From assembly GCF_009914755.1 (NCBI RefSeq), contig NC_060944.1: a stretch of 64,000 nucleotides of DNA; one strand, given 5' to 3'. The stretch is from the human T2T-CHM13v2.0 reference genome, Homo sapiens. A program made the translations under genes and the position numbers. This document shows positions 1-64,000 of this stretch, one piece after another (position 1 is the stretch's first letter; the number at the start of each line of letters is the position of its first letter). Under the pieces are notes generated by a model. The model ran no database searches. It was not told the origin of the DNA and worked only from the letters and a program-made list of their open reading frames with translations.

Positions 1-1129
1 TTTAGCTGCCTCTGCTGGATGACGGGGCCCTGTTGTAAATCTGGAGCTCCCCAGCGGTGGCTGGCACCGAGTTGGGTTGTGGCCACCCAAGCACTGTGCC
101 CCGGACCGTGCAAACCATAGTGCCTGATTCCAAGATCCGCACAGGGCTGGGCATTGCACAGACCTGCTGTGTAGGCTGGGCCCGGTGGCCTCACTCAGAG
201 CCTCAGTCTTCCCGACTGTGAATGGGGCTGGTGACAGTGGGACCTATGGGAGACTGTGGAGACCCTGACCCAGTGCGTGTCCACACACTAGCTGTTCGCC
301 ATGGAGAGAGAAGCCCGGCTCGCAGGAGGGAGTGCTGGGAAGCTTAGGTCTGGCATGGTCTGGGCCTGTTAGCGATTTCCCGTCTGACCCTGGAGAAACA
401 GCAAAGCATGAGCACCGTGCAGCCCTGACAAAACCCAGGCCCCTCTTCCACCGGATGCTTTCTGCTCACACGGAGGGACCGGAGGCCAGGGTGGAGGAGA
501 GACGGCGGTTGTAACCCCGTAAGCCCATGGTGCTAGCGGGGATCACGGTGCGCTGTTTTCAAGGTGGTTTCATCTGAGCCGCATCTCCACTCACTCCCAC
601 TGCCTCCACGTTCCGCCCTCCAGAGGGCTGATGGAGGAGAGCAGAGCGGCCTCCTGGGTGGAAGGCACTGCAGGGACAGAGGCCTGGAGGCTGGAGGTCA
701 GGCTGTCCGGGAAGGGGAGGCGTGGGCTTTGAGCTGGTGAGAGGGGAGAGGGGTGAGAAGCCAGGGTGTGGGCACAGCCACAAAGTGAGGACTTGAGCAA
801 CACCTGGGTGAATGCACAGCGTCAGCCATTATGGTGGCTGCAAAACTCATTTCTGGCTTGGGTGAGAGGTGCTGTCCCTGGGAAGGGCCTCACTTCCTCC
901 CTGGGTGCTCCAGGTCGACTCATGAAGTGCCACATGCAGATGGCCTGAGCCAGCAGGGCCACAGAGATTGGCCTGAGCCCCAACCCTCGGACGGAGGCCC
1001 AGCGACTGGGAGGAACGGGCCCAAGGTCACACATCAAAGGAACCTCGAGGCCCACTGGGACAAGAACCTGGATTAAACATGCTGGTCTAGAATGCAGCTT
1101 CCCCCAGAGCCCCACAGTTAGAAAAGCAG

Positions 1130-1320
1130 ATAGTAGTGAAATGATAACCACATTACTTACTGAGCCCTCACGGTGGGGCTGGCCCAGTGGTTAAAATCTC
1201 ATTCAATCCTCAAACAGCTCCACGGGTAGGCACTATGGAATCCCCATTTTCCAGATGAGATAACTGAGGCTTAGAGAGGGGAACTGACTCTCCCATGGTC
1301 TCTCCGCTGGCAGGAGGCGG
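1130..1320. mobile_element. MIR SINE fragment (SRC intron)
   Basis: MIR core hallmarks: tctcattcaatcctca...ccccattttccagatgagataactgaggcttagagagg. Confidence 0.7.
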
Positions 1321-1609
1321 AGGTGAGAGGCTCTGGCCAGCCTGACCCCCAAGCCCTCATGCTTAGGACAGTGTCTCATTTTGGGGGGCGGGTGGGCTCC
1401 AGAGGTGACCTCTTGTTCTGGCAACAGCCTTAGAAATCCCTGGGCCAGCTCCACATCACCCCTGGCTTCCACCAGTACACATTGCATTTGCTAACACATG
1501 AGGCACGTTCAAAGTCCTGCTCAGAGGGAACATGACTAACCCAGAAGTGACACCGGTTGAGTTGGAACCTTGGTCCCCTATCTGTCTAGGCTAATAAGCT
1601 GCTTTTTAG

Positions 1610-1909
<300 letters not shown>

Positions 1910-1919
1910 TGGACATTCT

Positions 1920-2120
1920 TAATAATCACAGTCCCGACAACAGCTACTGGTTCTTGAGCATTTAATCCTAGTAACAGTGCCATGAGGAGCACCCTGTCAT
2001 TGTACCCATTGTACAGATGGGGAGACTGAGGCTCAGAAAGGGCCCAGGCTTTGACTGGGTTTGTCACATGGCTGTGGAGGCCACAGCTGACACTGGCGCC
2101 CAGGTGGGCAGATCCTGGAT
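1920..2120. mobile_element. MIR fragment
   Basis: catttaatcct...cccattgtacagatggggagactgaggctcaga. Confidence 0.65.
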
Positions 2121-2153
2121 CCCTGTGTGGTAGGAGTTGGGGGGCTCCACTGA

Positions 2154-2438
<285 letters not shown>

Positions 2439-2441
2439 TAG

Positions 2442-2734
<293 letters not shown>

Positions 2735-2744
2735 AGTAATTTTT

Positions 2745-3505
<761 letters not shown>

Positions 3506-3550
3506 TGACAAGCACTGAGTGAGACTTTATTCAGAGATGAGTTTACGTAA

Positions 3551-3868
<318 letters not shown>

Positions 3869-4074
3869 TGATCTTGCCGCACGTATTTACCAGGTCTGCT
3901 TACAGGTGCCCTGAGGGGTGATTCTGGGCAGCAGAAGGCCCTTACCTGGGCATCAGGGGTCACTGACTTACTGTGGGACCTCGGGCCTCAGTTGTCGTCT
4001 CTGTAAAGGTCATTTAGTCGCTTAGCAGACGTGTTCATGCTTGCTGTAGGCAGTGGTCAACAAGCCTTTTTTTT

Positions 4075-4190
4075 TTTCATTTAATCCTCATCACGACCAG
4101 GAGTGACGAGGATTGGCTGTTATTCCCATTGGACGGATGAGAAAACTGAGGCTCAGAGAGGGGACTTGGGCAGCAGGCAGGACCTGGCAC
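4075..4190. mobile_element. MIR fragment
   Basis: tcatttaatcctcatc...cccattggacggatgagaaaactgaggctcagagag. Confidence 0.65.
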
Positions 4191-4471
4191 TCATCTGTGT
4201 CTGGGTCCGCTGGGGCCTCTTTCCCTGGTCACCTCGCTTTCCTGGCTGCATCGGATCTCGTGCCTCCCCTTTGACCTTTGCCTTCTGCCCTCTGCTCTGT
4301 GCCCTGTGCTCCCTACTCCCGCAGAGCACTGCTCCTGCTTTCGATGCCAACAGCATTTACTGTGAACTGACCTCACTTGCCTGAAGAAGTGTGGGGAGGG
4401 TGGGGAAGGGGTGGTTGGCTCTCCAGCCCCAGAGTGCTCTGTGGCCCTGGGAGGGCATGGGTGGCACCTGA

Positions 4472-5012
<541 letters not shown>

Positions 5013-5059
5013 TGACTCCTGCTGGGCCTGTTTCCCCACCCGTAAAACAAAGAAGTTGA

Positions 5060-5443
<384 letters not shown>

Positions 5444-7485
5444 GCACAGGCGGGCCCAGACCGGCTTCTCGGCTTGGATCCTGGGCTGGGTGGCCCCTGT
5501 CTCGGGGCTTGCCCCACTCTGCCTGCCTGCTGTTGGTCCTCTCTCTGTGGGGCTGAATTGCCAGGGGCGAGGCCCTTCCTCTTTGGTGGCATGGAAGGGG
5601 CTTCTGGACCTAGGGTGGCCTGAGAGGGCGGTGGGTATGCGAGACCAGCACGGTGACTCTGTCCAGCTCCCGCTGTGGCCGCACGCCTCTCCCTGCACTC
5701 CCTCCTGGAGCTCTGTGGGTCTCTGGAAGAGGAACCAGGAGAAGGGCTGGGGCCGGGGCTGAGGGTGCCCTTTTCCAGCCTCAGCCTACTCCGCTCACTG
5801 AACTCCTTCCCCACTTCTGTGCCACCCCCGGTCTATGTCGAGAGCTGGCCAAAGAGCCTTTCCAAAGAGGAGCGATGGGCCCCTGGCCCCGCCTGCCTGC
5901 CACCCTGCCCCTTGCCATCCATTCTGGAAACACCTGTAGGCAGAGGCTGCCGAGACAGACCCTCTGCCGCTGCTTCCAGGCTGGGCAGCACAAGGCCTTG
6001 CCTGGCCTGATGATGGTGGGTGGGTGGGATGAGTACCCCCTCAAACCCTGCCCTCCTTAGACCTGAGGGACCCTTCGAGATCATCACTTCCTTGCCCCCA
6101 TTTCACCCATGGGGAGACAGTTGAGAGCGGGGATGTGACATGCCCAAGGCCACGGAGCAGTTCAGAGTGGAGGCGGGCTTGGAACCCGGTGCTCCCTCTG
6201 TCATCCTCAGGAACCAACAATTCGTCGGAGGCATCATGGAAAGACTGGGACAGCCCAGGAAACAAGGGGTCTGAGGATGCATTCGAGATGGCAGATTCCC
6301 ACTGCCGCTGCCCGCTCAGCCCAGCTGTTGGGAACAGCATGGAGGCAGATGTGGGGCTGAGCTGGGGAATCAGGGTAAAAGGTGCAGGTGTGGAGAGAGA
6401 GGCTTCAATCGGCTTGTGGGTGATGTTTGACCTTCAGAGCCAGCCGGCTATGAAAGGGAGCGAGCCCCTCGGCTCTGGAGGCAATCAAGCAGACATAGAA
6501 GAGCCAAGAGTCCAGGAGGCCCTGGTCCTGGCCTCCTTCCCCGTACTTTGTCCCGTGGCATTTCAATTCCTGGCCCTGTTCTCCTCCCCAAGTCGGCACC
6601 CTTTAACTCATGAGGAGGGAAAAGAGTGCCTAAGCGGGGGTGAAAGAGGACGTGTTACCCACTGCCATGCACCAGGACTGGCTGTGTAACCTTGGGTGGC
6701 CCCTGCTGTCTCTCTGGGCTGCAGAGTCTGCCCCACATGTGGCCATGGCCTCTGCAACTGCTCAGCTCTGGTCCAGGCCCTGTGGCAGGACACACATGGT
6801 GAGCCTAGCCCTGGGACATCAGGAGACTGGGCTCTGGCTCTGTTCGGCCTTTGGGTGTGTGGTGGATTCTCCCTGGGCCTCAGTGTGCCCATCTGTAAAG
6901 GGGCAGCTGACAGTTTGTGGCATCTTGCCAAGGGTCCCTGTGTGTGTGTATGTGTGTGCATGTGTGCGTGTCTCCATGTGCGTCCATATTTAACATGTAA
7001 AAATGTCCCCCCCGCTCCGTCCCCCAAACATGTTGTACATTTCACCATGGCCCCCTCATCATAGCAATAACATTCCCACTGCCAGGGGTTCTTGAGCCAG
7101 CCAGGCCCTGCCAGTGGGGAAGGAGGCCAAGCAGTGCCTGCCTATGAAATTTCAACTTTTCCTTTCATACGTCTTTATTACCCAAGTCTTCTCCCGTCCA
7201 TTCCAGTCAAATCTGGGCTCACTCACCCCAGCGAGCTCTCAAATCCCTCTCCAACTGCCTAAGGCCCTTTGTGTAAGGTGTCTTAATACTGTCCTTTTTT
7301 TTTTTTTAACAGTGTTTTGTAGATTTCAGATGACTATGCAGAGGCCTGGGGGACCCCTGGCTCTGGGCCGGGCCTGGGGCTCCGAAATTCCAAGGCCCAG
7401 ACTTGCGGGGGGTGGGGGGGTATCCAGAATTGGTTGTAAATACTTTGCATATTGTCTGATTAAACACAAACAGACCTCAGAATCT
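5444..7485 (+). other. SRC: SRC 3' UTR (to the proximal poly(A) site; can extend to ~8110)
   Basis: Alu-free sequence between the stop codon and ATTAAA at 7459-7464. The end position is inferred from typical signal-to-cleavage spacing. Confidence 0.8.
7459..7464 (+). terminator. Proximal polyadenylation signal (ATTAAA variant)
   Basis: ATTAAA with an upstream TGTA element (7435) and a downstream T/GT-rich stretch (gtttatt, tgtgtg). Confidence 0.7.
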
Positions 7486-8088
7486 GATCAACAGTTTATT
7501 GAACATCTACTGTGTGCTGGAAAGCGAGATGGGGCGGAATGCGAGAACAAACTACCCCTTGAGGGGTCTTTGGGCAGCACTAGTAGCTGGAGGGCTTCAG
7601 GCCAAGGCAGGGGTGACATCAGATTGGAGACAGCTACGGCAGAATGTGGCTGTTTGTGAACATCTGCACCTGTGTTAGGGGGTGAGCACCTGGGAGAAGG
7701 ACAAGGCACATCACAGGACTTCCCTGAGCATGACAAGTTCAGGACTCAAATGTCCGTGGTGGATGGTAGCAGTGACATTGGGGAGTGGGTGGGGCTGTCA
7801 AGCCTGCCTAGAGGAGATCACAAATACACGACGAGAATACCGTTGTGTGTGCTCTTCGTGTGTTTCCTAGGAGTGCAGGGCAGGGGTGCTGGGTCGATCC
7901 ACAAAAGTCCTGAAAACGCTGAAGAAAAATCCAAAGACCCTTCCCCTCCTCCCTCCTTCCCCACCACCGAAGCACACAGTCTTGAAGGTTGATTTGCAAC
8001 CGTCTATACAAACACATTTATTTTACACAAATATACATCAGATCACACACCTGTGCACCGGAGTCAACTCTGGCCACGACATTGCTTA

Positions 8089-8094
8089 ATTAAA
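8089..8094 (+). terminator. Distal polyadenylation signal (ATTAAA variant)
   Basis: ATTAAA in an AT-rich patch, followed by T-rich sequence and a (TG)n tract at ~8210-8250. Confidence 0.5.
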
Positions 8095-8599
8095 AACAAA
8101 TTTCAAAAACTGGACATTTTTCTGTTCAGTATTATTTTCACAAGCCAAACACATCATAGTGTCCAGGTCAGGGTGGCATCTGGGTGGCATCTGGAGATCG
8201 CAGGGGGCGGGTGTGTGTGTGTGTGTGTGTGGGTGTGGGTGTGCGTGTGTCTTAGGAGTAGAGATGGAGTTCTGGATGTGAGGTTGTGGCAGGTGTTCTC
8301 TGCTTGCTGGTGGGAGTATACCTGGATGCGTGTGCCTTTGTGTTCATGGGGGTATGTGCGTGGGCTCTGTTTGTTCGCAGACATGGTGCTTGGATGTTTG
8401 TGTGTGAGCACTTGTCTAGGTGGTCTGTGAGCCTGGGCTCATGGAAATGCGTCCCAGATGTGTGTGCTTGGGCATTAACGCGATGAGGTGAGCCGGTCCG
8501 CTTGCTCTGGCTGTGTGTGCAGAATGTGTGTGTACTGTGTGAACACAGATCCAGGGGCTTCATGAGCCTGTGGGCTCCTGGAGTGTGTGGGCACCGAGG

Positions 8600-8870
8600 T
8601 GTGCAGCTGGGTTCACGTGGATGTGGGTGGGAACAGCATGTGTGCCCGTGGACCCGTGTGAGCTTGGGCTCGCACCCCCAGCGCTGGCCACTCCCGGCGG
8701 GACCCACGTGTGCCCGGGGGCGCAGGGCCACGTGCGAGCGCAACCGGGACAAAGCGCTCGCCCGCGCTGCCGCGGCGGGTCAGGCGTGCGCATGCGCATG
8801 CGCGGCGCGGCAGGGTCCAACCCCAACCCCGCGCGCCGGGACAGGAGGGACCGGCCACCGCGCGGCCTCT
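8600..8870. promoter_or_regulatory. Small CpG-rich element with a tandem NRF1 motif and three CACGTG E-boxes
   Basis: Dense CpG. TGCGCATGCGCATGCGC at 8787-8803; CACGTG at 8614-8619, 8705-8710 and 8729-8734. Confidence 0.65.
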
Positions 8871-8971
8871 CTCCTCTTCCTTGTCCATCTGAGTCTTTCT
8901 CTCTCTTCCTCTCTCTTGTCTGTCAGTGCCTCTCCAGCCCTCTCTGGCCTTACATCAATTTCCTGTTTCTT

Positions 8972-9135
8972 CTTTTTTAATTTTTAAAAATTTCAGTAGC
9001 TTTTGGGGTTACAAGTGGTTTTTTGGTTACTTGGATAAATTATGTAGGGGTGAATTTTGTAGTACACTCGTCATCCGAGTAGCGTACGTTGCACCTAATA
9101 TGTAGGTTTTTAAAAATCCCACACCCCGCCTTCCT
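8972..9135 (-). mobile_element. L1PB-like 3'-end fragment
   Basis: tttcagtagctttttggggttacaagtggttttttggttacttggataa...catccgagtagcgtacgttgcacctaatatgtag resembles the L1PB 3' terminus. Confidence 0.65.
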
Positions 9136-9200
9136 TGCTTTTTTCTTTCTTTCTCTTTCCTTTTCTTTTTCTTTATTTCCCTTTCCCCTCCCTCCCTCCC

Positions 9201-9481
9201 TTTTTTTGAGATGGAGTCTTGCTCTGCCCCTAGTCTGGAGTGCAGTGACTCACTGCAACCTCCACCTCCTGGGCTCAAGCCATTCTCCTGCCTCAGCCTC
9301 CCGAGTAGATGGAACCACAGCTGTGTGCCCTCATAGCCCGGCTAATTTTTTTTTTTTTTTTTTGTAGAGACGGGGTGTTGCTATGTTGCCCAGACTGGTC
9401 TTGAACTCCTGGGCTCAGGTGATCTGCCCCCTCCGGCTCCCAAAGTGTAGGGATTACAGGTGTGAGTCACTATGCCTGGCT
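9201..9481 (-). mobile_element. Alu
   Basis: Reverse-complement Alu dimer. Confidence 0.9.
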
Positions 9482-11614
9482 GATTTTCCTTTTCTTTCTC
9501 TATGTGTCTCTCTGTCTCACTGTTGCTAATTTCTGTCTCTTTTCCTCTTTGCCTGGGTGCTGTCTCTCTTTCTCTAGTCCCCACCCTCCCTTTCTGCCTC
9601 TCAGATTTTTCTCCCCATCCACCTCTTCACATCTCTGACTCTTCCCAGGCCCTCCCACACCTCCATGCCTTTGCCCAGGCTGTTTTCACCGCTGAGAATG
9701 CCCTTTCTTCCCTCTCTACAACCTGGCAAACTCCTATTCATCCTGCAAAGCACATCTCCGAGGCCACAGACCGGCCCTGGGAGCTCTCCCTGACGCCCTG
9801 GAATCCGCAGAGCGTGTCAGCCCGCCCACTAGAACAAGCGCTTGAGGGACTGGGTGACGTTCTCCCTAGTGATCCCAGGTCCCGCCACATTGGTAATGTC
9901 TGCTCAGGGAAGGCAGGCGGGAAAGTCGCTCTGCCTCTCCCACTCCTGTCTCTGGCTCCTTCTCCGGTTGGGACTTCCTCACTCTGGGCCTGTGTCCAGT
10001 TGGCTTGTGCTGGACTCGGTGTGTAAGGGAGACAGAGATAGACACACAGAGATGGAGTGCAGAGGCGAGAGATGTCATCCACTCTGCTGGGCCACAGTCT
10101 CCTGGCCCCGCTGTCCCCTCCTTCGGCCCTGTGTAGTGTCCAGGTGTCTCCCGGGGATATGAGACCCCAGGGCTCCATGCCCCCTCAGCCTTTCCTTTCT
10201 GCCTTCAGTTGGTTTTACTCTTAATTCTGCATGCATTTTTTTCTTTTTGAGAAAACTAAAATGTTTCCCCCATGACAAAAAAAGAATATATATTCTTTCT
10301 GGCAAAATAGGAAAGATACAGGAAAACACAAACCAACCAACCAACCATATTTCACACCCCCTGCTCCACCCCTCCCGCCTGGAGTCTGGGGCATGTCTCC
10401 AGGGTGCATGCAGGGTGTGTGTGGTGTGTGGTGTGTGGTGTGTGTAGGGGTGTGCGGCATATGCGTGTCCCTGCTGCTGTTGCCTCCCAGGCTTTTTCCT
10501 ATGAGCTTCGAAAGTCTCTTTGTTCATCCTCTGCTTCTCTCGTCCCCTCTCTTCCTCCCTCCCTAGTTACATTCTCCAGACCAGACTTCATGCTGGGTGC
10601 ACGCATGCACAGACACACACACACACGCGCGCATACACATGCACACACACACACACACACGCACACTCTGCATTTTCTATCATCTCTGTCTTCTTTTCCC
10701 ATTTTTCTCTCAGAGGCTCTGAAACGCTGTGATTCATAGAGAGAAAAAGAGACAGGCAGAGATTCAGAGATTCAGACAGGACAGACAGGAAAAGGGGATG
10801 GAGACAGAGGGGCTGGAGTTGGTGGCGGGGAGGGAGCGGCAGGGAGAGAAGCTTTTTGTCCATCTGTTTGTCGTCTGTGAGGTCCATCCCGATTCTCACT
10901 CCCCGCAGCCCTCCCCTTTCTGGGGCTTTTCCCACCCAGCCCTTGGAGCGTGTCTCCTGGGATCCTGGGGCCGTGTCCATCTGTCCGTCTGTGTGTCAGC
11001 CTCTGCCTCCCGCCTGCCTCTTGCTGTGGTCTCATTAAATGCTCATCTCTTTCTTTGATTGTTCCACCCCCAGGTTGTGTGTGTGGGCACGTGTGCATGT
11101 GTCCATGTATCCAGATCTCTGTGCCTTTGTGGCTGTCCATCTGCCTCCCACCTGACTTCCCCTTCTCCCTCCCTCCTGTTCTTGCCACCGTGTCAGTGTG
11201 TGTTTGCATCTGTGTACGTGTATGCACCTGTGTACATGTGTGTCTGTGCATGAATCTCTTGCTCACCTCACTTCCCCTGTCCCAGAGGCTCCTGGACTTG
11301 GCATCTGGGGGTGTTCTTCTCCTCACTCCCCATCCTGGTCCAGCCTCAGCCTCAAGGCTTGCCTCCTGGACAATTTCCCTGGCAACCATCCCTGGACATC
11401 TTACCTGCAACCTCCGAAAACTCAACTCACTTGTCCACTCCCACTCCGTCAGCAGGGGGACCTCTGGCACAGAGCCACATGCCCTGGGTGGCTCAGCCTT
11501 CTCTCACTTAACGCTCTGCTGTGGGCTTTCATTTCCTCTTACCACTTCTGGCCCCACTCAGAGCCCTGTGTCTCCCCCACCTGCCTGTGCACAGGCTGAC
11601 CTGTGTCATCCTGA

Positions 11615-11963
<349 letters not shown>

Positions 11964-12119
11964 GACATCTTTCCTTTCTTCAGCCTGCAAATCCCACCTC
12001 CTCTGGGAAGCCCTCTTGATAACCCCCTTTGCTGGGTTCCCTTGTCTCTGATACTCCCTGCAGTGAGATCTGTCCTGGCCTTGGTCTTATCGCAGGCTGG
12101 GCACCCAGCTGGAGTCCCA

Positions 12120-12340
12120 TTTGGACCTTCGTGGGCCTAGACACCTTGGCCCTTTCCTTAGAAAAGAAAATTAAAAATTACATGTTACGATAGCACTGGT
12201 ATCAACACGAATATATTAATAGGACATACTGAGACATTTTCTTTGAGTTAAAAGTTCGTTTTTCTTCTGATTTTAAAAGAAATTGGAACATTTTCTTGGG
12301 GTCCCAAAAGTATGGTGCATGGGCTATAGATTCACTGATC
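12120..12340. mobile_element. Probable old DNA-transposon (hAT/MER-type) fragment
   Basis: AT-rich island (ttcgtgggcc...aaattaaaaattacatgttacga...ttttcttctgattttaaaagaaattggaacatttt...cccaaaagtat) resembling hAT MER elements. Family not determined. Confidence 0.4.
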
Positions 12341-12562
12341 CCCTCCTCTTGCCAGGCCTGGGCGAATGCCATGCCGGGCAGGCTGTGTATGCTCCCCGCC
12401 TTCTACCCTCTCTGTGTCTGTCTTCTTCATTTTGCCTCTGCAGTTTGTCCTTGTGTTAGTGCATTAAAGCAAGACGATGCGTGTGTGTGTATGTGTGTGT
12501 GCATGTGTGCATGCACACGCACGCCACATCCTCCCTCTTCATCTCTGTGTCCATCTCTCTGT

Positions 12563-12874
12563 GTTTGTTTGTTTGTTTGGTTTTTTTTTTTGAGACAGGG
12601 TCTTGCTCTGTCTCCCAGGCTGGAATGCAGCGGTGCAATCACGGCTTACTGCAGCCTCAACCTCCTGGGCTCAAGTGATCCTCCTACCTCAGCCTCCTGA
12701 GTAGCTGGGACTACAGGCGTGCACAACCATGCCCGGCTATTTTTTTTTTTTTTTTAGTAGAAACAGGGTCTCACTCTGTTGCTCAGGCTGGTCTTGAACT
12801 CCTGGGCTCAAGAGATCCGCCCACCTCAGCCTCCTAAAGTGCTGGAATCACAGGCATGAGCCACTGTGCCTGGC
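12563..12874 (-). mobile_element. Alu (AluJ-like) with (GTTT)n tail
   Basis: Reverse-complement Alu dimer. Confidence 0.92.
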
Positions 12875-13222
12875 TTATGTTCATCTCTTTCACCATAACA
12901 GGTTTGTCTCTTTCTCCGGGGTCCCCTCATTCATTCATTCATTCATTCCTGCAACAAACACCTGTGTGTGTCCCTGTGTCTGTGCGTTGGCGTGTCTGCC
13001 AGGGAGCAGGGGTCTTGGTTCCTCATCTTTCCCCAGGTCTCCTGCTCTCCCAGATCTGCAGGCTGTGAGCTTTCCAGGGTGGGCCATGCTCCCTGCTCCC
13101 GACCCTTTGCCTGCCCGCCTCCCCTTGCTCCAGCATTGGGGTCACTGCTATGGGTGGTGGTTGTTTTCCCTCTCCCCCTTGGTTCTTCCTAGAACACCAT
13201 GTAGCAGCTGCTCCTGCCCAGC

Positions 13223-13225
<3 letters not shown>

Positions 13226-13268
<43 letters not shown>
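13226..13268. repeat. (TG)n microsatellite
   Basis: About 20 pure TG units. Confidence 0.95.
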
Positions 13269-13270
<2 letters not shown>

Positions 13271-13775
13271 GGAGGGAGTGAGAGAGAGGGCCAGGCCGAC
13301 ATATAGACAGACAGACACCAAGAGAGGGTGACAAGTGCACAGCCGGCACCTGTCTCTCCTGTATTTGCCTTCTGTCTCCTTCCCTCTCCTCTCTGAGGTT
13401 TTGCTGGCATTTTGTCTTTTCTCTGGGCTTCCTGCATTTGTGTGTGTGAGTGTGTCTGTGTATGAGTGTGTGTGTGCACGTGGCATGCTCAGGTCTGGGT
13501 CCCCCCTTCCTCACCCTCCCTTTGTCCCCCCCAATCCCCACACCTTCTCTACCACAGTCCAGGTGTGAGTGTGGTCTGCGGTGTGTGTGGTGTGTGATGC
13601 GTGTGTTGCATGGTTGTGTATTGCATGGTTTGGGTGGTGTGGATGTGGTACAGTGTGTGTGCAGCACGGCCTGTGTGTGGTGTGGCCGTGGCCTGCGGTC
13701 CCTTGCGGTTGCCTGCATCCAGCGACGGCTGTGCTGATGCCCCTCCCACCCATCGAGGCCTCTCCTCCTTTCTTT

Positions 13776-13893
13776 TTCCCTTCCCTTCCCTTCCCTTCCC
13801 TTCCCTTCCCTCCCCTCCCCTCCCCTCCCCTCCCCTCCCCTCCCCTCCCCTCCCCTCCCTTCCCTTCCCTTCCCCCCTTCCTTTCCTTTCCTT
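13776..13893. repeat. Polypyrimidine pentamer repeat (TTCCC)n-(TCCCC)n-(TTCCC)n
   Basis: Read directly from the sequence. Confidence 0.9.
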
Positions 13894-14171
13894 TCACTTG
13901 CTCCTTCGTAAAATCCTGATTGAGCCATTCCCATGAGGCAGCCCTGGTGGCCGGGGCACACTTCTCTCACTGGGTCGTTCTCTTTCTCCTTTTCTCTCTC
14001 TCTTTTCCTGTCTTTGGCTCCGTTTCTGTGTCTGTTTTTCTCCCTCTGTCTTTTGTTTTGTTTCTCTGTTGTCTGAGTCTTTGTCTCTTTGTTTCTATCT
14101 TTGCCTGTTGGTTTTAGCCTAGCCCACTCAGGCACTAATTAGTTGTTCCCGTTAGGAAGTGGCTGCAAAGT

Positions 14172-14724
14172 CGTGTATGTGTGTGTGTGGGGTGTGTGTG
14201 TAAGTGTGCATGTGAGTGTATGTGCCTGTGTGAGTGTACATGTGTATGTGTATGTGAGTGTGTATGTATTGTGTATATGTGTGCATGTGAGTGTATGTAC
14301 CTGAGTGTGCGTGTGAGTGCATGTGTGTGTGTATGTGTGTACATGACTGTGTGTTTATGTGTGTGAGTGTGTGTATGTGTGCGTCTTGTGAATGTGTATG
14401 AATGAGTGTGTGTGTGTTCTTGCTCTCTTTCCAACAGTTTTGGCCATGACTCCACCTCCCATTCATTTCCTAAGCGCCCCCCTACACACACACACTCACA
14501 GGGTCCTCCCAGGCGTGAGTATGTGTATGTGCAGCTAACAGGTCTGGCTCCTCATTGTTCCCCGAGGCTCTTGCCTACCGTGGCTGCAGGCTGGTGGGAT
14601 TCCGGCGTGGGCAGCAGCTGCCTCCCCTTGCTCCAGCGTTGGGGTCGCTGCCATCGGCTGAGGGTTTGTTTCTTTCACTTTCACAGCTCTTCCCAAAACA
14701 CTCGTCTCGGAGCAGCTGCTCCCG

Positions 14725-14769
<45 letters not shown>

Positions 14770-14774
14770 ATGTG

Positions 14775-14811
<37 letters not shown>
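14172..14811. repeat. Degenerate TG-rich tract (14172-14416) and compound (TG)n(AG)n(TG)n (14727-14811)
   Basis: Read directly from the sequence. Confidence 0.85.
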
Positions 14812-14813
<2 letters not shown>

Positions 14814-16059
14814 AGGGTCACAGCAGCCCCTCCCTGGCCCCCTTTCTGCAGGGCTTGGCTTTTGTGTTCATTCTGAGTCCCTTGCACTTGTCCCTCAGTT
14901 CAATCAACACCTCTACATCTCTCCTGTGTACTGGGCTGTGTGTGTGTGTGTGTGTGTCTCCACTTCTCCCTCCTTCCCACCTGTTCTCGCCAGTCTCTAA
15001 GGCACTCTGAAATCTGCCCTGGCTGTATGTGTGTGGGTTCACAGGGCGAGGTCTGTGCACGTGAACCAGTATGTGACAAGCTGTCAGGGCATCATCTCTG
15101 CCACTGTACCTAATCCTTCACTCTCACCCTGGGGTAATTTCCTTTGTACTTTCCTTTGGTCCACACATGCAGAACAGCTCTTGTGAGTTGTGCACACAGG
15201 TGTGTGTGTGTGTGTGCGCGCGCGCGCGTGTGTGTGTGGTGTAGGGGGAGAGACAGAGAGACAGATCTCCTCTTCCCTTTGCTCTCTCTGGCTGCATCTT
15301 GACCTTTGCACACCTGCCCGGATCCATCTCTCTCTCCACTTCTCCTAAACCTCTCCTTGTCTCTTTCTGCATCATCTCTGAGGCTTTGCTTTCCCTCTGC
15401 AGATGAGAGAGGGTGCTCTGTCCATCCATCCATCTATCCATCTGTCTGTCTGTCCAAGAGTTATTTGTGGGCCCTTTTCTACCTCCCCACCCCTTTCCTG
15501 GGCCTGCACTCTTGTCACCCGCCCCCCTGCACCCTCCTGCGGGGCCATTTCAGCGCCCACCCTCTTCACCTCTCCATCTCCATCCCTCCCCGCTTGTGGG
15601 TTCTGGACCGGGACCTGAGAACAAAGCTGCCTCCTGGGCCCCACACCCATCACCCGGCCCCAAACCCTTCAAGGCCCGTTGGGCTTGGCATCCTGTTTGG
15701 CTCCTTCCCTCATCAGGGGGCCTCATGCAGCCTCACTCCACTTCCAGCAGGTCACCCCTGCCGGGCCATTCCCCTGCCACTCTCTTATGCCCCCCTCTAG
15801 CTCAAGGCGATTTCCTTCCTGCCTTATAAATCCCCTACCCCCAATTCAGGTCTCCCAGGGGCCTCTCCTTTTCCATGTGGGGGTCTAGGAGTCGGTCTTT
15901 CTCTCCTGGTCAGGTTCCATTTTATTTCCTTTTTCCTCTGACTTGGTCGGGTTTTGTTCTTCCCTGGGCATCACTGGTACCTGTGTGTGTGTGTCTGTTC
16001 CTGTCTCCCTGTCTGACGCATTCACCTTTCCTTCCACCTTTTATCCTCTTCCTCTCATT

Positions 16060-16250
16060 TCAAAGAATTGGGATCTAACTTACATATCGTAAGATGCACA
16101 AATCTGAAATGAAAAGCTTTGATGAATTTCACATGTGTCTGCACCTGTGCCTCCACCACCCGGAGCAAGAAACAGACCGTCCTGGCCCTCGAGTGCAGGC
16201 TCCCTCCCACCCGCCCCTTGAGGCTCGGGGTGTTTCTCACTGTGTGTATG
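16060..16250 (-). mobile_element. Old L1M 3'-end fragment
   Basis: ctaacttacatatcgtaagatgcacaaatctg...gctttgatgaatttcacatgtg...accacccggagcaag. Confidence 0.5.
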
Positions 16251-18729
16251 CGTGACATTTTGTCTGTCTGTCTATCCTGCAACTTTCTCAGCTGTTGCTT
16301 CCCTCTGGGAGCCCCTTGTCTTTGTTCCTGCGCTCCATCAGCGGTTATTGAACACCTCCTAAGACGGGCTCCGCGTGTGCCTACCTCCCTCCCCTACTAC
16401 CCTCCCTGCCTGCTCTCTCCCGCTCCGCTCCCTCTCCAAGTTGTTATTGAATTCTGCTTCTATTCTGTGCGTCCCTGTAGGAGTGTGTGTGTGTGTGTGT
16501 GTGTGCGCGCGTCTCCCCGATTGCCCACCACCTCCCCCCTCGCTCTCCTTCCCCCACCTCTGCCTTCCTCCCTTTCTCTCCCACTCCTGGGGGCTCCATC
16601 GAGATTGTTCCAGGGTAGCCCAGCCCCGTGTCTCTCTCTGGCTCTTCCACCCCTCCTTCCTCCCCTCGCTGTCTCTGAGGGATGGGCGCAGGCTGGCTCT
16701 CACCCTGGGCATGTGCCGGCCTGTCCGTCTCCATGCCAGCTCTGGCCGCCTCCTCCTGCCCCTGGCATCCCCCCATTCCCTTCTGCCAACTCCCTTTGCT
16801 CCACACATAAGCTGCCAACATCGGGGTCTCTAGCCAGGATCTCCGAGCCGAGCCCAGACCTGTCCACTCATCACGGTCCATCTCTTCCGCTGCAGAGCAA
16901 CCCCCAGCCCCCTTCAAGCCCCTACCCCATCCCTCCCCTCCACATCCTGAGCTGTCTTGCTGTCCGTACCTCCTTCTCACTCACTCCAGCTGCGATTTGT
17001 GCCTGACCTCCCGCATGGCTCTCACCAGCACCTCGCCTACCTCCCTGCAGACATGACCTTGTCCTCATCTTCCTCAACTTCTCTGGCATCTGACTGTAGA
17101 CACATTGGTCCCCTAAGCCTGCCCTGCTTCCAGAGGACTCCTTCTCCGAGCCTTGGCCTTCTAACATACTGTTGTTCCTTGTCCTCTTCTCCCTTCCCAC
17201 CACGCCTGGTGACTGTCCCCACTCTGGGGCTCAGCTCCCCCTTTGTAGGGACCACCCCACCTCCATCCCCTGAGTTCCAGCCCTCCCTGCATACAACCTT
17301 CCGGACATTCCATGGGCACCTCACGATGGACTCACACACCCCTCTTTGCCAAAGCCTGGGGTGTCCCGCCTCATATGCCCACTACCTGGCAGCACCCAGC
17401 TCAGACCCTGGGCTGGTCCGCTTCCCCTCCCCGCCCACGTCCGGTCCATGTGGTCCCCCAATGGGTCTCGCCCCGTCCCTTCCCCAGCACCTTGCCTTGG
17501 GATTCATGTCCCCTCCTGGGCTGTGCTCTAGTCCCCTCCTTGGAGTCTCTGTCACCTGTCACCTCCTGCAGTGCAGCAGCCCGTGCAGTGCTCTGGCCTG
17601 CACTTGGCTCACAGCAGGCAAATTTGGTCGTGCCTTTGGTAGATGCTCCCTGACCCAGCACCCACAGGGGGCGGACTTAGGGATACGGAGGCAGATCCGC
17701 GGCCCTGGTCCCTGGTCTGGTGGGGAGACTCCAGTGGAGTGTGCTGGGCCGCGGGCCGTAGGCTCATACGCTCCTCCTCAGCTGTGACTTCTCTCTTCTA
17801 GTGAACCCCTCTCTTTCCTCCTGCCTCCTGTTGTCCCACCCAACTCTTTCCACTGCAGTGGGGTGTTTCGGCCTGTCTGAGGGAGGGTCTGCGGGCCTGT
17901 CCCCGTCTGTCTGTCTGTCTCTGTCTGTCAGCGCTGCGTATCTGGTCTGCCTGTCCCTCTGTCTTCGTGTCTGTGAGAGATGTGTGTGTGTGTGTGCATT
18001 CTGCTGTTGGGCAGTCCTGGCGTCTGATTTGTGCGTGTGTGTGTTTCTTGTGTTGGGGTGTGTGTGTGGTGGTCTGTGTGTCCTGGAGTGGGTTTCTGGC
18101 TGGCCGGTTTTGCCGGTGTGGAGGGAGGCCTGCAGCATGGCAGCTGTCTGTAGGGGGCTGTCTGTGTGTCTGTCTCGGTGTATGGGGCTGCTGGCCAGTC
18201 CTGCCTGGGTGCAGAGATGAGTTGGGGGAACTCCCTGAGTGCAGGGGTCTGTCTGGGTGATACCATCCATGTGTCCTTCCTTCCCTCTCTGGGGGCTCTG
18301 GAGGCATCACGACTCCCCTCTCTCTGTCCGTCTCCCCCTCGTCTTCCCTGAGTCCCCTCCTGGAGGCTTTGTCAGGATCTGCTTGTCACTGCCTTGCCTG
18401 GCACGAGGCCTGCGTCACAGAGCGCAGCTGAGACCCTCTCCCTGCGTGGGCCTGGTGTGTGCATCATCTGGGAGCCCCTGGCGGTGTAGGGAGCCTTGCC
18501 TCGCCGCTCCGAGCTCTCCAGCCCCTCTCTCTCTCCCTCTGAGCCTTTCTGGAGCTTTCTTCCCCTTCCCGCGTGCGTCAGGCCTCTGTCTGTGCCGTGG
18601 AGCTCCCACCCTCGCCCCTCTGGTGGCCTTCCTGCTGCTGAGTGAGTTTGTCTGGAACTTTCAAGGTGTACCTGAGCCCTGCACCCACAAACTCCTACGG
18701 GGCAGGGCTGGGCAGAGCCAGGCAGGGCC

Positions 18730-19225
18730 CTGACATGTTCCTCAGTCCTCACCAGAGCCCCGATTCCCTCCAGGAGCCTTACCTTTTGGAAGCGGATCCA
18801 AGGCCCTCACCCGACCTTCAGGGAAGGCCCTTTGGCTCTAGCCTGCGCCCTCCTCGGCCGCCCACAGACCCCGCCACTTTTTGTGCTGCAGTTGCCCTGC
18901 CGTTTCTGTGCCTTCGATACACAGGCTGTTCCCGCTGCCTGGACTGCCCATCCCCAGAGAGGCCCTTCCTGGCCACACCATCTGAATGCGTCTCTGTCAC
19001 TCTATTTCCCCTTACGCTGCTGTTTGTCTTTATAACACTGATCACTCCCTGCCATCTTCTTACACGTTGATTTCTGGCTTAGTTTCAGTCTCTCACGCTA
19101 TCATCTCTGCCACTATGCTGTAAGCCCCATGAGGGCAGGCCCATGTCTGTGTCGTCCAGTGTTGCGTCTCCAGCTCCTAGAACAGCGCCTGGCATGTAGA
19201 AGGGGCTTGATTGAATGAACAATCT
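18730..19225 (+). mobile_element. L2 3' fragment
   Basis: Ends with the L2 terminus motif ctcctagaacagcgcctggcatgtag...ttgaatgaa. Confidence 0.7.
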
Positions 19226-20238
19226 CATTTCTGAGCTCTGTCTGGCCAGGATGCAGTGGAAATCCCTCCCCGCATTCACCCAGTCCCCAGGGAGGCCACA
19301 CCCAGCTCCGTCCTCCCCTTCCCAGTGTGCACATGGAGCCCGTGGCTGCCTCTCAAGCACTTCTGGCCATGTGTCCCTGGCTGCTTCAACCCTTCCTGGG
19401 CTCCCTCCATCCCGCGGGCGCCGTCCAGGCGTTAGCCTGGGCGTCAAACCCTTGCATGCTTCAACCCCCATTGCCTCTCAAGCCTCACCCCTTCTCTGTC
19501 ACCCCCACACCAGCCACCGGCCACCCAGATGGCCTGTCATCTCAGACACCACCCCGCCCTCACACACATTCTCACCCCTCCTGGCCCTTGCAAACTCTCT
19601 GTGTGAGGTGTCCCTTCCCAACCTGCCCCGGTGATCGGGCATCTGGCTCCAAGTCACCTCCCCCTGCAGACTGGGGGACTGTCCCCGCCTTCCCCTCCCC
19701 GTGCCTCCCACCCCTAAGCAGAGTCCGTGTCTCCCCTGCCACCGTGGCTTCCTGAGGGAAGGGGCTTCCAGGAGCACTCCTGCCGCACCGTGTGCTGATG
19801 GTGTCCCATCTGTCCGTCAGGCCAGGCCGTGAGCCACTCGGCTCTGAGTCCCCTGGGCCCAGGAGCGGCTTCCCCCCAGGCGGCTATAGAGAGGGACTCT
19901 GGAGGATGAGAGGAGGGGTCCTGTGTCCTGGCCCCTCGGCCCCTCCTCCTCTCCCTCTCTGTCTTCCTGCTCCTCTTCTGAGTGTCCCACGCCCAGTTTC
20001 CTCCCTACTGTGTGTGTCTGACTGTCTTTCTGCAACGCCTTCCCCCACTGGAGCATTAGTGCTTCATTGCTCCTTTTGGGCATCAAATACTTTGCCCTGT
20101 GTGTGTGTCACAGTGCCCCCCAGTGCCCTCTCTCAGTCAGTCTGTCTGTCTGTCCATCCGTCTATCTCATCACACTGTACTCTTTGCTTTCTCTCTGCCC
20201 TAGCCCTGGAGGTCATTGTCATTCTTTGAGCATGTGAG

Positions 20239-20270
<32 letters not shown>

Positions 20271-20613
20271 CACCAAACCCCCGCCTGGCCCCCTCTCTGT
20301 GGGGTCTGGCTTTTGTGCTCATTCTGTGAGTCACCGCATCCACTCCCTCCTTCAGGCAGCACCCCTCGAGTCGCTCCCGTGTGCTGGCCGGGCACGTGTG
20401 TGTGTGTGCATGTGTGAGTGTGTGCATGTGTGTGTGTGTGCGTGTCTGTGTTTCTCTGGCTCTTCCCCTGCCTCCAGCCTGTTCTCTGTCTCTAAGGCGT
20501 TACTGAAATCTGCCCTGGCTGTCAGAGAGACAGAGGTTGGGAGGGAAGGAAGGGAGGTGGTGGGCAGCTTCCCAGTGCCTGCTACTCACTGCCCGCTCCC
20601 GTTCTTCTCTGGC

Positions 20614-21835
20614 TGTCTCTCTCTCTGTCTCTCAGCCTCTCTGTCTGTCTCTCTCCATCTCTCAGCCTCTCTCTGTCTCTCTCCATTTCTCAGCATCTCT
20701 CTGTCTCTCTCCATCTCTCAGTCTCTGTCTCTCTCCATCTCTCAGCCTCTCTTTTTCTCTCTCCATCTCTCAGTCTCTTTCTGTCTCTCTCCATCTCTCA
20801 GTCTCTCTCTGTCTCTCTCCATCTCTCAGCATCTCTCTGTCTCTCTCCATCTCTCAGTCTCTCTCTGTCTCTCTCCATCTCTCAGACTCTCTCTGTCTCT
20901 CTCTTTGTCTCTCAGCCTCTCTCTCTGTCTCTCTCTGCTCCTGTTCTTCTCTCCCTCTCTCTCCATCTCTTGGCCTCTCTCCTCCCTTCTCAATTTTTCC
21001 AGATGTGCCATGTCTGACTCTGCTCATGCCACGTATTTCCCTTCCTCCTCCTCTCTTAGGCTCCGTCTTCTCCCACTTCTTCTGGACTCCTGTGCATCTG
21101 TGTGTGTCTGTGTGTGTGTCTCTGAGTGTGTATCTGTGTGTGTGTCTGTGAGCATGTGTGTTTGTGTGTCTGTGTGTATCTCTGTGTCTGTCTGTGTGTC
21201 TGTGTATTTCTGTGTATGTGTCTCTGTGTGTGTCTCTGAGTGTGTATCTTTGTGTGTCTGTGTGTGTCTGAGTGTGTGTGTCTCTGAGTGTGTATCTCTG
21301 TGTGTCCGTGAGTGTGTATTTCCGTGTGTCTCTGTGTATCTCTGTGTGTGTCTGTGTGTGTGTATTTCTGTGTGTCTCTGTGTATCTGTGTGTCTGTATG
21401 TGCGTCTGCGTGTGTATCCTGTGTGTGTGTCTCTATGTATGTCTCTGAGTATCTCTGTGTGTCTGTGAGTGTGTGTGTGTCTCTGAGTGTGTATCTCTGT
21501 GTCGGAGTGTGTGTCTGTGTGTGTTCTGGAGTATGTGTCTCTGTGGTCTGTGTCTCTGAGTGTGTGTCTGTTTCTGTGTGTGTCTGTGTGTCTGTGAGTG
21601 TGTCTCTATGTGTCCGTGTGTGTGTGTCTGTGACTGTGTGTATGTCTGTGTGTGTCTCTGAGTGTGTGTCTGTGTGTGTCTATGTGTGTCTGTGTGTGTG
21701 TATCTGTGTGTGTCTATGTGTCTGTGAATGTGTCTATGTGTGTCTGTGTGTGTCTCTGAGTGTGTCTGTGTGTATGTGTGTGTGTCTGTGTGTCTCTGAG
21801 TGTTTGTGTCTATGTGTGTCTGTGAGTGTGTCTCT
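20614..21835. repeat. CT-rich minisatellite (unit ~ctctctgtctctctccatctctcag, 20614-20990) followed by a ~740-bp TG/TC low-complexity tract
   Basis: Read directly from the sequence. Confidence 0.85.
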
Positions 21836-22804
21836 TTCCCCTCCCTCTGCCTACCCCTACCCTGCTGGGGGCCCTGGGAGGGGGGGGTCCATCCTGGGGT
21901 CTTGTCCTCTCACTGCTGCCTCCAGCTGGGTCTCACTGCTCCTGGAGCTCCATCCTGAGGGATCCCCACATCCCCCATGTTTCCCAGGAGGCCACAGAGC
22001 TAAACCCACCCTCTGGTCACACCTGGTCCCTGGTTCCAGAGCTGGAGGTTCCCACCCTCAGCCCACTCGCCCAGGCCAGGGCTGGCCTGCCCCTCCCCCA
22101 TCCACAAACCATCATGAGGACTCCTGAACTCCCCTCCACACCCCCGACAGCTCTCAATCCCCACCTCCCTCTCTACGGCTACCCCAACTCTCCCTGGAAG
22201 GACCCTGCTGGCTTCCTCTGTGGCCTCTGCTTCCGCTCCCATCAGGGTCAGAAACCCAGAGCAGTGCCTGTCCCAAGTCCTCCAGATGCCCACGCCCAGG
22301 CCCCGTCTGGCCCCTGCCTTCTCTGTCCTCTGTCCTCTGTCTCTGCCGCTATCTGTCTCCGTGTCTCACACCAGGATATTCTGCTCCTCCAAGCCTTTGT
22401 CCTTGTGCTCAGCCTTTGTCCTCTGCCTGGTGACCCGGCCCCTCTTTCCCCCATGCCTTCTTCCCCCTCTGGCAAACTCTTCTTCCTTCCCCAGGGCCCC
22501 GCTTTGTGCTCCTGGGCTCTGGGACCTTCCTCTGGGAGACCCTTTCCCTGCCCGGCCTCCAGGTCAGCCCAGACTTGCCCCCAGATCGAGGTAGTTTCAA
22601 GGGGAACCGGCTGCAGCCCAACCTAACCCTGGAAGCCTGCACACAGCAGCAGGTCGCCCCAAACACACCCCAGTCTCCTTCTCAGTGGGTGCCAGCCTGT
22701 TTGGGGTTTGGGGCTCAGTGCCTTGGAGGCCTACCCCACCTTGCCAGCCCCTCCTCGTTCCTTGCCCACAGCCTCCCTGCTCCTCCTTCCCCATGTGCAA
22801 ACAC

Positions 22805-23045
22805 ATGTGTATGTATATGTGTGTATGTATGTGTATGCATGAGTGTGTATGCACGTGTGCGCACACCTGTGTGCGTGTGCATGCGTGTGCATGCACGCAT
22901 GTGTGTATGTATGTGTATGCGTGAGTGTGTATGCACGTGTGTATGTGTGTGTATGCATGTGTATGCAAGCGTATGTGTGCATGTTGATGTGTGTATATAT
23001 GTGCGTGTGTGCATGTGTGCATATTGTGTGTGTATGCGTGTGCGT
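22805..23045. repeat. Alternating purine-pyrimidine (TG/TA/CA/CG) tract
   Basis: Read directly from the sequence. Confidence 0.85.
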
Positions 23046-23772
23046 CTGATGGCCTCCCCTCACTGTTCTCTGTAACTTCATCTCCATTCACTCCCTCTGC
23101 GACAGTTTTGTTTCTTTATCTTCTTTCTTCTTCCCAGCCATGCGTTTTTTTTCCCGATTGCAAAGGTAATGCTCCATCTTCATGACAGGATGTTTAGAAA
23201 ATACAGAGAAAACAATCGAAGCCTCTGTGGGTTCCGTTTCCCAAGAAGAGAGGCCTCTGGGTGTAGGTTGGGAAGTGGCCCCCACGTTGGTCTGTAGCCC
23301 GGGCCCCCATGCACAGGTGTGCATACCTTGCACACTCTTGTCCGCCCCTTCTTCCCTTGGGCTCTGCCTGGCCCTCTCTCTGTTCCTCTCAGGGACTCTG
23401 CCTTTCTCAGTCTGTCACCGTCTCTCTGGTCTGTCTCTGAGCCCCTCTGTCTCTGGGCGCCTTCCTCCGTCTCCGTTCTGCCCTCACCCTGGGGATTCCC
23501 ACACACATCCACTTTCATTCATTCACAAACCCCACTCTGCAGACGCCGGGCCACACTGTGTGTGTCTGTGGGAGAGCGTGCCTCCTGCTGTCTCTGAAGG
23601 TTCCTTGGATTTTGTCCCTACCTGTGGGAGCTCCTGGGGTGCATATGGGGGGCGGGGTATCCACACATCTGGCTCCCTGGACACCTTCTGCCTGTGTGTG
23701 CGCTTGTCTTTCTGCCGCCTCCCTTTCTCTGCACCTTCGTGAACTGCCATCTTGCCCTTCACTGCATCCTCT

Positions 23773-23803
<31 letters not shown>

Positions 23804-24227
23804 CGTGTGTGTGTCCCTCCACTCACTTTTGTCTCCCTCGCCTCCTCTCTGTGGTTTCTTCATAGTTCGCTCTCCCTCTATTCCCCCGGGTCACCCCCAT
23901 TCATCATTTCTTTTGCTCATTCAAAGATGGAGCATCATTTCTTTCTAAATTATCTGCCGTGAGCACAGAGAGCTTTATTACCTTTGTAATAAAAAAAAAA
24001 CCATGAACATTGCACCCACCACCCACAGGAGTAACAGGGTGCTGGTGCCTATTGCTCGTGTCCCTTTGAGGTGTGCCTGTGCGGGGGTGAGTGAGTGTGT
24101 CTGTCTGTCCTTCCACCTCCAGGCTTCCTGGCTGCCTCTCCTTCCTCCTCTTCTCCACCCTTTTTCCTGGAGATTTCTGGAATTTCACTCTCGCCGCTCC
24201 TGCTGTGAGCCTGAAGAAGGGGCTGTG

Positions 24228-24258
<31 letters not shown>

Positions 24259-26194
24259 TGTGAGTGTGGGCGCTGAGGGTTGTGTGTGTGTGGTGGGTGG
24301 GTGTGAGCCAGGCTGCATGTACTCCCGCCTTCCCTCACCGCCTCTGCAGCCCTGCCAGCTTTTGTTCCCCTCTGCGAACATTTCCTTTCTTTCAGAAATG
24401 ACATTTATTGTTTTCCTTTGGTTTCAGATGTCATATGTGTTCCCTGTAGAAAAGGTGGAAAATACCAAAAAGAATGTGCAGAGGAAGACAAATAAAAATC
24501 CCTGTGCTCCCAACTCCCAGGGAGAGAGGAGCCGTCGCCGACATTTTGGGGAGCTTTTCATTATCTTTGCCTTGTGTCTGTGCACTGTTTTTCTCGCTTT
24601 TTCTTTGCAGATTCTACCCCACTCTCTACTCTCTTATTCATTCCTTCAGAAACATTTGGGGGTCCCCACTTGGGGCACCCCTGTGTGTCTTCGTCAGCCC
24701 ATCTGAATGTCTTTGTTGGGAAGGTCCGTCTGTTTGAGGGTCTCCTACCTCTCTCCCTTCGTGTGGGTGTGAGTGCGTGTGTGTGTGTGTGTGTGGGGGG
24801 GGGGAAGCAGCTAGAAAGAAATAGTTGGGGGGAGAGAGAGACAGAAAGAGACCCTGCGTCCTCCGCCCTTCCTCCCTCCTCCTTCCTCCTCTGCCCGCTT
24901 CGGGATGCAGGGATAACTGTGCTAGGTGCCTGCCTGTGGCCCCCAGTCCCTTTTCCTGTCCCCATCCCTTTGTCTTTGGGTTCCTAAAGGATGGCACAGA
25001 GCCTCCAGGAGCGGAGTGGGGCGGTGTAGGCAGAGGACACAGCTCCTAGCAGCAAGTGGAAGCAGGAAACGGTTCTGTTTCCAGGAGCTTTCCTCATGTG
25101 GCCCGGGAGATGAGGGGGTAGGGGACCAGGGGACTGGCCACGGAGGAGCTTCCCTCTTGCTCTACCCTCATAGGGGCTGGGAAGTGGGCCGTGCCGTGGG
25201 AGCACCAATTACCTGTTGTCAGCATGCAGTGGGACCCCTGCTTGACCCCTGGCTTCTGCCACCCAAGCCGGAGTGTCCTGCTTCCTGCCATTCTGAACCC
25301 CAAACATCTCCCTGAGGTCCTGTCTCCTCCCTGCCCCCTTGCCCTGGCCTGGGCTTTGTCATTGCAGGCCTGGATTCTGCCTGGGACCCCTCCACTAGCC
25401 TGCAGTGACTTCACAGTGTGGCTGAGAGGCCCTGGGGGGTGGGGGTGGGAATGGTGAGCAGAGGGATGGAGTGGCCCATAAGAGTCCCATACTGTCATGA
25501 GGTTCCCAGCCTAAACTCTGACCCCGAACTAGCTGTACCCCGTCTCTGCCTCAGTTTCTCCCCAAGGCCTCCAGCTCAGTACAGGGCAGGAGGACATCAG
25601 AGAGGGGCATGGAGTGTGGATTTGGAGCAGGTAGGTCTGAGTCTCCCTCCAGGGTCGCTGCTTTCATCCTCACCCTTGAGCGTCAGTTTCCTCCTCTCTG
25701 ACATGGAGCTGCCACTAGCTTCTCTTCCAAAGGCTGTGCACCTGGCCAGTGCCAGGAACGTTTTCTCCGATGGCACTACAGTCATTCTTATCACTGGCGA
25801 TGGCGCCCCCAGCCCCTCTCCTGGCGCACAGGAGGGCTCCCTGGCTGGCATTTGAATGAGTGACTCAGAGAGACTTGGAGAGCAGGCCTGACCAAGGCAG
25901 GTGGACAGAGGGACAGATGTGTGAACACACACAGGCGTGCGGGCACCACACGCACAGCAGCACTCACCCATGGATTGGAAGGAAATGGAATTTAATTCTA
26001 GAGACAGGCACTGAGAAACAGAAGACAAAAGTTGTGGGGTTGGGGGCCAGGAGAAAGACCCTCCAGGGGCAGACCTGGAGCCCAACACAAAGACTGGGAC
26101 TCAGCACACAGCCTGCCCTGGAGGGCTTTAGGGTCTGCACCAACGTGCCGGCCACCAGCTGCGCGAGAGGGGAATGGAACACAGACTCCAGGAG

Positions 26195-26620
26195 GACAGA
26201 GGTGGGGAGAGAGACAGAGAGGGAGAGAGAGAGACAGAGAAATGGAGAGGGAGATGGAGAGGCACAGAGAGAGAATGGGAGGGAGGGAGAGACAGAGAGG
26301 GAGGGAGAGAGAGATGGAGAGAGAGCAGGGAGGAGAGAGAGAGGGAGGGAGAGACAGAGGGGGAGAGAGAAATGGAGAGGGCAACAGAGAGACACACAGA
26401 GAGACATGGAGAGAGGGAGGGAGAGAGACAGACAGAGACAGAGAGATGAAGAGACACAGAGGGAAACAGAGGAAGAGATGCAGAAACCCAGAGCATAACA
26501 GTAACCCGGAGAGAGACAGAGAGACAGAGAGATATAGAGAGACAGAGAGAGACAGAGGGAGAGATAAAGGGAGGCAAAAAGGCAGAGAGACCCAGGGAGA
26601 GACAGAGATGCCCAGAGAGA
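26195..26620. repeat. GA-rich low-complexity tract
   Basis: Read directly. Its polarity is opposite to the surrounding CT-rich tracts. Confidence 0.85.
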
Positions 26621-27699
26621 CAGCAAGAGTCCAGAAGGGTGCAGAGTAAGGGGTGATGTGGGAGACAGAGGGAGCCAGGGAGGGAGAGGGAGCTGAGGAG
26701 GGAGGCGTGTCCAGTGGGGACTGAGGGGTGAGAAAGTGCCCTGAGGGGAGGTCTTGGCTGTGGGAAGAGCCTGGGCCAATGCCAGGAAAGCTGCTGTTGC
26801 CCTGTTTTAGCAGACATTAGGAATTCTGGACTTTACTGCATGGCCCGTAGGGAGCTAGTGAAGGTTATAGAGCAAGGGGGTGATCTGTCACAGTTGGGGA
26901 GTTTGATAATGTGCCCTCTGGCAGCAAGGAAGAAGAAGGAAGGTGCAGAGGCTGTGAGGGGCTGCGGTGGCAGTAGGGAAGAAGGAAAGAGGTTGGTCCA
27001 CGCAGGTGTGGCTCCTCCGAGATGTTTAATAGGTACTCAGGGAATAAGCATGGGAGACAAACTATGGAGGGCTGCGGGTGGTGAGGATGGGGGAGGGAAG
27101 GCTGGTCAGGATCACTGGGGACATGAGTGGCCTTCCCCAGCTTTGACACTTTGCTATGGCTGTCCCCTCGGTCTGGGATGCACCCTCCTTCCCTCCTCCT
27201 CCCCTTTACCCAGCTCCCTTCTTCTCACAGCACCCCTTCCTGTCACCCCACAAGTGGGCATCCTGCCTTGGGGCTCCCATGACCCCTGGGCACCACCTCA
27301 TTGTTGCTGCTGTTCCCATCTTCTCTTGTAATTATTTGTCTCTCTGTACCTGCCTCGTACCCAGGCCAGGGGTGGCGGAGGGTGGGCCTGGCACTCCAGT
27401 TCTCTCTGGAGATTTTCCTCGCCTGCCTAGCATGGGGCTGAGTGCACTCAGTGGATCCTGGGAGCAGCTGGAAGAAGGAACACACCTTCTTTCTCCACCT
27501 GGCTAACTTCTATGCATCCTTCGAGGCCCTGCTCAAATGGCCCTTCCTTCCGAAGCCTTTCCTGCTTCCCCTTTAGAAAGTGGCTTCCACTCCGGGCTCT
27601 CTCATAACAAGCCTCAGTCACATCATGGGTCTCTTTGTGTCCGTCTGCCTTTCTCAAGGCTATTGGTGCTCAAGGACAAAACAAGACGGAACAGAAGAG

Positions 27700-27930
27700 C
27701 AGCAGCCATGAATCCTTACACAGCGCTCACCACATGCTGGAAACTGTCCTAAGCACCTTCCGTGGGCTTTTCATTTAATCCTTACGGGACAAGTATAGAC
27801 CCTATGATTATTTCCTTTCACGGATGGTGAAACCAAGGCTCAGAGAGGTGAAAAGACTTGTCCCAGGTCACACGGCAAGTAAGTAGTGAAGGTAGGATTT
27901 GAACCCAGGCTGTCTGGCTCCAGAATCACC
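27700..27930. mobile_element. MIR
   Basis: tcatttaatcctta...gaaaccaaggctcagagaggtgaaaagacttgtcccaggtcacacggcaagtaagt...ggatttgaacccaggctgtctggctcc. Confidence 0.85.
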
Positions 27931-28639
27931 CTGTAAGGTGGTGTGAGGTGGTATGTGTCAAGCATTTCTCTCTCAGTGTAAAGGGCCCTGGAATCTTTCT
28001 CTTTTCTGCAGTTTCTGTCCTGTCCTGGGCTCCCTGTACCCTGTCCACCTTCTGCACCTTCTCACTGGGAAGCCCATTCCCTACCCACAGTGCTGACCCT
28101 CAGAGTCCCTCCCTGCCATTCGCCTTGATGAAGGCACAAGGCCGGCACCTGCTGGCCCCTCCACCGATGCCTCAAGCCCACTGCCTGTCGTTACAGTCCT
28201 CAAATGTGTTTTTCTCCTGTTCTCATTAGCGCTGGGCGTCACCACCCACCGGGGCTGCAGCCAGGAGCCCGGACTCATCTCTGACTCTTCCAGTGCCTGC
28301 CGCCCACCACCCATCTGTCCCCATTTCCTGCCGACTGTCCTCCGGGGCCCCTTCCCTGGCCCACCACCTCCGCTCTCACCCTCCACTTCTTACTGAAACA
28401 CCTGTTACCTTCCTAAGTCCCCGTGTCCGTTAACGAAGCTGGTGACGACATGTTCCTCATGGAGTATCTCGAGGATTAGGCAAATACCGAAAAGCTGTTG
28501 CGGCAGGGCCAGGTTTGCAATCCGTAGCTGTAATTAAAGATTAAACGGGTAGCTGTGACTAAAGATTTTCTGAATGAATGAATGAGTGAACGACCCCATG
28601 GGTATGCCATTTTCTTTTCCTTATATTCCTCTCAGATTC

Positions 28640-31630
<2,991 letters not shown>

Positions 31631-32150
31631 ACAGGCATGGCTCAGGTCCTTTCAGGTTGGTTCCTTAACAGCTCTCACCTCTGTGCCCTCCACTCACCTC
31701 TCTGCCTCCCTGACTTGCTCTCTGAGCTCCCTTCCTCCTTGTCTCTTGGCTTCAGGGTTCTCACTCTGAGCCCGCACAAGTTTGGCCTCCCCTTTGTGAG
31801 TGCATCATCGTGTGTGTGTGTGTGTGTGTGAGTGTGTGAATGCACACCCATGTCTGTGCCTGTCTGTGTCACTGTGGGTCTTATTTCTGTTTCTCTCTCA
31901 CATAGTGGGCTTTGATATAACTTCTGGTTTGCCTCATTCATTCATTTGTTAATTTATTACTTTATTCAGTTATTCCATCTTTAAATATCTTGTGGTGGAT
32001 GCTATGCTAGACAGTGTAGATGTGTGATATGTGTGTGTGGACACATCTGTGAATCTCTCATATTCTGGACCCTTATCATGTGTTGTTCTCACTCGATATT
32101 AGCCAAAAGGCTGAGAAGCAATCAGGTTTTGTTCTCATCTCTGGATTATT

Positions 32151-32580
32151 CCATCCATCCATTCACACACCCACCCCCTATCCATCCACCCATCCTCCTC
32201 TCCACCCACCTACTCACTCACCTATCCATCCACCCATCCACTCATCCAACCACCCATCCATTCATTCACTTCCATTTATCCATCCATCCATCCACCCACT
32301 CACTCATCCACTCATCCATCAACCCATCCACTCATCCATTCACCCATCCATTCATTCACTCCTCCATTTATTCATCTGTCTCTCCACCCACTCATCCATC
32401 AACCCATCCATTCATTCACTTTCATGTATCCATCCATCCATCCATCCACCCACCCACTCACTCATCCATTCATCCATCCACCCACCCATCCACTCATCCA
32501 TTCACCCATCCATTCATCCACTCTTCCATTTATCCATCCATCTATCCATCAATCCATCCACCCGCCCATCCATCCATCTA
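32151..32580. repeat. (TCCA)/(CATC)-rich repeat
   Basis: Read directly. Related tracts at 38155-38600, 44724-44944, 48790-49070 and 52297-52800. Confidence 0.9.
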
Positions 32581-32784
32581 AAATATTCTGTGCCAGTCAG
32601 TGAGAGGTGAGTTTGTGCCTGTATCTGTAGGGTGCCTGTATCCATGTCCCTGCTGTGTGTCTGAGGGTCCCATCTCCCTTCCCTCAATGCCTGGGTTTTT
32701 ATCTCCTTCCAAAGCCACATTTTCCCTTTCTCTTTACAGAGAAGCCTTGTTGGGTTTTTGCTCTGAGTCTGCAAGCCATTCATG

Positions 32785-32822
<38 letters not shown>

Positions 32823-33721
32823 ATCTGTCAGTCTCTCACTTCTTTCCCCCTGGGACTTGGGATGGGCGGTTCCTGGTCTCTGGGTCACTGTCATTTACAC
32901 CTTTTCCATCTATTTGTTGATTCATCCACAAGAGGTTGATTAAACACCTGCTTCATGTCAGGACCTGGGCTGCTCCATTGTGTACGTGTGTGCATGTGTG
33001 AATGCATGCTGTCTGCCATCCCTGCCTTTGTCTCCTTCTCATCCTCTTCTTCCACCTGCCTTCACATCTTGGGGCCCCGGTGCATGTCCTGAGCTCCACC
33101 CTCCTCCTCTGCACCACCTTGCCCTGCCCTTGGTGCTGACGGCCCCAAGGGCCAGGTTGCCCTCATGCTCACAAGTTGGATACTCAAAGCCAATCCTCAG
33201 CTGTCTTTGGTATCACAAACTCAGTGGATGACAAACTCACCACATCATTTCCGCACCCCTGATGTGTTTCTCTCCCTGTTCTCGTTAGCGCTGAGTGTCA
33301 TTGCCTGCCTGGGTCCACAGCCAGGAGCCCCAAGTCATCTATGAGTCCTCACTCTCCTGCCGCCCACAGCCCATCTGTTCTTCCTGTATAATCTTTCCCC
33401 AAAAGCTGCTCAGCACCCCCCAACCCCCACCATCTTATCAGCCCCTGCCACAGCCCTGGCCTAGAAAATTGAAGCCTGGACCACTGTACCCATCCATCCA
33501 TCCATCTGTCCATCCACTCATCACCCACCCATCCATTAATAGACTTGCACTGAGTACACACTGGGTCCCTGCTGAGCACACAGGCCCCAAAGGCAGGAGC
33601 TCAGAGTCCAGAGGGGTGACAGAATAGTTGTCACTGCCCTTCAAGATGGGTGATGGAGACTTCCCAAGGCTTTATGTCCCTTTTGTCATCACACAGTGTG
33701 TTTGGGGGAGTGATCTCTCTC

Positions 33722-34012
33722 TTTTTTTTTCAGACAGGGTCTGGCTCTGTCACCCAGGCTTGAGTGCAGTGGCATAATCACGGCTCACTGGAACCTCTGC
33801 CTCCCCAGCTCAAGCAGTCCTCCTACCTAAGCCTCCCGAGTAGCTAGGACTACAGGCACATGAACCAATGCCCTGCCAATTTTTGTATTTTTGGTAGAGA
33901 CGGGGTTTCGCCATGTTGCCCAGGCTGGTCTTGAACCCCTGAGCTCAAGCAATCCTCCCACCTCGGCCTCCCAAAGTGCTAGGATTACAGGCGTGAGCCA
34001 CTGCACCTAGCC
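33722..34012 (-). mobile_element. Alu (AluJ-like)
   Basis: Reverse-complement Alu dimer. Confidence 0.92.
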
Positions 34013-34904
34013 GGCATCTGTCTTACTTATCACTTTTTCATACCTCCTTCCTCCATCCAACCCTCCACCAGGGCTGTGTCCTCCCGCTTTGGCCCAGGTC
34101 CTTCCATGATTAGTGTGCCTGCACCATGCTGTCCCTGACCAGGGCTGCAGAGATGCGCTTCACGCAGACGGTGCTCATGTACGTCCACCCAGCAGGGGCT
34201 GGATCTGTTCTGCTCTGTGCCGTAATTTGGTCATTCAGCACTGTCTGGCATGCAGTAGGCGCTCTGTCAATTCTTGTGGGTTACAGGCATGGCTCAGGTC
34301 CTTTCAGGTTGGTTCCTTAATAGCTCTCACCTCTGTGCCCTCCACTCACCTCTCTGCCTCCCTGACTTGCCCTCTGAGCTCCCTTCTTCCTTGTCTCTTG
34401 GCTTCAGGGTTCTCTCTCTGAGCCCACACAGGTTTGGCCTCCCCTTTGTGAGTGCATCATCGTGTGTGTGTGTGTGTGTGTGTGAATGCACACCCATGTC
34501 TGTGCCTGTGTCACTGTGGGTCATATTTCTGTTTCTCTCTCACATAGTGGGCTTTGATATAACTTCTGGTTTGCCTCATTCATTTATTCATTTGTTAATT
34601 TATTACTTTATTCAGTTATTCCATTTTAAAATATTTTGTGGTAGATGCTATACTAGACAAATCCACTCAGATGCTCAGCAACACCACAGACTTGCCAAGA
34701 TAGCATCAAACCCCTTAACATCCCCACTCCCCTTCCTTGTTCCCACCCCCATCTCTGAGACCAAAAACCCAGACACCTTCTCTTCCTCCTTGGATGGGGA
34801 AGAGATATCCATCTTCAATTTGACTCTAATTTCTTGCCAATTCTTCCTCTAACATCTCTCCCCTGTCTTCCCCTTTGGTCCTCTCCATCCTCATGGCCAG
34901 TATT

Positions 34905-34918
34905 GTTGCCCTGGCAAC
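34905..34918. promoter_or_regulatory. RFX X-box-like palindrome GTTGCCCTGGCAAC
   Basis: One mismatch to the canonical X-box palindrome GTTGCCATGGCAAC. Confidence 0.55.
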
Positions 34919-35504
34919 GGCCATTCTCCCTTCTCTCCTGGCTGCTCTCAGCTGGGGAGCATGCCCACTTCTCTCTAACCTGTAGAGAAACTCTCATCTT
35001 GATCTGTCTCCCTTCTGTCCCCTCTCTCCTTCCATCATCAGAAGAGCTGGGGAGGGAGCCATTGGCTTCAGTGTTGCCACCCCTGCTTCCTCTGTGCCAG
35101 CCAAGGTGCTCAGGCAGGGCCCTCTACCCACCTCCTGTGTGCCAGATCTTCAGTCTCTTGTCCTTTGCACGTTCATCTGCCCAATGTGAGAGGTCCCTGT
35201 GGGTGTCTTATGGGCTCCTCCTCACCATTGGCTACAATGACCTCTTTTCCTTCCCTTCCCAAACCCATCTTTCAAGAATAACACACTGTATGTCCCCTTT
35301 GATGAAGCCTCTGCTGGCTTCTTCCCCCCAGGACCCCCATCATCTCCCAAGAGCTCCCCCAAGGAACAGCCAGGCATGCCTTGGTTTGGGCACTTTTCTC
35401 CCCTACGAGACTGTGAACCTTGATGTCAGGGTCTTCTGTGGATGTCAGCACAGAGGAAGGCTAGGGATGTGTGTGGCTGGGTGGGGAAGGGGATGGACAG
35501 ATAG

Positions 35505-35912
<408 letters not shown>

Positions 35913-36094
35913 TAACCAAAATTATTTTGCTTTCCAATCTCATCAGTGATATGCAAATACATTTTCTTCTTAAAAGATTAAAACATTACATATGAGACTA
36001 AAGTCTCTTCCACTGTACCCACCACCCTACCTCCTGGTCCCCAGTCCTCTCTTTCCTAAGAGGAAACTAAGTTATCAAATTAGTGGGAAAAAAT

Positions 36095-36150
<56 letters not shown>

Positions 36151-36164
36151 ACAGCCCAAAACAA

Positions 36165-36480
36165 AGCCAATGATGATACTGCTTTCCCTTAAGATCAGGA
36201 ACAAGGCAAGGGCACCTGCTTTTAGTCTTTCTATTTAACATGATATTGGCAGTCCTAGCCAGTGCAATAAGACAATAAAAAGAAATAAAAGAAGATATAG
36301 CCTGGAAAGGAAGAACTAAAACTGTCTCCATTAGCAGATGACATTACTATCTATATAGAAACTTCCAAAGAATCTACAACCCCCCACCCAGAACTAGAAA
36401 GTGAGTTTAGCAAGGTTGCACAATAAAAGGCCAATGTAAAAATGGCCAATATAAAAAAAAGTCAATGAACAGTTGGAAAT
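36165..36480 (+). mobile_element. L1 ORF2 reverse-transcriptase fragment (degenerate), next to (TC)n at 36098-36145
   Basis: gctttcccttaagatcaggaacaaggcaaggg...ccattagcagatgacatt (L-A-D-D, the remnant of the FADD catalytic motif)...gagtttagcaaggttgca. Confidence 0.8.
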
Positions 36481-39400
36481 GGAAGCATATATATTCCTCT
36501 AGAAAATGCAGAATACTGTTTGGTGTTTTTTAAAGAAATGGCCTCATACTGTATACATTATTCTCCAGGGGCTTTTACCTCCAGCAGCCCCCATAGGGCC
36601 CTCTTCCCCCTTTAGAACAGAGAGTTGCACTACATTCTTTTCCTCTGCTGCATAGGATTCTGGAAAAGGGAGGCACTGGGGTTTATGTAGACATTTCCCC
36701 AGGGAAGGACACTTTGGTTGTGTCTACCTTTTCACCATTACAGACGAGGCTGCAGTGAACACACACGTCTCCTTCTGGCTCCCTCTTTTAGGTTCCAGGG
36801 CACTCCAAACCTTGTCTGGGCATTCATCTGTCTCTTGGGGTCTCCAAGTGCTCTGTCACTCCCCTTCTTGGCCTCATTTGCCCTTTGTTTCTCCCTCATC
36901 TTTCCCAGTTCCCCTTGGACTTGGCCCTAGTTCTTGAGTATGTGTGTGGGGAGTGTGTGCGTTGTCTGTTCCCCATTCTGTTTATGTAACAGTAACAGGT
37001 CCCATCAGGAAAGTGATATCACAACCAAATTAGGATAATTTCAGGTGACTCCTCTCTGGGGCCTTTCTCAGGTTTTTGTTCTCACCCTCTGGGCTACCCC
37101 ACCCATCCTCCCACCCACCGTGTACCCATTCAGAAAAACGCACTGAGCCTGTTCCAGGAACTGGTGTTCAAGCTTGGCCATGTGTGTGTCAGGGTGTCTG
37201 TGTGCATGCATGTGCCTGGGTCTCACCTGCCTGCCTGGCCATCTCCCTGAAGACCCCACCTCGCTCTACTTCCCATGCTCTAATTTTTTGAATGTACACA
37301 TCATCTTGCTCATCCAGCTTCTGTCTTGGTCTCCTGGCTCAGTGTGTTTTTTTCCCACTCTCTCAAGAAGTGTTATTTAATTTTGCTCTGAGTTGGTGCA
37401 TCCTTCCTGCTGTGTGTGTGTTTGTATGTGTGTGCACACACACATGCGTGCGCACAGCTTCCCCCTAGCTCCCTCTCTTTTTCTCAAGCTCATAAAGTTT
37501 CCCACTTTCTCCAGGTCTTGCTGTGTGTGCATGCACATGTGTACATATGTTGGTCTTCATTGGATTCCATCCTCTCTGTTTTTCTCAGTGATTCTTCATC
37601 CATCTGCTAGTCCATACATCCAACACACCATACTTGTTGAGCCAGGACCAGGGTCTGCCTGTTTGTCCTGTCTCTTTCTTTCCTTCCTGACTCCTCCTGC
37701 TTTACCTACCCTCACATCTTGGGGCCCCAGGTTCCTGTCCTGGATCATTCCCTCCCCAGCTTTTCACCAGCTCCCTGAGGTTCACAGAGTCATTCTTTGC
37801 ATTGACACTCCAGCATCCCCTGCAGCCCAGACCCTACTTGTTCTCTCCTCATCCTGCCAGTGAATCGTGGCTCACACAGACTGGGCTCTTTCACTCAAGC
37901 CCAGCACATCCTGTCCCCATCCTCCAAATGCGTTTCTCACTCAGTTCTCATTGGCACTGAGCTTCACCACCACCTGGGGTTTCACAGCCAGGAGCACGAG
38001 TCATCTCTGATTCCACTCCCTCCTGCTGCCCACTACCCATCTGTCCTCTTTTCCTTTCAAGTCTCTCTCCAAGGGGTGGCTAAGCAGCCCCCTCCCCACT
38101 CCGATCACTTCAGCCCCTGACATAGCCCAGTTGTCAGGTTTATGATGCCAGGAGCATCCATCCATCTATCCCTCCATTATCCATTCATCCCCCATCATCC
38201 ATCCATGTCCCCATCATCCATCCATCCCCATCCATCCATCCCCCATCATCCATCCCCCATTATCCATCCATCCTCTACCATCCATCCATCCCCCATTATC
38301 CATCCATCCCCATCATCCATTCACCCCCCCATCATCCATCCATGTCCCCATCATCCATCCATCCCCCATCATCCATCCATCCGTCATCCATCCACCCCCC
38401 CATCATGCATCTCCCCTATTACCCATCCATCCCCCATCATCCATCCATCTGTCATCCATCCACCCCCCATCATGCATCTCCCCCATTACCCATCCATCCC
38501 CCATCATCCATCCTCCCATTATTCATCCCCCCATCTTCTGTCCACCCATCATCCATTCCCCCATTACCTATCCCCTCATCGTCCATCCTTTCATCCATCC
38601 ATTAACAGACTTGCACTGAGCACCCACTGGGTATTCGCTGGGGTCACAGGCCACAAAGCCTTAGGCCATGGCCTGTGGGAGCTCAGAGTCCAGGGAGAAT
38701 ACAGAGCAGTTATGCCTGCACTAAAAGATGGCTGATGGAGGCTTCCTAAGACTTTATGTCACGCTGCAAATCACAGTGTGTGTGCATGTGCACATGTGTG
38801 CGTGTGTGCATATGTGTATACATATGAGTGTGCACCTGCGTGTGCATGTGTGTGTGCGCATGTGTGTATGTGTGTGGGTGCATGTGTGCATGGGTGGGGT
38901 CACTCCTGGCTACTTCTCCAGCCCCTTTGCCTCCTCCTTGCTCTAGCGCAGATGCCTCTGCAGCTGCGCCTCCCTCTTCTGCTTCTCTCCCTCCCTGAGA
39001 TCTCCCTGCTTGTCCACTCCTGGGAATTCAAAGGCCCTGCAACAAACTGCCTCACCTCAGTGTCCCCCCATCACGGCTCTTCAGCTCAAGCCCCAGACAT
39101 CACATGTTCACTATTCTCTCCCCTGCTCTGTTCACTGGTTCCACCAGCTTCACAGACTCCCTGAGCCAGGATCAAACTCTCCATCCTCCTACCCCCACCC
39201 CCACTCCCAGACCCAGCTGTCTGGCCACCCCTCCCCTCTCCCTGCCCTACCTCTAATGTGCCCCAGGTCTTCACAATCTTTTCCGCAAAATCTCACTCCC
39301 ACCCCCACCTGACGCTCTCTCTTCCCCATGGCCCTCTCAGCAGGTAGATGAGGTGGTGGAGGTGGGGGTGAGACTGTGCGCCCTCATAGGCTCCCTCCTG

Positions 39401-41848
39401 TTTGGCCACAGATGAGCTGGGGAGGGAGTATTAGGCCTGGAGGTTTCTCTGCCTTCCCCTCTGCAACTGAGGACCCCTGCCCTAAGCCCCTCATAGTGCC
39501 CCGCAAGTCTGCCTACCTGCTCCTTGACAAACCTGCAGCCTATCCATTCTTCGCTCCCCTGCCCCATGGAGGCCAGTGCTGGCTTCTGGACAGCAGCCTC
39601 TCCCTGGGCCCCAGACACGGAGGCCAGACTTTCCCGCACCTCTCAGTTGGGCCTCCTCCATTCCTTTGAAGGGTTTCTCCTGCCAGCTGCGTGGGACTCC
39701 GGTGCTCCAGGGCCCTGCCCTGCCTGCTCCCCAGCACTTTCCTGCCCTTCCAAGGCTGACCCTGGCCAGGCTCCACTCTGGCCCTCTCTGCAGAGCCCAG
39801 ATGTCATCAGCCTGACGGGGAGGCTCCATGTGGAGTGGCCACCAGGTTCCATCCCCTTCTCCCACGCCCCACCATTGTAGAGAAGAAGGCCTGGGCCCTT
39901 GTCCTCCCCAGAGGGCCCTTGTCCTCCCCAGAGAAGCTCCCGCTGAGCCTTCCCTTGGGCCCTCCTGGATGCAGGGAGCACTCCCCTGGGAGCACTCAGC
40001 ACCAGGCTTGTGGTCGTCCTTGTCCCCGCCAGGCCACGGGCTCTGTGGGGCCTGGGTGTGACCTCTCTCAGGGTCTTGGCACTGAGGGAAGTGTGGAGAT
40101 GAGGACAGACGGGGCATCTGCGAGCTCTGCTCTTCTACCCTCTTACTCTTTCTCCCCTTGTTGCTTCCCATCTCCTTTTGGAAAATCATTTTTTAACTCC
40201 ACACATGCTATAAAGACCCACTGTATTTGTAAAAAACTGAAGCCTTCCATGTAGGACTGAGGTGCCCTTTGACCCCTGCTCCTCTCTTCATTCAGGCCCC
40301 AACAGGAAACAGATGTCTCCCTCCAATCTAGGAAGCCTCAGGAGGGTCTGTTTACAAAGGTGCTGAGGGAGGGGGTGCAGGAGCCAGGAGAGCAGCAAAC
40401 TTGTGATTTCCAGTGAATCCAAAGGAACCAGGGAGGAGAAGTTTCCAGAAGGCAGCTGAGAGGGCAGCTGAGAGCAGAGGGCACAGCAGCCTGAGCTCTG
40501 GGGGAGCAGACATGCTGATCTCCCTCCCTCTTCCCTCCACTCTCCTGCTGGGGGTCCCCAGTGGCCAGGTCCAGCGCGAAGCTGTAGGCCCAAGGCTCAT
40601 CCACGGGGCTCAGCCTCCCCAGCCCAGAGCAGGGAGGAGGAGCGGGGCCGGTGGGGCGGGAAGGGCAGGTGTGGGAGTCATTGGGCATCTGCGTCGCCCT
40701 GGGGGCTTTCCCCCCTGAGGCCTTTCTCAGGCTTGGTTGCCCTCTCTGTGCTGCGGCGTTCACCACCCACCTAACAAAAGCATGTGAGCGCCTCCTGGGA
40801 GCCGGCGGGTGGGCTGCGCGCCTGCTCCTCCGCCTGTCTGCCTCCCCAGGCTTCTGCTCCCCTTCCTTGACTTTTCAAACTTTTCTCTGATGCACCACCC
40901 CCTCTCTCGGTGCCTCTGTCTCCTGCTCCCTCAGCCTCGCTCCTCCAACTCTCCAGGGGAGCTTGTTGAATTGGGCTGTTTGTGCATCATTCCTGCAGTG
41001 TGCGCATGAGTGTATACACAAGGTCAAGGTTGGTTCCCACCTTTCCCGTCCTGCTTCATCTGTCTGTGTCTGCCCACCCATCTATCCAGTAGTCATTCAA
41101 CAAACGTGAATTGAACATCTGTGTGTGCGCTGCTGAGGGTGAAGAGCCCGGAGTCCCACCCAGGCTGTGTCCTGAAGAAACTTGGAGTCCAGGGCAGACA
41201 CACCGGTTGTTATATCACAAGAAGACTGGGTTGGGTCACCGAGCATCACACTCAGGGTGTGTGTGTAATGTGTGTGTGCATGTGGGTGTGTGTTGTGTGT
41301 ATTGTGTTATGTGTGTTGTGTGTGTGTGTTGTGCGTGTACATGTGCATGTGTGTGTTATATGTGTGTTGTGTTGTGTGTTGTGTGTATGTGTGCGTGTGG
41401 TGTCTTTCTGCATTGCCCACTTCTCCACACCCGTTCCTCCCTCACCCCTCCAGCGTCAGCCAGCCCTGGGCTGTGTTCTCTTCCATCTGCGCCCCTCCAC
41501 GCATACCCCCTCCCCGGGCCAGGCCGCCCACCTGTGGGGCTTCTGAGATTCCCTCTGCTTGCCTCTGTGTCCACCCGGGCCCCCCTACGTACACCCCAGG
41601 CCTACGCATCTAAACATCTTCTTACCCGCCCCCACCTCCTGGACGTCCCACCGGCATCACAAACTCTCTAAGCCCAGGGAGAAATCCTTGACTTCCCAAT
41701 CCTTCCCCTGTGCTCCCCTTCACCATCCCTGGGCACTCGAGTCCAGGCGCCCTTCCCCTCTACTGCCCCCACCTTTCAGGTTTGCCTCCTCTAAGCCACA
41801 CTCCCACCCCGTCTTCCCTTCACTCCTCTCCATTACCCCATTCGTGTG

Positions 41849-41862
41849 GTTGCCCTGGCAAC
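41849..41862. promoter_or_regulatory. RFX X-box-like palindrome GTTGCCCTGGCAAC
   Basis: Identical 14-mer to 34905-34918, at the equivalent position in another array unit. Confidence 0.55.
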
Positions 41863-42740
41863 GCCATGTTCCCCTCTCCTGGGTTTTTCAGAGGCAAACT
41901 TGTTCACTTCCCTCCGCTGACTTTTCGTTCCCATCTCCCTCTCATCTGCTCTCTCCTCCGTCCACAGAGGAGTTTGAGATGGAACTTCAGGCTCTTTCCC
42001 CTCTTCCCTCCCGGGCCCTCTGTGACCACCACCTGCCCCGACCTTGAGCCCACCACGGGGTTCACCTGGGGCCTCCACTGACCTGTTTGCCAAATGGAAT
42101 AGGATCTTTTATCTCCTCCTCTCCCCTCGTTCATGAGGGGTCCTGGTCAAGGTGCCAGGACCAGGATCCCTCTCCTCCCTAAGCTCCTGGGACAGTGAGG
42201 GTCTGTCCTGCCACCTCTGCTGTTTGCTTTGGTGGAATCCTCTTGCTCTGTGATCTGCTGCGTCGTAGCGCTCCCCAGGCCAGGCCCTGCCTTCCCCAAC
42301 CTGCTGCACAAACTCTTCTGTGGGTCGGTTCCATCCCTCTCAGGCCATAGGGTCCATTCACACCTTGACTGTGTCTGTGGCCAACTCTTCCTGCTGAGCT
42401 GGGACCCCCACATCCATTGCCCTGAGGGGCTGTTCCCCTGGCCACGGCCTCGACAGGGCTCCTTCCTGTGTCCTCCCCACAGAGAGCCCTGCTGAACCTT
42501 CCCCTGGAGAAGCTCCCCTGCCCCCCAAGGGCACTGGGACCCTCAGGAACGGCTAGGTTTGGACATCTTTCTTTGAGCTTCTTAAGAAGAGTCTGCATGT
42601 CTGGTGCTCAGCATGGAGGAGAGGCTGGCTGGAGGGGAGGACAGACAGACAGATGGATGAAAGTTGTGTCTTTCTAGAGGATCTCTTCTCTTCCTTTAAC
42701 TCTCTTGTTCTCTTTCTCTTTCAAAAAATTAATGCTTATT

Positions 42741-42936
42741 GTGAAACCTCGTCTCTACAAAAAAAATCAGAAAATTTGCTGGGTGTGGTGGTATATGTGC
42801 CTATAGTCCCAGCTACCAGGGAGGCTGAGGCAGGAGGATCACCAGAGCCCAGGAGTTTGACGAGGCTGCAGTGAGCTGTGATCTCACCACTGCACTCCAG
42901 CCTGGGTGACAGAGCAAGAGCCTGTCTTGAAAAAAA
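42741..42936 (+). mobile_element. Partial Alu (linker plus right arm)
   Basis: gtgaaacctcgtctctac...gcactccagcctgggtgacagagcaagagcctgtc followed by an A-tail. Confidence 0.85.
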
Positions 42937-43624
42937 TATGAATATTTAATTACTTAAGTGACACATGACCACATCATCTTTGCATAAATAGTAAAGTATT
43001 ACAAATAAGATTAAAGGTCTCCTTTGACACTCACTCATCCCATCCTGTTCTCTAGCCATTTCCTCTGGGGAAAACCAGTTCTTACTTTAGCAGGAATCAT
43101 TCTATACTACATACATATTTTTAAACATAAAAATGTATATTTTTCCCCTATAGAATCTGATTTTTTTGGTAGGTTTTGGCTTAGGGCATTTTTTCCTCAT
43201 AGAAATTGCATTGAGCTATGAATATTGCTCTTCAGTGGGACTTTGACTTGACATATTTTGGGGATCTCCTTCCATCTCAATATATAAAGCTGTCCATCTG
43301 CCTTTTTGTCAGCTGCATAGTATTCCAGCAGGCAGAGCTGTCATGGTTTATTGGCCATTCTTCTGGTGATGGGCATTTAGATGGTTTCTACTCTTTTGTA
43401 ATTAAAATGAGGTTGCCGCGAACACCTGTGTCCCTGCTTCCCCTTCCCATTAGTGCGTTCTCCCTTCCGCCTCCTGGGGCCCTGGGTTACTCTTTCTGTC
43501 TCCTTTTCTTTCTTGTTCCCTCTCAGCTTCTCATCCCTCCCTGTTCTTTCTAGATGTTGCTGTCACTTTATGTGTCCCAGCATGGGGTGTGTGTGTTTGT
43601 GTTGTCTATTTTTTTCACTGTGGG

Positions 43625-44070
43625 TTTGTGTTAGTCAGGGTCCTAACAGGAAAGGGATGGAACACTTAAATTTAGGAAAATCTGAGGCGAGTTTGTTTAC
43701 AAAGGTGCTGTATTGCAGGATGTGGGATTTTGCAGAAACCTAGAGCTAATAGTTGTGAGGCTGTGACCACCCCCTACTCCCTAAGGGGTGAAGGGTGGAA
43801 GTAATGAGTGACCAGGCCCTGGAGGCAAACTGTCACCTAGAGGGGCTGCCTTGCTGGGAGCTGAGACCTCTAGGAGAGGGACCACCCAGACTGAGGTGAC
43901 CCGGGGGGATAAGCATCCTTATCTCATTCTCCTCCCCCATCATCTCCTGCTGGCCATCTCACTGGCCAAGCCCAGCTGGAAGCCAGAGGGAAGAGCACCT
44001 CCCTGAAGGGTGTCATCAGCCTCCTAGAGCAAAGGAGAAGGGTGAAAGGGACAGGGGAAGTAGAGGGCAT
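43625..44070. mobile_element. Old MaLR (MLT1-type) LTR; paralogous remnants at ~36985-37050 and ~40290-40640
   Basis: tgtgttagtcagggtcctaacaggaagggatggaacacttaaatttagg...gtttacaaagg resembles the terminus of old MLT1 LTRs. Confidence 0.55.
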
Positions 44071-44443
44071 CTAGAACTTTCTCTCTCCAAGCCCTTTATC
44101 AGGTTTTGTTTCCAGTCTCTGGGTTACTTCATCCACCCATCATTCCCATCCACACATCCATCCAGCCAATGTGCATGGATCCCCTCCCAGGTGCCATGTG
44201 CGGAGTGGCATACCTTTTGGAGGGTTTGGCTCCCCTGTGAGCCCATGCTGGGCCTCTGCCTGCCACCCCCACTGCCTGCTGGCATGGCTCACGCCCCCTC
44301 TTGTTTTCAACTTTCTTATTGACGTCTACTCCCCCTTCTCTTCCTGTATCTGACTTTGTCTTGCTCATCTCTGCTCTTTCCCTCTCTCTAGAGGAGAGTT
44401 ATTGAATTTTGCTCTGAGGCTGTGCGTCATTCTTGCAGTGTAT

Positions 44444-44498
<55 letters not shown>

Positions 44499-46608
44499 TT
44501 GTGCATGTGCTGGCTGACTTTCCCCTGCAGCTCTCTCTTTTCTGGGGCTTGTGGAGTTTTGCTCTAAAGTTCTAAATTTCTTATTGATTTTCCTGATCCT
44601 AGTTTCCACCCCCTTTCCCAGAGGAAATTTTGGTTATCACAATGATGACCAGCAAAGTGGTCACATAGGAGTCTTTTTCTTCCTGGCTCTTTTATCTGAT
44701 TTTATTCTTACTCCCTGAATTACTCCATCCATCCACCCATCCTTCCACTCCATCTATTCATCCATTCATTTATCCATTATCTATCATCCATCCAACCATC
44801 CATCCATCCATTCATCATCCATCCATCCATCTCTCCATCTGTTCTCCCATCCATTCATTCATCCATCCATCCATCTCTCCATCCATTCATTCATTATCCA
44901 TCCATCCATCCATCCATCCATCCATCCATCCATCCATCCATCCACAAACACAGCAGCTACTGAGTGCCAGGACCCATGTCCTTTTTCCTCTCCAGTCACC
45001 GTTGTGAACACACATGTGGGTCTCATCTCTTGCTCTGAGGTGTGACTAGAGTTGCCCCCCACCCTCTCTGTCACTCTCCTTGCTGTTTGTCTCCTGCTCT
45101 TTTATTTGTCTATAAACTGCTTAGTTAGTTCAGTGCCAAGGGTGGTCTGTCTGTCCTGTCTCTCCTCCTCTACTTCCCTAACTCCCCCTCCGTCTGTTCT
45201 CACACCATGGGGCCCCAAGGCCTATCTGGAGTCTTCTGCTTTCTCTGCACACATTCCCTGGATGTGCTCACCCACAGCTTTCTGTGCTGACACCACCCCC
45301 TTGGCCCCTCATGCAGCCCAGACCCTTTCCCTTCCCCTTAAGACACAGGCTCAAGCTTGACGAAGCCCTGCCCAGCTCAAGCCATCGCATTGTTTTTGTA
45401 CCCACCAGAGGTGCTCTATCTCCATTCTCCTTGGCACTGAGCATCTCTGCCACCCAGGGCTCAGCAGCCAGGAGCACCAAGTCACCTCTGGCTGCTCTTA
45501 TCCCTGTCTTCATGGTCCATCTGTCCCCTCTTCCTGCCACATCTCCCTCGAAAGGGCAGGTAGATAATCCCTCTCCATCCCCTCAGCCCCTGCCTCAGCC
45601 CTGATGTAAGAATCTAGTGCCTGAACCACATCCATCCATCCATCCCTCCAACATCCATCCCTCCACCACCAAACATCAGTTGGACACTTCCTAGGTGCTC
45701 TGATTATGACACAGACGCCCAAACCCCAGGCTATGCCCTGCAGAAGCCCAGAGTTCAGGGAGAAATTCTCTTGAGATCTTGGCCTTCTGTTAATGTCTCC
45801 TTCCTGCCCTGCCCCCCACCAACTCCTGTGCACAGAAGTGCTGGGGAGGGAATCCTAAGCTCTGCTGTTTTCTCCACAGCCCCACTTCTCTATGGCTACC
45901 TGTGGCTGGCTCTGAACCCACCACCAGGCTCAGGCAAGGTCCAGAGCCCCAGGCCTGAACTTCCTGCCGCTTCTTCCTGTTCTGCCTTTTCTGCTGGGGC
46001 AGTTTTCTCTGGGAAACAGGGTGGCTTACTATCCATGCCTTTTTGCACACAGTAAAGTCCAGACGTAAGCTCCCATCTGCCTGGGGTGGAGACGGAGTCT
46101 CCCTATGAACACCCTACAGGTATGTCCTCCTACTCCACCTCTGGCCTCCTTCTTCTTCCTTCCCCCTCCACGTATTAAGAATAAGGCATCATTGAAAAAA
46201 ACAAAGGAGGCTGAGAATAAGTGGAGAATCAAAGTCTGTGCAGTTGAAGAGCTGAGGCTTTGCAAGTTCAACAACAAAGAGAGAGGGACTGTGGAATCCA
46301 AACTAGATAAGAGTGAGGAAACTGGGTGGGAGGACAGTGTACAACTGGCAGGTGCAATGAGGACAATGAGGCCCTGGGTCGTCCCCACAGAGGCCTTTGC
46401 TGGCTGACTCCTGTCTTCCAGGAGCCCCCGGGCATGGGTATGAGGGCATCTTTCTCTTCGCTCAGACATGGAGCTTCCTGGGAAGAGGACCTGCACCTGG
46501 CTTCCTTTTGGGTCTCAGGTTGGAGAGGAGGATGGACAAATGGAAGGTGTGTCTTTCTACTAGTCTCTTTTGCTCCTCCTTTGCCGCCTCTCCTCTCACC
46601 CTTTATAA

Positions 46609-47815
<1,207 letters not shown>

Positions 47816-50800
47816 TAAAATTAATTTTTAATTACACAAGTCATTCACGGACCCACTGTCTTTGTAAAAAACAAAAATCAAAGTGTTGTACATAAGACTG
47901 GTGTTCTTGTCCACTTCCCATCCCATCTAGCCCAGGGTACAAATACTGCTCCCCCGAAGTAATCTCAGTATTGATTTGGGAGAATCATTCCACTCTCTGT
48001 ATATGATATTTTCTCACGAAAAAAGGCAAGTCCTGTGGGTGGTGCTGGCTTTGGTTTTGATGTCAAATGAGAATCATATTGAACCAGGCACACCTGCTCT
48101 GTGGTGGGCTTTTCTGCACAACAGCGGATCACAGATGGCTTCCAGGACTCAGAATCTCTGCTGCATGGTAGTGCGGAGGCCAGGTGAATGGTGGTTGATG
48201 CCACTCTGTGGATGGGCATGTAGCTGCTTCCCCATGATCACTATTACAGACGAGCTAGCTGCAAACACCCCGGCCCAGCCTGCCCCCATCCCTCTGCATG
48301 CACAGTGCTCGCTGAGCTCCAGGCTATGATCTGTTATGTCCTCCCCTCTCCTTCTCGACTCCATCTCCTCCTCCTGTCCTCCAAGGTCAGGCCCCACTCC
48401 TTGTCCTGGTCCCACTCTTCTGGCTGACACCGCTATCCCTCACTTGCCATCCGAACTCTGCCCTCAAATGCAGAATCAGACTTGAAACCAATATGGACCC
48501 AGAGCTTCTCACCCACAAGTCATCTTCACATTCCAACCCATCACCTCCCAGGGCCAGCCACACACTTCCTGGTCTCAGCACTGAGCATCACCACCTGCCA
48601 GGAGTTATCTCAGCTGCCAGGAGTTATCTCTGACACCTCCCTCTCCTGTCACCCATGGCACATCTGTCTCCCCTTCCTGCTGCTGAATCTTCCTCCAAGG
48701 GGCTGTTCAAGACCCTAACCCAACGCCTCAGCCCTGGCCACAGCAGGCCTTAGCATCTCATGCCTGGACCATAGGCCTGTGTAACTACTTCTTCCATTCA
48801 TCCACCCACACATCCATCTATTTTCCTTCCTTCCTTCCTTTCTTCCTTCCTTCCTTCCTTCCTTCTTCCCTCCTTTCTTTCCTTCCTTCCTTCCTTCTTC
48901 CCTCCTTTCTTTCCATCCTTCCTCCCATTCATTTTTACGTATCCATCCATCATTTCTATCCATCTACCCATCCATTCATCTATCCACCCATTCATCTATC
49001 CATCCATCCATCATCCACCCATCCATCGTCTACCCATCTATCACCCACCCATTCACCCATCCATCCATCCAACAAGCATACACTGAACACCTACTGGATG
49101 TTCTGCTGAACAAAACACACAGCTCCCAGAGCCCAGGAGACATCCTGGTGCATCTGTGTCCATGAGGAAGCAGACTCATCATCTGCAATGAAAATATGGG
49201 GTGATAGGTGCCACCCATGTGTTTGTGTCACTGTGCCTCACAGTGTGTGTGGTGTGTGAAAGGGAGAGATGTCCACGTCTCTGGGCCCACGCTAGATCTC
49301 TCTGCTGAAGCAGCACGCTTTCAACCATGCACCCCACTGAAGACCCTGCCAACAGCATTGACTCACTAAGTCCTCCACAGGCTCTGTGTTTTCCCCGTTT
49401 TCCCAAATCCAGGACTGAAAACAGGCAGGCCCCATGCCCTCTGCCTGCCTCCCACTTCCAGCCCAGGGCCACTTCCTCCTCTAAGGGCTCTCTCCCATCT
49501 TCTCCTCTGATCCTCTCTGTGCTCCCAGGCAGTGCCTTTGCCCTGGCAACAGCTGTCCCCTCCCGTAGACCCTCTCCTGCGCTGTTTCAGCAGGTGGGCA
49601 AGCTCACCCCACTCCTACCCAGGAGTCCTTCCTTCTCCCTTGACCTGTTCCCTTCTTCCTCCTATGCCTTCTTTCCTCCCAGACCAGCCGGGTGGGAACT
49701 CTCATCCCTGGATGTGGCCACTCCCTCCCTCCCATCCTGCACACCCCTGCAGCTGCTCTGTACCTGCCAATGGGGAGAAAAGAGGCCTCCAAACCCCACA
49801 GCCCATTTTCTCTCCATTGATGGCCTCTGATGCTGGGGGTCTCTCCTGGCTTCTCAGCCCCTTTCTTTCCTTGATTCTACCTCTCGGGCCACCCTTCTCC
49901 TGTTTCCTCTGCAGCCTCCTTGGCTTCCATCAGCCCTCTGTGTCCATGTCCCCAGGGCCCCATCTTCCCTCTCCCTGTGCTCTGCCCCCCAGGCAGCCTT
50001 CCCTAGAGCCTGTGTGACCATCCTCATGCTGACCTCATCCAGCATCTCCCCTCTCATCCTGCAGCTGTGCTGAGCAGGGTCATGGGAGGCCCTGGGAAGC
50101 CCCCTGTCCTCCTCAAAAGAGTCCTTGCTAAGCTCTTCCTGGGGGCCCCTGACCTATTGGGCGAGGATTCTGTGTCCGGAGCACCCAGATATATGTGTGT
50201 TGGGCAACTTTCCCCACCCCCAGGCTGTGAGCACCTTGAGGGAAGGACCTGCATCTGATTTGTCTTTGCTGAATGGCTATGACTATGGCAGAGGCCGGAG
50301 GGACAGACGAACTGAGGACAGACGGACTGAGGAGAGCGCTCCTTCCTCCTCACTCTCGTGTTCCCTTTTTTCCTTCCATTTTCTTCCTCTCCTAATTAAA
50401 AAATTAGTTTTTAATTATGTGTGGTACATGAAGCAATTATTTTTGCACAAAATTTTAAAAATTTTTTGTGCTTTCACAAAATTAAAGCATGACAAAAGGC
50501 TGAAGTCTCTTCTCTCTCCCTCCCGCTTCCCACCTCCAATTCCCCCAAAAAGGGGAACCTCTGTGGCCAGTTCTGTGTGACCCTGTCCACACAGCCTATA
50601 TGTGTCCTCTCATCTAAATAAAACAGAGCTGCATTTGGTGGTGGTGGGGTGTTGTTTAAAATATAAATACCATTTACTCTGTGTAAATTTTGCCAATAGC
50701 TTTGTCTGTCCAGTGATGAGTCTTCGAGTTCTTTCCACGAACATGTGGGTGCACCGTCATTGGTGTGCAAGAGCCAAAGTGGGCACCTCTTCCTCATCCT

Positions 50801-53800
50801 GCTCAGCGATGGCACGATGCTAGCCTGAAATTGGCCATGGTGGTAGTATTTACACTACAGAAGCGGGCACAAGCAACCCATAGGGAACATTCTCCCCAGA
50901 GGGCCAGTGTGCAAGCATACCCCAGGATGCACCCTGTTTCACAGATCTGGGTCTTTCGGGAGAGAGCTGCACTGTGGGTGACCAGCTCTCCTGTGGATGG
51001 ACATGGGTGTTTTCCCCTTTTCACCATGACAGATAATGTCACCACAACCTTATCTGTCACCGATTCCTCTTCTGCCTTGCCCTCTGCTGGGTTCTGGTGT
51101 GGTGGGGCGGTGGGGCGGAGGGGTCCTCAGAATTCGTCTACAGTATGTGGGTTCTTTTCTGTCTGTCCATGGAATGTGCTGCCTCTTCAGGTCTCTGGGA
51201 GTCTGTCTCTCTCCTTCCTTCCTTCATCTTTCCTCATCCTCTCCCTCGTTTCTTCTCCTCCTCTCCAGATTTGGCCCTTGCCCCAAGGGTCACGATCTGT
51301 GGCTGCTTCTGTGTGGAGGTGTGGGTCCCACTGTGCACCCCTCTATTTAGGCCCTTTGTCAGGCTTGTCCTCCCCCGTCTTTCCCTCCTCTTCCATGTGC
51401 ACGCATCTCTGCATCTGCCTGCGTCTCAGCTCCCCGAGGGTCCTGCCGCCCCCTCTTCATTTCATTTTTTAACTTTATTATTGATGTGCCCCGCCAACAC
51501 TGCCTCTTCCTGCATCTTGCTCAGCCTCGCTCCCTCTCGCTCTCCAGAGGAGGCTTATTGGATTTTGCTTCAAGTCTGTGCGTCATTCCTGCTCTGTGCA
51601 TGTGTGCGCACATGTTCGTGCGTGTGTGTGCCTACCACTTTCCCCGTCAGCTCCCTCTCTCTCTTTCTGGGGCTTGGAGAGTTTTACTCTATGTGTGTGT
51701 GCACAGGTGCACATGTGTGTGAGTCACTTCTCTGTAAGGTATGGTCAGGGCTGGGTCCCACCCTCCCTGTCACTCTCATGAACTCCATCTATCCACAACA
51801 TGCCTGGTGAGCTCTGGACCAAGGTTTGTCCATCTGTCCTCTCCTGTTCTCTTCTTTCCCTCCTCTTGCGCTGCACCTGCCCTCTGCACAAGAGGTGCCC
51901 CTTATGCACCTTGGGCATAGAGGCCTCTGTAAGGACATCCCCCAATCTCCTTCTGCGTCTGAAAATCACCCACCTTCATTCTCTGTTGCATGCCACAGAT
52001 TTGGGGCCAGTGTTGACTGGGGCCCTCCAGAGGTACCTCAAACTCATCTAATCATCTCTGCACTACAAACTGGCCCCTTTCCTGTTCTCATTAACACTGA
52101 ATGTCAGTGCCTTCCTCGGTGTGGTGCTGCAGCCAGGAGCCCTGCATCGTCTCTGACTACTCCTGTTTAGCCACCCACAGCCCATCTGTTCCCCCTCCCT
52201 GCCAACTCTTTCTCCGAGGGGCTGCTAAAGGCCCCCATTCTCTCAGTCCCTGCTGCAGCATCGTGTGGAGATGAGGGGATAATTGTCTTCCTTTGTCCAT
52301 CCATTCATCCATCCATCCATCCATGCATGCATTCATCCAACCATCCATCCATCCATCCATCCATCCATCCATCCATCCATGCATCCATCCATCCATCCAT
52401 CCATCCATCCATCCATCCATCCATCCATGCATCCATCCATCCATCCATCCATCCATCCATCCATCCATCCATCCATGCATCCATCCATCTATGCATCCAT
52501 CCATCCATCCATCCATCCATCCATCCATCCATCCATACATCTACCCACCCATCCATACATGCATCCCTCCATCCATCCATCCACCCATCCACCCTTCCAT
52601 CCATACATCTACCCATCCATCCATCCATCCATCCACCCATTCCTCCATCCATCTGTTCATTCATCCATTCATTCAGCCATCCATCTGCCCATCCACCCAT
52701 TCACCCACCTATCCATCCACCCATCCATACATATGTCCACCCACCCATTCATCTGCCTACTCTTTCATCCATCCATCCATCTATATATCCATCCATCCAT
52801 CCCTCCCTCCTACCACCTGACATACATTGAGCACCTGAGTGCTCTGTTGAAGACAAAGACTCCAAAACCCCGGGCTGTGTTCTAAGGAGTCCAGGGGGAG
52901 AGAGGACCAGTTACCACCCATGGGAAGATGGGGTGATAGGGACTTTGGAAGTCTCCAAGCATCACCGTGTGTGTTCTTGCATGTGCATATATGCATGTGT
53001 TTGCTCTGTCTTGGCCACTTTCTCAGACCCTTCTCTTTCCTCCTGATCTCTACTATCAGTGCTCCCCAGGGCTGTGTCCTCACCCCTCTGCCCTTGTCCT
53101 TCCATGGGCCATACTATCCACACCAGGGCTTCAGAGGTCCCTGCACACAAACTCCTCTGCATTTCTGTGCTCATCTCCCCTCTCCCAGACCTGTATACTC
53201 ACTGTCCTGTCCTCAGCCCCACTCAGTCATACTCCCAGCATCATACACTCCCCAGGCTCCAAACAACCTCCCTCCTCTCCAGGCTTCATCTTATGCTCTC
53301 ATCCTCCATCTCCAGGGACAGAAATCCAGGCTTCCCCTTCTCCCCACCTCCTTCCTTTAAACTTGTGCTGACTCTTTCTCCCAAATCTCCCATCTCCTCC
53401 TTTGCTCCTTTCATCCCATGGCCAGCATGGTTGCCCTGGTGACAGCCATCCTCTTCCCTCCTTCTGAGTCTGCTTTCCAGCATGAGAGATGTGTTCTGGT
53501 GACCTGTTCCTCCCATGCTCTGTCTTCTCTCTCTGTCCATCTGCAGAAAATCTGGGAAAGGGACCCTTGGCTTTACTTGCTTCCATTCCCAGCCCACGCA
53601 TACCCCATCCTTGGCAAGGGACCTCAGCCACATTGAGCCCACCATGGTTCTCAAGAGAGCTCTCCATAGACCTCCTTCTTGCCAAAGCCCATGGTCCCTT
53701 TTTCCTCCTCATTTCTCCTGGCCCATTGGGGTCCTGATTGGGGTGCCCATCCTTGCTTGGGAGGCCACTGTCTCCTCCTTCAGGACACTGGGTGCTCCTG

Positions 53801-56769
53801 GCTTTTCTCCCACCCATTGGGCAGTTTCTCTCTTCCATCCACCTCTCAATACTGATGCTTCCCAGAGCTCAGTCCTCCACCGCTTCCTGCCCTGCCCGTT
53901 CCCCAAGGGCAGCTTCCTCCACCCCCAGGACATCTGTGGCCACCCATTGTCCTTCTTGGACATAGAGCTCTCTCCTGAACTGGGACTTGCACATCCATGT
54001 ACCTGAACACAGGACTAGACACTTCCCTGCCCTTCCCACACTGCTCTTCTTTTCTCCAACCTCCTCACCTGCCCAGCTCCCCATCCTCAGCACAAGTAGA
54101 CCAAGTCTCAGGCACTTTCTTGACTCCTTCTGACCACATCCAGTCCCACCATAGGGCTGTGCCTCCAGCACACCACCACCATCCCATCTGGGTGTCAGCT
54201 CCCAGGGCCTCCCGGGTTTCCCATCTCCAGCCTTGCCCCTTCCTGTCTACACTTGGTGAGGCCACCCAAGCCACCTTTCTAAATCTCCCACTTGGCAGCT
54301 CACCCTTCACTGGCCTAACCCCACTAAGCCAGCTTCCCCACCTCCCCACCCTCCTGATAAACTTCAAGCCAATTTTTCCTGCTTTAAGGCTCTGGGCAAG
54401 GCCAAACCCTCACACTCTTGGTGACTTATCCTTCTGCCCTGTCTCCAGTCACAAGGAACCTCTTGCAGTGCAGAAAGACTCACCCTCTCCCCACCTTCTG
54501 GCCTTTGCTCAAGCTGCCCTTGGCAGGAACGCCTCTCACCTGTCTGCCTGGCACACAGCAAGGCTTCTCTTGGCTCAGGCACTTCATCCTCCCTGATGAA
54601 GTCCCAGGGCCTCTCCCCTGAAAGCCCCCATAGCATCACAGGATCACACCCCTGGGAACAGCCAGGCACATGCATGTGTTTGGGGGGATCTTTCCCGCCA
54701 GACCACGGGCATCTTGAGAGCCTGCATCTGAGTTCTCTCTGAGTGTCAGCACAGAGGAAGGCTGAGGAATGTCTGAAGCTGGAGGAACTTCAAGTTGAAA
54801 AAAAACACTAAAATTTCAGGAAGGAAGGACTAAAGTCTCCTTTGAAACCTCCTCCCAAATCCTGATTTCTACTTATTTTCCCACATGGATCCTCAGTTAT
54901 TAGACTGATGTGAATTATACTGGTAGCTAGCTAGCTAGATGATTGATAGGAAGGAAAAAGGAAGGAAGGAAGGAAGGAAAGAAGAGAAAACTTGTTCTAT
55001 TATTGTTGGTTTGGTTATTGTTGTTTGAACATAAATACTACACACTGTGCATGTGATTTGGCAGTGGCCTTCCTCATTCAGCAATGTGTCTTGGGTCTGC
55101 TTCCATGTCAGAGTTTAGGTGCATCACATTCTTTTATCAGATGCACAATGGCCGAGCTGGCTTCCTCCTGCCGATGAGCATGTTGGTGTCCCTGCTCTTT
55201 TGGTGAGGTGGTAGCAGCTTCTGTGCATGGCCTCTTTCTGTGTCTCACTCTAGGGTCCCCAGTGTGTGATCAGGCTGCCGTGTGCCTGCTTGTCTGTCTG
55301 TCTGTGTGTGCACACATCTGCCTCTTTGCCTCTCTGAATCTCTCTCCTTCCTTTTCCCATTCTCTCTCATTATTCCATATTCCCTCTAGATTTGGTCCCC
55401 ATGTTGCAACACAACTGTGTTTGTGTGTCTCACCCTGGGTCACATCTGTGGGTTCCTCTTTACTTGGAGCCTTTTCTCCTTCTGATTCTCATTCACTTGG
55501 TGACTTCTCACCCCTGTGCATCCACTTGCTCTGCCATCCATTCATCCACCCACTTTGGACATTGAGCATCTTCCAGGAGCTGGACAGCTCCCATACGTGA
55601 GTCAGTGTGTGTGCCCCCTCTGTGTACTGCCCCTGGGTCTCTGCCTGTCTGTGGGCCTGTCTCTCCGAGCCCCCTTCTCCCACCCCTGCCTTCATCCTCC
55701 TCAGCTGCACTTCCTTCTGCTCTCCAGAGGAAACTTATGGAATTTGCTCTGTCCACGCATCATTCCTGCTGTGTGTGTGTGTACTTGTGTGTACGTGTAA
55801 GTGGGTCATCTCTTTCTGAGGCATGGTCAGGGTTGGCTTCCACTCTCTGTCACTCTCATGGACATTTCATCTGCTTGCCTCTCCATCCAGCCATCTGTAG
55901 CATGCTCAGCTAACTCTGGGGCAGGGTCTTCCTGTCTGGTCTGTCTTCCTTTCCTTCTCTTTCTCTCACTCCTCACACACTCCCCGGATGAACTCATCCC
56001 CTGCCCTCTGTGCTGACATCTCCCTAACTGCTCCTGCAACCAAGACTCCCCACCTTTTTCTCTTCTTCGCAAGCCACTAGATTCCTCCCCAGGAGAATCC
56101 AACCCATTGCATCATCTTCACACCCTGAGATGTGTTTCTCTTCCAGTTCGCATTAGCACTGAGCCCCGCTGCCTGCCTCAGGCTGCAGTGGGAGACTGAG
56201 CCATCTCTAACTCCTTCTGCTGCCCACGGCACATCTGTCCCACTTCCTGCCAAGTCTCTTTCCAAGGGACCACTCTGAGACCCTTCTAACCCCAATCCCT
56301 TCAGCCCCTCTCTCTGGCCAGGCCCCAGCATCCTGTGCTTGGACAACTGAAGAGGCTTCCTCCTTTGTTGTCCATCCTCCACTCCCACCCCCTCTTCATC
56401 CTCCATTAACCTCTGGAAGAATCATGAATCACCTTTGCTTAAATCCTCCCATAGCTTCCATGTCACTCACAGTAAAAGTTAATATTCTCACCATGGCCCA
56501 CAGGCCTTACCCAGTCTATTTCCTGTTACCTCTCTCCTTTCATCTCCCACTCCTTTCCCCCTTGCTCATGTTGCTCCAGCCACATGGGCTTCCTTGGTGT
56601 TCCTTGAGCAGACAGACACCAGGGCTGTCACCTATGGTTGTTCATGGCATGAGGGCACCTGGCAGAGGATGTCAGTGGAGGACAAAACCCAGCCCTTGTT
56701 CTGTTCTCCAAGCCATGAGCCCTGGTTTGGGGTTGCCTCTGCTTAGAAGAAAGATTGTCTATTTCTTTT

Positions 56770-57520
56770 AAATATATAGATAGAAAAGACCTTTAGCATT
56801 CTTGCTTACTTGTTTCATTATCTGTTATTTTGGGATCTGTTTCTATTTACTGATTTTTCTCCTAGTTATGAGCTACAATTTTTGGTTCTTGGCCTGTCTA
56901 GGAATTTTTGATTGGATGCTGGACATTGTAAATGTTACACTATTGATGGTCTGGAATTGTGTTGTCTTCTGTTAAAGAGTGGCATGCAGTTAAATTACTT
57001 GCTAATTACTTTGATCATTTTGAGGCTTATTTTTAAGCTCTTTTAGGGTGGGTCCACAGTAGCCTTCACTTATGGGATAGTTCCTAACCTGTGTGACTTC
57101 TAGGAATTGTTCAAATTAAAATGCTTCAGTCTTTCTTTGCCTGGCCTCAGGGAATTTCACCCTACACACCTGAAGCCTTGCACATGGCAGTGATTCAAGA
57201 GGACACATGTAGATTTCTGGAGCTGTTTTTCTTCCTTCAGTCAGGTACTCTGCCCCTCAACTTACAGCCACCTAAGCCTACCTGAACTTTGTTCTTGGTC
57301 TCAAAGATCAACTCAGCAATACTGCTGGACTCTATTTGAATTTCCCCTCCCTGCACCTAAGATGCCTCCAGACAGAAAGCTGGGTGAACTGTAGAGCTAA
57401 CTTGATTTGCTTACCTTTCTTCAGGGATCACTGTCTTATGCTACTGCCTGTTGTTCAATGTCTGCAAACAATTGTTTCCAATGTTTTGCCTAGTTTTTTT
57501 TTCTAATTTTCATAAAGCTC
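56770..57520 (-). mobile_element. Old L1M fragment nested in an L2 remnant (~56420-56620, 57550-57680, 58050-58270)
   Basis: AT-rich segment with old-L1-like motifs; the flanks carry L2 motifs. Confidence 0.5.
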
Positions 57521-57680
57521 TTTATTGGTTAGTAGAGACATTGGGAGTCATGATCCCACCTTAGAGCCTTTGCACTTGGTTCCCTCTACCTGGAACGCTT
57601 CCCCCAGATATCCACGTGGCCAACTTGCTCACTTCACAAGTGCTCATGTTACCCTCTCAGTGAACCCTTCCCTAACCACC

Positions 57681-58048
57681 TGCTATGGACTGAATGTTTG
57701 CGTTTTCCCAAAAGTCAGGTGTTGAAGCCTTAATGCCCAGTGTAGTGGTATTTGGAAGTGGGCCTTTGGGAAGTGATTAGGTTTTGATGAGGTCATGAGG
57801 GTTAAGCCTCCATGATGGGATTAGTTCCCTTAAAAGAAGAGGAAGAGAGGACCAGATCCCTCTCTCTGTGTCATGTGAGGATACAGCAAGAAAGCTTTCA
57901 TCTGCAAACTAGGAACAGGGCCCTCACCAGACACCAAATACGCTGGCACCTTGATCTTGGACTTCCCAGCCTCCAGAACGACGAAAAATAAATATTGCTT
58001 AAACCATCCAGTAGATGGTATTTTGTTATAGCAGCCTGAGATAAGATA
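57681..58048 (+). mobile_element. MLT1A-type MaLR solo LTR
   Basis: tgctatggactgaatgtttg...gctggcaccttgatcttggacttcccagcctccagaac...aataaa...ttttgttatagcagcc. Confidence 0.85.
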
Positions 58049-58660
58049 TCACTTTACTTAGAATTGAAACTACCTCAACTTGTAATGCCCCATTACCTTG
58101 TGTATTTCTCTCTATGTATATATTTACTGTCTATAAAATTAATTGCCTGTCTTCGTCCCCTAACCTCCTTCTGCTCTATACCTGTCTTTTTTCCATTAAC
58201 ATGGAAGCTTGATGAGGGCAGAGAATTTTGTCTGTTTATTCACTGCTGCATCCCCAGTGCACAGTGGGGATAGTTCGGCTTGACTGTGGGGCTCACAGGG
58301 ATTTAAGTTGAGCAGCGTTTCTGTAGGTGCCCAACACATCCTGGAGCAACTGCTGGTGCTGGCTGAGGTTAGGATGGGGAAGGGGTAGAAAGGCCTGTTC
58401 AGGGCCTAAGCAGCTCACCATCCATTCACAGTTATGCTCAGAATCTCATTCTCTACCTACACCTACCACCTCTGACATAAGACAATGTCTGGCCTCCTTG
58501 CCCCAGCACAGGCTTCTTCCTCTGCCCAGAGTACAACTCCCTGGCTCAGCTATGTGGCACAGACACCTAGCTTCAGAGTCTCCACCTGTATGAAGTGTTC
58601 TGTGAATCTTGTGACTTCCAATCCCTTCTTCACTCTGGGACCAAGAAAATTCTTTCTAAA

Positions 58661-59915
58661 TGCCTTATTCTATTCAGGCTTCTATAACAAATTACCATAG
58701 ACTGGGTGGTTTACAAGCAACAAATATTTATTTCTCAAAGTTCTGGAGGCTGGGAAGTCCAAGGTCACAGCACCAGCAGATCTGGTGTCTGATGAAGGCT
58801 CTCTGGTCCATAGACAGTGCCTTTCAGCTGTGTCCTTACATGGTGCAAGGGCTGAGGAGTCTCTCTCAGGCCACTTTTTAAGAAAATCATTCATTTTTCT
58901 TTCCAACTTTTATTTTACATTCATGGGGTACATGTGCAGATTTGGTATATAGGTAAATTGCATGTCTCGGGGCATTAGTGTGCAGATTATTTTATTACCC
59001 AGGTAATAAGCATAGTACCTGATAGGTAGTTTTTCCATCATCACCCTCTTCCCACCCTCCACCCTCAAGTAGGCCTCTATGTTATTGCTCCCTTCTTTGT
59101 GTCCATGTGTACTCAATGTTTAGCTCCCACTTATAAGTGAGAAAATGCAGTATTTGGTTTTCTGCTCATGCATTAATTCACTTAGGATAATGGCCTCCAG
59201 CCCCATGTACGTTGCTGCAACGGACAAGATATTGTCCTTTTTTATGGCTGCATAGTATTCCATGGTGTATATTTACCACATTTTTCTTTATCTAGTCCAC
59301 TGTTGATGGGCATTGAGGTTGATTCCAGGTCTTTGCTATTGTGAATAGTGCTATGATGAACATGTATGTGTCTTTATGATAGAATGATTTTATTCCTTTG
59401 GGTATATACCCAGTAATGGGATTGCTAGGTCAGATATTAGTTCTATTATAAGTTCTTTGAGAAATCTCCAAACTGCTCTCCACAGTGGCTGAACTAGTTT
59501 ACATTCTCACCAGCAGTGTATAAGCATTCACTTTTCTCTGCAACCTCACCAGCATCTGTTATTTTTTGACTTTTTAATAATAGCCATTCTGCCCAGTGTG
59601 AGATGGTATTGCACCATGGTTTTGATTTCCATTTCTCTAATGATCAGTGATGTGGAACATTTTTTCATATGCTTGTTGGCCACATGTATGTCTTCTTTTA
59701 AGAAGTATCTGTTCATATCCTTTGCCCGTTTTTTAATGGACTTGTTTGTTTTTTTCCTCAGGCCCCTTTTACAACGGCACTAATCCCATTCATAAGAGTA
59801 GAGTCCTCATGACTTAATCATCCCCCAAGGGCCCCACCTCCTAATACCATCACCTGCAGATTAGGATTTCAACGTATGAATTTTGTGGGGGGACATAAAC
59901 ATTCAGACCATAGCA
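58661..59915 (-). mobile_element. MLT1A-type solo LTR interrupted by an L1
   Basis: LTR halves at 58661-58880 and 59757-59915 (...aaacattcagaccatagca). Confidence 0.8.
58890..59756 (-). mobile_element. 5'-truncated primate L1 (older L1PA-like) 3' end
   Basis: Reverse-complement L1 3' UTR and ORF2 end (gctcccacttataagtgagaa...gtagtattccatggtgtat). TSD-like ctcaggcc(a/c)cttttt?a at ~58865 and ~59757. Confidence 0.9.
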
Positions 59916-60507
59916 CTAATCCCAGAACGTTCTATGTCATTTCCTCTCTCTAACGCCTTCCACTGCACCCCATTGCTCCTGTGAGAAATATCAGATTCCT
60001 CAAGTTGGTGTATCATCTTTTACAACATAACAACAAATTACGCCCATGCAATCAGCTTAACATGACAAAATCATTTTCTCACAGTTTCCGAGGTCAAAAT
60101 TCTTTGAGCAGCCTGGTTGAGTGTTTCTGGCTCAGGTTTTCTCATGAGATGTAGTCAGGCTGACAGCTGGGGCTGCTGCATCCTGAAGGCTTCAACTGGG
60201 GCTAAGGATCTGCTTCCAAGATGGCTCCCTCCCAGGGCTGTTGGCAGGAGGCCTCATTTCCTTACCACATGGGCTTTCCACAGGGTTGCCTGAGTGTTCT
60301 TACATGGCAGCTGGATTCCCCCAGAGAGAGTGATGACAAAGAAAGGTAAGGAGGGGAAGAGGGTGGGGAGGGAGAGGGGACACTGGGGAGCCACAGTGAC
60401 TTTTATGACCTAGTTTCTGAGGCTGTACATCATCACCTCCACTTTATTTTATTCACTAGTGACTTATTAAGTCTAGCCTACATTCAGGGGAAAGGAATTA
60501 AGCTCTA

Positions 60508-60699
<192 letters not shown>

Positions 60700-61326
60700 T
60701 TAAAAGCACTATAGTCTTCCCTCTGACCACAAATTATTTACATTCTTCTAACATGCAAAATACAGTCCACCCTCCGAAGGACCCTGAAGTCTCATACTGG
60801 TACAGTATGAGCTTGAACTCAAGACTTTTGTCATCTAAACCATATGCAGGTGTGGGTGAGTCTCCTTGGGAGTGGTTCCCTAAGCATATCCCCAGCAATA
60901 CACTCCCTCTCAATGAGTAAACCTGTGAATCCCAAGAGGTGAGTTACCTATCTACCCCTCAACCCCACTCGGCACCCAGTATACAATGGTGGAATAGGTA
61001 TAGGATAATCGTTCAGAACCAGGGGAAATGGGAAGCACAGATAAGTCGCTGGTCCATAGTAATTCTGAAATCTAGCTGGGGAAATGTTGAAGGGTTAGGA
61101 CTTATGCTACTCTGGCTCAGAAATAATTTTCCAAGGGGTTCTGCTCTTTCTGTCTCCTTCTAGGTTCTTGGGTCTACCTCAAAGTAAAAAGTAGCCTGTG
61201 TTTACAACTGTGTTCTTTTCTCAGCCTGCTTCCTGCTAATAGAATTTAGCAAGTTCAAAGGCCTCTTTCCTTTCACATTACCTCTGTCCCTTTCAGTACA
61301 TGCTGATGCTATTTCTGTTGATATAA

Positions 61327-61622
<296 letters not shown>

Positions 61623-63050
61623 TGATATAATTCTTTTTAAAATGTTGTTGTTTTCCTGTGAATCTTTTTGGGATCTACTCTACAAGACAAAAGCCACACC
61701 CAAAAATCTCTTGAGATAAGCCCTTGACTACTTTGTGGTTCTGCAGAGACAAGCTCTTAAACATCCAACTGTTTGAGTCAGAGGGTCTGTGAGGTAAGTC
61801 TTTAAATTTTTTAGAGGGCCCTTTGCTGACTGAGAGTACTCTGAGGAACCACTTTAGATCTTTTGCAGCCACATCCTCACCTGATTTTTAGATTATATTT
61901 TCTTGGCAATGTTCTGGATTGAATCTTTACTCAAAAAGCATTTCTTAATTTTAGCAAGGAGGCCAAGACTTTTCAAAACCATCAAGTCCTGGCTTCTTCA
62001 TGTTTAACAGTTATTCACTTAGTTCACCTCTTTAATCTTGCATTTACCATAAATATCAAAAATAAACAGATGACATCTTCAACAGTTTGCCTGGAAATCT
62101 CCTTCACTAGATCACTTGTCTCACTGGGCACATTTTGTACTTTTCGTGTTACTGTAAGCAATAGTGTTACTAAACTTTTTGCTACTACATTAGAAGGATC
62201 CCTTTTCCTCCAGTTTCCAATAAGATCTTCCTCACTTAAAGAAAACAAAACAAAATGCTCACTGCAGTCTGCAAAGGACGTCATGCTTCTATAAATAGTT
62301 TCTCTTTGAACTCTTCAAATGTTCACTATAATTCTCATCAAAATCTTTCAGCTTCTCCCCAGTACCTGGTTCCTAAGCAATTCTCATATTTTAGGTTTTT
62401 GTTATGGTAGCACTCCACTTCCAAATACCAAAATACGTATTAGTTATCCATTGCTGTGTAACAAATTGTTCCAAAACTTAGCATTTTAAAACAACAAACC
62501 ATTGTTATCTGACAGAGTTGCTGAGGGCCAGCAGTCTGGGAGCATATCTGGATGGTTCTGGATCAGGGTCTCTCAGGAGACTGTAGTGAAGCTATTAGCT
62601 GGGGCTTAGTGATCTGGAGTCCTGACCAGAGCTGGAGGCTCTGCTGTCAAGATGGCCCAATCAAGTGGCTGTTGGCAGGAGGTCTTAGTTCCTCACCATG
62701 TGGCTCTCTTCCCAGGGCTCCCTAAGTGTCTTCAGGGCATGGCAGCTGGCTTCCCCAAGAGGAGGTAATCAGAGAGAAAAAGAGAGAGAGTGGAGAGTAA
62801 GAAGGAGGAAGAGGAAGGGAGGAGCTACAGTCCTTTTATGACTGAGTCTTCAAAATCCTACACCATCTCTTCTGGTTTGTCCTATAGCTAGAAGCAAGTC
62901 ACTAAGTTTGGTCCATACTCAGAATAGAGGAATTAGGTTCTACCTTGAAGGGAGGTGTGTAAAAGCATTTGTAGACGTCTTAAAACTGCTGTACTTGGCA
63001 TTCAAAGCCTTCTGGTATCTGGCCCTGACTAACCTTCCAGGGCTAGATTA

Positions 63051-63402
<352 letters not shown>

Positions 63403-63489
63403 TCAACAGTAAATAAAAATAATCAATACACAATAAATTAAGTATAAGCAGGTTCACAGAGTTCTATTTTTCTCATGATAATGATTTTC

Positions 63490-63920
63490 ATAATATTTTT
63501 AAATTATTGAAGTATAATTTACATGCAATGCTACGCATCCATTTTAAGTGTACATCTTGATGAGTTTTCACAAATGCATACACCAATGTAACCACCACTA
63601 CAATCAAGATATAGAACTTTCCTGTCCCCAGAAACTTCCCTCCATGGCCCTTTGAAGTCAATCTCTCACCACTCCTTGCCTCAGGCAACCAATAAACTGC
63701 TTTCCATCAATGTAGATCAGATTTACATTTTCCTGAGTTGCACATAGAGGAATCACGCAGGAAGTACCTTTTTGCTTCTGGCTTATTTTATTCAGCATAA
63801 TGTTTCTGAGATTAATCCATGTATCAGTAGTTTGCTCCTTTCATTCCTGAGTAGTATTTCATTCTATAACTATATACATATTTATTTACCTTTTTGCATG
63901 CCGATGAACATTTATTTTTT
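63490..63920 (-). mobile_element. Old L1M 3'-end fragment
   Basis: attgaagtataatttacatgcaatg...ccattttaagtgtacatcttgatgagtttt...caatcaagatatagaac. Confidence 0.75.
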
Positions 63921-63926
63921 TCCCAG

Positions 63927-64000
63927 TTTATTTTTATTTTTTTAAGATGGAGTCTCACTCTGTCACCCAGGCTGTAATGCAGTGGTGCGACCTCAGCTCA
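63927..64000 (-). mobile_element. Alu, cut by the window edge
   Basis: Poly-T, then agatggagtctcactctgtcacccaggctg. Confidence 0.85.

What the first reader, a model, noticed from the sequence alone, without database searches (positions are those of the whole stretch)
32100..56340. Cryptic ancient tandem array of a ~3.5-4.5 kb composite module downstream of SRC
Seen: landmarks recur in fixed order and orientation. (1) ctttctcaggtttt-like at ~32120, 37062, 40720, 44092, 51351. (2) ctccagagga..ttattgaattttgctctg..gcatcattcctgc+(TG)n at 32737, 37361, 40951, 44385, 51541, 55721. (3) cacatcttggggcccc-like at 33063, 37713, 45203. (4) gcactgag..cagccaggagc..tcatctctga..cccatctgtc at 33281, 37941, 45421, 48571, 52081, 56141. 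(5) a (CATC)n tract. (6) ttgagcacc/gcactgag..gagtccaggg..gatgggtgat at 33541, 38605, 41101, 45680, 49080, 52821. (7) X-box. (8) tgtcagcacagaggaaggct-like at 35444, 42605, 54745. (9) L1-like gactaaagtctc at ~35996, 40254, 43010, 47895, 50498, 54828. The module is a mosaic of L2/L1/MLT relics and microsatellites, so repeat masking would hide it, and it looks too diverged for segmental-duplication tracks. Inference: a fossil macrosatellite or amplified enhancer cassette with no coding content. I do not know of a description of it, but could not search.
Basis: partly seen in the sequence, partly recalled or inferred. Interest (0 to 1): 0.85.

Follow-up and report, generated by a model that had tools for sequence, protein, structure and literature searches.

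The report
Ancient tandem DNA array downstream of SRC
A 28-kb stretch of non-coding DNA just downstream of the human SRC gene is the worn-down remains of about eight head-to-tail copies of one ~3.5-kb segment; it is real and unique in the genome, but most likely an inert fossil of an old duplication burst.

Summary
Window 28,018-56,370 carries a head-to-tail array: one fragment (U0) plus seven units (U1-U7) of an ancestral ~3.3-3.7 kb non-coding module, all on the + strand and collinear.

- **Beyond chance:** nhmmer tiling gave 312 + strand and 8 - strand matches. Reversed queries gave 7.
- **Divergence:** identity is 68-84% in the ancient BLAST segments, and median 63% in the best 175-bp core.
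- **Unique to this locus:** unit sequence has no relatives elsewhere in the 3.1-Gb genome. The exceptions are microsatellites and two unit-specific inserts of dispersed repeats. A core signature matches 11 genomic sites, 5 of them here.
- **History:** the unit tree is star-like, which suggests one amplification burst.
- **Age:** unit divergence (K2P 0.39-0.59) exceeds that of the window's Alus (0.27). No Alu, pseudogene or other dispersed-repeat insert found is shared between units, so the array predates primates.
- **Content:** no per-unit RNA family, no protein domain apart from RPL7AP14, and no CpG island were found.

The most likely reading is a neutral fossil of unequal crossing-over. I rate it a new member of a known kind, of modest interest.

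The parts
28018..28375 (+). U0: isolated copy of block B3 (landmark 4 core). It is the most upstream recognisable remnant and overlaps RefSeq enhancer 27,761-28,261.
   Evidence: Not in the training set of the unit HMM, yet hit at E 7.6e-31. Pairwise nhmmer matches to the B3 copies of U1, U2, U4, U5, U6 and U7. Aligned in A1 and A2.
32545..35940 (+). U1, which lacks the first ~1 kb of the unit. Blocks: B2 32,545-32,926 with (TG)17; B3 33,009-33,536; B4 33,494-33,716; B5 34,749-35,209; B6 35,284-35,567. Later inserts: Alus at 33,722-34,011 and 35,558-35,854, and a 470-bp insert at 34,190-34,659. An (ATCC)n tract lies just upstream at 32,150-32,585.
35941..40176 (+). U2, a complete unit. Blocks: LM9/B7 35,875-36,097; B1 36,528-37,049; B2 37,050-37,515; B3 37,516-38,154; (CATC)n 38,155-38,588; B4 38,553-38,790; B5 38,862-39,600; B6 39,686-40,176. 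A U2-only dispersed-repeat insert lies at 36,180-36,445.
   Evidence: 2,478 first-look candidates for the insert.
40177..42907 (+). U3, which lacks B3 and the (CATC)n tract. Blocks: B7/B1 40,177-40,767; B2 40,710-41,075; B4 41,076-41,265; B5 41,219-42,426; B6 42,257-42,740. A partial Alu lies at 42,741-42,936.
42908..47811 (+). U4. Blocks: B7/B1 42,934-44,080; B2 44,081-44,566 with (TG)25; an extra (TCCA)n tract at 44,724-44,944; B3 45,004-45,636; B4 45,632-45,801; a partial B5; B6 46,366-46,618. It ends with an Alu split by RPL7AP14 (46,615-47,813).
47812..50362 (+). U5, which lacks B2. Blocks: B7/B1 47,807-48,297; B3 48,306-48,822; (TTCC)n/(ATCC)n 48,823-49,071; B4 49,020-49,272; B5 49,467-49,790; B6 50,065-50,362.
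50363..54800 (+). U6, a complete unit. Blocks: B7 50,363-50,650; B1 50,847-51,281; B2 51,354-51,690; B3 51,689-52,295; (TCCA)n 52,296-52,810; B4 52,766-52,990; B5 52,967-54,007; B6 54,506-54,800. A U6-only dispersed-repeat piece lies at about 50,766-50,897.
54801..56370 (+). U7, the 5' half only. Blocks: B7/B1 54,802-55,490; B2 55,490-55,800; B3 55,764-56,370. The array ends here.
   Evidence: no tile match beyond about 56,370. One search supports the block copies.

Best explanation
This is the decayed remnant of a tandem amplification. A non-coding, pyrimidine-rich segment of about 3.3-3.7 kb was copied head to tail to at least eight units. I infer the cause was unequal crossing-over or replication slippage, in one short burst. 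That burst came before the primate Alu expansion and probably around or before the radiation of placental mammals.

Since then the copies have drifted apart roughly neutrally. They have lost blocks (B3 in U3, B2 in U5, most of U0, the 3' half of U7). They have grown or shrunk their (TG)n and (ATCC)n microsatellites at the same relative places. They have also taken up unit-specific insertions: four Alus, a processed RPL7A pseudogene, two dispersed-repeat fragments and one local 476-bp copy.

- **Shown:** the array, its orientation, collinearity, uniqueness in the genome, star-like relationships and relative age.
- **Inferred:** the duplication mechanism, the absolute age and the lack of present function.
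For: **Real and directional**
- nhmmer tiling gave 312 + against 8 - strand matches, and 7 with reversed queries.
- All 19 low-copy BLAST pairs inside 28-57 kb are + strand and collinear.
- The array window holds 15 + pairs. Nine of the 11 windows that do not overlap 28-57 kb hold 0-3; the other two hold 8 and 7.

**Local duplication, not repeated insertion**
- Of 108 low-copy pairs in 264 kb, 18 are array-internal. Only 2 link the array region to outside: one is a TG tract, the other lies outside the units.
- Whole-genome searches found:
  - U2 3' part: itself only.
  - U2 5' part: itself, sister units and three short TG-type matches.
  - 37,900-38,150: 3 of 3 matches local.
  - U5/U6 junction: itself only.
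  - U6 3' part: itself only.
  - U6 5' part: 7 sister-unit matches, 33 matches confined to one ~130-bp insert, and 2 to another short stretch.
- The B3 signature pattern matches 11 sites in 3.1 Gb, 5 of them in the array.
- HMMs of LM2 (the landmark-2 stretch of B2, without its TG tract) and of the B3 core find only their own copies in 264 kb; the next best hits are E 0.066 and 6.1.

**One burst**
- In the maximum-likelihood tree, end branches are 0.35-0.67 and inner branches at most 0.084. None of the 4 inner branches is starred.

**Old**
- Median K2P between units is 0.53 (B3 core), 0.39 (LM2 proper) and 0.59 (B4). The nine Alus of the window give 0.27.
- No Alu, pseudogene or other insert sits at the same place in two units.

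**No sign of a product**
- The 18 Rfam matches are all Alu-type or lie in the TG-rich tract 38,776-38,863, and none recurs per unit.
- Pfam found only RPL7AP14 above its cut-off.
- CpG observed/expected is 0-0.47, with no island.
Against: - **Uneven conservation.** LM2 and the B3 core stand at 0.61-0.69 mean pairwise identity against 0.41-0.55 for the rest of the unit. A 7-base stretch, CATCTGT, is invariant in all 7 B3 copies. This could reflect constraint rather than drift.
- **Enhancer overlap.** One B3 copy overlaps a RefSeq enhancer (hub annotation).
- **Later copying.** The 93% identical 476-bp pair shows that sequence was still being copied within the locus long after the burst.
- **Search limits.** The genome search is word-based and scores only the best candidates, so very old repeat relatives would be missed.
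- **Untested.** No other mammal could be examined, so the age rests on divergence alone. Global alignments inflate that divergence through misalignment.
Confidence: 0.72

Rival explanations
1. The array is a retained cluster of paralogous regulatory modules, such as redundant or 'shadow' enhancers for SRC or the BLCAP/NNAT domain. Each unit would contribute a B3 and/or LM2 element, and selection would have kept those cores recognisable.
For: - The cores are the best-kept parts of the unit: 0.61-0.69 against 0.41-0.55 mean pairwise identity.
- CATCTGT is invariant in 7 of 7 B3 copies.
- RefSeq enhancer 27,761-28,261 overlaps U0, where B3 is the only part of the unit still recognisable (hub annotation).
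Against: - Even the cores differ by K2P 0.39-0.53.
- B3 is absent from U3 and LM2 from U5.
- There is no CpG island or other sequence mark.
- The identity peak partly rides on adjacent microsatellites.
- One high-throughput enhancer call in eight copies is weak.
- No epigenomic or cross-species data were available.
Confidence: 0.13
2. The units are independent insertions, or an LTR-internal-LTR style array, of one composite transposable element rather than duplications of resident DNA.
For: - The start of B4 gives marginal matches (E 0.008-1) to a motif found elsewhere on both strands. From memory, that motif resembles the end of MIR/L2 elements.
- The LM9 (unit-boundary) block matches a second small array about 45 kb downstream in inverted orientation.
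Against: - Six genome-wide searches of unit sequence found no copies outside the locus apart from microsatellites and unit-specific inserts.
- The downstream LM9-like copies are themselves locus-specific: 3 of 3 matches are local.
- All units share one orientation and abut each other.
- No reverse transcriptase, integrase or other TE protein domain was found in the 46 frames scanned.
Confidence: 0.05
3. The pattern is an artefact of low-complexity, pyrimidine-rich composition and shared microsatellites rather than true homology.
For: - The + strand is 57-64% pyrimidine from 8 to 60 kb.
- Apparent B2-like matches upstream (12-25 kb) vanished once the TG tract was removed from the model.
Against: - Reversed queries of identical composition gave 7 matches against 320.
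- Block HMMs without microsatellites find every unit copy at E 1e-21 to 1e-53, but these rows trained the models. The independent test is U0, hit by the unit HMM at E 7.6e-31.
- Nothing else in the 264 kb scores better than E 0.0078, including the equally pyrimidine-rich 8-24 kb.
- The block order is conserved.
Confidence: 0.01

Closest known systems
Macrosatellites (D4Z4, DXZ4 and similar; names recalled)
   Same: Multi-kilobase units arranged head to tail in one orientation at a single locus.
   Different: Known macrosatellites keep high unit identity through ongoing exchange and vary in copy number. For comparison, the kilobase-unit arrays in the passages of PMC2588610 that I read are listed at >84% to >99%. 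Here the units are 54-71% identical even in the best core. The tree is star-like with no sign of homogenisation.
Ancient, highly diverged tandem repeats as a class (PMC12418385; passages read)
   Same: Repeat copies have diverged until they are almost imperceptible. Ordinary repeat finders miss them; the TRF run here reported only microsatellites in the region.
   Different: The passages I read concern proteins and short units across many genomes. They do not mention this locus or multi-kilobase non-coding units.
Segmental duplications (the usual definition of at least 1 kb and at least 90% identity; recalled)
   Same: Local duplication of resident genomic DNA.
   Different: Identity is far below 90%. 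The one 93% pair is only 476 bp.
Tandem non-coding RNA gene clusters (SNORD115/116, C19MC; recalled)
   Same: Kilobase-scale tandem units in non-coding DNA, near an imprinted domain (BLCAP/NNAT).
   Different: No snoRNA or miRNA family match recurs per unit.

Membership tests
Tandem repeat array (macrosatellite-scale) | Units of 1 kb or more, head to tail, in the same orientation and adjacent | tested here: met
   Seven units plus one fragment. LM9 (unit-boundary landmark) spacing is 2.6-4.9 kb. 312 + against 8 - strand matches, with collinear blocks.
Tandem repeat array (macrosatellite-scale) | High identity between units, maintained by ongoing exchange | tested here: not met
   B3 core pairwise identity is 0.54-0.71. 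The tree is star-like, with inner branches of at most 0.084.
Tandem repeat array (macrosatellite-scale) | Copy-number polymorphism in the population | not testable with these tools
   Only one assembly was available.
Segmental duplication | At least 1 kb at 90% identity or more (recalled definition) | tested here: not met
   The ancient unit pairs are 68-84% identical in BLAST segments. The only pair above 90% spans 476 bp.
Interspersed repeat (transposable element) family | Many dispersed copies in the genome, on both strands | tested here: not met
   Unit sequence matched only itself and sister units genome-wide. The exceptions are microsatellites, the U2-only insert 36,180-36,445 and the U6-only insert at about 50,766-50,897. 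The search is word-based, so very old families could be missed.
Interspersed repeat (transposable element) family | Match to a curated repeat consensus (Dfam/Repbase) | not testable with these tools
   No repeat library was held. The resemblance of the B4 start to MIR/L2 ends is recalled; the tool evidence is marginal (E 0.008-1).
Tandem snoRNA/miRNA cluster | One RNA-family match per unit | tested here: not met
   18 Rfam matches at E of 1 or less, all Alu-derived or in the TG-rich tract 38,776-38,863, none periodic.
Enhancer cluster | Open chromatin, enhancer marks or reporter activity at each unit | not testable with these tools
   The only evidence is the hub's RefSeq enhancer 27,761-28,261 over U0. 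The positions of '2 more' enhancers were not given.

The most novel reading that the evidence does not exclude
The array is not inert. An ancestral regulatory module was amplified eightfold next to SRC, and its B3 core (with the invariant CATCTGT stretch) and LM2 element have been kept by selection as a battery of redundant enhancers or insulator-like elements. They would act on SRC or on the neighbouring imprinted BLCAP/NNAT domain. That would make it a rare case of enhancer multiplication by ancient tandem duplication, still traceable in sequence.
Probability: 0.1. Interest if true: 0.6.

Novelty: new member of a known kind. Interest (0 to 1): 0.33.

Why it matters
Multi-kilobase tandem arrays this diverged fall between the usual catalogues. 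They are too long and too diverged for tandem-repeat finders, and the TRF run here reported only microsatellites in the region. They are too diverged for segmental-duplication tracks, and they are not transposable-element families.

This one shows that about 28 kb of the 'unique' SRC-BLCAP gene desert was built by one old amplification burst. That has three practical uses:
- It explains the odd strand composition of the array itself (28-56 kb), part of the wider 8-60 kb asymmetry, and its recurring microsatellites.
- It warns that regulatory elements called there may be paralogues of each other.
- It offers eight natural replicates of one sequence for studying long-term neutral decay and microsatellite persistence.

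If the conserved cores proved functional, it would be an example of enhancer multiplication by tandem duplication.

Tried and rejected
- **Sequence-only covariance model of the B3 core:** built, but the tool does not search this genome with a model. I used a two-anchor pattern and local HMM searches of 264 kb instead.
- **Whole-unit genome search:** swamped by the (CATC)n-type minisatellite and uninformative.
- **Upstream extension to 12-25 kb:** suggested by tile matches, then rejected. With the TG tract removed, the LM2 model finds nothing there better than E 0.066.
- **476-bp pair as a transposable element or LTR pair:** rejected, because it has no other copies in the genome. I saw no poly-A tail and no obvious target-site duplication at its sharp edges.
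- **Same ancestral element in U2 and U6?** The dispersed-repeat inserts at 36,180-36,445 and about 50,766-50,897 showed no similarity.
- **Pfam on open stretches of the U2 insert:** 0 of 3 matched, so my recalled impression that it is a LINE-1 ORF2 fragment is unconfirmed.
- **PRDM9-type 13-mer (recalled motif):** 13 in the window against 7.6 expected, with 3 of 100 shuffles reaching 13. Only 4 of the 13 lie in the array, so there is no enrichment worth noting.
- **Literature:** five searches and passages of PMC2588610 and PMC12418385 gave nothing on this locus. Subscription-only papers and browser tracks such as self-chains were not searchable.
Full report
**The observation**

A Hamming search around each claimed place put 58 of 77 motif/site pairs within two mismatches. 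For 8-10-mers this is a weak test, because I estimate a chance hit at about 0.2 per site. I therefore relied on alignments.

Unmasked self-blastn of the window is dominated by Alus and microsatellites. I removed segments lying mostly on positions hit five or more times. That left 26 low-copy pairs in the window. Nineteen have both members within 28-57 kb, and all nineteen are + strand and collinear. Eighteen are 68-84% identical over 55-315 bp; the nineteenth is the younger 93% pair described further down.

nhmmer was run with 104 overlapping 600-bp tiles from 27-58 kb against the whole window.
- It gave 320 non-self, non-masked matches: 312 on the + strand and 8 on the - strand.
- Of the + matches, 281 have targets inside 27-58 kb. 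Only 1 - match does.
- The same tiles reversed, which keeps their composition, gave 7 matches after the same mask.

I then compared against 264 kb of chromosome 20: the window plus 100 kb on each side.
- Nine of the eleven 30-kb windows that do not overlap 28-57 kb hold 0-3 low-copy + pairs; the other two hold 8 and 7.
- The window 30,001-60,000 holds 15.

**Anatomy**

Homology covers nearly the whole unit, not just the landmarks. The block order is:
1. B7/LM9 (the unit-boundary landmark)
2. B1
3. B2 (landmark 1, then LM2, the landmark-2 stretch, then (TG)n)
4. B3 (landmarks 3 and 4)
5. (ATCC/CATC)n
6. B4 (landmark 6)
7. B5
8. B6 (landmark 8)

The units are as follows:

| Unit | Coordinates | State |
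|---|---|---|
| U0 | 28,018-28,375 | B3 only |
| U1 | 32,545-35,940 | lacks the first ~1 kb |
| U2 | 35,941-40,176 | complete |
| U3 | 40,177-42,907 | lacks B3 and (CATC)n |
| U4 | 42,908-47,811 | lacks part of B5 |
| U5 | 47,812-50,362 | lacks B2 |
| U6 | 50,363-54,800 | complete |
| U7 | 54,801-56,370 | 5' half only |

- U0 was not used to train the unit HMM, yet it scores E 7.6e-31. It lies about 5.05 kb upstream of the U1 B3 copy.
- No tile match lies beyond about 56,370.
- LM9 spacing is 4,258, 2,756, 4,885, 2,603 and 4,330 bp. Removing the 1.2-kb Alu/RPL7AP14 insert from U4 leaves about 3.7 kb. I estimate the ancestral unit at 3.3-3.7 kb.
- Landmark 1 at 32,120 is not supported.
- Landmarks 8 and 9 at 42,605, 40,254, 43,010 and 47,895 are diverged, but they sit at the homologous alignment positions.

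**Local duplication or repeated insertion?**

The whole T2T genome was searchable.
- 37,900-38,150 (B3): 3 of 3 matches are local.
- 36,500-38,150: itself, three sister-unit matches and three TG-type matches of 30-47 bp elsewhere.
- 38,900-40,300, 50,100-50,700 and 52,830-54,800: each matched itself only.
- 50,363-52,290: itself, 7 sister-unit matches, 33 matches confined to a ~130-bp stretch (about 50,766-50,897), and 2 to another short stretch.
- 35,873-36,600: besides itself, 40 scored matches, all within about 36,150-36,445, from 2,478 first-look candidates.

These two stretches are unit-specific inserts of dispersed repeats. They are unrelated to each other.

Three further tests agree.
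- A two-anchor signature of the B3 core matches 11 places in 3.1 Gb. Five are in the array, and the other six share nothing between the anchors.
- Of 108 low-copy BLAST pairs in 264 kb, 18 are array-internal. Only 2 link the array region to outside: one is a TG tract, and the other lies at 27,823-27,905, outside any unit.
- HMMs of LM2 (without its TG tract) and of the B3 core find only their own copies in 264 kb. The next best hits are E 0.066 and 6.1.

One caveat applies. The genome search is word-based and scores only the best candidates, so relatives as old as MIR or L2 elements could be missed.

**The 'TE mosaic' claim**

No repeat library was available. Two hints exist.
- The B4 HMM gives marginal matches (E 0.008 to 1) on both strands elsewhere, to the motif at its start. 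From memory, that motif resembles the end region of MIR/L2 elements, with the adjacent (ATCC)n tract as a possible descendant of the element's tail. This is a lead, not a test.
- The LM9 block matches three inverted copies at window coordinates of about 98.9, 100.6 and 102.8 kb. Those copies are themselves a locus-specific mini-array, since 3 of 3 genome matches are local. This does not show a dispersed family.

**History and age**

A maximum-likelihood tree was built on 2,691 columns filled in at least 70% of the seven units.
- It is star-like. End branches are 0.35-0.67 and inner branches at most 0.084.
- None of the 4 inner branches is well supported. The best is U5+U6 at 84/94.

That fits one short amplification burst, or loss of signal through misalignment.

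| Sequence set | Median K2P |
|---|---|
| LM2 proper | 0.39 |
| B3 core | 0.53 |
| B4 | 0.59 |
| Nine Alus of the window | 0.27 |

(All.)

None of the Alus, the RPL7A pseudogene or the two dispersed-repeat inserts sits at the same place in two units. The array is therefore older than all these inserts and well older than the Alus. From general knowledge of human-lineage neutral divergence, I infer an origin around or before the placental radiation, very roughly 100 million years ago or more. That date is not tested.

**Function**

- **RNA:** Rfam gave 18 matches at E of 1 or less, all Alu-derived (SRP, mir-3135, mir-1268) or in the TG-rich tract 38,776-38,863. None recurs per unit.
- **Protein:** Pfam on 46 of the 127 stop-to-stop frames of 90 aa or more found only Ribosomal_L7Ae in RPL7AP14, plus one DUF2813 match below its cut-off.
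- **CpG:** observed/expected is 0-0.47, with no island.
- **Uneven conservation:** mean pairwise identity peaks at 0.61-0.69 over LM2 and over B3 through B4, against 0.41-0.55 elsewhere. This is partly inflated by microsatellites.
- **Invariant stretch:** CATCTGT is invariant in 7 of 7 B3 copies.
- **Enhancer overlap:** the hub's RefSeq enhancer 27,761-28,261 overlaps U0.

These points keep a regulatory reading alive, at about 0.1-0.15. They are equally compatible with rate variation and with a single high-throughput enhancer call.

**Setting**

The + strand is 57-64% pyrimidine in 12 of the 13 4-kb bins from 8 to 60 kb; the exception is 24-28 kb. The 53 bins outside 8-60 kb average 0.516 with a standard deviation of 0.038. 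C exceeds G and T exceeds A. As I recall the usual signatures, this is not the pattern of transcription or replication asymmetry. The ancestral unit was itself pyrimidine-rich. The region upstream (12.8-24.9 kb) has its own older direct repeats, so the whole domain may have grown by repeated local duplication.

A 476-bp pair at 93% identity (31,538-32,013 and 34,190-34,659) is unique to the locus. Its second copy is an insertion relative to U2, U3 and U6. This shows later local copying.

**Verdict**

- The best explanation is a neutral fossil of one tandem amplification burst (0.72).
- Rivals: a retained enhancer battery (0.13), a composite transposable element (0.05), and a composition artefact (0.01).
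- Five literature searches and passages of two papers found no description of it. Browser self-alignment tracks, which could already display it, were not searchable.
- It is a new member of a known kind, of modest interest.

Noticed in passing
window 31538-32013 and 34190-34659: A 476/470-bp direct pair at 93% identity, 2,652 bp apart, with sharp edges and no poly-A or obvious target duplication. It has no other copy in the genome. The second copy is an insertion into U1 relative to U2, U3 and U6. This is a much younger local copying event than the array.
   Followed up: yes
window 46615-47813: RPL7AP14 (46,779-47,662, - strand) sits inside one - strand Alu. The two halves of that Alu flank it at 46,615-46,779 and 47,667-47,813. 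This is a processed pseudogene nested in an Alu, inside unit U4.
   Followed up: partly
window 8000-60000: A ~50-kb domain of strong purine/pyrimidine strand asymmetry starts right after the SRC 3' end. The + strand is 57-64% pyrimidine, against 51.6% (SD 3.8%) in the 53 4-kb bins outside 8-60 kb. The bin 24-28 kb is an exception.
   Followed up: partly
window 12856-15445, 20236-20530, 22931-24896: A separate set of + strand direct repeats, for example 12,929-13,287 with 14,461-14,769 (E 4e-24) and 14,825-15,034 with 20,276-20,530 (E 9e-16). It overlaps RefSeq enhancers 14,111-15,129 and 23,363-23,976. It is not demonstrably related to the array once TG tracts are removed.
   Followed up: partly
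window 59986-60546 and 62423-62979: A direct pair at about 70% identity, 2.43 kb apart (E 1e-43), just downstream of the array. Inverted pairs lie at 57,822-58,040/58,673-58,888 and 57,681-57,841/59,763-59,915.
   Followed up: no
L007 about 4870-5180, 6640-6915, 8790-9060 (window coordinates about 98.9, 100.6 and 102.8 kb): A three-copy, locus-specific mini-array with a period of about 1.8-2.2 kb and 71-73% identity. It matches the LM9 (unit-boundary) block of the main array in inverted orientation (E 1.5e-9 and 2.6e-6).
   Followed up: partly
window 36180-36445 and about 50766-50897: Two unit-specific inserts of dispersed repeats, unrelated to each other. The first has at least 2,478 first-look candidates genome-wide, at 71-77% identity apart from one match each at 82% and 66%. 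From memory it looks like a LINE-1 ORF2 fragment, but Pfam did not confirm this.
   Followed up: partly
flanks, window coordinates 88170-88791 and 107681-108304: An inverted pair at 95% identity over 625 bp, 19.5 kb apart, in the SRC-BLCAP desert.
   Followed up: no
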